Shown here: positions 1-18,133 of the stretch, piece by piece
Position numbering within the stretch: position 1 is the stretch's first letter
How the letters are laid out: every line of letters starts with the position of its first letter
Assembly: GCA_021373025.1 (NCBI GenBank)
Contig: JAJFTL010000036.1
Coordinates: forward strand, 1 to 18,133
DNA length: 18,133 bases
Source of the DNA: a bacterium
GTDB lineage: Bacteria > Caldisericota > Caldisericia > Cryosericales > Cryosericaceae
Direction of reading: 5' to 3'
The notes under the pieces: model-generated
The model's database searches: none
What the model saw: only the letters and a program-made list of their open reading frames with translations
What the model was told of the DNA's origin: nothing
Translations under genes and position numbers: made by a program

Positions 1-178
1 AGGCGTCGACAAGCGACTTGACGTTCTGGCCACTGCGATCTACTTTGGAGCCACTATCACAGACCTTGACAATCTGCAACTGGCCTACTCTCCTCCCTTT
101 GGATCTCCACGCGATGCTGTCAACATTGCCGGCTCAGTAGCTGAGGCTCGGCTCAAATCCAGAGAAAATGGATTGTAG
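1..178 (+). CDS. 3' fragment (C-terminal dimerisation domain) of an FAD-dependent pyridine nucleotide-disulfide oxidoreductase (NADH oxidase / CoA-disulfide reductase family). The 5' end lies outside the window.
   Basis: Frame-2 translation reads ...ATAIYFGATITDLDNLQLAYSPPFGSPRDAVNIAGSVAEARL* and ends at TAG 176-178. The L-x-L-A-Y-x-PPF-x-S-x-x-D-x-VN-x-AG pattern is the conserved C-terminal dimerisation motif of the Nox/CoADR family. The gene is convergent with pduS. Confidence 0.5.
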   Translation, partial: GVDKRLDVLATAIYFGATITDLDNLQLAYSPPFGSPRDAVNIAGSVAEARLKSRENGL

Positions 179-240
179 CCCGAGCATGCGCAGTTGCCTA
201 TACAGGAAAGCATCCAGCTCAGCTGTTACGTCTCAGGCTA

Positions 241-1617
241 TCAGGCTTCTATGACAACGACCTGGTCCGTCACCGAAGTAACGCGCCCGGAGATCGATGC
301 ATGAATACTTGCTCCAAGCTTGCCTTCAGCGGGGCTGCCAATCAACTGGCCTGTGGTTACTGTATCACCAACCGCTACCATGGGGACCGCAGGCACGCCG
401 ATGTGCTGTTTGAGACTGATGCTCACCCTGTCCGTACGCACGTCAGATTCATCCCAGTCGACAGGTCCAGCATGATACGCTCCAACGCCCAGACGGGCGA
501 CCAGGCGATCCGTAGGAACAAGCCTCCCTTCACGAAAGGCGTCTGGCGTGAGGTCTGTCCGGCGATGCACGTCATTCTTCCAGCCGGATGCTGCAAGCTC
601 GCGCTTTATCTTTTGGTAGAACTGCATGGGCGAAAGCTCGAGAGGGCAGGAGTAGGCCTCACAAAGACGACATTCGCAGCACAGGACTGCACTCGTGAGC
701 ACGTCATTTTTGACGTTGATGCCGTAGGCGCCAGCTCTCATGATCTCATGAGGGCTGAATCCATGACCAAGCAGGTGACGGGGGCAGAGGACGGTACAAT
801 CGCGGCATTGGTCGCAGCTCGCTTTGCCACGCCTGGTCCAGAGTTCGAGGGAGCGAGACATGAAGCGAACGACTTCATTCTCCACCGGGAGTACCAGGAT
901 GCCACCCGTGGTCTTGGTGATCGACTCCGTCTTCACGTCGGAAACGAGGTGCCCGGTCATGGGTCCGCCGACAACAACCCTGAGCTCATCTGCGCTACGC
1001 GTATAGCCGCCTGCCAGTTCGAGCACCTTGTCAAATGACATCCCTACAGGAACGTAGACAGTCTTGGGGGATTTGACCTCACCGTTGATCGTTACGTATC
1101 GGCGTGTCACTGGTATCCCTTCGTCAACCGCGCGTGCAATGTTGGCAAGCGTACCCACATTCTGCACGACACAGCCTACATTCAGAGGCAGCCCGGCCTC
1201 GGGGATAAGACGGCCTGTGACTTCGTAGACGAGACAGAACTCATCACCTGCTGGATACACGCTCTTCTCGATAATATAAAGGCTCACCGGCCATGCGTGT
1301 GCATCCTCAGAGTCCTTTTGACGCTCAAGTTCTGTTTCAAGTGCGGTGACAGCATGTGTATAGTGCGCCTTGACTGCAATAAGTCCGCGCTGCGCTCCTA
1401 CGGCCTGCATAACAAGTCGCATGCCACGGATGACGAGTTCGGGATGAGCCGCCATGAGCTGCTGGTCACACCGCAACATGGGTTCGCACTCAGCCCCGTT
1501 TGCAATGACGGTGTCCACATTCTTCGCAACAAGCTTCACGTGAGTTGGAAACCCGGCCCCTCCCGCTCCAACGATACCTGCTGCTTTGACGCGTTCTACG
1601 ATTTCTTCGGGAGTCAT
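241..1617 (-). CDS. pduS: PduS-like cob(II)alamin reductase / RnfC-family NADH:flavin Fe-S oxidoreductase
   Basis: 458 aa. The N-terminus has GAGGAGFPTHVK, the NADH/FMN-binding motif of the Complex1_51K, RnfC and PduS family. Two 4Fe-4S ferredoxin motifs follow (CDQCRDCTVLCP and CCECRLCEAYSCP). A C-terminal barrel domain is present, which is the PduS domain order. The start ATG overlaps the pduT stop as ATGA. Confidence 0.8.
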   Translation of the reverse strand: MTPEEIVERVKAAGIVGAGGAGFPTHVKLVAKNVDTVIANGAECEPMLRCDQQLMAAHPELVIRGMRLVMQAVGAQRGLIAVKAHYTHAVTALETELERQKDSEDAHAWPVSLYIIEKSVYPAGDEFCLVYEVTGRLIPEAGLPLNVGCVVQNVGTLANIARAVDEGIPVTRRYVTINGEVKSPKTVYVPVGMSFDKVLELAGGYTRSADELRVVVGGPMTGHLVSDVKTESITKTTGGILVLPVENEVVRFMSRSLELWTRRGKASCDQCRDCTVLCPRHLLGHGFSPHEIMRAGAYGINVKNDVLTSAVLCCECRLCEAYSCPLELSPMQFYQKIKRELAASGWKNDVHRRTDLTPDAFREGRLVPTDRLVARLGVGAYHAGPVDWDESDVRTDRVSISLKQHIGVPAVPMVAVGDTVTTGQLIGSPAEGKLGASIHASISGRVTSVTDQVVVIEA

Positions 1618-2165
1618 ATGATCTTTTCTCTGACCTGATCGGCAAGCTGTGAAATGACTGTCTTGCGGACAAGCAATCCATCTTCCGTCGGCCTGACGAT
1701 GCCGGCAGCGACTGACGCCTCGACGTCGGCGACTTCACCCTCCATGAGCAGGAAGCTCTTGCCCCCAAGTCCATTGGCGAGACGCAGCTCGAGCAAATTC
1801 ACTTCCGCCGCCTTGGCCGCCGCATCAGATGCCACAATGCACGACGCAGCAGTGACCGTTTCAATGATACCCAGCGCAGCCCCGTTTGTCGTTTCAGAAC
1901 TGAGATCCAGAGCAGAGAAAATTGCCGGATGAGCATTGGGCAGGAACAATGTATCCACGACGGATGCACCAGCTATCTGAACACCTGCTCGCAGAGCATT
2001 GCTGACCTGGCTCGTGTCGCCGCGGAACAGGACCATATACTTTCCAGGACAAATCGACCTGGCCTCAAGTAGCTCTACCGAAGCCCTCTTGACTGCTGCA
2101 TCTGCAGCTTCGATGCCTGCTGCAACACTGTCTGTCTCGATGAAGCCAATCGCTTTCTCAACCAT
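1614..2165 (-). CDS. pduT: PduT-like tandem-BMC-domain (BMC-T) shell protein with the Fe-S-ligating Cys
   Basis: About 183 aa with two BMC (Pfam PF00936-like) repeats: IGFIETDSVAAGIEAADAAVKRA and ALGIIETVTAASCIVASDAAAKAAEV. An SICPGKY motif matches the PduT TICPGKF motif holding the 4Fe-4S Cys. An ATG at 2165 is preceded by AGGAGG at 8 nt. The ORF track start at 2171 is a GTG two codons upstream. Confidence 0.75.
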   Translation of the reverse strand: MVEKAIGFIETDSVAAGIEAADAAVKRASVELLEARSICPGKYMVLFRGDTSQVSNALRAGVQIAGASVVDTLFLPNAHPAIFSALDLSSETTNGAALGIIETVTAASCIVASDAAAKAAEVNLLELRLANGLGGKSFLLMEGEVADVEASVAAGIVRPTEDGLLVRKTVISQLADQVREKII

Positions 2166-2233
2166 TGTCACTACCTCCTACCGAGCTCATGTTCTGCAGG
2201 GTCGAGCACTACATGCCCGCTTCATGCATGTTC

Positions 2234-3154
2234 TCACCACAACTGCGCGACTTCGCCCGCTATGTTGTTCATCGCAATACCAATGGGCGTCACGAACAGC
2301 GGCTCCCCTGGTATGATTGTCTCGATACCGGTAACTTCTTCAATGACACGGTCCATGCCAGGAAAACGTGCAGAACCTCCACACAGGTAGATCCGCTTGG
2401 GATGATAAGCCTCAACGTGACGCGATACAATGGTCGCGACTTTTTCCATAACTGCCTTGACAGCCGGGAAGAGCCTGGCCTGTTCAGCGGGATTCGTTTT
2501 GAGTGCCTCTGCATCCATGAATGGAATGTGCATAGCCCCAGCGACAACGAGGGTGAACTGCGTTCCGCCAGTTGGCTCATCCGCCGTATACACGACCTTG
2601 CCACCTTCAATGACGGCAAGCTTTGTCGTTCCACCACCAACGTCGACAACGACGCCGCTGTCGATCTGAAGGATCGTGTTTGCAGCAGTGGCTTCATCGA
2701 CAAGTCGGGAACATTCAATGCCGGCTCCCTGCAGCACGTTGCCTGTGGCACGCACTTCCGCTAGAGGAACGCCGGGCGGATAGGCCGTCGCAGCTGATTC
2801 GATCTTGCGTCCGATTCGCTCTTCCACCTGCTGTTTCAGCTTCCTGACGATGCTGATGGCGCCCATATAGTCAAACACGACTCCTTCCCGCACGACCTGA
2901 GCAAACTGGTAAGCGCCGGCAAGAGGTGTCATGTTTTCGTCCAGGACGACCAGGACCGTATAAGCAGTCCCAAGATCAACGCCAACATGTAGTTCGCCCT
3001 TGTATGATACCGACGGGGCGGGCGTTCCGGCATAGACGATGACCTTGTCGGCTTCATCGAGGACTTCCTGCAACCTCGGGTTCATGCCCCCCGACTCTGT
3101 TGCAAGCTTCAGGGCACTCCGCCTTTTCTCATCGACCCCTGACTGTATCATCAT
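2234..3154 (-). CDS. eutJ: EutJ, an actin/Hsp70-fold putative chaperonin of the eut operon
   Basis: 306 aa. The protein aligns along its length with E. coli EutJ, including the VGVDLGT phosphate-1 motif, DVGGGTT and LCGGSA motifs. The first ATG overlaps the pduO stop as ATGATGA. An alternative internal start (MNPRLQ) lies at 3085. Confidence 0.8.
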   Translation of the reverse strand: MMIQSGVDEKRRSALKLATESGGMNPRLQEVLDEADKVIVYAGTPAPSVSYKGELHVGVDLGTAYTVLVVLDENMTPLAGAYQFAQVVREGVVFDYMGAISIVRKLKQQVEERIGRKIESAATAYPPGVPLAEVRATGNVLQGAGIECSRLVDEATAANTILQIDSGVVVDVGGGTTKLAVIEGGKVVYTADEPTGGTQFTLVVAGAMHIPFMDAEALKTNPAEQARLFPAVKAVMEKVATIVSRHVEAYHPKRIYLCGGSARFPGMDRVIEEVTGIETIIPGEPLFVTPIGIAMNNIAGEVAQLW

Positions 3155-3690
3155 GCGTTATGTTCCTCTCCAGCTTCTTCATATCTTGCCAGTGCAAACA
3201 AGACATCCGAGGTTCTGTTGAGATATGCTGCCACGTTTTCGTTGGGAAGTTCACCAGACTCCATGAGGCCGATGACCCGCCGTTCTGCACGCCGGACGAC
3301 AGCGCGAGCCAGATCAATCGCAGCAGCTCCCACGGTCGCTCCCGGTATGATAAAGACGTTGGGCATGGACACCTTGCTCTCGATATCAACAATACATTGC
3401 TCGAGCTTTTTGACCATCTCTGCAGTGACAATCCACCCATGCTCCGCCAGCCTGTCATGGTACATGGGTTCCGTCGCCAGTTCGGCTGCCACAATACCAA
3501 GATCCTTCTGGATTCTGTCCAAGATCTCGCGAGAGTATTGTCGAACACACAGAGCCTTTGCGAGACCCAGTGTCGAGTTCAGTTCATCTATAGTTCCATA
3601 TGCTTCAGGCCGGGGGCTATTCTTGGAGACGCGCCCTCCATACAACAAACTCGTCTGTCCCTTGTCTCCAGCACCAATATTCGGTTTCAT
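3151..3690 (-). CDS. pduO: PduO-type ATP:cob(I)alamin adenosyltransferase
   Basis: 179 aa. The N-terminus GAGDKGQTSLLYGGRVSKNSPRPEAYGTIDELNS matches the PduO/MMAB family signature (TGDKG-TSL ... R-x-x-K ... E-x-YG-x-DEL). The size indicates the adenosyltransferase domain only, with no DUF336 extension. Confidence 0.85.
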   Translation of the reverse strand: MKPNIGAGDKGQTSLLYGGRVSKNSPRPEAYGTIDELNSTLGLAKALCVRQYSREILDRIQKDLGIVAAELATEPMYHDRLAEHGWIVTAEMVKKLEQCIVDIESKVSMPNVFIIPGATVGAAAIDLARAVVRRAERRVIGLMESGELPNENVAAYLNRTSDVLFALARYEEAGEEHNA

Positions 3691-3714
3691 GGTATGCTTT
3701 CTCTCCTTCCTGGT

Positions 3715-3759
3715 GGGCAGGACGAGACCTGCAATGACACAGTCCGTCTCCTCCTGCCC
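3715..3759 (-). promoter_or_regulatory. Intercistronic GC-rich stem-loop between the 67-aa ORF and pduO (13 bp with one mismatch, 16-nt loop, no U-tract)
   Basis: Minus-strand sequence: GGGCAGGAG-GAGAC-GGACTGTGTCATTGCAG-GTCTC-G-TCCTGCCC. The pduO SD AGGAAGGAGAG follows directly. Confidence 0.4.
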
Positions 3760-3783
3760 AAAGCTACAATCGGGGCATGCCGC

Positions 3784-3987
3784 CTATCCGAATGAGACGG
3801 GCGGGCGGGGAGGCCTGCAGGACTCGCTGTCTCCGGCCGATTCTTCGAAACGGATCTCCATACGCCACTGCTTGATAAAATCAGCAGCTGATGGAGAGAA
3901 GCGCGTGCCGACTGGAAAACACAGAACGATCCCTGTCTCCGGTCTCCGTATCTTGCTTCTTATTTCTGCTTCGGTAACGATTCGCAT
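3784..3987 (-). CDS. Small hypothetical protein (67 aa) carrying an EutQ N-terminal-like motif
   Basis: VTEAEIRSKIRRPETGIVLCFPVGTRFSPSAADFIKQWRMEI aligns position by position with the N-terminus of the EutQ in this window (ISKFDIERLKSEGQTVLHLEPGDTLTPLARDTALELGIKL). It also aligns with E. coli EutQ (LITANDIRAAHARGEQ...SIITPEAREVADLLGF). An SD GAGGAG lies 7 nt upstream of the ATG. The ORF sits in the gap between eutC1 and pduO. Confidence 0.4.
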   Translation of the reverse strand: MRIVTEAEIRSKIRRPETGIVLCFPVGTRFSPSAADFIKQWRMEIRFEESAGDSESCRPPRPPVSFG

Positions 3988-4001
3988 ACAGCTTCTCCTC
4001 G

Positions 4002-4050
4002 CCGGGCCTGCTGGCCCAGGGAGACCCAGCGGGCGAACTCCGGTTCGCCC
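4002..4050 (-). promoter_or_regulatory. Two consecutive GC-rich hairpins directly after the eutC1 stop (8-bp perfect stem GGGCGAAC/GTTCGCCC with a CGGA loop, then GGGCC-AGCA-GGCCC)
   Basis: Minus-strand sequence: TAG AAACAAACCGACCGACGC GGGCGAACCGGAGTTCGCCC GCTGGGTCTCC CTGGGCCAGCAGGCCCGG CGAGGAGAAGCTGT ATG. Confidence 0.4.
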
Positions 4051-4068
4051 GCGTCGGTCGGTTTGTTT

Positions 4069-4824
4069 CTACAGTTTGAGCGCGACGCCGCTCACCTTCT
4101 GCTCCAACATGCGCTTCGCGATATCAACAATCGTCGCTGCAGCTTCCATCGGGTTCAGGCCCTGGCTGTAGATGTTCGAGATACAGTTCCTTTCGCCATC
4201 AGTGTCAGTCATCTTTGCCTTATATGCCATGTAGGCGCTGAGACTGGTTTGAGTAACCAGGCCGGGCCGTTCACCGATCAGCATGATAGCGACGTCAGGC
4301 TGCAGAACACGGCACACGTCATTCAACAGACGAACACGACCATTGTCCACATAGAACGGTGTCCCAAATGTGATACCGGCAGCCTCAAAACCATGTTTCA
4401 AAGCTGGCAGCAGATCTGGCAGATTCTCCATGACAGCAGAAGACGAGAGTCCTTCACTGATAAACACCTGAACCTGCGCTCCCTTCTTGCAATGAGCAAG
4501 AATCGCTTCTTCAGCTTCCTTGGTGAGAATGCCACCTTTCTCGGGATGGGCGAGGTAATCGTGCTTGTCCGTACAGACTGTGGAAACGCGAAGCGCAACG
4601 CCATGCTCCGTCAGGAACTCGTCAGGGATCCTGGTCCAGATCGCATCCTTCGCCGATGCTTCATCAAGACGGAACGACAACCATGCATCCACGGGAGGCC
4701 TGGCTCCTACACGCCCCGTTGCAATACGTGCAGGAGTTGCTCGCATCATTCCTTCGATCGCTTCGCGGTTGTATGGATTCTTGACACCCATTGCCCTGTG
4801 CTCAAAACCTTTTAGTTCACCCAT
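4069..4824 (-). CDS. eutC: Ethanolamine ammonia-lyase small subunit EutC, copy 1 (short N-terminus)
   Basis: 251 aa. The conserved TPARIATGRVGARPP motif matches TPARIGVGRAGPRP in E. coli EutC. The C-terminal ERPGL...SAYMAYK region is conserved. It lies 15 nt downstream of eutB1. Confidence 0.85.
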   Translation of the reverse strand: MGELKGFEHRAMGVKNPYNREAIEGMMRATPARIATGRVGARPPVDAWLSFRLDEASAKDAIWTRIPDEFLTEHGVALRVSTVCTDKHDYLAHPEKGGILTKEAEEAILAHCKKGAQVQVFISEGLSSSAVMENLPDLLPALKHGFEAAGITFGTPFYVDNGRVRLLNDVCRVLQPDVAIMLIGERPGLVTQTSLSAYMAYKAKMTDTDGERNCISNIYSQGLNPMEAAATIVDIAKRMLEQKVSGVALKL

Positions 4825-4839
4825 TGTGGCCTCCTGTGC

Positions 4840-6228
4840 CTACCAGAGGAAGATGTCAGACGGCTCGGCGGAGAAGATGGACGGATCGCCAGCTCTGTCA
4901 GTGAGTTTGCCATTTTTCAGCAAGCCCATTCGTTCCATCCAGCGCTCAAACTCGGGAGCCGGGTGCCGGTCAAAGACCTCGCGCATCGAGGCGTCATCAT
5001 GGTTGCTCGTGTCCTGGTAGCTCAGCATGACATCGTCACCCATGGGGATACCCATGTAGTAGACAGCACCACCAATCCCAGCAAGCAGGTTCGCCATTTC
5101 CTGACCGTTATGGTTCATATCAACATGGTTGACATAGCAGGGTGCCATGCCCATCGGGAATCCATGCATCTTGCCGGCAAACAAGTCTTCAAGAGTGCCG
5201 TAGGCGATCTGGAAGGTATCAAGATGGGTCTCCGGCCCGATGAACCCAGTGACATTGTTCACACAGAAAGGTCGGAAGTGACGGCCGTATCCATAGGTGC
5301 GGGACTCAAGTGTCTGTTCGTCGCAGCCGAAATCAAGACCGACCGACATCTCGGAGCCTTGGCCGGTCTCGAAATACATAACGTTGGGGCCTGCGCAGAA
5401 GGAGTACTCGCGAGCAAGAGCCCATGCCTCTTCCATCATCTTGAGGTCGATGCCGAAGCCCTTGTTGGCTGGCTCACATCCGGCAATGCTCTGGAAGAAC
5501 AGACCGATGTGTGCGCCACGTTTGGCGGCTTCCATTTGGCCGGTGATGTGCCCAAGAGCTGAGTTCTGGGTAGGAATCTGCCACTTTTCGATGAGCCCAT
5601 ACGTCATCTCAAGGATGCGCACGAGTGTATCTGGAGTTGGATCCACTGGGTTGACGCCGATAACGACATCGCCCGCACCATAGGAAAGGCCGTCAAGAAT
5701 CGAGGCACGAATGCCGTCGATGTCGTCCGTCGGGTGGTTTGGTTGGTTGCGGAAGGACATCGTTCCAGGCAAACCAATAGTGGTGTTGGCCGTTGTCACG
5801 TTAATGATTTTCTTGGATGCAACGACCAGGTCCATGACCGACATGATACGGATAACAGCAGAGATCATTTCCGAGGTCAGCCCGACACGAATTCGTTGAA
5901 TGTCCTCGTTGGTAGTGTTCTGATCAAGCAGGTATCCACGCAGGTCGGCGACGGTCCAACCTTTGATCTTGTTGTAGATAGTCTTGTTCGTATCGTCGAT
6001 GATGACGCGCGTAACTTCGTCTGTCTCATAGGGGAGAACGGGGTTTTCGAAGATATCCTGAAGGGTCAGATTCGCTACAACCCACTTGGCCGCGATACGC
6101 TCGCGTTCGGATTGTGCTGCGACCCCGATCAATTCATCGCCGGACCGCTTCTCTGCCGATTTGGCAAGGACATCCTTCACAGACTTGAAGGAATACGCCT
6201 GTCCTTGCAGCGTTGTTGTGAGATTCAT
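4840..6228 (-). CDS. eutB: Ethanolamine ammonia-lyase large subunit EutB, copy 1 (the more divergent paralogue)
   Basis: 462 aa. PNHPTDD, LSYGAGDVVIGVNP, NVMYFETGQGSE, GFIGPE and GIPMGDDVMLSYQ are EutB TIM-barrel signatures. The region after GFIGPE diverges markedly from canonical EutB and from copy 2. Confidence 0.9.
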   Translation of the reverse strand: MNLTTTLQGQAYSFKSVKDVLAKSAEKRSGDELIGVAAQSERERIAAKWVVANLTLQDIFENPVLPYETDEVTRVIIDDTNKTIYNKIKGWTVADLRGYLLDQNTTNEDIQRIRVGLTSEMISAVIRIMSVMDLVVASKKIINVTTANTTIGLPGTMSFRNQPNHPTDDIDGIRASILDGLSYGAGDVVIGVNPVDPTPDTLVRILEMTYGLIEKWQIPTQNSALGHITGQMEAAKRGAHIGLFFQSIAGCEPANKGFGIDLKMMEEAWALAREYSFCAGPNVMYFETGQGSEMSVGLDFGCDEQTLESRTYGYGRHFRPFCVNNVTGFIGPETHLDTFQIAYGTLEDLFAGKMHGFPMGMAPCYVNHVDMNHNGQEMANLLAGIGGAVYYMGIPMGDDVMLSYQDTSNHDDASMREVFDRHPAPEFERWMERMGLLKNGKLTDRAGDPSIFSAEPSDIFLW

Positions 6229-6265
6229 ATATTACTCCTGATTGTGAGATTCATAGCTCCTCCTG
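6216..6265 (-). repeat. Tandem direct repeat (about 25-nt unit) duplicating the SD, ATG and first four codons of eutB1, creating a 9-codon leader ORF (MNLTIRSNI*) whose TGA overlaps the eutB1 ATG
   Basis: On the minus strand the sequence reads CAGGAGGAGCT ATG AAT CTC ACA ATC AGG AGT AAT ATA TGA. The eutB1 ATG (6228-6226) overlaps that TGA and continues AAT CTC ACA ACA ACG. The 13-mer TTGTGAGATTCAT occurs at 6216-6228 and again at 6242-6254. Confidence 0.6.
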
Positions 6266-6341
6266 AAACTCTCGGTTCCTGGTTGATACACAAATATCCT
6301 CGAACATCGAGGCCGCGGCTTCGATACCCCCTGCACGACCG

Positions 6342-7586
6342 CTACGGAACGATTGGACTTGGCGTCGTTTTGCCAAGTTTGATCGTCTCCTGGAATGGAC
6401 GCCAGAGGCCAGTGTTCTCATCACGACCCTGAAGAAGCACCACGCGAGCCGCACTTGCTTGGCCAGGAAGTGCCTCCTTATACAGCGATCCAATATCTCC
6501 ACCCTTCACTCGATTGATGAGGTAGATCAGCTTCGTCTGTGGAAACTGGGTCATCATCTCAAAGTCACCATCGCTGTCGCCGGCAACAAAGAGAGGAGCT
6601 TCTTTGATGAAGTTGCGAATGACCGTTGCTTTTCCCATGCGCTGGGTCAGTTCATAGCCGGGTTCTTCACTCAGCTTGGCAATGTACTTCCCGGACGCAT
6701 CCGTCTGGAGACGAACGCCAATCACATGGTCTTCAGGAACGTCGTACCCGTTGATTGCGGCAACTGCCTGGACGACCGGCTCAAATGATGCAGATACCAC
6801 CCACACCTTCCAGCCATAATACCGCTGTTTCGACATCATGTCGATGATGCCCTGGGAAAGGCGGATGCCTGCCCTATATGTATACGAGGCTACAGCGGCT
6901 TTTCGCTCAAGACCTGTTGGGGCATGCATAGTAATCTTCTCGATCTTACGAGCAAGTGCATCATTGAGTGCGGCGACTGCCATCTTCTGGACTTCCGCCT
7001 CGGTCATCCCTTCGCAGAGAAAACAGACCCAAGGATACGAGTACTCGGCACCAATCTCGGGAGTGTCTGTCAGCCCATCATACATGAATGGCAGTTTGAC
7101 CAGAAAATCCTGATACTCTGGTGTCGCCGTGATTTCCTCCAGCGTCATCTTCTTGAGACCGATATAGTTGTCATACAAAAAGGCATAGTCGGCCTGAATG
7201 TCCGAGGCGAGGTCCGCAAGAACCACATTGCCATAATCGGCCGAAAACTTCACAACATTGGAATCCTTGAGGGTCTTTCCTGCAGCTTCCGGGATAATGC
7301 TGTTGAAAGCTTCTTTACTCATTGCATAGTCCAGGTTGAACATCTGGAAACGGAACATCGTCTCCATGATGTCATTGTAGATGCACGTATTATCCCAGTC
7401 ATAGACGGCCACCGGATGCGTCGGACCATACTTCTTGATAAACCAGTCCGTATAGATCCAGTTAAACGGTGTATAGCCAACGTACGTTCCGGACGGAACG
7501 CCGGCTGCCAGGGTGATACCTGAAACCGATGAAACGAGCAGTGCGACAAGGAGCACAATCGATATGATCTTGATGGTTCGTTTCAT
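6342..7586 (-). CDS. Secreted or membrane-anchored HAD-superfamily hydrolase (HAD-IB-like with a large cap domain)
   Basis: The start is re-assigned to the ATG at 7586, which is preceded by a GGGGA SD. The N-terminus MKRTIKIISIVLLVALLVSSVSGITLAAG is a signal peptide or signal anchor. HAD motif I is VAVYDWDNT (DxDxT). Motif II is VWVVSAS. Motif IV is LFVAGDSDGDFEMM. The ORF track extends the frame to 7748 through an intergenic hairpin, which is unlikely to be real coding sequence. Confidence 0.7.
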   Translation of the reverse strand: MKRTIKIISIVLLVALLVSSVSGITLAAGVPSGTYVGYTPFNWIYTDWFIKKYGPTHPVAVYDWDNTCIYNDIMETMFRFQMFNLDYAMSKEAFNSIIPEAAGKTLKDSNVVKFSADYGNVVLADLASDIQADYAFLYDNYIGLKKMTLEEITATPEYQDFLVKLPFMYDGLTDTPEIGAEYSYPWVCFLCEGMTEAEVQKMAVAALNDALARKIEKITMHAPTGLERKAAVASYTYRAGIRLSQGIIDMMSKQRYYGWKVWVVSASFEPVVQAVAAINGYDVPEDHVIGVRLQTDASGKYIAKLSEEPGYELTQRMGKATVIRNFIKEAPLFVAGDSDGDFEMMTQFPQTKLIYLINRVKGGDIGSLYKEALPGQASAARVVLLQGRDENTGLWRPFQETIKLGKTTPSPIVP

Positions 7587-7631
7587 ATTGTTTCCCCTTT
7601 CGTTGGGATGGGGCGTGCCTGGCATGTGCAA

Positions 7632-7674
7632 TGAGACGAGGGTCAGTTCACAAGAGCAGGCCAACCCTCGCCTC
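7632..7674 (-). promoter_or_regulatory. 12-bp inverted repeat (one G·U wobble) with a 20-nt spacer, located 45 to 90 nt upstream of the HAD-hydrolase start codon
   Basis: Minus-strand sequence: TGAGGCGAGGGT tggcctgctcttgtgaactg ACCCTCGTCTCA. It could be a 5'-UTR hairpin or an operator-like palindrome. Confidence 0.3.
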
Positions 7675-7705
7675 AGGAAACAATGTAACTTGCTCCACAT
7701 GATAC

Positions 7706-7738
7706 CGCTGGCTCGGCCCGTTTCGGGATGGAGCCAGC
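7706..7738 (-). promoter_or_regulatory. Stem-loop following the eutQ stop (GCTGGCTC...GAGCCAGC outer stem with an inner CCCG-AAA-CGGG). Candidate U-tract-less terminator or processing site.
   Basis: Minus-strand sequence: TAG TTATTGAGATACA GCTGGCTC CAT CCCG AAA CGGG CC GAGCCAGC GGTATCATG. The outer stem is an 8-bp perfect stem enclosing a 4-bp inner hairpin. Nothing downstream is U-rich. Confidence 0.35.
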
Positions 7739-7751
7739 TGTATCTCAATAA

Positions 7752-8447
7752 CTAGGAGTTGATCTGCTCTGTCCAGTTGGACGGGAACGTAACGTAGAAG
7801 ATCTTGGTCCAGGTCGGGGTATTCCAGTGAACAGCAGAACCCTTGGGGATGAAGACACAATCACCACGATCTGCAACGAGCGTCTTCCCCTCGCACGTGA
7901 TCTCCATGCGACCCTCAACGACGTAATCAATCTCGTCATAGTTTAGTGTCCAGCTGAAGCCAGGCCCCTTGTGCCATGACATGAATCCACCGGAAATGCT
8001 GGCGGAGTCATCCATCGTAATCACGTCCAAAAGTCGGAAATCAATCTCTGGTGGATCTCTCCGGACGCCATCTTTGTCAATGAGCGGGGAGGATGGCATA
8101 TCGGCATCTTGTGGATACTTTGCCAATTTCAGCTGGCCAGGACGAGTGCCATAGACCTTCGGTGTTGAGCACGGAGGGCATGTTTCAGGCTGACCAGCCG
8201 GTCCAAGACGCTCAAGAACGGCCTTGACAATCGCCTCAAGCTTGTCCGCGCTTGGTGCAGGCGCAGTCGTCGGAGCAGGAGCGCTGCCATGAATCGGTTC
8301 TCTGGAGTCTTCAAGCTTGATGCCCAGCTCGAGCGCGGTATCACGAGCCAAAGGGGTCAAGGTGTCACCAGGCTCGAGATGGAGGACAGTTTGTCCTTCG
8401 CTCTTGAGTCTTTCAATGTCGAACTTTGAAATGATGCGCTTCTCCAT
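7752..8447 (-). CDS. eutQ: EutQ, a cupin-fold ethanolamine utilisation protein (acetate-kinase type)
   Basis: 231 aa. The C-terminal cupin GDCVFIPKGSAVHWNTPTWTKIFYVTFPSNW matches E. coli EutQ GDVMFIPKGSSIEF...YVAWPANW. The N-terminal I-x-x-x-DI...TPLARDTALELGI motif is typical of EutQ. A Pro/Ala-rich linker separates the two parts. Confidence 0.75.
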   Translation of the reverse strand: MEKRIISKFDIERLKSEGQTVLHLEPGDTLTPLARDTALELGIKLEDSREPIHGSAPAPTTAPAPSADKLEAIVKAVLERLGPAGQPETCPPCSTPKVYGTRPGQLKLAKYPQDADMPSSPLIDKDGVRRDPPEIDFRLLDVITMDDSASISGGFMSWHKGPGFSWTLNYDEIDYVVEGRMEITCEGKTLVADRGDCVFIPKGSAVHWNTPTWTKIFYVTFPSNWTEQINS

Positions 8448-8546
8448 ATTGAATTCTACCTCCCTAAAGTATCGGCCGGAACAACCGTCTCGTCATACAC
8501 CCGAGAGTGCTGGAGCGACAGTCGTCCGACTGAGGTCGGGTACCAG

Positions 8547-8846
8547 CTACTCAGCGTCGGCCGGCCGCTTCGGCAGCAACATTTCCGTGTCGCTGGCTGG
8601 ACGAGGGATAACATGAACCGAGACAAGTTCACCGACGCGCTGAGCGGCGGCTGCACCTGCATCGGTAGCAGCTTTGACAGCTCCGACGTCACCACGTACC
8701 ATAACGGTAACAAGTCCGGAACCGATTCGTTCCTGGCCAATCAGCTTGACGTTTGCTGCCTTGACCATGGCGTCGGCGGCCTCAATAGCTCCGACGAGTC
8801 CCTTGGTTTCAATCATGCCAAGTGCAATCATGCCTGGATCTGCCAT
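8547..8846 (-). CDS. eutM: BMC-H hexameric shell protein (EutM/PduA family)
   Basis: [32 protein letters not shown]...[32 protein letters not shown] is the canonical BMC domain. An ATG at 8846 is preceded by AAGGAG at 8 nt. The ORF track start at 8855 is a GTG. Confidence 0.85.
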
Positions 8847-8895
8847 AGGTATCACTCCTTTAAGAAAAAAATAGGAAAACTCTCTGGTTGTTGCT

Positions 8896-8921
8896 GCGTC
8901 CCCTGCTCGCGCAAGGGACGC
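8896..8921 (-). promoter_or_regulatory. Intercistronic hairpin between eutH and eutM (GCGTCCC...GGGACGC, about 7 to 10 bp). A T-rich stretch lies about 17 nt downstream.
   Basis: Minus-strand sequence: GCGTCCCTTGCGCGAGCAGGGGACGC, followed by AGCAACAACCAGAGAGTTTTCCTATTTTTTTCTTAAAGGAG ... ATG. Confidence 0.35.
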
Positions 8922-8935
8922 ATAGTCCCGAATTC

Positions 8936-10111
8936 TTAGGCTGCCACCGGTTCGCGGTAGTCAGCCTTCGGAGCAACCAGAGTTGCTATGATAAGACCGA
9001 GGATACCGGCAAAAAGCTTGCCGATGATTAACGGCCCGATAAACTCCTTCGCGTTAGCCGCCGTGAATCCGAGGTGGTCAGCAAAGGTGAAGGCTGCGGC
9101 AACCTGAAATGCCGCGTTGAGTACCTTTCCACGAGGTGTCATGTCCTTGAACATACCCCACATGGGAATGTTGTTCGCGAGCGTCGCAACAAGTCCTGCA
9201 GCGCCGACATTGTCCATACCCAGCATCCTGCCAAGAGAACTAAGGGGCTTTGCAAGAACGGTCGTCAGGAACTTTACCATTGGATAGGCACCAGCAAGAG
9301 CCAATGCAATGGAGCCAATGACTTCAAGACCTTCCATGACCATAGCCTGGGCCTCGGGATCATAGTGAGAGAACGTGGGGGACATGCCTTGGAGAATCGT
9401 TACGCCGGTCTGGGTCTGGAAGATGACAAGGCCAAGACCCACGAGGATGAAGCTGGTGATGAACTTGCCGAAGTAGATGAAGCCCTTGACCATTGCTTCG
9501 CGCGCAAACAGAAGACCTGCAGCGATCAGAGCTGCAACAATGAAGACGGGAACAAGGTAGGCAAGGGACAGCCCGAAGGGATTGCCTGCCAGAACACTCT
9601 GAAGCAACGCACCAAACGGGGCAACGATGATGCCAGCCAGAATACCAAGCGCCAGATACTTGCGATCTTTTGCTTCAATGATACCAAGTCCGACAGGGAT
9701 GTTGAAGACGATGTTGACACCGAAAACGGAGCCCAGGAGCAGACCACCGAAGTAACCGACCCAGACAGGATCGCCGGCGGTCTTGGCAAGCTGGAGACCG
9801 AGGGGCGTTGCACCCATGTCGATAGCCAGCAGTGTGCCAGCGAACATGGCGGTCTTGGAGCCAAGAGCAGTGTAGATCGGGCCAACCACCGGGATCAGCC
9901 ACTTGCCAAGCAATGGAGTCATTGCGATGATTCCAACCATGGCAAGCGCCAGGGGGCCCATGGCGTTGAAGCCATTCTCCATCTCTGCACCAAAACCATC
10001 AATAATCGGAACCTTCCAGTCTGGAGCCCAATATTTGATGATCCTGTCGATAATGCCAAGAACTGCGAAGATTGCCATGATCCACAATACTACTTTGCTA
10101 ATTGCAGCCAT
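8936..10111 (-). CDS. eutH: EutH ethanolamine permease
   Basis: About 391 aa polytopic membrane protein with many hydrophobic helices, in the EutH family context between eutE and eutM. The start is re-assigned to the ATG at 10111 ([15 protein letters not shown]...), which is preceded by AGGAAGGGG. The ORF track extends a further 44 codons to 10243. Confidence 0.8.
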
Positions 10112-10273
10112 TACTACACCCCTTCCTTTGCATGAGAGTATGGTATATTGCACAGCCAACGTACTATTCCAACTAGTCGGAATCTCACTTTTCTGTTCTG
10201 TCCAGGCCTTGCCTCCTCTCCGGCCACTGCAGTCACTGCCCATTTGGCCGTCACAGCGTCACGTTCTTCCATC

Positions 10274-11773
10274 CTACCCCTTGTGCGCCAGTTCCTCGCG
10301 GATCACCTTGCGCACCATTGCCTCGATCTCTGACGTAGATGGCTTTTCAGATGTCGCCGAGGCAGCTGGAGCGGAAACGGACGATGACCTGCGCCCATCT
10401 ACGATGGGTGGTTCAAACGGCCGCAGTCCATACGCGATGCGTTTCACATTGAACAGGTGATACACCGTGATGTTGTCACTGCTGATACCACCACCCATAC
10501 CACCAGTAGCCAGGGTCAACGAGGGCATGAGGCCGGTCGTGTACCCAATGGCGCCGCCTGTGGTGCCGGCGTTGACAATGATACGGAATGCAGGTTTCTG
10601 AAGCCCGAACTGCATGATGATGTCCTCATCAGTGCAGTGTAATCCCATCGTGTGTCCCTTGCCGCCAAACTCAAGTATCTCGATGCACCGCGCACACCCA
10701 GCGTGCCACCCGTCCTCGACAAAAAAAGCAACCACGGGGGCAAGCTTCTCGCGCGAAAGAGGGACCTTTGGACCAACTTCGGAGAGCCTGGCGACCAGAA
10801 TGCGTGCCTCGTCAGGAACCTTGAATCCGGCTTGTTCGGCCAGCACCTGTGGTGAGCGCCCTACAAAGTTGGCCTGCATGAGTCCGTTCGAACGGATCAT
10901 GGCTTTGCCCAGCTTGTCAGCCTGCTCATCTGACAAGAAGTATGCCCCGTTTCTCTCCAGGGCTTTCACAAGCTGGTCGGCGATCGGTTTGTCTGCAATG
11001 ATGGCATTCTCATGAGCACAGATGACCGCGTGGTCAAAGTTGACGCTGGTCACAATGTCATGAGCTGCCTTCTCGATGTCCGCGCTGCGATCGACGTAGA
11101 GCGGAACGTTACCAGGACCGACGCCGAGTGCCGGTTTGCCTACGCTGTGCGCGTATGAAACCATGGCTTCGCCACCGGTTGCAACAATCAGCTTGATCTC
11201 GGGCCGCTTGAGCAGCTCCGATGTTCCTTCCATGCTGATGTGTGTCATGCAGCTGATGAGGCCCTTGGGGGCTCCAGCAGCCTCTGCCGCCTCTTCTAGA
11301 ATGCGAACCGCCTCAGCGGTACACTTCGGGGCCGAAGGGTGTGGAAGAATAATGATAGCATTGCGCGCCTTGACGGCGGTAATCGCATTGAAGATTGCTG
11401 TGGATGTCGGGTTGGTCGTGGGGACCATAGCGGCAATGACACCAAAGGGCCAGGCGATCTCGATGATCTTATTGGCTTCATCACGTCTGATAACGCCCTC
11501 TGTCCGAACATCCTTGATGGACATCCATACGTTCTTCGATGCAAACTGGTTTTTGATCGTCTTGTGCTCAGCGACACCCATGTGCGTCTCTTCGGCTGCC
11601 ATGCGGCCAAGACGCTCTGCTGCTTCGTATGCAGCTTCAGCCATCGATGCACAGACGACGTCAACCTGGTATTGGTTAAAGTGAACAAATGCTTCCTGCG
11701 CGACCTCAGCCTGCTGTGCCAGATTTCGGGCCTCTTGAATAGAGAGCAGGTCTTGGTCGAGTTCTTCCGGCAT
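10274..11773 (-). CDS. eutE: EutE/PduP-type CoA-acylating aldehyde dehydrogenase with a C-terminal encapsulation-peptide-like helix
   Basis: 499 aa with an ALDH fold. The catalytic-Cys region reads VNFDHAVICAHENAII. The ATGGEAMV region typical of acylating ALDHs is present. After the catalytic domain comes an S/A-rich linker (RRSSSVSAPAASATSEKPSTS), then an amphipathic helix EIEAMVRKVIREELAHKG at the extreme C-terminus. An SD AAGAGGAGG lies upstream. Confidence 0.9.
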   Translation of the reverse strand: MPEELDQDLLSIQEARNLAQQAEVAQEAFVHFNQYQVDVVCASMAEAAYEAAERLGRMAAEETHMGVAEHKTIKNQFASKNVWMSIKDVRTEGVIRRDEANKIIEIAWPFGVIAAMVPTTNPTSTAIFNAITAVKARNAIIILPHPSAPKCTAEAVRILEEAAEAAGAPKGLISCMTHISMEGTSELLKRPEIKLIVATGGEAMVSYAHSVGKPALGVGPGNVPLYVDRSADIEKAAHDIVTSVNFDHAVICAHENAIIADKPIADQLVKALERNGAYFLSDEQADKLGKAMIRSNGLMQANFVGRSPQVLAEQAGFKVPDEARILVARLSEVGPKVPLSREKLAPVVAFFVEDGWHAGCARCIEILEFGGKGHTMGLHCTDEDIIMQFGLQKPAFRIIVNAGTTGGAIGYTTGLMPSLTLATGGMGGGISSDNITVYHLFNVKRIAYGLRPFEPPIVDGRRSSSVSAPAASATSEKPSTSEIEAMVRKVIREELAHKG

Positions 11774-11801
11774 GTTCTGCCTCCTCTTACAGATCTCCGC
11801 C

Positions 11802-11821
11802 CCGGTTCAGACTCAAACCGG
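11802..11821 (-). promoter_or_regulatory. Intercistronic hairpin between eutL and eutE (CCGGTT-TGAGTCTG-AACCGG)
   Basis: 6-bp perfect stem with an 8-nt loop. The strong eutE SD AAGAGGAGG follows. Confidence 0.3.
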
Positions 11822-11865
11822 AACGCCTATCAGAAACGACGTCGTGCGAGTTGCAGAACACTACT

Positions 11866-12540
11866 CTACTGGAAGGCCAGCGGGTCCTGGGCCACAGACA
11901 TGATGGCCTCATCGAACGCACGGCAGGCGGCACGGCAAGCACTCTGTGTGCCGACCAGATAAGCGCCCTGATAGTTGGTCTCACTGAGCTGCGTGAATGC
12001 GCCAACTGATACATCAGCAGCCTTCAATGCCCGCTCCATCGCATAGGTACCTTCAAGAGGCGGTGCAGTGATGTATGCAATCGGTGTGCCGGCTGGAACT
12101 CCGGCCTCCTTCGAGAGATATGTGCCGGTACGGGAGATTGTGTACGCCAGCCAGACCAGTGTGGGCACAACACTAAAGTGCGGCATTGTGACCGTCGAGT
12201 ATCGCAGCGAGTCCACAAACTCGAAGACTGCATTGATCCCCGCAGTAGCTTCTGCAGGATTTGGCGCCGCCAGGAAAAGCATAGCTTCGCCCGAAATGGG
12301 ACCAGACGGGTAGCTACCACCAGCGAAGTGCGAGCGGCAGTATGCTACACGGACCTCGGCTTTCTTGGTCGCTTCATCTCCGCCGATATACAGCGGATCA
12401 TCGATATTGCAGGTGAACATTGCCAGACTCTTCTCACCTTCGAGGAGACCCAGTGTCTTGGCCATGTCGGGATGAACATTGGGAATGAGTCTCACCGACA
12501 GGATTTCTGGCTTCAGGGTACGTTCCATCTCTAGAGCCAT
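11866..12540 (-). CDS. eutL: EutL, a tandem-domain BMC-T shell protein
   Basis: 224 aa. It aligns along its length with E. coli EutL, including IGGDEATKKAEVRVAY, GPNPAEATAG, VSRTGTYLS, YITAPPLE and GTQSACRAACRAF. An SD GGAAGGAG lies upstream. Confidence 0.85.
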   Translation of the reverse strand: MALEMERTLKPEILSVRLIPNVHPDMAKTLGLLEGEKSLAMFTCNIDDPLYIGGDEATKKAEVRVAYCRSHFAGGSYPSGPISGEAMLFLAAPNPAEATAGINAVFEFVDSLRYSTVTMPHFSVVPTLVWLAYTISRTGTYLSKEAGVPAGTPIAYITAPPLEGTYAMERALKAADVSVGAFTQLSETNYQGAYLVGTQSACRAACRAFDEAIMSVAQDPLAFQ

Positions 12541-12690
12541 GTCATTTTACTCCTTCCTAATACTCGTTCTCAGGTTGCCCGGAACATCTCTTGAGACTAT
12601 TCCAGACCCTTCGACGGAATCCAGCAGCCGGTCCCGGGGCAGATCCCAGGATCGTGGAATCGACCCCAGGGACCGGTGATTACTACCGTA
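12541..12690 (-). promoter_or_regulatory. 150-nt structured eutC2-eutL intergenic region containing a long GC-rich inverted repeat, nested short palindromes and a twice-repeated GGATTCC motif
   Basis: Minus-strand sequence: CACCGGTCCCTGGGG TCGATTCCACGATCCTGGGATCT GCCCCGGGACCGG (about 12-bp imperfect stem), then CTGGATTCCGTCGAAGGGTCTGGAATAG. The eutL SD GGAAGGAG follows. No U-tract and no recognisable riboswitch consensus was found. Confidence 0.3.
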
Positions 12691-13557
12691 CTAAGCTCTC
12701 TTCGCAGTGGCGAGTGCAACGCCGCTGGTCTTGTACTTCAGGTAATCCTTGACAAGAGCGACTGCCTCAGCAGCTGCTTCGATCGGGTCCTTGCCGCGCT
12801 TGGAGATCATGCAGATGTTGTCGCGGTTAGCATCGGTCGTGAGCGGCTCCCAACGAGGCTTGTAGCCCATGTAGATGGAGAGTGCATCAGAGATGATGAG
12901 ACCCGGGCGCTCGCCAATCAGTACGACGACGACCTCTGCGTTCAGGAGCGCTCCAACATCATTCATGATGCCGACGCGTGCGCGGTTGACATAGATCGGG
13001 GTACCGATATTGATGCCGGCAGCCTTGAGTCCATCAATCATTGCATTCAGGACGTCCTTGGCGGAATGCTCGATGGCGTATCCACTCAGGCCGTTGCTGA
13101 CAACAAACTGAACGGTCGGGTTCTTGGCACACTTCTCAAGAACGACGGCCTTGGCCTCGTCACTCAGCTTTCGGCCAAGCGGAGGAAAGCGCAGATAGGT
13201 CTCAAGAGAGCCATTTGCAGCAGTCTCGCCGACATGTAGGAGTCCCATTGCCGTAACGGTCTCTTCTGGAATAACGTACTTCAATGAGTCCTGTGTAGCA
13301 GCATGGTCCGCTCGCATCTGGAAATACGTGAGCAGCTTTGGACGGGGACCGTTGCGACCAACGCAAATGCGAAGAGGTGTCGCATGGATGAGGGCCTTTG
13401 CGCCTTCAGGATCGACCGGATGATCGATGCCAACAGTTTCGCGAGCCTCTGTCGTCGTCACATCGGTCACGTCACAGCTGAACTTGGCAGCTTCGTCGCG
13501 CCTTGCTACAATGTCAGCCTGGCTCTGCTTTCCAACGTAAAGTTCGTATGTAGCCAT
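12691..13557 (-). CDS. eutC: Ethanolamine ammonia-lyase small subunit EutC, copy 2 (with an N-terminal extension of roughly 50 aa)
   Basis: 288 aa. The ATPLRICVGRNGPRP motif and the C-terminal GERPGL...SIYMGYKP region are conserved. It lies 15 nt downstream of eutB2. Confidence 0.85.
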   Translation of the reverse strand: MATYELYVGKQSQADIVARRDEAAKFSCDVTDVTTTEARETVGIDHPVDPEGAKALIHATPLRICVGRNGPRPKLLTYFQMRADHAATQDSLKYVIPEETVTAMGLLHVGETAANGSLETYLRFPPLGRKLSDEAKAVVLEKCAKNPTVQFVVSNGLSGYAIEHSAKDVLNAMIDGLKAAGINIGTPIYVNRARVGIMNDVGALLNAEVVVVLIGERPGLIISDALSIYMGYKPRWEPLTTDANRDNICMISKRGKDPIEAAAEAVALVKDYLKYKTSGVALATAKRA

Positions 13558-13572
13558 GTCTACTCTCCTTTC

Positions 13573-14940
13573 CTACCGCTTCAGGAAGAACGATGCGTCG
13601 CCGGCCTTGTCGGTCAGTTTGCCATTCTTGAGCAGGCCAAGTTCCTCAAGCCACTGCTCCCATTCAGGAGCGGGGCGAGTACCCATTGCACTCCAGAGCG
13701 AAGCGGTATCGTGGAAGCTTGCGCACTGATAGCTCAACATGACATCGTCTCCCATCGGCACGCCCATATGGTAGTTGCAGCCGGCGACGGCATCAAGGAC
13801 CATCAGGAACTCGTTCGTGTTCTGATCGGCGCGGACGTGGTTCGTGTAGCAGTTGTCCAACCCGAGCGGAATGCCGAGGAGTTTCCCGCAGAAGTGATCC
13901 TCAAGACCAGCGCGCATGATTTCGTCGGAGTTGTACAGATATTCCGGTCCGATGAACCCTACAACGGAGTTGACGCCGATAGGATTGTAACGACGGGCAA
14001 GGGCATGCTTGCGTGCTTCGAGTGTCAGCTGGTCAGCACCATTGTTCGCATAGGCGGACAGTTCTGTGCCTTCACCAGTCTCAAAATACATATAGTTGGG
14101 GCCTTCAGCATAGCAGTACTTGTGTGCCAGTTCATTGGCTTCGTCAAGCATGCCAACTTCGACACCGAAGGACTCAAGAGCAGCCTGGGTTCCCGCAATG
14201 CTCTGGAAGACCTGGCCAATCTTGGCACCCTTCTTCAGACACTCCATCTGCGTCGTAACATGGCCCAAAATGCAGTTGGACGCAGGGATATTCCACGTCT
14301 GCTTGATATCCCACAAGACGTCGTAGATCTTCATGAGGTTCTCAACCTGGTCAATTGCCGGGTTAATGCCGATAACCTGGTCGCCGATGCCATATGACAA
14401 ACCATCGTAGACCTCGGCGCGAATGGCATCGATGTCATCGGTTGGATGGTTTGGCTGAAGACGTGCACCAATGCGACCGGGGAGGCCCATTGTACAAACG
14501 TTGTGAACCACGCACGGCATCTTCTTGCCCCCGACAATAAGGTCAAGGCTTGAGCAAAGCTTGGCGATGGCCGCAGCCATTTCGCCGGTAAGACCATGGC
14601 TGATTGCTCTGATGTCTTCAGATGAGGTATTCTCATCAAGGATCCAGGCGCGCATCTCACCAACAGTCTTGTTTTTGATCTTCTCGTAGGCGACGGCGTC
14701 AATGTCATCGTCAATAGCACGAGTGACCTCGTCTTCTTCATACGGAACAACCGGCTGGGCGCGGAGAACCCACATCGGGATCTCGGCAAGAACAGTCTTT
14801 GCCGCTACCCTTTCCTCAACACTTTTTGCGGCAACACCCGCCCCTTCGTCGCCGGACTTCTGTTCGTTCGCTTTGGCGAGAACTTCTTTGACGTCTTTGA
14901 ACTCGTACGTTCTGCCAAACAGTTTAGTACGAAATGCCAT
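13573..14940 (-). CDS. eutB: Ethanolamine ammonia-lyase large subunit EutB, copy 2 (canonical-like)
   Basis: 455 aa. PNHPTDDIDAIRAEVYDGLSYGIGDQVIGINP, NYMYFETGEGTELS, VVGFIGPEYLYNSDEIMRAGLEDHF, NCYTNHVRADQNT and GVPMGDDVMLSYQ closely match canonical EutB. Confidence 0.9.
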   Translation of the reverse strand: MAFRTKLFGRTYEFKDVKEVLAKANEQKSGDEGAGVAAKSVEERVAAKTVLAEIPMWVLRAQPVVPYEEDEVTRAIDDDIDAVAYEKIKNKTVGEMRAWILDENTSSEDIRAISHGLTGEMAAAIAKLCSSLDLIVGGKKMPCVVHNVCTMGLPGRIGARLQPNHPTDDIDAIRAEVYDGLSYGIGDQVIGINPAIDQVENLMKIYDVLWDIKQTWNIPASNCILGHVTTQMECLKKGAKIGQVFQSIAGTQAALESFGVEVGMLDEANELAHKYCYAEGPNYMYFETGEGTELSAYANNGADQLTLEARKHALARRYNPIGVNSVVGFIGPEYLYNSDEIMRAGLEDHFCGKLLGIPLGLDNCYTNHVRADQNTNEFLMVLDAVAGCNYHMGVPMGDDVMLSYQCASFHDTASLWSAMGTRPAPEWEQWLEELGLLKNGKLTDKAGDASFFLKR

Positions 14941-14952
14941 GTTTCCTCCTTG

Positions 14953-16422
14953 TCACATAGAGAAGATAAGCGTCTTCACTGAAAGAGAGACAAGACGATC
15001 TCCTAGCATCGATTGACCAATGTCAATGTAATCCCCTTCTGTCAGAGTGACTTCATCAATCGAGAGCACCTTGAACTGGGGTAGCCCGGCACTTACGACC
15101 TGTCCCAATGCTTTGCCCAGGTCGCGCTCAGTCACCAGAATCAGTGGGATACTCGGCGAAATGTACTTGGTGGCAAACGATTCTATACCGTGTGCCAGCT
15201 TCTTCAGGTCGTCATAGCTGCCCACTGCCAACAAGTCAAGAGCGAGAGCTACTCGATCCTTTGTGGGATCGAGATCCCAGCGATTATAGCCATCCATAAT
15301 CGATTTTTCAAGCACCTGTTCGTCGGGGATGCCATCGAATATTGGACGGATAACTGGGACATTGCGCATGGGTAGCTCCTTTGGAGCAACCCATATGGTC
15401 ATGCCACTCAACGTGATTGTCTCGTGGCTAGCGCCCATGACGGTCGCACGCTCAGTGTGAACAGGCTTGAGTACTGTCCACTCCTTGACGCGCGGGTGAT
15501 TCCGTAATTCCTCGCCCATGAGAGGTCCGATGTCACCGTAGACAGCGACATCCTGGATGGTTCTGATGGGGTTGCTATCGTAGTAGAAGTCCGCGACTCC
15601 GCCCGAGAAGAAGATCGTCGTACCGGCAACAGACCGGGATAATGGAGTGGTTTCCATCAGATCACGGGCCATCCGTGACACATTGGCGGACAAGACTTCG
15701 ACGATCAGGTCCACCATGAGATGTGCAACCTTGCGAAGAACATCTACTGTAGCAACATCACCAACCTTGAGCTCGATGCCAAGATGGTTCAGCATCTTCT
15801 CACCACTCTTGGTGATATGCTTGACGGTTCCCGTCGCCTGGTCTACCTGGATATGGCGTCCTCCGACCGAGAGGACGACCGTGTCCACAAGGTCTCCCTG
15901 CCGGAACACTGCGATGTTCGTCGTACCACCGCCGATATCGACGTTGGTTGCCCACGCAAAGTGCTCAGAAGACCATGCAGCTGCTCCGGAACCACGGCCA
16001 GCCAGGTGGGCCTCCAGACTGGGGCCAGCGACGGTCGACACAAAGTCTCCTGCGAGCGGAGCCACGATATTGAGCACGCGCTCAGCATTCTGGCTCTTGG
16101 CGGCTTCCCCTGTGATGATGACTGCACCTGTATCGATCTGATCGGGCGTAAAACCCGCTTCCTTGTAGTCAGCAGTCAAGATCTTCTCCAGTTCATCAAC
16201 GTCCACCAGTCCGTTGGGATCAATGGGCGTAAAGTGCACGGGGCTCTGATAGAGGACGTCCTTCTTGGCAACATCCGCTCTCGGTTTGCGTGCAGGGCCA
16301 TACCTTGCCTGCGGCATCGAGCTGAGGGTCGCCGTCTCCGCAACGAGCAATTTCGAGATAACGATCTGTGTCGTCGTTGTCCCTATGTCCACTCCAACAC
16401 TGATGAGTTCAACTGATGCCAT
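14953..16422 (-). CDS. eutA: EutA ethanolamine ammonia-lyase reactivase
   Basis: About 489 aa. Two ASKHA-type ATPase motifs are present (VGVDIGTTTTQIV and NVDIGGGTTNIAVF). Overall it resembles EutA. The start is re-assigned to the ATG at 16422 (MASVELISVG), which is preceded by GAGAGGTG. The ORF track extends to 16488. Confidence 0.85.
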   Translation of the reverse strand: MASVELISVGVDIGTTTTQIVISKLLVAETATLSSMPQARYGPARKPRADVAKKDVLYQSPVHFTPIDPNGLVDVDELEKILTADYKEAGFTPDQIDTGAVIITGEAAKSQNAERVLNIVAPLAGDFVSTVAGPSLEAHLAGRGSGAAAWSSEHFAWATNVDIGGGTTNIAVFRQGDLVDTVVLSVGGRHIQVDQATGTVKHITKSGEKMLNHLGIELKVGDVATVDVLRKVAHLMVDLIVEVLSANVSRMARDLMETTPLSRSVAGTTIFFSGGVADFYYDSNPIRTIQDVAVYGDIGPLMGEELRNHPRVKEWTVLKPVHTERATVMGASHETITLSGMTIWVAPKELPMRNVPVIRPIFDGIPDEQVLEKSIMDGYNRWDLDPTKDRVALALDLLAVGSYDDLKKLAHGIESFATKYISPSIPLILVTERDLGKALGQVVSAGLPQFKVLSIDEVTLTEGDYIDIGQSMLGDRLVSLSVKTLIFSM

Positions 16423-16435
16423 GAATACACCTCTC

Positions 16436-17233
16436 TTACTTTTCTGCTTTGTGATTGTTCTTTCTTGCAGCATCGTTTTTGTCAACAAACAGATATGCCT
16501 TCAGTGACGTAACCAATGCCTTCTTTGCCCCCTGCACTTTCTTGAGTTCCTCGACTGAACCGAATGGTCCCTGCTGCTCACGAAACTCGACAATGCGCTC
16601 CGCAAGTGCAGGACCCACACCGGGCAAGGCATCAAGCTGACTTGCTGTTGCCGTGTTCAGATTGACTCGCTTTCCCGGGGTCCTGGACACCGGCTGTTGC
16701 GCAGCAAGAGAGAAGTCCGCGTGAGCGGGCTGGATGGGCGATCGTATAGGAGCGGTTTCCCCTGCGGGCACTGTGCTCACCTTCTGTTCCGCAGGAATCG
16801 CGGCTTCTTCTGCTGAAGCTGTCAATGCCTGTGCGCCGGGCTCAGCAGGCGTTTTGACCGAAGGTGACGCATCCATGCTTCCGGGTACCGGAGTCGTGCC
16901 GGGTGCAGGACTCGCTCCCTCGCCAACGGGGAGTCCAAGGTTCCTGTTCATCGCATCGACGATCATATCAATGTCGCGATCTGGACGTGGAATGACGTGA
17001 ATGGACACCAATTCCCCCACCCGCTGCGCAGCGGCTGCCCCTGCATCCGTGGCTGCCTTCACTGCTCCAACATCGCCACGAACAGCAACCGTCACCAGGC
17101 CGTCTCCAGAGTATCCCTTCCCGACAAGCCGCACATTGGCGGACTTGACCATGGCATCTGCCGCCTCAATGGCACCAATAAGCCCCCTGGTCTCAATCAA
17201 CCCCAACGCAACAAGCTTTTCGCTGTCAGGCAT
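16436..17233 (-). CDS. BMC-H shell domain fused by a long P/A/S/T-rich linker to a C-terminal ComEA-like helix-hairpin-helix domain
   Basis: Residues 1 to about 90 form a canonical BMC domain ([32 protein letters not shown]...[13 protein letters not shown]), about 80% identical to the eutM product. An approximately 90-residue low-complexity linker follows. Residues from about 185 read [55 protein letters not shown]. This matches the ComEA C-terminal HhH repeat region (INLNTA..EL..LPGIGP..A..I..YRE.NG.F.S.EDL..V.GIG...L..L). The second HhH lacks the GIG motif. Confidence 0.8.
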
Positions 17234-17271
17234 GGTACCCCATCCTCAGCCTACCGTTCAGTAGAGCCCGG

Positions 17272-17565
17272 TCATGACTTGTTGAAGGTATCGTGGCCAT
17301 CAACTTCCAGGGAATCAAGGATACCGACGATCGTGGCATCGGCAGGAGCCTGGTCTGTGAGATCCGTTTGTCTGCCCGCGCTGCCGAGAGCTACGAGGAC
17401 AAGTTCTCCCTCGCCAGCGCCTACGGCGTCAACGGCAACGATCGGGTTGCCCTCCAGCAGTTCATTCCGTACCGTCGCCTGTTGAACGATCAAGAGCTTG
17501 CGGGCCGAAAGTTTCCCGGCCTTGATCGTTGAGACTGCCGAGCCAACAACGCGAGCAATGATCAT
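17272..17565 (-). CDS. eutN: EutN/PduN/CcmL-family BMC-P pentameric vertex protein
   Basis: 97 aa. MIIARVVGSAVSTIKAGKLSARKLLIVQQ...IVAVDAVGAGEGELVLVALGSAGRQ matches the EutN/CcmL fold signature (M-x-I-A-x-V-x-G-x-V-x-S-T-x-K...D-x-x-G-A-G-x-G-E-x-V-L-V). An SD GGGAGGA lies 8 nt upstream. Confidence 0.8.
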   Translation of the reverse strand: MIIARVVGSAVSTIKAGKLSARKLLIVQQATVRNELLEGNPIVAVDAVGAGEGELVLVALGSAGRQTDLTDQAPADATIVGILDSLEVDGHDTFNKS

Positions 17566-17875
17566 GATTTCAATCCTCCCAATACACCAAGTTCATACAT
17601 CCAGGTTCGCCAATCCCGTCCTTGGGTTGTCGTGTCAATCACACGAGTTCCCAGCGCATCATATCCTCGGTGCAAACAGAAGCATTCTGAAAACGCAAAC
17701 TCAAGGTTCGCAATCTGTGGGCTTTCCCCACTCCAAGAATCGCCCTTCCGTGAGCAGTCTACACTGAAACTCTCATTGTGTCAACACTACGCATCGACAC
17801 CGCCACGTTAGCAGCGAATCTGCGTACAACTGCTGTGATTTGCTCTCATCCATCAGGTGCTTGGAGTGGCGATCA

Positions 17876-18133
17876 TCACCACACGCTGGCCTGTTTGCCG
17901 GACAAGGATCCCAGTTTCGGTTGATTTCCCTCAAGCAGTTCCTGCACGGTCTCCTCGTTCCTGGGTGCTTCGCGTACCCCACCGTTGGCGACGACATAGA
18001 GCCGGTCCGGCAGCATCCGTATGGTCTCCAGATTGTGCGTCGACAGTACGACTGATTTGCGCCTGGCTGTAGCCCAGGAGATCATGCCATGCAGTTCCCG
18101 CAGGCTGGGGAGGTCCAGGTGCAGCTCGGGCTC
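17876..18133 (-). CDS. ABC-transporter ATP-binding protein, C-terminal part (the 5' end lies beyond the window edge)
   Basis: The frame runs open to the window end: ...EPELHLDLPSLRELHGMISWATARRKSVVLSTHNLETIRMLPDRLYVVANGGVRE.... The Walker-B DEP, D-loop LD and H-loop STHN spacing is typical of ABC ATPases. The stop is the TGA at 17876-17878. Confidence 0.5.
   Translation of the reverse strand, partial: EPELHLDLPSLRELHGMISWATARRKSVVLSTHNLETIRMLPDRLYVVANGGVREAPRNEETVQELLEGNQPKLGSLSGKQASVW

Follow-up and report, generated by a model that had tools for sequence, protein, structure and literature searches.

A probable EUT2-family metabolosome operon of Candidatus Cryosericum, with PduS and PduT and without an alcohol dehydrogenase

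An ethanolamine microcompartment operon with an acetaldehyde dehydrogenase, but with neither an alcohol dehydrogenase nor a phosphotransacylase, raises the question of how its NAD+ and its CoA would be regenerated. The window, i.e., the whole stretch of DNA analysed (18,133 nucleotides), comes from an uncultured Candidatus Cryosericum (Caldisericota) bacterium; a protein with the very sequence of its PduS is known from a Ca. Cryosericum MAG, and the window matches contig JBDKUI010000028.1 with 99.8% identity over 11.6 kb.

Content of the operon

According to ORF calls, Pfam and NCBIfam, window positions 241-17565 form a single 18-gene eut microcompartment operon on the minus strand. The genes named in the sequence-only reading (two EutBC pairs, EutA, EutE, EutH, EutQ, EutJ, the shell set, PduS and PduO) were all found on that strand, and the two that it had passed over are a 414-aa HAD-IB-like gene and a conserved 67-aa ORF. 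From the promoter side, the features are as follows:

17756..17784, minus strand: candidate operon promoter, TTGACA-17-TAGACT (consensus scan; ~190 nt ahead of eutN)
17272..17565, minus strand: EutN-type pentamer (BMC-P), the operon's first gene (PF03319 88.9 bits; NF053795/NF011992)
16436..17233, minus strand: BMC-H::HhH fusion (PF00936 residues 9-84; PF12836, HHH_3, residues 188-248)
14953..16422, minus strand: EutA reactivase (PF06277 493.6 bits; start at the ATG of MASVEL...)
13573..14940, minus strand: EutB1, lyase large subunit (PF06751 621 bits; 3ABO 569 bits)
12691..13557, minus strand: EutC1, small subunit (PF05985 residues 53-282)
11866..12540, minus strand: EutL, permuted-type BMC-T (TIGR04502 243.8 bits; NF011934 238 bits, cut-off 198)
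10274..11773, minus strand: EutE-type CoA-acylating acetaldehyde dehydrogenase (best match TIGR02518, 587.9 bits)
8936..10111, minus strand: EutH ethanolamine permease (PF04346 370.6 bits; 391 aa in L001)
8547..8846, minus strand: EutM-like major hexamer, BMC-H (PF00936 105.5 bits; NF012018 EutM 133.7 bits)
7752..8447, minus strand: EutQ cupin, acetate-kinase family (PF06249 104 bits; NF012001 124.5 bits)
6342..7586, minus strand: predicted HAD-IB-like hydrolase, 414 aa (PF12710; TIGR01488; motifs DxDxT and GDSDGD)
4840..6228, minus strand: EutB2, second large subunit (PF06751 592 bits)
4069..4824, minus strand: EutC2, second small subunit (PF05985 245.6 bits, residues 21-250)
3784..3987, minus strand: conserved 67-aa ORF, orf67 (relatives 61-89% identical)
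3151..3690, minus strand: PduO-type ATP:cob(I)alamin adenosyltransferase (PF01923 159.7 bits; TIGR00636 145 bits, cut-off 108)
2234..3154, minus strand: EutJ, actin/Hsp70-fold (NF011660 327.9 bits, cut-off 182)
1614..2165, minus strand: PduT-like tandem BMC-T (BMC-T^SE) with the CPGK Fe-S pore motif (two PF00936 stretches)
241..1617, minus strand: PduS-like flavo-iron-sulfur NADH dehydrogenase, MNdh (PF01512 10-161; PF10531 174-222; PF13534 267-328; PF13375 396-454)

The earlier statement that the operon encodes no alcohol dehydrogenase and no phosphotransacylase was borne out by family searches and tblastn: no ORF of the window matches PF06130, PF01515 or the alcohol dehydrogenase families, a relative's PduL and AckA return nothing in the window (E >= 1.3), and tblastn recovers no pduL/ackA remnants in the window or its relatives. 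No further gene fits in the operon, given its high coding density. As the identical gene order recurs in four Cryosericum loci (L004, L005, L013 and L016), the architecture is neither a chance nor an assembly effect; a further Cryosericum locus, L024, has the distal half of the operon, with frameshifts. Gene content, motifs and synteny were all read directly from these loci. The leader (17400-18133) matches no Rfam family even at E<=1, and neither the regulators EutVW, PocR and EutR nor a riboswitch was found in the window.

Among the shell proteins, the BMC-H::HhH fusion joins its two parts through a Pro/Ala-rich linker and has a ComEA-like C-terminus (TIGR00426, 58.7 bits, cut-off 53). It is kept in the Cryosericum and spirochaete loci, and BMC-H plus HhH fusions occur in at least seven representative clusters; the earlier reading was silent on this helix-hairpin-helix domain. 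The CPGK motif is present in the window PduT and all relatives checked, and the closest solved structures are 3NWG (168 bits) and then PduT 3PAC/3N79, while the TIGR02526 (PduT) score is under the curated cut-off.

By its active-site alignment columns, EutB1 is E. coli/Listeria-like and retains Asp362, while EutB2, 49% identical to EutB1, falls in an Ala362/Pro363 clade with Firmicutes EutB from EUT2D-hosting genera (e.g., Thermincola and Desulfosporosinus). EutC1 has a ~45-aa N-terminal extension, conserved among relatives, which EutC2 lacks. The 67-aa ORF matches nothing in Pfam or NCBIfam, but resembles a known N-terminal domain, that of the EUT2D-type adenosyltransferase of Thermincola, with 31% identity to residues 1-59 of this enzyme (pairwise E 4e-9). 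That a PduO-type adenosyltransferase stands in place of EutT holds good, given the TIGR00636 score above its cut-off and the lack of any EutT model match (NCBIfam) in the window. The proposal that PduS, PduT and PduO form one Pdu module has to be abandoned, on the other hand, as PduO goes with EutB2-EutC2-orf67, and the spirochaete relatives, from which this whole block is missing, retain PduT-PduS; the three were therefore not imported as one module.

EutE scores under the curated cut-off of TIGR02518, and its C-terminal helix, (E/D)(I/L)E.(M/L)VR(K/R)V(I/V).EEL, is conserved after a Pro/Ala linker that varies. This amphipathic helix is interpreted as an encapsulation peptide (EP), in keeping with the published description of type I AldDh, whose EP is likewise C-terminal (Sutter et al. 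2021, PMC8217296); the best model and the conserved helix together indicate the EUT2 affinity of the operon. EutQ (NF012001 score also under the curated cut-off) has, N-terminal to its cupin, a small domain followed by a linker and an amphipathic helix, with N-terminal conservation in the alignment. The HAD-IB-like protein, a predicted secreted hydrolase, starts with a signal/transmembrane segment, and its gene is also found in the Cryosericum loci and in spirochaetes L009, L010 and L022.

A phosphotransacetylase gene beside the operon

A true pta, by its TIGR00651 score (378 bits, cut-off 311), lies ~3-4.4 kb beyond the operon end, just past the window, on the opposite strand and hence not in the eut operon. 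Of the pduL/eutD gene and alcohol dehydrogenase that the earlier reading had considered just outside the window in the same operon, a phosphotransacylase gene is thus found nearby, but outside the operon, and no alcohol dehydrogenase occurs within 10 kb downstream of related operons; upstream, ~2.5 kb of the related loci was compared (tblastn) with the window's own proteins only. The pta gene belongs to a convergent unit with a CoA-disulfide-reductase-like (CoADR-like) gene, present in Cryosericum L001, L016 and L024 and spirochaetes L008, L009 and L022, i.e., in every locus whose sequence reaches far enough (three of each). This CoADR/NADH-oxidase-family flavoprotein gene neighbours the operon. 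Between Cryosericum and the spirochaetes, Pta is 74-78% identical, inside the 46-91% span of the eut proteins, despite a G+C of 55% vs 70%.

The nearest outgroup (Anaerolineae-like L017 and L023) shares the order EutL-EutE-EutH-BMC-H-EutQ-EutB2-EutC2-small ORF-PduO-EutJ-PduT-PduS and ends with PduS-PduL-AckA on the same strand. The window lineage has thus lost the pduL-ackA end that its closest relatives still have, and has pta nearby. The alternation of pduL and pta between lineages is itself directly observed.

It is rather unlikely, though it deserves weight, that no phosphotransacylase is involved, acetyl-CoA being exported or CoA and acetyl-CoA swapped via the shell pores, with pta as a housekeeping gene that lies there by chance. 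The gene stands on the opposite strand among unrelated genes of the same unit (one for the dipeptidase PepV, one for a small membrane protein), PTAC is likewise missing from the loci of other metabolosome types (Axen 2014, PMC4207490), and Pta has no encapsulation-peptide-like extension at either the N- or the C-terminus and may be active in the cytosol alone. However, Salmonella EutG, a cargo without an EP, is encapsulated by piggybacking (PMC12487888), the pta/CoADR-like pair stands by the operon end in two phyla of very different G+C, and the relatives without this pair are exactly those with pduL-ackA. Furthermore, cobT-cobU-cobS lie on the pta strand in L016 and L024, and the sharing of this strand by cobalamin nucleotide-loop genes fits a B12-dependent pathway.

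Probable recycling of NAD+ through PduS and PduT

PduS and PduT have been described as MNdh and BMC-T^SE, with biochemical and EPR support for electron export and with Fe-S clusters that NADH reduces, and 361 loci with PduS/T but without an alcohol dehydrogenase are on record (PMC11626177, 2024). The window pair shows the hallmarks of this module, given the PF13375 at the PduS C-terminus (the circular permutation noted for MNdh; PMC11626177), the two Cys4 motifs, the adjacent CPGK PduT, whose stop overlaps the PduS start by 4 nt, and the AldDh. All four Pfam domains, the adjoining tandem BMC-T with CP(G/S)K, the AldDh partner and the lack of an alcohol dehydrogenase are shared with the published module (PMC11626177), and nothing distinctive was detected in the window. 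The NCBI model names the protein RnfC-subfamily (TIGR01945, 258 bits, cut-off 246), and RnfC structures match it only from RnfC residue ~120 onward. Electron export from PduS to PduT, as the sequence-only reading had suggested, is the most likely mechanism of NAD+ regeneration, but the idea is not new, having been published with experiments (PMC11626177).

It is improbable that PduS is mainly a corrin reductase that supplies the PduO-type adenosyltransferase, with NAD+ recycled otherwise. Cobalamin reductase is the first role for which PduS was characterised (PMC2982820, as discussed in PMC11626177), the operon is B12-dependent with a PduO-type enzyme and no EutT, and both roles of PduS are considered mutually compatible (PMC11626177). 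Nevertheless, the spirochaete loci without the PduO gene still hold PduT-PduS, the translational coupling of PduS is to the CPGK shell protein and not to PduO, no other gene for an NAD+-regenerating enzyme is found in or beside the operon, and PduS/T are common in microcompartments independent of B12 (PMC11626177). There is equally little to favour a split locus, allowed for in the sequence-only reading, in which the operon would be a conventional metabolosome whose PduL-type PTAC and alcohol dehydrogenase are encoded at a satellite: satellite loci are frequent in BMC genomes (Sutter 2021, PMC8217296) and the sequence examined for the window genome reaches ~22 kb, but the entire subtypes EUT2B and EUT2D are catalogued without an alcohol dehydrogenase, the outgroup pduL-ackA stands at the operon end and not at a satellite, and neither enzyme is encoded within 10 kb downstream on contigs of 500-700 kb.

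Relation to known systems and proposed pathway

Electron export was held to be unusual in a eut context, which is contradicted by EUT2B (147 loci) and EUT2D (28 loci), already defined by a PduS/T pair without an alcohol dehydrogenase (Sutter et al. 2021, PMC8217296, Supplementary Data 2); EutG is encoded only in EUT2A (Axen et al. 2014, PMC4207490). Both subtypes share with the window EutABC, EutL, a type-I AldDh with a C-terminal encapsulation peptide, adjacent PduS/PduT, EutQ, EutJ, EutH and an adenosyltransferase, and the Thermincola EUT2D locus has an equal parts list in an unlike gene order. In contrast, the window lacks the pfam06130 PduL, which is the catalogue's criterion for separating EUT2 from EUT1, as well as an acetate kinase, a pfam02441 flavoprotein, EutS/EutP and a regulator at the locus, and has two EutBC pairs, the additional HAD gene and the HhH-fused BMC-H. 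Its type occurs in Caldisericota and Spirochaetes, whereas EUT2B and EUT2D occur in Firmicutes.

The Anaerolineae-like outgroup (60% identity in PduS, 79% in EutB2) differs in its PduL and AckA, with some PduS-PduL fusions, its lack of the HAD gene and an additional BMC-H between EutE and EutH, while the window lineage has the convergent pta instead of pduL and ackA; Chloroflexi bacterium ADurb.Bin180, whose PduS clusters with this outgroup, is marked as unassigned, 'bmcType=UA (omitted)', in the trees of Sutter et al. (PMC8217296). EUT1 (Salmonella/E. coli) has in common with the window a pta-family (pfam01515) phosphotransacylase, there EutD, together with EutQ, EutJ, EutH, EutA, EutL and EutN, and its EutK, in which a BMC-H bears a nucleic-acid-binding-type domain at the C-terminus, may be likened to the BMC-H::HhH fusion. 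Unlike the window, EUT1 has EutD within the operon, the EutG alcohol dehydrogenase, EutT and EutR, no PduS/PduT, and a type II aldehyde dehydrogenase with an N-terminal EP. Finally, EUT2K (a Desulfitobacterium fragment with EutABC and a cobalamin adenosyltransferase) also joins lyase and adenosyltransferase, as does the EutB2-EutC2-orf67-PduO block, but the latter sits inside a complete BMC operon already holding another EutABC, and has a PduO-type adenosyltransferase body with the N-terminal domain as a separate 67-aa ORF. The operon is, then, intact and its kind is on record in the catalogue; the single thing unusual about it is the pta outside it on the other strand, with no pduL, the gene that such organelles normally have for recycling CoA.

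From the gene complement we infer the enzyme activities, and an export of electrons in Cryosericum, as follows. Ethanolamine would be taken up by EutH and, in the lumen of a shell of EutM-like BMC-H, the BMC-H::HhH fusion, EutL, the PduT-like trimer and EutN, converted to acetaldehyde and ammonia by the two AdoCbl-dependent EutBC isoforms, which EutA would reactivate while the PduO-type enzyme re-adenosylates the corrinoid. EutE, targeted by its C-terminal helix, would yield acetyl-CoA and NADH, and PduS would re-oxidise the latter, its electrons running by way of FMN and a pair of [4Fe-4S] clusters into the PduT pore, which has a [4Fe-4S] cluster of its own, and from there to some cytosolic acceptor without the formation of ethanol. 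The release of CoA, which has no gene in the operon, would most likely proceed via the adjacent convergent pta, with EutQ as the acetate kinase. The locus is thus fairly likely to be a complete EUT2-family metabolosome of the PduS/PduT type without an alcohol dehydrogenase, in which NAD+ would be regenerated by electron export and the adjacent pta and EutQ would probably release the CoA.

The operon and its proposed electron-export pair

All of the sensible long ORFs run head to tail on the minus strand, from 17565 down to 241, and the ORF calls, together with the Pfam and NCBIfam matches, agree with the gene list and coordinates of the sequence-only reading, which had described an EUT-type microcompartment (BMC) operon with PduS, PduT and PduO. 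The operon order is as follows:

Minus strand, first part (Pfam and NCBIfam matches): EutN (BMC-P), BMC-H with a C-terminal helix-hairpin-helix, EutA, EutB1, EutC1, EutL
Minus strand, middle (Pfam and NCBIfam matches): EutE-type acylating acetaldehyde dehydrogenase, EutH, EutM-like BMC-H, EutQ, 414-aa HAD-IB-like protein
Minus strand, last part (family matches for all but the 67-aa ORF): EutB2, EutC2, 67-aa ORF, PduO-type adenosyltransferase, EutJ, PduT-like BMC-T, PduS-like protein

EUT-type loci are recognized by EutB, EutC and EutA beside BMC shell genes, all of which are found here (PF06751 and PF05985 twice each, PF06277, PF00936 in four proteins, and PF03319). The only features upstream are an ABC ATPase C-terminus and a leader of about 300 nt with a promoter-like site; the ABC-transporter ATPase gene, which has its 3' end at the 17566-18133 side, also lies upstream in the Cryosericum loci. 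The final 240 nt past PduS are non-coding on the operon strand. A riboswitch or ANTAR-type leader was rejected, given that Rfam returned no match either across the whole window at gathering thresholds or in 17400-18133 at E<=1. There are no tRNAs in the window, and neither the regulator genes EutVW, PocR and EutR nor a cobalamin riboswitch accompany the operon.

The absence of an alcohol dehydrogenase and a phosphotransacylase from the operon, as first read, was confirmed by Pfam searches of the operon proteins, and no alcohol dehydrogenase family was found within 10 kb downstream in the related loci on longer contigs. The aldehyde dehydrogenase has TIGR02518 as its best model (587.9 bits, just below the equivalog cut-off of 620), which we take to be equivalent to the type I class IPR013357 of the Sutter 2021 catalogue, and in nine loci it ends in an amphipathic helix that is conserved, after a Pro/Ala linker that varies. 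It would therefore be a type I enzyme with a C-terminal encapsulation peptide (EP), the combination that goes with EUT2 loci (Sutter 2021, PMC8217296).

PduS, since renamed MNdh, carries PF01512 (10-161), PF10531 (174-222), PF13534 (267-328) and PF13375 (396-454), the last of which stands at the C-terminus in a circular permutation relative to RnfC, whose chains align from about residue 120. There are also two Cys4 (4Fe-4S) motifs, CDQCRDCTVLCP and CCECRLCEAYSCP, and this combination of domains and motifs is that expected of an MNdh. Its predicted partner of the BMC-T^SE type, PduT, is a tandem BMC protein of about 183 aa with two PF00936 stretches, encoded by a gene that overlaps that of PduS by 4 nt, and has the CP(G/S)K motif in the form CPGK, as in all five relatives checked. 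PduT matches the solved structures 3NWG (168 bits), PduT 3PAC (134 bits) and 3N79 (123 bits), and scores 114 against TIGR02526, under the cut-off of 250.

This pair without an alcohol dehydrogenase is a trait of EUT2B (147 loci) and EUT2D (28 loci) in the catalogue (Sutter 2021, PMC8217296), and in an earlier survey EutG was encoded only by EUT2A and PduS by EUT2B/2D (Axen 2014, PMC4207490). In 2024, the group behind the catalogue reported that the Clostridium botulinum homologue pair oxidises NADH and reduces Fe-S clusters, and proposed that NAD+ is regenerated through electron export; they counted 361 loci that carry the pair without an alcohol dehydrogenase (PMC11626177). That NADH is oxidised and the electrons are handed to the Fe-S cluster of the shell has been demonstrated only for this homologue. 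Given that the window proteins share the sequence hallmarks of that system (the four domains with a C-terminal PF13375, two Cys4 motifs, an adjacent and overlapping CPGK BMC-T, and homology to PduT), the electron export put forward by the sequence-only reading is the best mechanism for the locus, although it is neither new nor, as had been supposed, unusual for eut systems: PduS/PduT without an alcohol dehydrogenase in EUT loci is already catalogued, and the mechanism has already been tested. NADH from EutE would be reoxidised by PduS, and the electrons would leave through the Fe-S pore of PduT. We consider this overall functional model of the locus likely.

Related loci and the CoA step

The window PduS is identical to a protein annotated from a Candidatus Cryosericum MAG, and NCBI contig JBDKUI010000028.1 matches the window over 11.6 kb at 99.8% identity. 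When species-representative genomes were scanned with EutH, all of the matches were MAGs of Caldisericota/Cryosericum and Spirochaetes/Treponemataceae. Four Cryosericum loci (L004, L005, L013, L016) have the gene set and order of the window, with protein identities of 61-98%, and another (L024) has the distal half of the operon, with frameshifts. Four spirochaete loci (L008, L009, L010, L022) have an order in common with the window at a G+C of 67-70%, versus 55% in the window, and are without the EutB2-EutC2-67-aa ORF-PduO block; L008 is also without the HAD gene. Because independent MAGs and metagenomes show this architecture too, an assembly artefact was rejected, and the operon architecture is real and under selection.

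Two further loci (L017, L023), with a PduS 60-62% identical to that of the window, come probably from Anaerolineae/Chloroflexi, judging by the names in an adjacent cluster of PduS homologues with 59% identity. Their order from EutL to PduS is that of the window, including the EutB2-EutC2-small ORF-PduO block, and is followed on the same strand by PduL (PF06130) and an acetate kinase, with no pta at that position. In the outgroup (the P0037 cluster, Anaerolineae / Chloroflexi ADurb.Bin180), PduS has PduL as its neighbour, and the database entry P0127 (665 aa) is an apparent PduS-PduL fusion. An extra BMC-H was also observed between EutE and EutH in some Caldisericota relatives and in the Anaerolineae-like outgroup:

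L006, 3304-3585: extra BMC-H
L007, 2367-2633: extra BMC-H
L011, 7017-7298: extra BMC-H
L014, 9552-9833: extra BMC-H
L017, 2160-2468: extra BMC-H

This gene is absent from the window and its closest relatives, and a remnant in the window was rejected, as none was detectable.

No window protein matches PF06130, and tblastn with the L017 PduL gave no match below E 0.2 in the window or in eight related loci. A decayed pduL or ackA was also rejected, given that tblastn found no remnant after PduS or elsewhere in the window or its relatives. In Cryosericum, the region past PduS is occupied on the opposite strand, convergent with the operon, by cobT, cobU, a 195-aa ORF, cobS and pta, in order of transcription, with a PepV-type dipeptidase, a small membrane protein and a flavoprotein of the CoA-disulfide-reductase/NADH-oxidase family (motif SFANCGL) downstream of pta. 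The unit lies beyond the left end of the window and is visible in full in L016 and L024, while the L001 sequence ends inside pta:

L001 (Cryosericum), 11440-15653, opposite to the operon: convergent unit
L016 (Cryosericum), 11486-18560, opposite to the operon: convergent unit
L024 (Cryosericum), 11473-18554, opposite to the operon: convergent unit
L022 (spirochaete), 11374-13974, opposite to the operon: convergent unit

In the spirochaete loci, the same convergent position holds pta, a small ORF and the flavoprotein; the dipeptidase is found only in Cryosericum, where the cob genes and the 195-aa ORF stand beside pta. Pta identity between Cryosericum and the spirochaetes is 74-78%, inside the range of the eut proteins. 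A ParA/MipZ-like gene and an aminotransferase come next after the convergent unit in both phyla, which suggests that the two have more than the operon itself in common, or that this larger block was transferred between them.

The phosphotransacylase that might have stood just outside the window is thus found there, on the opposite strand and not in the same operon; no alcohol dehydrogenase was found within 10 kb downstream in the related loci. By its family scores (TIGR00651, 378.4 bits versus a cut-off of 311.2; NF007233, 404 bits versus 310), this gene encodes a genuine phosphate acetyltransferase. Most simply read, a terminal pduL-ackA was lost from the Cryosericum/spirochaete lineage, which depends on the neighbouring pta, and we rate the chances that this Pta is the phosphotransacylase of the pathway as even. 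The full-length proteins (L016, L008, L009) begin some 20 residues ahead of the PEG/PEA motif and have no helix-bearing tail, nor any other EP-like terminal extension with an amphipathic helix. [quoted passage not shown] It is rather improbable that the locus encodes a metabolosome without either classical cofactor-recycling enzyme in its shell, in which NAD+ would be regenerated by PduS/PduT export alone, acetyl-CoA or CoA would cross the shell to a cytosolic Pta, and the CoADR/NADH-oxidase-like flavoprotein would help to keep the external CoA/redox pool.

The second lyase pair and the accessory genes

The adenosyltransferase is of the PduO rather than the EutT type, with TIGR00636 as its sole NCBIfam match (145 bits versus a cut-off of 108) and no match to an EutT model. 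PduS, PduT and PduO had been read as one module, which does not hold: PduO ends the EutB2-EutC2-67-aa ORF-PduO block, EutJ lies between it and PduT-PduS, and the spirochaetes without the block keep PduT-PduS, which also argues against PduS being there chiefly for PduO.

EutB2 and EutC2 form a distinct paralogous pair. EutB2 (4840-6228, minus) is 49% identical to EutB1; outside the Cryosericum/Anaerolineae group it comes closest to EutB proteins of Firmicutes (54-59% identity). It has Ala362-Pro363, Asn161, Thr334-His335-Leu336 and Leu349, where EutB1 and the E. coli ethanolamine ammonia-lyase have Asp362, Leu161, Tyr-Leu-Tyr and His349; Asp362 is reportedly one of the substrate-amine ligands of the E. 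coli enzyme. A unique enzyme of altered specificity was rejected, given that 117 of the 120 listed EutB2 homologues, including those of Thermincola, Desulfosporosinus and other Firmicutes, have Ala362-Pro363, which therefore marks a large existing clade and no novelty of this locus. A large EutB clade therefore lacks this reported amine-contact residue.

EutC2 (4069-4824, minus) is without the N-terminal extension seen in EutC1. The conserved 67-aa ORF (3784-3987, minus) has no family match and resembles the first 60 or so residues of the 255-aa Thermincola EUT2D adenosyltransferase (31% identity), so that it has the look of an N-terminal domain that became detached. The N-terminus of EutQ matches the same Thermincola segment weakly (26% over 57 residues, pairwise E 0.027), and does not align with the 67-aa ORF. 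In the 93-nt spacer before PduO (3691-3783, minus) lies a long inverted repeat rich in GC (GGGCAGGAGGAGAC...GTCTCGTCCTGCCC). On these likenesses, the block resembles a lyase-plus-adenosyltransferase unit of the Firmicutes type that was inserted into the operon, and it is reminiscent of the EUT2K fragment (Sutter 2021).

Two other genes deserve description:

16436-17233, minus strand: 265-aa BMC-H joined through a Pro/Ala-rich linker to a ComEA-like helix-hairpin-helix at the C-terminus (residues ~180-255; PF12836, TIGR00426)
6342-7586, minus strand: mid-operon HAD-IB-like hydrolase of 414 aa with an N-terminal signal/transmembrane segment

The shell fusion is kept in the Cryosericum and spirochaete loci, and both domains occur in seven (P0388, P0390, P0392, P0398, P0404, P0436, P0444) of the 150 best matches in a set of 1.84 billion representative proteins. 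Its layout is analogous to that of EutK, with a different putative DNA-binding fold, and no mention of a helix-hairpin-helix fused to a shell protein was found in the searchable literature; tethering of the organelle to DNA by this protein would be a weaker possibility. Cryosericum and three of the four spirochaete loci retain the HAD gene, which belongs to a small family with 135 database matches. A general eut accessory role was rejected, since the Brevibacillus, Desulfosporosinus and Bacteroidales members are not beside eut genes, and a part in liberating ethanolamine from extracellular phosphoethanolamine would be no more than speculation.

Classification and significance of the locus

The EUT1 type combines EutD inside the operon, EutG, EutT, EutR and an aldehyde dehydrogenase with an N-terminal EP, and it alone uses a pta-like phosphotransacylase (Axen 2014, PMC4207490). 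None of EutG, EutT and EutR was found in the window, the EP of its aldehyde dehydrogenase is C-terminal, and pta is inside the operon in EUT1 whereas it lies outside, on the opposite strand, in this lineage. On the other hand, EUT2 is separated from EUT1 in the catalogue by a pfam06130 phosphotransacylase (Sutter 2021, PMC8217296), present in L017 and L023 and lacking here. Comparison with the established classification therefore finds the EUT2B/2D traits without this PduL. Given the missing pfam06130, the adjoining pta, a gene order unlike that of the Thermincola EUT2D locus, the absence of a regulator, the label 'UA (omitted)' of the related Chloroflexi ADurb.Bin180 locus in the catalogue trees, and the absence of 'Caldiserica' from the accessible part of its supplementary data (PMC8217296), the locus is best filed, on its gene content, as EUT2-like without a subtype.

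The searchable literature contained nothing relevant on Cryosericum or Caldisericota with ethanolamine or microcompartments, and no BMC description for the Caldisericota and Spirochaetes lineages that carry the locus. What is new is an EUT2-like locus in Caldisericota and Spirochaetes that dropped the PduL and AckA kept by its Chloroflexi-like relatives and has an ordinary pta beside it; the novelty thus remains in the change from pduL to pta and in a few accessory genes, in a phylum for which that literature has no BMC description. The locus documents the potential for ethanolamine catabolism in Ca. Cryosericum. The passage of CoA or acetyl-CoA across the shell would, if true, run counter to the 'private CoA pool' model in at least one family of BMCs, and the alternation of pduL and pta between syntenic loci provides a natural comparison for asking whether internal CoA recycling is needed or acetyl-CoA leaves the shell.

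Follow-up and report, generated by a model that had tools for sequence, protein, structure and literature searches.

The shell-binding region H1/H2 of EutQ is the only relative of the small protein described here that has an experimentally assigned function. The EutQ of Salmonella docks on the microcompartment (BMC) shell at the EutM/EutL interface through its residues 9-41 (H1/H2) (Sci Adv 2025, PMC12487888), its residues 62-99 (H3/H4) bind the encapsulation peptides of EutC and EutE, and residues 1-99 suffice for targeting GFP to BMCs (PMC12487888). In pull-downs of EutQ with EutM, residues 1-100 are needed (PMC4827028). The shell association of the EutQ N-terminus, which a preliminary description of the DNA analysed here had invoked, has since been demonstrated for Salmonella. 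The shell role of the EutQ N-terminus dates from as recently as 2025, and the results below bear on how B12-recycling enzymes enter Eut microcompartments or are attached to them. The papers on EutT that were searched yielded no function for the N-terminal domain of this enzyme and nothing on its location, and EutT is not in the list of proteins imaged in the Salmonella study (PMC12487888). The function of the EutQ N-terminus is thus already published; what is new here is a free-standing form of the EutQ/EutT N-terminal BMC-association module.

A 67-residue gene in a eut microcompartment operon

The window, i.e., the whole stretch of 18,133 nucleotides that was analysed, consists of a single long ethanolamine-utilisation (eut) microcompartment operon on the minus strand, as identified by translation and by Pfam and NCBIfam matches. 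In the direction of transcription, its genes encode EutN, a BMC-H protein with a C-terminal helix-hairpin-helix, EutA, EutB, EutC (288 aa), EutL, EutE, EutH, EutM, EutQ, a HAD-IB protein, a second EutB, a second EutC (251 aa), the 67-aa ORF (hereafter ORF67), a PduO-type adenosyltransferase, EutJ, a PduT-like shell protein and a PduS/RnfC-like flavoprotein. ORF67 (3784..3987, minus strand) starts with ATG and encodes 67 aa followed by a stop codon. Directly upstream of it is the second EutC (EutC2; 4069..4824, minus strand; Pfam EutC), which is 39% identical to the 288-aa EutC; the Pfam EutC profile aligns from residue 21 onwards in EutC2 and from residue 53 onwards in the longer protein. EutC2 lacks an N-terminal extension, as the preliminary description had stated, namely one of ~37 aa that its paralogue has. 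Directly downstream of ORF67 is the gene for a PduO-type ATP:cob(I)alamin adenosyltransferase of 179 aa without terminal extension (3151..3690, minus strand; PF01923, 9.5e-47; TIGR00636 PduO_Nterm, 1.8e-42), whose stop codon is overlapped by 4 nt by the gene for an EutJ-like ATPase of the actin/Hsp70 fold (2234..3154, minus strand; NF011660 EutJ, 4.3e-98). The EutT catalytic domain is missing from the Cryosericum-type eut locus, where the N-terminal domain persists as its own gene.

ORF67 has its own Shine-Dalgarno sequence, GAGGAG (3995..4000, minus strand), 7 nt before the ATG, which is invariant across six aligned loci and thus kept in the five related ones, with divergent intergenic DNA around it. 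As also described before, the ORF lies between GC-rich hairpins: two are predicted on the minus strand in the gap between EutC2 and ORF67 (4004..4052, comprising 4029-4052 and 4004-4017) and one in the gap between ORF67 and the adenosyltransferase gene (3716..3759, minus strand). The intergenic RNA upstream of ORF67 (3988-4071) folds at -43.8 kcal/mol (z -4.07) and that downstream (3688-3786) at -38.8 kcal/mol (z -2.6). The first upstream hairpin is kept with changed sequence in three related loci (L001, L005 and L009), the downstream site is occupied in the same three by hairpins with other arm sequences, and the hairpin arms flanking ORF67 show compensatory change among relatives. Both hairpin regions lack a T-run on the coding strand, zero intrinsic terminators were found on the coding strand around ORF67 and an Rfam scan of 3500-4300 gave zero matches; the hairpins are thus rejected as canonical terminators and belong to no described RNA family. 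A read-through fusion of ORF67 to the adenosyltransferase was also considered, as the two genes share a reading frame in the window, and was dismissed as coincidence because the spacing is off by 2 mod 3 in L001.

Fifteen homologues of 67-68 aa were found with 78-100% identity to ORF67, including an identical one in a Candidatus Cryosericum sp. MAG. The presence of the ORF at homologous loci, on which its reality had been made to depend, is borne out by these homologues and by their synteny, which is fixed in Cryosericum/Caldisericota MAGs: four loci (those of P0010, P0012, P0014 and P0015) share the order EutB2, EutC2, ORF, PduO-type adenosyltransferase, EutJ, PduT and PduS. In the six-locus DNA alignment, the coding region varies at third positions and the intergenic spacers diverge. 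The dN/dS ratio, for which synonymous sites are near saturation in the more distant pairs, is 0.10-0.23 for the whole gene; by the Nei-Gojobori method, residues 1-49 have a ratio of 0.06-0.11 and the tail one of 0.27-0.53. ORF67 is thus a genuine small gene, not a chance ORF, and is selectively maintained and probably translated. That it is a relic without function, left when a eutT gene was split or truncated, is scarcely credible. A relic could be suspected because the domain elsewhere makes up the first ~50 residues of EutT and because one short metagenome contig carries a frameshifted variant (P0016). The low dN/dS of residues 1-49, however, points to strong purifying selection on the domain; the start codon, the Shine-Dalgarno sequence and the length are kept across lineages whose synonymous sites are nearly saturated, and free-standing copies have been retained in no fewer than three types of locus and three phyla.

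Relationship of ORF67 to the N-termini of EutT and EutQ

Pfam and NCBIfam scans found no family that covers ORF67 above threshold, and the Pfam scan agrees with the earlier observation that ORF67 lacks a cupin domain. A weak lead came from the NCBIfam EutT model, positions 5-52 of which align to ORF67 residues 4-52 (E=0.074). When 1.84 billion representatives were searched exhaustively with HMMER, a profile of the ORF67 family gave 55 matches at E<1e-3, most of them proteins of 200-330 aa with the domain at residues 1-50. Among the 49 of these 55 that were scanned, 27 match the NCBIfam EutT equivalog, seven TIGR02536 and three EutQ. The C-terminal parts of the profile matches resemble the catalytic region of E. 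coli EutT, with E-values down to 8e-25, and none is of the PduO type.

To avoid circularity, an independent EutT-N HMM was built from the first 56 residues of 118 EutTs that had been retrieved with a profile of the catalytic region only. In all 118 of these catalytic-anchored proteins the domain starts at residues 1-3, ahead of the catalytic domain. The independent HMM scores ORF67 at 80.4 bits (z 38; matched by 0 of 500 shuffles) and the N-terminus of E. coli EutT at 35 bits. By Smith-Waterman alignment, with significance assessed in 2000 shuffles, ORF67 matches the E. coli EutT N-terminus (residues 4-47) with z=8.4, and hhalign aligns the free-standing copies to EutT-N at 99.9% and E=2e-32. 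When all six-frame segments of the window were searched with the EutT-N HMM, ORF67 (E=1.8e-23) and the EutQ N-terminus (E=0.026) were found, and no further copy of the domain superfamily stood out.

The signature ITEaeLR ... P.G.R(F/L)(S/T)P(S/A)A.DF is common to ORF67 and to the EutT N-terminus (NF011595; E. coli b2459 and Salmonella EutT), and both occur in BMC loci. In EutT, however, the catalytic PF01923 domain with its Cys-rich motif is attached, whereas ORF67 lacks it and is a separate gene that is followed by a PduO-type enzyme. Against the NF011595 EutT equivalog ORF67 scores only 12.1 bits, the cut-off being 226, and it has no PF01923 match. Judged from sequence, ORF67 is therefore a free-standing EutT N-terminal domain and not a EutT enzyme; it is taken as a free-standing variant because the polypeptide ends at 67 residues and the next gene is of the PduO type (TIGR00636). 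The KEGG-style JGI name of its 67-aa homologues, cobalamin adenosyltransferase (ethanolamine utilization), is an over-annotation. Consequently, two annotations of this mini-protein, "hypothetical protein" and "cobalamin adenosyltransferase", are corrected, and a domain family is defined that no Pfam model covers; none of the other curated models scanned is devoted to the N-terminal domain by itself either.

The EutT-N-type domain of ORF67, assigned to residues 2-49 (3841..3984, minus strand) from HMM, hhalign, AF2 and dN/dS results, is predicted to have a b-a-b-b-a-b topology, with AF2 elements E3-4, H6-12, E21-25, E29-30, H32-41 and E44-48 at a pLDDT of ~88. A PDB sequence search with ORF67 gave nothing at E<=10, and no solved structure that resembles the domain or belongs to any member was found. 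The N-terminal domain of the EutQ encoded in the window (EutQ residues 4-47; 8307..8438, minus strand), assigned with the EutT-N HMM and AF2, has a similar predicted set of elements: E5-6, H8-16, E21-24, E29-30, H32-40 and E44-47. EutQ H1/H2 (Salmonella residues 9-41) and ORF67 have the same predicted order and spacing of elements, and (S/T)P.A opens helix 2 in both.

The preliminary description had read ORF67 as a copy of the EutQ N-terminus, with which it was said to align "position by position". The register of this alignment holds, but it is not significant on its own: in Smith-Waterman comparisons with shuffles, ORF67 reaches z=1.8 (p~0.06) against the N-terminus of the window EutQ and z=1.1 against E. 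coli EutQ, and it has no match at E<=1 to the EutQ models PF06249 and NF012001 or to the cupin. The check that had been proposed, scoring ORF67 against a EutQ N-terminal profile, fails. A EutQ-N HMM built from 12 cupin-anchored N-termini (ten from a search with full-length EutQ, plus those of the window and E. coli EutQs) gives it -0.7 bits, a score equalled or beaten by 18 of 200 shuffles in one set and by 50 of 500 in another. By hhalign, the free-standing copies align to EutQ-N with 32% probability and P=4.7e-4.

EutT-N and EutQ-N themselves are more clearly related, with an hhalign score of 94.8% (E=5.3e-8) and z=6.4 between the E. coli EutQ-N and EutT-N, and copies of both types occur in tandem in three proteins (P0027, P0040 and P0047). 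From these comparisons and their shared predicted topology, EutT-N and EutQ-N would be remote homologues, or paralogues, and the link between ORF67 and EutQ appears to hold only transitively, through EutT-N. The resemblance noticed earlier is thus retained at the level of a remote superfamily, whereas the family is EutT-N, not EutQ-N. ORF67 also lacks all that follows the N-terminal domain in EutQ, namely a flexible linker, the cargo-binding H3/H4 and the acetate-kinase cupin.

Genomic contexts of the domain and its candidate roles

The contexts of the domain were surveyed with one genome per species, and the 26 loci found were annotated with the Eut proteins of the window and of E. coli as references. 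They show three arrangements. In the first, found in Anaerolineae and other Chloroflexi, the domain is fused to the EutT catalytic part in the order EutE, EutM, EutQ, fusion protein, often a cupin gene, and EutJ. In the second, it is free-standing in the order EutB, short EutC, mini-ORF, PduO-type adenosyltransferase, EutJ, PduT and PduS, in Caldisericota and two Anaerolineales MAGs; the core of this order (EutC, mini-ORF, adenosyltransferase) is also present on the short contig of a homologue with 67% identity (P0017). In the third, it is free-standing in non-eut BMC loci of Anaerolineae, other Chloroflexi and Acidobacteriota, which lack a B12 enzyme, an adenosyltransferase and EutBC; here the mini-ORF encodes 77-91 aa with another conserved tail and lies between BMC-H and EutJ-like genes. 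The fully annotated locus of this kind, L015, has spacers of 6-9 nt around the mini-ORF and also encodes DeoC, a HAD protein, M29 peptidases, an aldehyde dehydrogenase, a thiolase and three EutN paralogues. Mini-ORFs of the sort that the preliminary description had suggested looking for are hence present in both eut and non-eut BMC loci. The domain is restricted to BMC loci and is independent of the EutT catalytic part, and the module appears to have been kept repeatedly as a separate small gene when that part was replaced or lost.

Relatives of the domain are also fused to other proteins, including a Pta-like protein and TIGR02536 repeat proteins, and three proteins (P0063, P0064 and P0069) carry three tandem copies. 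The TIGR02536 ("eut_hyp") proteins, which are encoded in eut loci, are, like ORF67, non-enzymatic members of the same domain superfamily in BMC loci. They differ from the single-copy ORF67 in being multi-repeat proteins of 230-255 aa with an amphipathic C-terminal helix that resembles an encapsulation peptide, and the TIGR02536 model has no match to ORF67 at E<=1. Classical encapsulation peptides (EutC residues 1-19 and the N-termini of EutE and PduP) are single amphipathic helices of ~18 residues that are carried by cargo enzymes on a flexible linker. ORF67 is likewise a short, non-catalytic protein with a possible role in BMC association, but unlike these peptides it is predicted by AF2 to be a folded a/b domain with a proline-rich, non-helical tail, and it has its own gene and no enzyme attached.

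We propose that ORF67 is a maintained free-standing EutT-N domain whose most likely role, which we hold with moderate confidence and by analogy, is that of a trans-acting module for shell docking or assembly. The proposal is made because the homologous H1/H2 of Salmonella EutQ docks EutQ on the shell; shell binding would thus be transferred to ORF67 from a remote paralogue to which its direct similarity amounts to P=4.7e-4 only. It also speaks against the proposal that ORF67 has no counterpart of the cargo-binding H3/H4 and no amphipathic encapsulation peptide by which it could connect anything to the shell. According to this proposal, the module shared by EutT-N and ORF67 would dock to shell proteins in the manner of EutQ H1/H2, and it would have been kept as its own gene where a PduO-type enzyme took the place of the EutT catalytic part or where this part disappeared. 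More speculatively, ORF67 may anchor a protein lacking its own targeting sequence, through the tail or the edge of the b-sheet. The neighbouring PduO-type adenosyltransferase would be the first candidate for such a partner, with EutJ and the extension-less EutB2C2 as alternatives, and the two polypeptides together would restore what EutT does in one. Among the 55 significant matches in 1.84 billion representatives, however, no Rosetta-stone fusion of the domain to a PduO-type adenosyltransferase was found, so that this partnership is suggested only by gene adjacency. A single TIGR00636 match was rejected as such a fusion, since EutT and PduO are related within PF01923 and the match comes from this kinship.

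A direct role in adenosylation is an alternative: ORF67 could be an accessory subunit that handles cobalamin or ATP, or assists oligomerisation, in trans to the PduO-type enzyme and does not bind the shell. The domain is constant at the N-terminus of EutT-type enzymes, in eut loci without EutT the PduO-type gene invariably comes straight after ORF67, an adjacency that is kept in Caldisericota, the two Anaerolineales MAGs and the P0017 lineage, and the JGI name would fit such a subunit. PduO-type enzymes (PduO/TIGR00636), however, are complete without a EutT-N-like domain, and that of the window has no extension. The same type of domain also occurs free in BMC loci without any B12 enzyme, and its relatives are found on EutQ cupins, Pta-like and TIGR02536 proteins, a spread that fits a compartment role rather than a corrinoid role. 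We therefore regard an accessory subunit as unlikely.

From the position of ORF67 behind EutC2, the preliminary description had suggested a targeting role for the second lyase, in which ORF67 would be a free EutQ-N-like adaptor that brings the extension-less EutB2C2 to the shell. EutC2 does lack the N-terminal extension in which the EutC of E. coli and that of Salmonella have their encapsulation peptide (PMC12487888), and the succession of short EutC and mini-ORF is kept in Caldisericota, Anaerolineales UBA2200/UBA6131 and the P0017 and P0019 contigs. Yet ORF67 belongs to the EutT-N type and does not pass the test against the EutQ-N profile, its AF2 model has no counterpart of the cargo-binding EutQ H3/H4, and the domain, where fused, goes with an adenosyltransferase and not with a lyase. 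Because free-standing copies also occur in loci without EutBC and without an adenosyltransferase, the role of the domain is not specific to the lyase in general, and a dedicated lyase adaptor seems to us quite unlikely.

An EutJ-like gene recurs downstream of the domain in each of the three arrangements, and in the non-eut loci the order is BMC-H, mini-ORF and EutJ-like, with the spacers of 6-9 nt given above for L015. ORF67 might thus be a partner of the EutJ-like ATPase, for instance for its recruitment to the shell, the link with the adenosyltransferase being incidental. This, too, is argued from adjacency only, and eutT and eutJ are not adjacent in E. coli. Salmonella EutJ, moreover, is cytosolic and BMC assembly proceeds without it (PMC12487888), all of which makes a EutJ partnership very unlikely in our view.

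The shell-docking proposal can be broadened, at the cost of becoming clearly more tentative, to the possibility that the EutT/EutQ N-terminal module is an autonomous, portable shell-docking domain, and that the free 7-kDa protein serves in trans either as an adaptor that takes proteins without targeting of their own (the PduO-type adenosyltransferase, EutJ or the second lyase, which lacks the peptide) to the shell, or as a structural "glue" that even non-eut BMCs held on to once they had lost the adenosyltransferase. If so, it would also explain the encapsulation of EutT. The presence of a module paralogous to EutQ-N in EutT, in 118 of 118 cases, together with its repeated retention as a small gene, makes the targeting of EutT by this module a testable hypothesis. 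As a natural minimal unit of ~50 residues, it would also be a candidate shell-docking tag for BMC engineering.

The C-terminal tail of ORF67 (residues 50-67; 3787..3840, minus strand) is predicted to be disordered, with an AF2 pLDDT of 51-61 and no secondary structure. It ends with a PPRPPVSF motif (3790-3813, minus strand) whose conservation is lineage-specific: among the Caldisericota copies P63 never varies and R61, P62 and S65 hardly do, and the motif is missing from the more distant free-standing copies. A likeness to WDKPxxFPV, which follows the linker in many EutTs, was dropped, as PPRPPVSF occurs in the Caldisericota copies only and the stretch of agreement is too short for a test. The proline-rich motif, kept only within Caldisericota, is the sole candidate for a second interface of ORF67.

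Free-standing and tandem forms of the domain

A distinct free-standing subfamily of the domain, with members of 77–91 aa, occurs in Chloroflexi and Acidobacteriota. There its genes belong to non-eut BMC loci, with a BMC-H gene on one side and a EutJ-like gene on the other. Its members are found in L015 (positions 6001–6249, corresponding to L026), L031–L034, L037 and L038. The tail ...HYSEDG.PYL..KWKNVQ is common to five of the seven members; only its HYSE core is kept in L031 and L032, and it is absent from L026. The metagenomic variant P0016, a 77-aa protein encoded on a contig of 622 bp, matches ORF67 over 27 residues and then diverges, which is most likely the result of a frameshift or an assembly error rather than the mark of a second isoform.

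In the proteins P0027, P0040, P0047 and P0026, a EutQ-N-type copy is followed by a linker helix and a EutT-N-type copy, after which P0040 continues into a EutT catalytic domain. Both module subtypes therefore coexist in one polypeptide. The linker helices of P0027, P0040 and P0047 are similar to a predicted amphipathic helix of the window's EutQ (gene at 8447–7752, minus strand), DKLEAIVKAVLERL, which spans residues 67–80, C-terminal to the N-domain. The same EutQ helix is also similar to the C-terminal tail, EIEAMVRKVIREEL, of EutE (10274–11773, minus strand). The EutQ helix, the EutE tail and the three linker helices are encapsulation-peptide-like elements in unusual positions.

Hairpins and gene junctions around ORF67

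ORF67 is flanked on both sides by stable, GC-rich hairpins without T-runs (4004–4052 and 3716–3759, minus strand), for which no match was found in Rfam. Hairpins with different arm sequences occupy the same positions in the related loci L001, L005 and L009. These hairpins could be intra-operon elements for mRNA processing, mRNA stability or translation tuning. ORF67 and the downstream PduO-type ACAT gene share the same reading frame in the window, which is not the case in L001. By their gene coordinates, the stop of ACAT and the start of EutJ overlap by 4 nt (3151–3154, minus strand), and this arrangement suggests that translation of the two genes is coupled.

Other genes of the operon

Two EutBC pairs are encoded on the minus strand, one at 4840–6228 and 4069–4824 and the other at 13573–14940 and 12691–13557. 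The two EutBs are 49% and the two EutCs 39% identical, and an N-terminal extension is present only in the EutC at 12691–13557, the first in the operon. The EutBC duplication is also kept in the Caldisericota loci examined.

The BMC-H shell protein at 16436–17233 (minus strand) contains a low-complexity linker of ~100 residues and, at its C-terminus, a helix-hairpin-helix domain of the ComEA type (PF12836 HHH_3, 3.5e-20). This domain recalls the tail with which EutK binds nucleic acids, but the two differ in fold.

A HAD-IB family hydrolase, for which a eut BMC operon is an odd setting, is encoded between EutQ and the second EutB (6342–7748, minus strand), and its N-terminus, MKRTIKIISIVLLVALLV..., is hydrophobic and signal-peptide-like. 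Related loci keep the gene, of 414 aa, at the same place, and the non-eut BMC locus L015 likewise encodes a HAD gene.

Follow-up and report, generated by a model that had tools for sequence, protein, structure and literature searches.

The window, an 18,133-nucleotide stretch of DNA from a Caldisericota bacterium (Candidatus Cryosericum), is a single operon of co-directional minus-strand genes for an EUT microcompartment, and it carries two intact EutBC pairs from two old classes of the family: EutB2C2 is likely the core ethanolamine ammonia-lyase (EAL) of the operon, judging from its sequence, and for EutB1C1 the best-supported, if tentative, reading is a substrate range altered with respect to that of EutB2C2, with a same-substrate isozyme as a close rival. 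The extra pair, devoid of the aspartate presumed to hold the substrate amine, may do a different job.

Gene Organization of the Operon

The window combines the genes expected of a EUT metabolosome, in which genes for BMC-H, BMC-T and BMC-P shell proteins form one cluster with those for EutBC, for an acylating aldehyde dehydrogenase and for cofactor recycling (Table 1). Both minus-strand EutBC pairs have the positions that the first-pass annotation gave them, as seen from profile matches to PF06751 and PF05985; its single EutA is shown for the window and for related loci.

Table 1. Genes and sequence features of the window
Feature	Position	Strand	Evidence or remark
EutN/CcmL pentamer shell protein (BMC-P)	17272..17565	-	PF03319, E 3.2e-25
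BMC-H shell protein with ComEA-like helix-hairpin-helix fusion	16436..17233	-	PF00936, E 8.7e-27; PF12836, E 3.5e-20
EutA reactivase	14953..16488	-	PF06277, E 8.2e-148; sole copy within the window
EutB2, D-type large subunit	13573..14940	-	PF06751, E 1.1e-186
EutC2 small subunit, 288 aa	12691..13557	-	PF05985, E 1.9e-59
EutL-like tandem-domain shell protein	11866..12540	-	weak PF00936 match; position kept across all related loci
Acylating acetaldehyde dehydrogenase	10274..11773	-	PF00171; TIGR02518, 588 bits, under the 620 cut-off
EutH ethanolamine permease	8936..10243	-	PF04346, E 1.1e-110
BMC-H shell protein	8547..8855	-	PF00936, E 1.4e-30
EutQ-like cupin, N-terminal extension	7752..8447	-	PF06249, E 6.4e-30
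Exported HAD-IB family hydrolase, N-terminal hydrophobic signal-like segment	6342..7586	-	PF12710; TIGR01488
EutB1, large subunit	4840..6228	-	PF06751, E 1.1e-177
EutB1 codons 327-373 (beta6-alpha6 and beta7-alpha7 loops)	5110..5250	-	translation, shift-score hot spots, model strand positions
EutB1 clade-specific C-terminal tail SAEPSDIFLW	4843..4872	-	FLW end invariant in the clade
EutC1 small subunit, 251 aa	4069..4824	-	PF05985, E 5.6e-73
67-aa ORF, stand-alone N-terminal domain of longer PduO-type adenosyltransferases	3784..3987	-	homology to Thermincola enzyme
PduO-type ATP:cob(I)alamin adenosyltransferase	3151..3690	-	PF01923, E 9.5e-47
EutJ-like actin/Hsp70-fold protein	2234..3154	-	
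Tandem-BMC shell protein (PduT-like)	1614..2171	-	PF00936, two domains, E 4e-43
PduS-like cobalamin reductase (RnfC/Nuo51-type flavoprotein, Fe-S clusters)	241..1617	-	PF01512, PF13375, PF10531, PF13534

As for the gene starts, EutA likely begins at the ATG at 16422 (MASVELISVG...) rather than at the annotated one, its relatives having 490 aa, and EutH likely begins near 10111, with relatives of 381-387 aa. The BMC-H/helix-hairpin-helix fusion recurs in an Anaerolineales locus (L002), and a PTAC phosphotransacylase and an acetate kinase follow PduS in related loci; no methylamine-handling genes were found within the window. The acetaldehyde dehydrogenase ends with an amphipathic helix, SEIEAMVRKVIREELA, that resembles an encapsulation peptide; passages of PMC8217296 describe such a C-terminal peptide for EUT2-type aldehyde dehydrogenases. 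The exported HAD-IB hydrolase, whose best solved relative (4gxt) is of unknown function, goes with the EutB2-type locus and is not tied to EutB1, because it is present in a Spirochaetales locus (L056) that itself lacks EutB1C1.

Between this hydrolase and EutJ lies a four-gene cassette made of EutB1, EutC1, the 67-aa adenosyltransferase N-domain and, as its last gene, the PduO-type adenosyltransferase. The 67-aa ORF has 31% identity (E 2e-9) with residues 1-59 of a 255-aa Thermincola adenosyltransferase and is kept after EutC1 in all relatives, where EutB1-EutC1 is likewise accompanied by the split adenosyltransferase; exactly these four genes are missing from the syntenic Spirochaetales locus. 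The cassette, its absence from Spirochaetales, the FLW tail of EutB1 and the mixed-class EutB sets of other phyla are points that go beyond the first-pass annotation.

Divergence of the Two EutB Proteins

The EutB copies share 225 of 452 residues (50%) in a gapless alignment, in line with the earlier estimate of about half, and the two peptides quoted for them agree with the translation. They belong to two old family-wide classes, D-type (Tyr334/Asp362) for EutB2 and AP-type (Thr334/Ala362-Pro363) for EutB1, so the paralogy is ancient, as had been proposed, and the split is deeper than claimed; a recent tandem duplication of eutBC is ruled out, the copies not being mutual closest relatives. 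The phylogeny that had been suggested as a check places copy 1 in a separate clade (100/100 bootstraps, NJ tree), on a long branch inside the AP-type class; AP-type and EutB1 clade together are monophyletic with the same support, the D-type is paraphyletic, and both EutB clades of this operon sit on long branches. Identity between the EutB1 clade and the AP-type is ∼57% (range 53-61%), and AP-type members average 73% among themselves; EutB1 is nearer to the Firmicutes AP-type EutB (57%) than to EutB2 (50%). EutB2 has 71-92% identity with its clade relatives, including 89% with the sole EutB of the Spirochaetales locus, followed by ∼64% with proteins of Chloroflexi and Actinobacteria.

Regarding the substrate site, Asp362 of E. 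coli EAL is the residue presumed to bind the amino group of the substrate. The substrate-binding roles of R160, Q162, N193, E287 and D362 reportedly go back to Shibata 2010 and Mori 2014. EutB2 has all five residues together with Y334, and EutB1 has four of them, with Ala at position 362 followed by Pro363; alignment to a characterised EAL thereby agrees with the suspicion that copy 1 is altered at a substrate-contact residue (D362A, its role being presumed) and at coupled or neighbouring positions. Profile scores are above the curated cut-off (NF011649, 554) for both proteins, with 591.7 (Pfam) and 575 (NCBIfam) bits for EutB1 and 621.4 and 602.6 bits for EutB2. Pair 2, described earlier as canonical, is so in its five binding residues, and less so in that EutC2 is under its NCBIfam cut-off and that the EutB2 clade has unusual changes of its own, such as Q290E beside the catalytic E287.

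Positions 362 and 334 are coupled: among 299 sequences, taken as the top matches to two EutB queries and not family-wide, Asp362 goes with Tyr334 in 145 of 146 cases (1 gap) and Ala362 with Thr334 in 152 of 153, and every sequence sampled from the AP-type (128) and from the EutB1 clade (25) has Ala362-Pro363. Just four positions (296, 327, 334 and 362) separate the two types, of which 296 and 327 are altered again within the EutB1 clade; all solved EutB structures are D-type. D362A alone is no proof of a new substrate, because Ala362-Pro363 is common to a large class that includes ordinary EUT loci.

The EutB1 clade carries T334, L336, A362, P363, V366, H373 and M396 as signature residues; the changes within codons 327-373 are S327T, Y334T, Y336L, D362A-P363, T366V and Q373H, and Y336L, T366V and Q373H, in the two barrel loops that also hold 334 and 362, replace residues invariant in the family. 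The stretch after GFIGPE, pointed out before as strongly divergent, is a true hot spot: residues 331-345 and 361-375 of the EutB1 clade are in its four top-scoring segments, and EutB2 has no shift-score peak over either. The AlphaFold model of EutB1 (pLDDT 89.7, pTM 0.91) is a (beta/alpha)8 barrel with eight strand-helix units, and the protein aligns without gaps to 3ABO and 2QEZ; on the predicted barrel, most clade changes are at the C-terminal strand ends and beta-alpha loops, that is, on its catalytic face, and barrel topology alone would place residues 296, 327, 334, 336, 366 and 373 close to the substrate. Further clade changes (A24S, K127R, A344G and L419F) are outside the pocket, in the N-terminal domain and helices, and the clade-specific C-terminal tail of 10 residues is conserved, with its FLW end invariant.

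EutC and the Recruitment of Pair 1

EutC1 is 39% identical to EutC2 and passes its profiles with 245.6 (Pfam) and 250.1 (NCBIfam NF003971, cut-off 230) bits; EutC2 passes in Pfam at 201.3 bits and is below the same NCBIfam cut-off at 212.6. The N-terminal extension of EutC2 is indeed absent from EutC1, and its size is smaller than the ∼50 aa first given: the length gap is 37 aa (251 versus 288) and the alignment offset ∼30 aa. EutC1 starts ∼10 residues ahead of the conserved core, without an N-terminal amphipathic helix, and its match to E. coli EutC begins at residue 56 of the 295-residue chain; all members of its clade have 251-252 aa, a matching start and no extension. The EutC2 extension (30-40 aa) is conserved and not clearly amphipathic, and it does not resemble a classic amphipathic encapsulation peptide. 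With the N-terminal peptide lost from EutC1 and the conserved FLW tail acquired by EutB1, pair 1 is probably recruited in another way than pair 2.

Occurrence in Other Genomes

D-type and AP-type EutB occur together, with one EutA per operon, in Caldisericota, Anaerolineales, Carboxydothermus, Zhaonella and Geosporobacter. The Geosporobacter operon has two intact EutB genes, one of each type, that share one EutC with an N-terminal extension, and the large subunit is therefore pointed to as the site of the difference. Bacillus massilioanorexius has both types at one locus, the AP-type pair being outside the shell-gene block and having a short EutC (253 aa); in Thermincola and Desulfosporosinus, complete and otherwise ordinary EUT loci have no EutBC but the AP-type. 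AP-type EutBC adjoins EutW-like kinases in Lysinibacillus and EutW/EutV regulators in B. massilioanorexius; regulators of this kind are ethanolamine-responsive, and the neighbourhood would fit plain ethanolamine lyase activity. No assayed AP-type enzyme was found in the literature. Genes like MthK, MthB and MthC, whose products demethylate choline in a described pathway (PMC12155760), adjoin AP-type loci in five cases and D-only loci in none of ∼19; no MttB or kinase genes were present in the related Cryosericum-type loci covered by the analysis.

Proposed Function and Alternatives

In the proposed scheme, EutB2C2 would be the signature enzyme, reactivated by EutA, and its acetaldehyde would pass to the aldehyde dehydrogenase and, in relatives, onward to the PTAC phosphotransacylase and acetate kinase. 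EutB1C1 is predicted to be an intact adenosylcobalamin-dependent amino-alcohol lyase of the AP-type class, in which Tyr334/Asp362, on the presumed amine side of the substrate pocket, are replaced by Thr334/Ala362-Pro363, and whose loops are remodelled further in the EutB1 clade (S327T, Y336L, T366V, Q373H and G396M). Like EutB2C2, it would feed this kind of aldehyde to the shared downstream enzymes, but its amino alcohol substrates would be other than those of EutB2C2 or more varied; its most plausible substrates may have a substituted or bulkier amine, as in N-methylated ethanolamines, and the aminopropanols suggested earlier find no specific support. The Mth-like neighbours of AP-type loci speak for this reading, and the lack of methylamine-handling genes in the window speaks against it. 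We infer that one EutA serves both pairs.

That both pairs cleave ethanolamine and differ in another property is somewhat less probable, yet a serious contender: the difference could be in affinity or turnover, resistance to suicide inactivation, preferred cobamide form or location, and pair 1, with its peptide-less EutC1, could serve nitrogen supply from outside the shell or have another mode of recruitment. The occurrence of the AP-type as sole EutBC in complete EUT loci, its EutW/EutV surroundings and the B. massilioanorexius pair outside the shell-gene block all speak for such isozymes, the adenosyltransferase of the cassette hints at cofactor handling, and a Klebsiella pneumoniae paper (PMC11101070), which by its title deals with ethanolamine metabolism by two genetically distinct loci, counts in the same direction. 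Against them, the class-defining changes are at the presumed amine-binding site of the large subunit and not in EutC, the subunit that covers the lower face of cobalamin; the shared, extended EutC of Geosporobacter makes location and lower-ligand contacts equal for its two EutB types, and Firmicutes AP-type EutC proteins have classic N-terminal encapsulation peptides. Moreover, redundant co-transcribed isozymes would be hard to keep across several phyla, and separate regulation cannot explain the keeping of two co-transcribed paralogues.

It is improbable that the changes of pair 1 mainly prevent mixed alpha/beta assemblies between the paralogues, with the chemistry unchanged: the long branches of both clades, the four substitutions beyond the pocket and the new C-terminal tail, which could be an assembly element, agree with such insulation, but the strongest shifts are in the beta6 and beta7 loops by position 362 and not surface-wide, and in Geosporobacter a single EutC is compatible with both types of EutB. 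A non-catalytic or regulatory paralogue (a scaffold, a sensor or a decaying copy) is very unlikely, even though Asp362 and the EutC N-terminus are lost and the syntenic Spirochaetales locus does without the cassette. Copy 1 keeps R160, Q162, N193 and E287, four of the five presumed binding residues, and the family motifs GFIGPE, CYxNH and MGxPxGDD; EutB1 and EutC1 are both above curated family cut-offs, and Ala362 is typical of an entire large class that is the sole signature enzyme elsewhere. EutB1 also has the lowest dN among 14 locus genes (0.032, versus 0.060 for EutB2), and EutC1 has 0.068 versus 0.128 for EutC2, dN/dS values being rough owing to saturated dS; being the slowest-evolving gene of the locus argues that copy 1 is not a pseudo-enzyme.

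Comparison with Known Systems

EutB1 has the fold and length of E. coli/Salmonella EutBC (PDB 3ABO and related) and Listeria EutB (2QEZ). Compared with E. coli EutB, with which EutB1 and EutB2 have each about 52-54% identity, EutB1 aligns without gaps over residues 1-452; it has Thr334 and Ala362-Pro363 where E. coli EutB has Tyr334 and Asp362, and it differs further by L336, V366 and H373 and by the FLW tail. EutB2 differs by Q290E. EutC1 corresponds to the E. coli EutC core, without its N-terminal peptide.

The AP-type proteins encoded in EUT loci of Firmicutes and Deltaproteobacteria are annotated as EutBC and, to our knowledge, uncharacterised. Those of Thermincola potens, Desulfosporosinus orientis, Carboxydothermus ferrireducens, Zhaonella formicivorans and Lysinibacillus share T334, A362 and P363 with EutB1, and in Carboxydothermus and Zhaonella, too, one EutA accompanies a D-type and an AP-type pair; the EutB1 clade differs from them in residues invariant there (Y336L, T366V, Q373H and G396M), in its FLW tail, in having no adjacent EutA and in lacking the EutC encapsulation helix.

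Pelobacter carbinolicus also has two lyase copies per cluster (eutBC1/eutBC2), but with fused subunits, 70% identity and a genome without eutA (PMC3543383); its authors speculated that the duplication served two substrates, ethanolamine and choline, which was untested there (PMC3543383). At 70% identity, that duplication is much younger than the one described here. The glycyl radical enzyme CutC was subsequently recognised as the one that cleaves choline.

EUT2-type loci, according to passages of Sutter et al. 2021 (PMC8217296), have the same BMC-H/BMC-T/BMC-P set, an aldehyde dehydrogenase whose C-terminal helix resembles an encapsulation peptide, and EutA, EutH, EutQ, EutJ, PduS and adenosyltransferase, all found here; no passage on a second divergent EutBC pair came up when the main text of that source was searched by terms. 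To the EUT2-type set as described in these passages, the present operon adds the four-gene cassette, the exported HAD hydrolase and the BMC-H/HhH fusion.

Organization of the locus

Every credible gene of the window lies on the minus strand, with intergenic gaps of at most ~165 bases according to the Pfam scans. Regarding the gene order, the locus starts with EutN, a BMC-H/helix-hairpin-helix fusion, the only EutA of the window, EutB2, EutC2 and an EutL-like shell protein; it continues with an acylating aldehyde dehydrogenase, EutH, BMC-H, EutQ and a HAD-family hydrolase with a signal-like N-terminus, and it ends with EutB1, EutC1, a 67-aa ORF, a PduO-type adenosyltransferase, EutJ, a tandem BMC protein and PduS. 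The coordinates that the first-pass annotation had assigned to the two EutBC pairs were exact, and both peptides quoted there were correct.

Coordinates of the features discussed, in the window and in related loci (L-numbers)
Feature	Source	Positions	Strand
EutC1	window	4069-4824	-
EutB1	window	4840-6228	-
HAD-EutB1 gap	window	6229-6341	-
Hairpin CCTCG-N5-CGAGG in the gap	window	6298-6312	
Exported HAD-IB hydrolase	window	6342-7586	-
EutQ	window	7752-8447	-
EutC2	window	12691-13557	-
EutB2	window	13573-14940	-
BMC-H/helix-hairpin-helix fusion	window	16436-17233	-
Locus without EutB1C1	Spirochaetales metagenome contigs L056 and L057	1-12159	
Tandem D-type and AP-type EutB	Geosporobacter subterraneus DSM 17957 (L021)	7172-12269	
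AP-type and D-type EutBC	Bacillus massilioanorexius (L023)	10001-20883	
D-type and AP-type EutBC	Carboxydothermus ferrireducens (L054)	6710-13790	
D-type and AP-type EutBC	Zhaonella formicivorans (L055)	6522-13874	
MttB-family gene(s) adjoining AP-type locus	L008	1-8830	
MttB-family gene(s) adjoining AP-type locus	L009	13950-21365	
MttB-family gene(s) adjoining AP-type locus	L045		
MttB-family gene(s) adjoining AP-type locus	L054	1-5455	
MttB-family gene(s) adjoining AP-type locus	L055	360-2498	

Two old classes of EutB

Ethanolamine ammonia-lyase is usually treated as a single uniform enzyme, and to our knowledge its structures and mechanistic studies all concern the class with Asp362. EutB1 and EutB2 are 50% identical in a gap-free alignment, EutC1 and EutC2 39%; E. 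coli numbering applies to EutB1 because this protein aligns residue for residue with E. coli EutB. Reportedly, E287, R160 and N193 hold the substrate hydroxyl, while its amino group is contacted by E287, Q162 and D362; the E. coli chain has the reported residue type at all five positions, as does EutB2, while EutB1 has four of them and carries Ala362-Pro363 in place of Asp362. Among 299 EutB sequences, 146 have Asp362, accompanied by Tyr334 in 145 and by a gap at 334 in one (D-type); the other 153 have Ala362-Pro363, with Thr334 in all except one (AP-type). The solved E. coli and Listeria sequences are both D-type, and the window points to a second, widespread EutB class devoid of Asp362.

In a neighbour-joining tree rooted on distant EutB-like proteins, the AP-type sequences together with the EutB1 clade were monophyletic in 100 of 100 bootstraps, as was the EutB1 clade alone; the D-type was paraphyletic. 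A search of 50%-identity representatives, into few of which nearly the whole EutB family is folded, yielded outgroups only. Identity between the EutB1 clade and the AP-type sequences is 57%, against an average of 73% within the AP-type; the branch of EutB2 is long as well, and its nearest relatives are Chloroflexi and Actinobacteria EutB at ~64%. Each copy is therefore nearer to outside groups than to the other, which excludes a local duplication; a recent duplication of EutBC was rejected on these identities and on the tree, and the ancient paralogy proposed at first pass holds. As for EutC1, it has ~40% identity to every EutC group, and the EutC phylogeny gave no class assignment.

Close relatives of EutB1 are few: among 5.8 billion proteins only about nine clusters were found, 77-95% identical and all of 462 aa, and the next matches have at most 59% identity. 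A scan of species genomes placed the relatives at 87-96% identity in Caldisericota (Candidatus Cryosericum), and those at 78-80% in Anaerolineae and Anaerolineales. Both pairs occur in the same order in every related locus with enough flank.

Residue changes and constraint in EutB1

Only positions 296, 327, 334 and 362 cleanly divide the D-type from the AP-type, and 296 and 327 are changed again in the EutB1 clade. At positions at least 90% conserved in all other groups, this clade has eight changes of its own (A24S, K127R, D197P, C223S, Y336L, A344G, T366V and Q373H); the EutB2 clade has five, including Q290E beside E287. The sliding shift score of EutB1 has peaks at residues 331-345 and 361-375 that are absent from EutB2, so that the early impression of a strong divergence of copy 1 after the GFIGPE motif was right. 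In the AlphaFold model of EutB1 (pLDDT 89.7), positions 327, 334, 336, 362, 363, 366 and 373 map to the C-terminal ends of strands 6 and 7 and the loops that follow, the predicted catalytic face of the barrel. With the residue roles as reported, the amine side of the predicted pocket is remodelled in copy 1.

EutB1 is strongly constrained: compared with one Cryosericum relative, a comparison in which dS is saturated, its dN of 0.032 is the lowest of 14 genes, versus 0.060 for EutB2, 0.068 for EutC1 and 0.128 for EutC2. EutB1, EutB2 and EutC1 score above the NCBIfam cut-off, and EutC2 below it. The locus contains two lyase pairs, intact and constrained, from two old classes.

The EutB2 clade has its own peculiarity at residue 290, three residues past the catalytic Glu287, where Glu stands for an otherwise invariant Gln (ETGEGT versus ETGQGS); further changes are M129C, Y312H and T407A.

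Targeting features

EutC1 and all its orthologues have 251-252 aa and start just ahead of the catalytic core; the missing N-terminal extension that the first reading had reported for EutC1 is a trait of the whole group. The AP-type EutC of Firmicutes has classic amphipathic N-terminal helices, and the extension of EutC2 is conserved and atypical. A C-terminal tail of ten residues, invariably ending in FLW, exists in the EutB1 clade alone. Copy 1 has lost the EutC peptide and gained an EutB tail, and this tail is a candidate replacement interaction signal.

The accessory cassette and the HAD hydrolase

A Spirochaetales locus, syntenic with the window, serves as a natural presence/absence control. 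Its EutB shares 89% identity with EutB2 and its EutC 80% with EutC2, and the HAD hydrolases of the two loci are 67% identical; missing from it are precisely EutB1, EutC1, the 67-aa ORF and the adenosyltransferase, and the HAD gene comes directly before EutJ. Therefore, the second lyase is part of an accessory four-gene block, hereafter the cassette, and the HAD hydrolase is to be counted with the EutB2-type locus and not with EutB1. The 67-aa ORF corresponds to the detached N-domain of longer PduO-type adenosyltransferases, and a role as EutB1C1 adaptor was rejected on this ground.

The HAD hydrolase had also been considered as a partner of EutB1 in a module scavenging phospho-amino-alcohols; it was rejected as EutB1-specific owing to its presence in the Spirochaetales locus without EutB1C1, and it is absent from several Anaerolineales loci that carry EutB1. 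Its similarity to the phosphorylcholine phosphatase 4AS2 was not significant (E 0.49), and its best solved relative, 4gxt, has no known function. The exported HAD-IB protein belongs to a small family of 135 matches. Outside eut loci, its members are found in Bacteroidota, Brevibacillus and Desulfosporosinus; in Caldisericota, Spirochaetales and one Anaerolineae MAG they are part of EutB2-type EUT loci.

Mixed classes and gene context in other organisms

Mixed EutB classes with one EutA recur, and the AP-type is repeatedly retained beside the D-type in the same operon in several phyla. In both C. ferrireducens and Z. formicivorans, a single shell-gene locus combines a D-type EutBC with an AP-type EutBC-EutA, in the order D-type EutBC, BMC-H, EutP, AP-type EutBC and EutA; both EutC proteins of each locus have classic N-terminal amphipathic helices. 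G. subterraneus has a tandem array of EutA, a D-type EutB, an AP-type EutB and only one EutC, and all of these genes are intact (455 aa for both EutB, 297 aa for the shared EutC). In B. massilioanorexius, EutW and EutV (ANTAR) directly follow the AP-type EutB and a short EutC, and after them come EutH, EutP, EutA, the D-type EutB and an EutC of 297 aa; the short EutC (253 aa) has no N-terminal extension, the second such AP-type case. Elsewhere, duplicate fused eutBC genes are known from Pelobacter carbinolicus, with similar speculation on their function,(PMC3543383) and in a term search of the main text of the microcompartment catalogue(PMC8217296) no passage on an additional, divergent EutBC pair came up.

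Five AP-type loci have MttB-family methyltransferase genes next to them, against none of the ~19 D-only loci; these genes are accompanied by corrinoid-protein genes in L008, L009 and L054, and by APH-type kinase genes in L008, L009 and L045. This set resembles the MthK/MthB/MthC/MthA system of choline demethylation,(PMC12155760) of which MthK/MthB/MthC in Eubacterium limosum yields dimethylaminoethanol as the end product.(PMC12155760) A HAD_2 hydrolase is also present in L009 and L055, and a pterin-binding methyltransferase in L009; the MttB gene of Thermincola and that of Carboxydothermus are each called as two adjacent ORFs (149 and ~327 aa), with PylC/PylD-like genes nearby.

Possible function of the second lyase

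The remodelled amine side of the pocket tentatively favours a substrate range of copy 1 that is different from, or wider than, that of copy 2. The main rival is quite possible: EutB1C1 would be an ethanolamine isozyme differing in kinetics, cofactor form or location, and the changed targeting features are compatible with it. Against a special role of the AP-type, it is the only EutBC in the complete EUT loci of Thermincola and Desulfosporosinus, and in Lysinibacillus it adjoins an EutW-like kinase. That the changes insulate the two paralogues from one another is distinctly improbable; the changes cluster at the predicted catalytic face. Finally, a non-catalytic EutB1C1 is very improbable; Asp362 is indeed missing, but EutB1 as a pseudo-enzyme was rejected because it keeps four of the five reported binding residues and has the lowest dN of the locus.

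The aminopropanols suggested at first pass have no specific support; N-substituted ethanolamines agree better with where the changes fall and with the gene context in Firmicutes, with no direct pointer within the window. An unlikely but specific version is that the AP-type EutBC, including that of the cassette, is a B12-dependent lyase for N-methylated ethanolamines and not a strict ethanolamine ammonia-lyase; a literature search found no paper tying EutBC to such compounds. The candidate substrates would be N-methyl- or N,N-dimethyl-ethanolamine, possibly choline, converted in the microcompartment into methylamines and acetaldehyde; the enzyme would be the missing step downstream of MthK/MthB-type choline demethylation, and the cobalamin-dependent counterpart of CutC, which cleaves choline as a glycyl radical enzyme. 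On this version, the cassette of Cryosericum would extend a plain ethanolamine organelle to plant and fungal lipid head-group amines in thawing peat, and the conserved FLW tail of EutB1 would represent a cargo-recruitment signal of a new kind.

Should the two classes differ in substrate, many eutBC annotations would be wrong and some EUT microcompartments would handle two substrates; a B12-dependent path from methylated ethanolamines to acetaldehyde and methylamines, if true, would be relevant to trimethylamine and methane precursors in both guts and peatlands. With ethanolamine as the substrate of both copies, the locus would still offer microcompartment engineering a natural co-expressed lyase pair with one reactivase, and a candidate cargo whose EutC targeting peptide is swapped for an EutB tail.

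Regulation and minor features

A separate regulation of EutB1 by a riboswitch, an ANTAR site or a strong upstream terminator was rejected: over the whole window at E ≤ 1, Rfam gave a single match, a below-threshold eukaryotic 3'UTR element, and thus no credible family; no strong terminator was found between the two operon halves, and only a weak conserved hairpin is present. The position of this small hairpin, in the HAD-EutB1 gap, is kept in most aligned Caldisericota loci. The same gap contains a 13-base direct repeat (ATGAATCTCACAA) that copies the EutB1 start and, among the aligned loci, occurs in the window only; a 9-codon upstream ORF (MNLTIRSNI) results from it, and the stop of this ORF overlaps with the ATG of EutB1.

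As for the other proteins, the BMC-H shell domain of the fusion is joined via a low-complexity linker to a ComEA-like helix-hairpin-helix domain (PF12836), an arrangement also kept in the Anaerolineales locus L002. The N-terminal half of EutQ matches no Pfam family; its N-terminal extension has, after a Pro/Ala-rich linker, an amphipathic helix (DKLEAIVKAVLERL) resembling an encapsulation peptide.

Follow-up and report, generated by a model that had tools for sequence, protein, structure and literature searches.

The gene lying between eutQ and the second eutBC pair of a eut microcompartment operon very probably encodes an exported, active HAD phosphatase that is functionally tied to ethanolamine use. 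The fuller statement, in which the product is an exported phosphatase resembling phosphorylcholine phosphatase (PchP) that acts mainly on phosphoethanolamine and feeds the permease EutH, is made with less assurance and is only modestly favoured. We infer both phosphoethanolamine as the substrate and the physiological coupling to EutH; a role in ethanolamine release would fit the kinship with PchP and the recruitment of the gene into eut loci in separate lineages. Within the window (the whole stretch of DNA that was analysed, 18,133 nucleotides), the gene and its relevant neighbours are positioned as follows.

6342 to 7586, minus strand: HAD phosphatase gene, 414 amino acids, coordinates including the stop codon
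7594 to 7597, minus strand: Shine–Dalgarno GGGG, 7 nt upstream of the HAD ATG, read from the sequence
7752 to 8447, minus strand: eutQ, upstream neighbour of the HAD gene position in every Cryosericum-type locus
4840 to 6228, minus strand: eutB2, second EAL large subunit, downstream neighbour of the HAD gene
8936 to 10111, minus strand: eutH, ethanolamine permease (PF04346, E 1e-110, match beginning at residue 48)

The open reading frame begins with an ATG at 7586 and ends with a stop codon at 6342–6344 on the minus strand, and the (A/G)GGGGA element ahead of the ATG is kept across 8 orthologous loci. A second eutC at 4069–4824 is paired with eutB2. Gene calls and coordinates bear out the original prediction that the HAD gene sits between eutQ and the second eutBC pair and is co-directional with them. 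The same prediction described the gene as tightly embedded in the operon, which overstates the case: spacers of 165 nt and 113 nt separate it from eutQ and eutB2, so that the gene is embedded, yet not tightly. EutH, whose likely start is Met45 of a long open reading frame (orthologues are 387–391 aa), is the presumed importer of the phosphatase product. The window encodes neither a phospholipase C nor another source of phosphoethanolamine. Public data contain a protein identical to the HAD product and orthologues at 62–90% identity, and relatives were found in 448 of about 185,000 species genomes.

The catalytic apparatus of the protein can be read along the gene.

7386 to 7400, minus strand: HAD motif I, D63-W-D65-N-T67, with nucleophile Asp63 and acid/base Asp65
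6867 to 7385, minus strand: cap domain, residues 68–240, mostly helical, between motifs I and II (AF2 secondary structure)
6786 to 6806, minus strand: HAD motif II, VWVVSAS, residues 261–267, Ser265 being the motif II Ser/Thr
6630 to 6632, minus strand: HAD motif III lysine K319, within an invariant G318-K319
6564 to 6581, minus strand: HAD motif IV, G336-D-S-D-G-D341, Mg2+ ligands, with D337 and D341 invariant

The three HAD motifs and the large cap that had been recognised beforehand were thus located (residues 63–67, 261–267 and 336–341, with the helical cap separating motifs I and II in the AF2 model). The protein has all four HAD motifs, and they do not vary among 34 homologues (alignment A1), D63, D65 and T67 included; the position of S265 is occupied by serine or threonine throughout the family. 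In the cap, D72 likewise never varies, and conservation of E75 is 90% or higher. The AF2 model is confident (pLDDT 89) and displays a Rossmann-like core fold plus the cap, and its structural neighbours are all HAD-IB/C1-cap proteins. Profile searches gave 38.5 bits for PF12710 (Pfam cut-off 27) and 41.9 for the HAD-IB model TIGR01488, slightly below its cut-off of 45. The assignment of the predicted product as a HAD phosphatase with a C1-type cap, HAD-IB-like by modelled fold and by Pfam, is supported by these results. A best match to the housekeeping enzyme SerB, which would have spoken against the proposed role, was not obtained (TIGR00338 gives 17.4 bits, its cut-off being 144.15). Among characterised proteins the nearest relative is PchP of Pseudomonas aeruginosa (PA5292; PDB 4AS2/4AS3), which resides in the periplasm and cleaves both phosphocholine and phosphoethanolamine (PMC3170909). 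The profile of the family matches PchP at E 2e-22 versus 8e-8 for PSP, and although the HAD protein shares only 22% identity with PchP, homology is detectable past the generic HAD core.

To establish how consistently the gene accompanies ethanolamine use, its position was compared across genomes. In all 12 Cryosericum-type loci found via the HAD protein, the gene directly follows eutQ, with or without a second eutBC. Five Ignavibacteriota-type loci are arranged differently: eutH is followed by the gene for a conserved secreted protein of 367 aa, then by the HAD gene and, without a gap, by eutA; the 367-aa protein had zero matches in Pfam, NCBIfam and PDB profile searches. The HAD proteins of the two locus types fall into separate clades on the neighbour-joining tree of the family, which supports the view that recruitment into eut loci occurred independently in at least two lineages, as judged from sequence. 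The gene is therefore present in orthologous eut loci, a check that accompanied the original prediction, and because the family occurs inside the eut loci of at least two unrelated lineages there is good support for a link to ethanolamine use. Overall, the neighbour family seen most often is EutB. However, in about 65 of 80 genome loci of the family eut genes are absent within 10 kb, showing that the HAD family does not serve ethanolamine use exclusively. The neighbours of these non-eut members revealed no common theme and are lineage-specific housekeeping genes (CinA, DegT, sugar transferase, SAICAR synthase and assorted ABC ATPases).

Two further loci were treated as weak associations. In one Brevibacillus locus (L080) the HAD gene is convergent with the eut operon, an arrangement not shared by three other Brevibacillus loci; in another locus (L024) only distant EutBC-like genes occur, 3 kb away.

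Loci collected via EutQ, by contrast with those collected via the HAD protein, are split: among 13 informative loci the HAD gene is present in six and deleted in seven. The HAD-less sister loci carry deletion scars with three separate junctions, indicating that the gene is ancestral and a dispensable accessory, and its absence from about half of these loci indicates that it is unnecessary for the eut pathway itself. Codon usage and GC3 of the HAD gene match those of neighbouring genes, and its dN/dS (0.04–0.05) is similar to that of eutH. The HAD gene is an old, dispensable accessory of the eut operon that is under purifying selection and has been lost repeatedly. A foreign insert was considered and is ruled out by the neighbour-like codon usage and the deletion scars.

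Strong hairpins on both flanks had been taken as a sign that the gene is a separately regulated insert. Folding of the flanking spacers identified the following elements.

7701 to 7744, minus strand: hairpin 1 of the eutQ–HAD spacer, from folding, with a counterpart of differing sequence in all orthologous spacers
7632 to 7675, minus strand: hairpin 2 of the eutQ–HAD spacer, 15-bp stem, about −25 kcal/mol, no U tract
6298 to 6312, minus strand: small stem-loop CCTCGA-TGT-TCGAGG, then ATATTTGTGT, 3′ of the HAD stop codon

The upstream pair is real by this measure, as the folding energy of the eutQ–HAD spacer is −67.8 kcal/mol (z = −4.3), a stability reached by 0 of 200 shuffled sequences. Hairpin 2 occurs in 8 of 8 orthologous spacers examined, 41–47 nt from the ATG in seven and 63 nt in the remaining one (L013). 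It shows compensatory two-sided base changes at four stem positions, a reading that is partly circular in that spacers were folded singly and pairs were read at aligned 5′ columns. RNAalifold on a MAFFT alignment of the eutQ–HAD spacers returned no useful consensus fold because the 3′ arms are out of register. The downstream flank did not hold up: the stem there has 6 bp only, followed by a T-rich stretch, and the HAD–eutB2 spacer as a whole has no unusual structure (z +0.85). In relatives a CCTC...GAGG stem stands at equal distance before eutB2, even where the HAD gene has been deleted. Neither hairpin 1 nor hairpin 2 is a classical terminator, and the common deletion junction of the sister loci lies just past hairpin 1. 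An Rfam scan of the whole window (E up to 1) found no riboswitch or known leader, its sole match being a sub-threshold MAT2A inside a coding region, and a promoter/terminator scan detected no excess of sites over shuffled sequence. With neighbour-like codon usage and GC3, an ancestral position marked by scars and hairpins that lack a U tract, the notion of a separately regulated insert was abandoned.

The dispensability of the gene and the breadth of its family bear on what the enzyme is for. They would suit a broad-specificity extracytoplasmic phosphatase that scavenges phosphate, one that would owe its place in the eut operon to co-expression or history and would benefit the cell through inorganic phosphate rather than ethanolamine supply; one Prolixibacteraceae locus, in which PhoU/PHO4 genes and a two-component system lie within a few kb, points the same way. 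We regard this explanation as doubtful but worth keeping in view. Against it, placement beside eutH/eutA or eutQ arose independently in at least two lineages and EutB leads the list of neighbours. Moreover, PchP, the nearest relative with a characterised function, acts specifically on phospho-amino alcohols (PMC3170909), and the acidic cap residues equivalent to its D40 and E43 are conserved.

It was also considered that the enzyme might use a different phosphorylated compound, either an amino alcohol or an amino acid (phosphocholine, N-methylated phosphoethanolamines, 1-amino-2-propanol phosphate or phosphoserine) and thereby feed the divergent second EutBC. The HAD gene immediately precedes eutB2, in which the equivalent of Asp362 is Ala, phosphocholine is the preferred substrate of PchP (PMC3170909), and a homologue from Anaerococcus lies beside serine dehydratase genes, a hint of substrate variation in the family. 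However, the two genes are separable in both directions: the HAD gene is found in the absence of eutBC2 in loci L001-3 and L015 and in all Ignavibacteriota loci, and eutBC2 is retained where the HAD gene has been deleted (L096 and L098). eutB2 is dispensable for the HAD–eut association. Furthermore, many EutB proteins of Firmicutes have the Ala-Pro form, which is thus not tied to the HAD gene. A different substrate destined for the second EutBC is accordingly rated improbable.

Whether the enzyme acts outside the cytoplasm depends on its N-terminus, for which a signal peptide or anchor had been proposed.

7506 to 7586, minus strand: signal peptide region, residues 1–27, with n-region MKRTIK, h-region IISIVLLVALLVSSV and c-region SGITLA

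The N-terminus (MKRTIK, the hydrophobic segment, then SGITLA/AG) has the n, h and c regions of a Sec-type signal, with three positive charges and a 12-mer of mean Kyte–Doolittle value 3.5, and cleavage is likely near TLA/AG, to judge from these residues. A hydrophobic signal segment is present in 80 of 81 homologues and a lipobox cysteine in at least 42 of them; both the signal peptide call and the family-wide export survey are heuristic (hydrophobicity, charge, lipobox). The proposed signal or anchor is in this respect well matched by the sequence. N-terminal helices are common on microcompartment cargo, and the AF2 model places a helix at residues 2–21 followed by a disordered linker at 20–34, so an intracellular enzyme whose N-terminus serves as a cytoplasm-facing membrane anchor or as a microcompartment targeting helix was also weighed; the Anaerococcus homologue is cytoplasmic. 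This arrangement is very unlikely. The segment is uniformly hydrophobic rather than amphipathic, the positive charges that precede it specify an N-in orientation, and the lipobox cysteine at the equivalent place in relatives is a hallmark of export.

That the protein is a non-orthologous phosphate acetyltransferase (acetyl-CoA + Pi → acetyl phosphate) is scarcely credible: the HAD protein carries an export signal and so could not meet acetyl-CoA, a PF01515 Pta gene lies a few kb beyond pduS on related Cryosericum contigs, the catalytic set is of the phosphatase type, and CoA-dependent acyl transfer is not known from any HAD enzyme. The idea comes from Fusobacteria, in 12 of which a PF12710 HAD with 28% identity to PchP was reported in eut clusters; the acetyltransferase activity was predicted for this PchP-like protein because the clusters lack Pta/PduL but contain the HAD (Ravcheev et al, 2019; PMC6620236). 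A HAD gene is also listed in the eut locus of F. nucleatum (PMC11601286). The original statement that extracytoplasmic HAD phosphatases are absent from described eut operons is consequently true only in part, given these Fusobacterial reports of a PF12710 HAD. The 240 matches listed for the HAD protein searches include none named as a Fusobacterium protein.

Returning to the exported phosphatase with phosphoethanolamine as its main substrate, a Mg2+-dependent HAD phosphomonoesterase would be exported via the Sec pathway, its N-terminal signal either cleaved or retained as an anchor, with the catalytic domain facing outward in both cases. Outside the cytoplasm it would dephosphorylate O-phosphoethanolamine, a breakdown product of phosphatidylethanolamine. 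Asp63 would attack the phosphorus to form an aspartyl-phosphate, with Asp65 as acid/base, Ser265 and Lys319 holding the phosphate, and Asp337 and Asp341 holding Mg2+. The cap would shut on the leaving group, and the conserved acidic residues Asp72 and Glu75 probably contact its ammonium. Free ethanolamine would then enter by EutH, encoded three genes upstream of the HAD gene, and be converted to acetyl-CoA and ammonia by EutBC and EutE in the microcompartment; the freed phosphate would be a second benefit. Glycerophosphoethanolamine and phospholipids are phosphodiesters, on which a HAD phosphomonoesterase is unlikely to act. The suggestion that glycerophosphoethanolamine or phospholipid derivatives might be hydrolysed was for this reason dropped.

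Accounts of ethanolamine microcompartments usually begin with free ethanolamine. If the proposal is true, the start of the pathway moves one step upstream, to phosphoethanolamine from membrane lipids, envelope nutrient scavenging becomes tied to the organelle, and a widespread uncharacterised HAD family gains its first functional lead. More tentatively, the eut-linked members could form an envelope module for harvesting head groups, composed of an exported or lipoprotein phosphatase and EutH, with phosphoethanolamine from decaying membranes, instead of free ethanolamine, as the real environmental feedstock of these microcompartments. The Ignavibacteriota module would add a dedicated secreted protein, which may be an outer-membrane protein, and the repeated deletion in sister populations would reflect public-good (cheater) dynamics. 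The Fusobacterial eut HAD would in that case be reassigned from phosphotransacetylase to phosphoethanolamine phosphatase. An exported phosphatase is a testable alternative to the published guess for the similar Fusobacterium gene, and the alternative is of consequence for F. nucleatum, which encounters tissue rich in phosphoethanolamine (PMC9239216).

Comparison with known systems places the HAD protein closest to PchP, with which it shares the HAD fold, the large helical cap and signal-peptide export. The PchP residues found important by mutagenesis (D31, D33, T35, S166, K242, D262, D265 and D267; PMC3170909) all have counterparts: D31, D33 and T35, shown to be catalytic, correspond to D63, D65 and T67, S166 to S265 and K242 to K319, while G261, D262, D265 and D267 align with HAD motif IV. 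D40 and E43 of PchP, close to the amine site, correspond to D72 and E75 (alignment at PchP YRYDLEES; PMC3170909). The residues assigned to the alkylammonium site of PchP are E42, E43 and Y82–Y84; the equivalent of E42 is Met74 in the HAD protein and Glu in most family members, and no aromatic residues align with the YYY triplet. The pathway of PchP subsequently consumes the released amine (PMC3170909), as proposed here. The HAD protein is about 60 residues longer, with a family-specific C-terminal motif, LLQGR(D/N)ENTG, and its gene is part of a eut microcompartment operon; PchP, in contrast, belongs to a choline regulon. The Fusobacterial eut HAD, likened by description only, is PchP-like and inside a eut microcompartment cluster, as here. 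A solved structure exists for one family member, 4GXT from Anaerococcus prevotii, annotated as a ‘conserved functionally unknown protein’; it has no signal peptide, its alignment beginning at about residue 31 of the family profile, and its gene neighbours are two Lyase_1 (aspartase-like), MaoC, SDF transporter and L-serine dehydratase genes, with no eut genes. SerB-type phosphoserine phosphatases (HAD-IB) differ in being cytoplasmic housekeeping enzymes with a small cap. AphA (class B) and class C lipoproteins such as e(P4) are secreted HAD (DDDD) acid phosphatases with another cap type and much lower structural similarity to the HAD protein; they act on nucleotides and NMN and are unconnected to eut.

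The window is a single long eut microcompartment operon on the minus strand, which reads eutN, a BMC-H/helix-hairpin-helix fusion, eutA, eutB1, eutC1, a eutL-like gene, an aldehyde dehydrogenase gene, eutH, eutM, eutQ, the HAD gene, eutB2, eutC2, a PduO-type adenosyltransferase gene, eutJ, and genes for a BMC-T protein and a PduS-like protein. In the fusion (16436-17233, minus strand) a long linker rich in Pro and Ala connects a BMC-H shell protein with a DNA-binding helix-hairpin-helix domain resembling that of ComEA (PF12836, E 3.5e-20), and this arrangement is kept in related loci. The HAD gene is laid out as follows.

7701-7744, eutQ-HAD gene spacer: hairpin 1
7632-7675, eutQ-HAD gene spacer: hairpin 2
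7 nt ahead of the start, minus strand: Shine-Dalgarno sequence GGGG
7586 (ATG) to 6342 (stop), minus strand: HAD gene, 414 aa
residues 63-67: motif I, DWDNT
residues 261-267: motif II, VWVVSAS
K319: motif III lysine
residues 336-341: motif IV, GDSDGD
6298-6312: small downstream stem, recurring in relatives

All three motifs named in the original prediction (DWDNT, VWVVSAS and GDSDGD) were found, and the catalytic machinery is intact: D63, D65, T67, D72, K319, D337, D341 and a C-terminal motif, LLQGR-E--G, are invariant in an alignment of 34 homologues, and E75 is kept in at least 90% of them. The protein passed Pfam PF12710 (38.5 bits, cut-off 27) and narrowly missed the NCBIfam HAD-IB model (41.9, cut-off 45); cytosolic SerB was not its best match, the SerB model scoring 17, far below its cut-off of 144. 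In a confident AlphaFold model built from the alignment (pLDDT 89, pTM 0.86), a helix at the N-terminus leads through a disordered linker (residues 20-34) to a Rossmann-like core, with a mostly helical cap inserted between motifs I and II. Among solved structures the best sequence match was 4GXT (E 9e-38), a structural-genomics entry of unknown function from Anaerococcus; PchP, the phosphorylcholine phosphatase of Pseudomonas aeruginosa, ranked second in the structural comparison, marking kinship with a phospho-amino-alcohol phosphatase.

Comparison of the HAD protein with solved structures
4GXT: 43.4
PchP (4AS2): 27.3, 273 residues aligned
4OVY: 21
3FVV: 18
Phosphoserine phosphatases: about 12-14

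The 4GXT-type gene of Anaerococcus encodes a cytoplasmic homologue without a signal peptide. It lies in a run of genes (locus L089, 5219-12809) that also encode two Lyase_1 proteins (aspartase/fumarase-like), MaoC, an SDF-family transporter and the alpha and beta subunits of L-serine dehydratase, a setting that is a possible clue to the function of 4GXT. It is our speculation that beta-amino phosphomonoesters (phosphoserine, phosphoethanolamine, phosphocholine) might be the theme of the family, which would fit these neighbours.

The HAD protein carries an export signal: three positively charged residues, then a hydrophobic stretch of 15 residues and a c-region of small residues. Export was judged by a heuristic, a hydrophobic 12-mer with a mean Kyte-Doolittle value of at least 1.8, applied to the 81 homologues with complete N-termini. 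Such a segment was present in 80, and in at least 42 of the 81 it was directly followed by a lipobox cysteine; among close relatives, the lipobox reads VVSC in locus L013 and AVSC in the L001/L015 group. These counts bear out the N-terminal signal originally proposed and predict that the family is extracytoplasmic, with few exceptions. The hydrophobic segment of the HAD protein has no amphipathic character, a point against its being a helix for targeting to the microcompartment.

Linkage to eut genes is recurrent. Orthologues (62-100% identity) all came from Cryosericum/Caldiserica-type MAGs and two MAGs labelled Spirochaetes and Treponema, and in 12/12 of their loci the HAD gene directly follows eutQ, so that the suggested co-occurrence holds. 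Five more distant loci (L001-3, L014 and L015; 64-69% identity) are without eutBC2, the second lyase pair, and the adenosyltransferase gene, and there eutJ follows at once; since the HAD gene stays where eutBC2 is absent, it is no appendage of that pair. Relatives were then sought in 185,579 species genomes, yielding 448, and neighbourhoods were taken from the best 80 loci. Five of these, of Ignavibacteriota type (38-42% identity), have the HAD gene inside a eut operon whose gene order differs from the Cryosericum type: a Cache histidine kinase and a LytTR regulator, eutH, a secreted 367-aa protein, the HAD gene (lipobox LGC), eutA from the very next base, eutB, eutC and eutL. In a neighbour-joining tree the Cryosericum clade, the L021 group and L079 (the latter two being Ignavibacteriota-type) stand apart. 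EutB was the commonest neighbour family of all; the other ~65 of the best 80 loci had no eut genes within 10 kb and no neighbours in common.

The 367-aa protein (L021, 8885-9988, plus strand; also L025, L032, L061 and L079) carries a signal peptide and has Phe as its last residue. The copies in the five loci share 49-94% identity, and searches of Pfam, NCBIfam and PDB gave no match; we suspect an outer-membrane protein, possibly a channel for the substrate. In two Desulfobacula MAGs (L033, 11320-15255; L041) the HAD homologue is immediately followed by a convergent PotABCD-like ABC transporter made up of two permeases, a TOBE-domain ATPase and a binding protein.

As a reverse test, metagenome contigs were searched with EutQ instead of the HAD protein. 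Among the 15 loci found, the HAD gene follows eutQ in 6 and is missing in 7. Sister Cryosericum eut loci carry three distinct deletions removing all or most of the gene. The commonest junction, common to five contigs from different samples (L098, L099, L100, L103 and L104), begins just past hairpin 1; ~970 bp are gone and the last ~350 bp of the gene are left as a 3′ remnant. L096 and L101 have two further junctions, each different. Scars at three junctions show that the gene was present first at the locus and has since disappeared on at least three occasions. Where retained, it is under purifying selection comparable to that on eutH (dN/dS 0.04-0.05, with dS near saturation). Together with GC3 and codon usage that are ordinary for the operon, the losses contradict the earlier idea of an inserted gene and show it to be a dispensable accessory.

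Flanking hairpins had also been proposed, and upstream they are clear: the 165-nt eutQ-HAD gene spacer forms two stems and is much more stably folded than its shuffled versions (z -4.3). The downstream stem is present, small and recurrent. Hairpins 1 and 2 both occur in 8/8 orthologous spacers; the distance from hairpin 2 to the ATG is 63 nt in L013 and 41-47 nt in the other seven. Four positions in the stem of hairpin 2 show changes in both partners among lineages (C-G/G-C, G-C/U-A, A-U/G-C, U-A/C-G/A-U); because the spacers were folded individually, these changes are suggestive but do not amount to a formal test of covariation. No U tract follows either hairpin, the stems matched no Rfam family, and a promoter scan gave background level. 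Our guess is that the spacer might hold a stem for processing, stabilisation or protein binding, which would determine how strongly the exported enzyme is expressed within the operon. A sub-threshold Rfam match to MAT2A 3′UTR stem-loop A (6898-6959, plus strand; 26.9 bits, gathering score 40), antisense within the HAD coding region, is almost certainly chance.

We infer phosphoethanolamine as the substrate and a coupling of the HAD protein to EutH: in the periplasm or on the cell surface, the exported phosphomonoesterase would take phosphate off O-phosphoethanolamine, EutH would import the freed ethanolamine, and the microcompartment would convert it. Phosphodiesters such as glycerophosphoethanolamine, which the original prediction had included, are unlikely substrates for HAD phosphatase chemistry. 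For eutH itself (8936-10243, minus strand), the longest ORF gives 435 aa, the Pfam match starts at residue 48 and orthologues have 387-391 aa; the true start is probably Met45, at nt 10111.

That the protein is instead a broad phosphate-scavenging phosphatase seems unlikely. Less probable still is that it provides a different amino alcohol for the divergent EutBC2, a role weakened by the independence of the HAD gene and eutBC2 from each other. A phosphotransacetylase, as proposed for a Fusobacterial HAD protein (PMC6620236), is incompatible with export and also unneeded here, because PF01515 Pta genes flank related loci.

EutB2 (4840-6228, minus strand) aligns gap-free to E. coli EutB and keeps R160, Q162, N193 and E287, with Ala at the substrate-binding Asp362 (GMAPCYVNH versus GCDCCYTNH); EutB1 retains Asp. 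The Ala-Pro form occurs in nearly all of the best 120 homologues of EutB2, including many Firmicutes EutB, and thus marks a widespread subtype; we know of no examination of its substrate range. No other protein of the locus is as conserved as EutB2 (dN/dS 0.01-0.03). EutC2 (251 aa; 4069-4824, minus strand) is without ~37 N-terminal residues of EutC1 (288 aa; 12691-13557, minus strand), a region that in other systems holds the peptide for targeting to the microcompartment; the second lyase may therefore lie outside it. Just 5′ of eutB2, a 26-nt tandem duplication (6228-6265, minus strand; ATGAATCTCACAA TCAGGAGTAATAT ATGAATCTCACAA), absent from 15 orthologous loci, creates a 9-codon mini-ORF, MNLTIRSNI, with its own AGGAG and a stop overlapping the real eutB2 start; this may be a genuine microduplication or may have arisen in the assembly. 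A 67-aa ORF (3784-3987, minus strand) in the 378-nt eutC2-adenosyltransferase gap is conserved in L005, and over its N-terminal half it is similar to the N-terminal segment of the window's EutQ (I..E.I....L..G..F.P.A.DF).

Our search of the full-text literature found no paper on a phosphoethanolamine phosphatase in a eut operon, in keeping with the novelty first claimed, and none tying Cryosericota to ethanolamine. That novelty is qualified by a PF12710 HAD protein, 28% identical to PchP, noted in eut clusters of 12 Fusobacteria (Ravcheev et al, 2019; PMC6620236); a HAD gene in the eut locus is also listed, without comment, by a 2024 study of F. nucleatum (PMC11601286). PchP reaches the periplasm once its signal peptide of 22 residues has been removed, and acts on phosphocholine, phosphoethanolamine and pNPP (PMC3170909, a review). 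A profile search with the 34-sequence alignment matched it at E 2e-22, and its catalytic residues known from mutagenesis (D31, D33, T35, S166, K242, D262, D265 and D267) all have a counterpart in the HAD protein. Beside the amine site, D40 and E43 of PchP correspond to D72 and E75, whereas E42 is replaced by Met74 and the YYY triplet is unmatched. Compared with these systems, a known kind of enzyme, a PchP-like exported phosphatase, is here wired into a microcompartment operon; its export signal, independent recruitment in Ignavibacteriota and repeated loss appear to be new.

Follow-up and report, generated by a model that had tools for sequence, protein, structure and literature searches.

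A BMC-H shell protein fused to a ComEA-type helix-hairpin-helix domain in an ethanolamine-utilisation operon: a conserved architecture and a possible nucleoid tether

Carboxysomes are positioned in the cell by McdAB. On spacing and inheritance of the Eut and Pdu compartments the evidence is limited to genetic hints, in that EutK and PduK mutants accumulate their compartments at the poles. More specifically, in Salmonella ∆eutK cells Eut compartments are static at the poles, and the authors of that study propose a nucleic-acid-binding role of EutK in positioning (PMC12487888). The statement that the function of EutK is unknown, made in the first-pass annotation of the locus described here, is outdated because of this phenotype and the proposed role. 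PduK, which has a disordered extension, influences the distribution of Pdu compartments, and its loss leads to polar aggregation (PMC13052382, PMC12487888). In Caulobacter PHB granules are positioned on the nucleoid by the phasin PhaH through its helix-hairpin-helix (HhH) domain (PMC13052382). A shell hexamer joined independently to another DNA-binding fold would weigh heavily as comparative evidence and would suggest that such tails are selected for bringing the shell into contact with the nucleoid.

The stretch of DNA analysed here (18,133 nucleotides; the window) carries an ethanolamine-utilisation operon whose second gene, directly after eutN, encodes a shell protein of unusual architecture. 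The gene is one open reading frame with the ATG at 17233 and TAA at 16436–16438; the coordinates of the first-pass annotation hold, and the strand is minus. The protein consists of three modules: a BMC-H domain, a disordered linker of about 90 residues and a ComEA-type (HhH)2 domain. HMM, PDB-sequence and fold searches all bear out this fusion, which had been proposed from the reading of the gene. The gene and its parts are the following:

17243..17247, minus strand: Shine-Dalgarno-like GAGGA, 9 nt upstream of the fusion ATG, found by direct sequence reading
16436..17233, minus strand: complete open reading frame of the BMC-H/linker/HhH fusion, 265 aa plus stop
16982..17209, minus strand: BMC domain (PF00936), residues 9–84, Pfam E = 8.7e-27
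16679..16927, minus strand: disordered Pro/Ala/Ser/Thr/Glu-rich linker, residues 103–185, AlphaFold2 pLDDT <50
16490..16672, minus strand: ComEA-type atypical (HhH)2 domain, residues 188–248, by HHH_3, TIGR00426 and Foldseek
16613..16621, minus strand: hairpin 1, G205-V206-G207 (canonical G-Φ-G), followed by P208-A209-L210 and then R213, by column counts
16523..16531, minus strand: hairpin 2, G235-A236-K237 (degenerate, second Gly replaced), followed by K238, by column counts
16439..16486, minus strand: Lys/Arg-rich C-terminal tail, residues 250–265, pLDDT low

The N-terminal part is a single non-permuted BMC domain that covers profile positions 1–75 of 75 with 93.3 bits against a cutoff of 24.5 (Pfam). 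Its identity to the EutM protein of the same locus had been put at about 80%, and this stands, since it is 76% over 86 aa by BLASTP and 83% across the ungapped Pfam core. Inter-hexamer edge residues of BMC-H proteins are the lysine of 'KAAN' and the arginine of '(P/A)RPH' (PMC8217296). The corresponding edge lysine K30 (in 'KSAN') and R83 (in 'PRPD'; the R83-P84 edge motif) are invariant in 52 family members. The pore loop reads G-Y-S-G-D-G, and its glycines G43 and G45 are likewise invariant in the 52 sequences. In the AlphaFold2 monomer model the BMC and HhH domains each have a pLDDT of about 90. It is important to note that extended BMC-H proteins of the EutK type are in some cases monomeric or poor hexamer formers (PMC12058022).

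Fusion of a shell protein to a ComEA-type domain is real and conserved. The same architecture is present in more than 50 sequence clusters with 46–99% identity from NCBI, JGI, ENA and Logan assemblies; the gene is 99% identical to P0001, and alignments with relatives at 46–85% identity span the whole protein. Members come mostly from metagenomes, and the family is a narrow one, comprising Candidatus Cryosericum and MAGs labelled Spirochaetia and Clostridia. Such fusions thus recur in related eut loci, a point that the first-pass annotation had proposed to check. The gene order EutN → fusion → EutA-B-C-L-AldDH is identical in the seven relatives whose loci were fully read (L001, L081, L083, L085, L086, L087 and L090); L088 and the frameshifted L089 were read in part. 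In every locus read the fusion gene adjoins EutN and always lies between eutN and eutA. There are also sister loci that lack the tail or the whole gene (L059, L048, L002, L009, L035), and the HhH tail is therefore not essential to this type of compartment. Long tblastn matches in Clostridia loci were discarded, being tandem BMC genes or multi-BMC proteins and no HhH fusions. Full-text searches of the literature gave no paper that connects BMC shell proteins with HhH or ComEA domains, and the fusion is absent from the 2021 BMC catalogue (main text and 18 supplementary files). It is hidden from catalogues because public annotation shortens the gene to a stand-alone 'ComEA'. Other shell genes in the window are the following:

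17272..17565, minus strand: EutN, BMC-P vertex protein, first gene of the operon (Pfam EutN_CcmL)
11866..12540, minus strand: EutL-type BMC-T shell protein; the Pfam BMC match is weak, the position after EutC is conserved
8547..8855, minus strand: EutM, the canonical BMC-H paralogue of the fusion (Pfam BMC)
1614..2171, minus strand: tandem-BMC (PduT-like) shell protein, Pfam BMC in two stretches, E = 4e-43

EutM probably forms the main hexamer of the shell and might enter mixed hexamers with the fusion protein. A regulatory RNA near the fusion gene was also considered and rejected, as Rfam found no structured RNA in the whole window at the gathering threshold, nor upstream of eutN at E ≤ 1.

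The linker has the composition that was first ascribed to it: Pro, Ala, Ser and Thr make up 52% of residues 93–186, and low pLDDT at residues 103–185 agrees with flexibility. Among relatives its length varies from 33 to 121 aa, and its sequence is barely conserved. In the near clade the linker has a strongly acidic character (charge down to −13), in basal members a polyproline-like one. At the other end of the protein the near clade has a Lys/Arg tail, mostly with a net charge of +4 to +6 (+2 in the window's own protein), and the distant clade is without it.

Regarding the C-terminal module, Pfam HHH_3 matches residues 188–248 with 72.3 bits against a cutoff of 27 (E = 3.5e-20), and NCBIfam TIGR00426 ('ComEA HhH repeat region') scores 58.7 bits against 53.1. 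The module had been quoted exactly in the first-pass annotation and occupies residues 190–244. In a phmmer search of PDB sequences the domain matches the HhH of EEPD1 (2.7e-20) and ComEA 8DSS (4.8e-12), and also ComEA 8DFK and 2DUY. The predicted structure has the HhH fold: Foldseek places Geobacillus ComEA (8DSS) at an rmsd of 1.0 Å over 65 columns with 46% identity, followed by 2DUY (E = 6.5e-5), Tex and KIF22. The HhH of Tex, an RNA-binding protein, also lies at 1.0 Å rmsd (3BZK). PsbU and the T2SS protein GspK appear as weaker fold or profile matches of the tail (2e-4 for PsbU and 4e-7 for T2SSK in Pfam).

Hairpin 1 is conserved without exception, G-Φ-G-P being invariant in the alignment of 52 sequences. 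The second hairpin had been called degenerate, and this is correct because the third residue of the consensus G-I-G is lost: of 52 relatives, 36 have K at position 237, 13 have N and a single one has G, and 51/52 sequences have no G-Φ-G there. Around the hairpins R213 and R218 are invariant, and basic residues are found at K238 in 48/52, at K/R245 in 51/52 and at K/R231–232 in at least 50/52 sequences. The HhH domain contains 14 invariant columns, the linker none, and the domain is kept in every family member down to 46% identity. What the data establish is the fusion itself, together with its fold, its conservation and its place in the operon.

Previously it has been shown that K62 and K63 of Vibrio ComEA are both needed for DNA binding in vitro (PMC3879209). 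Vibrio K63, which corresponds to Bacillus K164 and Geobacillus K166, is described as being no less conserved than the HhH signature itself (PMC9747964, PMC3879209). The tail had been matched to the DNA-binding repeat of ComEA; by family and fold this is right, and for the critical contact lysines it does not hold. The equivalents of Vibrio K62/K63 are A209 and L210, with Leu in 52/52 sequences, and those of Bacillus K193 and K197 are Ala/Thr and Ser in the fusion family. Of the four lysines examined in Bacillus the fusion keeps only K199 (its K245), whose loss in Bacillus decreases transformation more than 100-fold (PMC9747964). Since the contact lysines of ComEA are missing, DNA binding cannot be transferred residue for residue and therefore has to be inferred. 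On the other hand, the Lys-to-Leu change is not taken as proof of lost DNA binding, as among the closest ComEA-like proteins that stand alone Leu is found at this site more often than any other residue (38/60). The same Leu is present in a TM+SLBB+6×HHH_3 protein and in 2DUY, which may not be the Thermus ComEA reported to bind dsDNA. Net charge is +3 in the HhH domain of the window's protein; in some distant members, which have no basic tail, the domain is acidic (down to −6, pI 4.3). We no longer count net charge against DNA binding in these members, because ComEA domains with proven DNA binding are themselves at −2.

In the reading that we favour, at somewhat less than an even chance, the shell hexamer would show its HhH domains on the cytosolic face, bind DNA non-specifically, and in this way keep the compartments attached to the nucleoid and spread over it, a role in which the protein would be a convergent analogue of EutK. 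We infer the outward topology, the DNA binding and the positioning role as follows. The fusion gene would encode a specialised shell hexamer of the ethanolamine-utilisation microcompartment, with the EutM-like BMC domain tiling the shell facets in homo-hexamers or mixed with EutM. Sutter et al. in 2017 are said to have placed the C-terminus of BMC-H on the concave face, which reportedly is cytosolic in solved shells, and the tails would therefore project outward. Each subunit would then expose the disordered linker of about 90 residues, the (HhH)2 domain and the short Lys/Arg tail. The HhH domains would most likely bind dsDNA without sequence preference, through hairpin backbone amides and R213, K231/K232, K237/K238 and K245. 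Many weak contacts of this kind could hold the compartment on the nucleoid, so that compartments are dispersed, do not clump at the poles and are shared between daughter cells. This would be the job that genetics has assigned to Salmonella EutK, and also that of HhH or histone-like phasins on PHB granules. In the 18-kb operon the role of EutK would otherwise be unfilled, because there is no EutK_C domain or ParA-type gene. Given the ∆eutK data, tethering appears to be the best reading and seems better motivated than first thought (PMC12487888). A compact tag of about 80 residues might also serve to anchor synthetic shells to DNA.

Several other explanations of the same data have to be weighed. 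That the fusion is an artefact, with a eutM-like and a comEA-like gene joined by frameshift or mis-assembly, has next to no chance of being right, and we rejected it. Public 'ComEA' proteins of 79–133 aa with 73–79% identity to the tail could be taken as the separate gene, but they occupy the same EutN-x-EutA slot, and the DNA of L090 and L001 contains one continuous ORF of 259–266 aa that public annotation has shortened. BMC and HhH are indeed separate ORFs in L089; this is an error-rich long-read contig that needs two frameshifts within ~150 nt, and the neighbouring EutN and ABC-transporter genes are broken as well. The relatives with split genes, which had been named as a danger to the fusion, are thus themselves artefacts of annotation truncation or long-read frameshifts. 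The other two dangers named, a lack of any significant HMM match and of an HhH fold, did not materialise. The fusion is full-length and in a single frame in more than 50 independent clusters (NCBI, JGI, ENA, Logan), so it is neither chance nor an assembly product. It is very unlikely that the long linker is the functional element, an entropic brush against compartment sticking as proposed for the PduK tail, with the HhH end of minor importance. Conservation is much higher in the HhH domain than in the linker, and retention of the domain in every member would be unexpected for a passenger. Nevertheless, no member is without the linker, which is disordered and of low complexity throughout, its acidic or polyproline-like character would suit a brush, and the disordered extension of PduK does affect Pdu distribution (PMC13052382, PMC12487888).

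The HhH fold is in use without DNA in PsbU and GspK, and these two and the HhH dimer of ERCC1-XPF are precedents for HhH in protein–protein contacts. It is possible, though we consider it unlikely, that the HhH of the fusion is such a protein–protein or structural module that recruits a cytosolic partner or bridges compartments or shell tiles. Loss of the ComEA lysine pair, the degenerate second hairpin and the acidic domains of some members would all fit this, and the semi-conserved aromatic motifs 'FPGRG' and 'AHAGFSL' just upstream of the HhH could be short linear binding motifs. The PsbU and GspK models are real matches too, but the ComEA/HHH_3 match is far stronger, the top structural matches are nucleic-acid binders without exception, the phosphate-binding hairpin and the ring of basic residues are conserved, and among the loci read there is no candidate partner gene that varies together with the fusion. 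Binding of RNA or another polyanion (eut mRNA, polyphosphate, nucleotide cofactors) instead of the chromosome is quite unlikely; it might couple shell assembly to operon translation or hold a ligand at the shell surface. HhH contacts go to the phosphate backbone and for that reason discriminate poorly among polyanions, a basic tail would take any of them, and Tex is one of the best fold matches. By sequence, the closest relatives are nevertheless ComEA-type dsDNA binders, and Rfam reports no structured RNA in the window. We know of no precedent for RNA on microcompartment shells.

Compared with ComEA, the fusion has in common the atypical two-HhH domain without connector helix, and hairpin 1 and the counterpart of Bacillus K199 are conserved in it. 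Where ComEA carries its signal peptide or membrane anchor and its SLBB/oligomerisation domain, the fusion, a cytosolic protein, has the BMC domain; the K62/K63 contacts and second G-Φ-G of ComEA are replaced by A-L and a hairpin that has lost the motif. A true ComEA with a role in competence is ruled out by topology, the full-length model and gene context. TIGR01259 (full-length comE) scores 63 bits against a cutoff of 152, with the match confined to residues 182–249. No signal peptide or membrane anchor was found in the fusion, whose N-terminus is a soluble BMC domain from residue 9; the nearest true ComEA-like proteins (P0282, P0292) have hydrophobic N-termini. Genes for comEC or a com operon were not found beside the fusion in the loci read.

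The phasins PhaH, PhaM and PhaF follow the logic proposed for the fusion, with one end on the organelle and a non-specific DNA-binding end on the other side. Their organelle-binding parts are not homologous to BMC, and they serve a polymer granule and not a protein shell. In terms of this class the fusion is a shell domain with an HhH of a DNA-binding family, and its DNA binding is putative. PduK is similar to the fusion in being a BMC-H protein with a long, largely unstructured C-terminal extension, but it ends in a Cys-rich putative Fe-S motif and the fusion in a nucleic-acid-binding fold. McdAB shares with our proposal the nucleoid as a matrix for compartment distribution. It is, however, a two-protein ATPase/adaptor system that makes gradients, and McdB is no shell protein; a passive tether such as the fusion would give dispersal and not active equidistant spacing. 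Among the 17 window genes there is no ParA, CbiA or AAA_31 match, and the only ParA-type gene near a relative (L088) is part of a Tad-pilus cluster.

The closest parallel is EutK, which like the fusion has an N-terminal single BMC domain and a small helical C-terminal domain of nucleic-acid-binding type and is encoded in a eut operon. The tail fold of EutK (EutK_C, PF16365) is of helix-turn-helix type and unrelated to the ComEA-type (HhH)2. The linker alone has about 90 residues in the fusion, as compared to 40–70 for the whole extension of EutK. The eutK gene adjoins eutL/eutR, away from the slot that the fusion occupies. The fusion is not a EutK orthologue: PF16365 is absent from its Pfam matches even at E ≤ 1, and NF012010 (NCBIfam EutK) reaches 83 bits against a cutoff of 218, covering residues 8–110, that is, the BMC part only. 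More generally, and tentatively, a DNA-binding domain on a shell hexamer may be a general solution for metabolosome positioning that has evolved more than once, by passive hitch-hiking on the nucleoid without a ParA ATPase. If this is true, the HhH version would be a clean and portable module for testing or engineering microcompartment placement, and EutK and the fusion family would be two convergent versions of the solution.

The first-pass annotation described an ORF in which a microcompartment shell (BMC) domain about 80% identical to EutM is followed by a linker of about 90 residues rich in Pro/Ala/Ser/Thr and by a ComEA-type helix-hairpin-helix (HhH) C-terminus with a degenerate second hairpin. 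Our results bear out this description. The gene is a single ORF, with a ribosome-binding-like GAGGA 9 nt 5' of its start codon:

16436-17233, minus strand: fusion gene, ATG at 17233, TAA at 16436-16438, 265 aa

The BMC domain occupies residues 9-84 (Pfam, E=8.7e-27) and is 76% identical to EutM of the same locus over 86 aa (BLASTP), or 83% over the ungapped Pfam core. In the linker (residues 93-186) Pro/Ala/Ser/Thr make up 52%. The C-terminus is recognised as HHH_3 (residues 188-248; Pfam, 72.3 bits against a cutoff of 27) and by TIGR00426, the NCBIfam 'ComEA helix-hairpin-helix repeat region' (58.7 bits, cutoff 53.1), and a PDB sequence search returned the HhH domains of EEPD1 (2.7e-20) and ComEA 8DSS (4.8e-12). 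AlphaFold2, supplied with a 52-sequence alignment, gives pLDDT of ~90 in both domains and <50 across residues 103-185. The tail-only model matches the Geobacillus ComEA DNA-binding domain (8DSS; rmsd 1.0 Å, 65 columns superposed); further fold matches are Thermus 2DUY (E=6.5e-5), then Tex and KIF22, and more weakly PsbU and GspK. Hairpin 2 reads G-A-K as compared to the family consensus G-I-G. On the shell side, the edge residues K30 and R83, required for tiling, are invariant in the family. The pore loop (residues 38-47; window 17093-17122, minus strand) is G-Y-S-G-[D/E]-G in most members and R-I-G-S-G in EutM; the pore of a hexamer with this loop would be lined by six acidic side chains.

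The fusion is real and conserved. Among 5.8 billion proteins searched, more than 50 clusters have the same BMC+HHH_3 architecture, are 46-99% identical and align over the full length; they come from NCBI, JGI, ENA and Logan assemblies. Recurrence in related eut loci, which the first-pass annotation proposed to check, was found: the order EutN, fusion, EutA-EutB-EutC-EutL, aldehyde dehydrogenase is present in the seven relatives with enough flanking DNA (loci L001, L081, L083, L085, L086, L087 and L090), most of which go on to EutH, EutM and EutQ, while L090 ends inside EutC. Locus L088 is legible only up to the gene next after the fusion. A tail-only search also retrieved 'ComEA' proteins of 79-133 aa, 73-79% identical to the tail, and their short genes occupy the same slot between EutN and EutA. 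In three relatives the public annotation covers only the HhH end, which it names a 'ComEA family DNA-binding protein' of 104-133 aa:

L090, 5548-6366: fusion gene, annotated at its HhH end only
L001, 10001-10780: fusion gene, annotated at its HhH end only
L089, 5414-6240: fusion gene, annotated at its HhH end only

Separate, frameshift-split BMC and ComEA ORFs, which had been named as grounds for doubting the fusion, are rejected. The DNA of L090 and L001 contains one continuous ORF of 259-266 aa that the record's annotation cuts short. In L089 the gene is split by two frameshifts within ~150 nt; elsewhere on this 538-kb contig EutN is truncated and a transporter gene is broken in two, defects typical of long-read indel errors. 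It is the split records that are artefacts, and an artefactual fusion is effectively excluded. Because it is annotated as a stand-alone 'ComEA', the fusion escapes surveys that rely on annotation.

One minus-strand ethanolamine-utilisation operon makes up the whole 18-kb window. Its order is EutN, fusion, EutA, EutB, EutC, EutL, aldehyde dehydrogenase, EutH, EutM, EutQ and a HAD-family protein, then a second EutB/EutC, PduO-type adenosyltransferase, EutJ, a tandem-BMC protein and a PduS-like flavoprotein:

17877-18133, minus strand: ABC-transporter ATPase gene, 3' end only, upstream of the operon
17272-17565, minus strand: EutN, first operon gene, preceding the fusion
10274-10390, minus strand: aldehyde dehydrogenase C-terminus, Ser/Ala/Pro-rich linker and amphipathic helix (EIEAMVRKVIREEL)
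6342-7748, minus strand: HAD-family protein, hydrophobic N-terminus (MKRTIKIISIVLLVALLVSSVSG…)
4840-6228 and 4069-4824, minus strand: second EutB/EutC pair, 50% and 39% identical to the first
241-3690, minus strand: PduO-type adenosyltransferase, EutJ, PduT-like tandem-BMC and PduS-like flavoprotein, operon 3' end

The 310-nt gap ahead of eutN yielded no cobalamin riboswitch. A Peripla_BP_2/FecCD/ABC_tran transporter of the B12 or iron-siderophore uptake type precedes the operon, as also in L081 (6209-9367) and L090 (1758-4889). EutC1 begins with an extension of ~30 residues, perhaps an encapsulation peptide, that is missing from EutC2; the lyase of the second pair may stay unencapsulated or have another amino alcohol as its substrate. 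The aldehyde dehydrogenase C-terminus looks like a C-terminal encapsulation peptide, such as the 2021 BMC catalogue describes for type I (EUT2-like) AldDh. The HAD-family gene keeps its position inside the operon in L081 and L083, and its product may be an exported phosphatase freeing ethanolamine. The PduS-like flavoprotein combines Complex1_51K, SLBB, 4Fe-4S and RnfC_N domains; the operon 3' end is a Pdu-style B12 reactivation set within a eut locus.

The fusion family is narrow. In a one-genome-per-species scan the fusion occurs in only one of 80 loci (the best 80 of 593 confirmed matches), a Candidatus Cryosericum MAG, and among the top 150 matches of a profile search of 1.84 billion 50%-identity representatives only ~7 are fusions. 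Another Cryosericum MAG (L090) has a fusion and EutA near-identical to those of the window, which probably belongs to this lineage; the fusion is also carried by MAGs labelled Spirochaetia and Clostridia. Sister eut loci share the gene order, but at position 2, after EutN, they encode a BMC-H of ~95 aa with nothing fused to it (L059, 2804-3157; L048, 6810-7169) or have no gene (L002, L009, L035), so loci of this type can carry the HhH tail or do without it. Basal fusions (proteins P0092, P0095 and P0137) resemble EutM, being 88-92% identical to the window EutM core and retaining an EutM-like pore, extended by a short spacer of polyproline and then by a canonical HhH with hairpin 2 as G-I/V-G. 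The clade containing the window is derived: it has the acidic pore-loop residue (G-Y-S-G-D/E-G), in most members a longer linker of up to 121 residues, and hairpin 2 altered to G-x-K or G-x-N, and its members nearest to the window have a Lys/Arg tail, mostly net +4 to +6. It follows that a duplicated EutM gained the tail, which was later elaborated. The protein library also holds many proteins with 3-7 tandem ComEA-type HhH domains (about 100 besides P0128, which is TM + SLBB + 6×HHH_3), and proteins (P0047, P0063, P0081) with three or four tandem BMC domains in about 290-390 aa.

In Vibrio ComEA, K62/K63 after hairpin 1 are needed for gel shift, and K63 (Bacillus K164) is said to match the HhH signature in conservation (PMC3879209; PMC9747964). 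At these positions the fusion has A209 and L210, the Leu being shared by 52/52 sequences, and K199 is the one lysine out of four tested in Bacillus whose equivalent is kept (K/R245 in 51/52), which argues against simple transfer from ComEA. Together with the degenerate hairpin 2 and the acidic distant members, the lysine loss would fit an HhH fold serving as a protein-interaction module, a reading we regard as unlikely. Other features speak for DNA binding: no sequence departs from G-Φ-G-P in hairpin 1 or from R213 and R218, 48/52 sequences have K238 and at least 50/52 have K/R231-232, and the net charge of the window's domain is +3 as compared to -2 in the DNA-shifting Geobacillus and Bacillus ComEA domains. 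Moreover, most of the nearest stand-alone ComEA-like proteins with a signal peptide (38/60) have Leu at the 'K164' site, and this Leu occurs in 2DUY and in a TM+SLBB+6×HHH_3 protein with full ComEA architecture. It is reasonably likely that the tail binds nucleic acid via a contact set partly unlike that of the studied ComEAs. Tex as a close fold would agree with RNA or another polyanion as the ligand, which seems improbable.

In solved shells both BMC-H termini lie on the concave, cytosol-facing side. Fusion hexamers would tile into the shell through K30/R83 and, because of this orientation, each could display up to six HhH domains on cytosolic leashes of ~90 residues, by our estimate ~30 nm fully stretched and several nm as random coil. 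Through many weak sequence-independent DNA contacts, compartments would then stay attached to the nucleoid, spread out within the cell and be shared out when it divides. The linker might instead act as an entropic brush, resembling PduK; we give this little weight, as conservation is much higher in the HhH domain than in the linker. We favour the nucleoid tether because Salmonella ΔeutK has static polar compartments, for which the authors invoke a nucleic-acid-binding tail (PMC12487888), because phasins whose DNA-binding end is histone-like or HhH place PHB granules on the nucleoid (PMC13052382), and because the window operon contains neither an EutK_C domain nor a ParA-type gene. By analogy we infer a function in tethering or positioning of compartments. 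For the question of how metabolosomes are positioned, the fusion supplies independent support from comparison and a convenient entry point for experiments.

The protein is a BMC-H member. ComEA identity was rejected on topology, full-length model, signature lysine and gene context. EutK carries a PF16365 tail, whereas the fusion has no PF16365 and scores 83 bits with NF012010 against a cutoff of 218, and EutK identity was likewise rejected. Full-text literature searches, which took in the 2021 BMC catalogue, found no published BMC-HhH or BMC-ComEA fusion; the catalogue notes of BMC-H extensions only that they exist and reach up to 200 residues. The fusion is a previously undescribed structural variant on a known theme, the shell hexamer with a putative nucleic-acid-binding tail, and does not amount to a new type of system. 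By convergence, its mode of action is probably that of EutK and of PhaH-type tethers.
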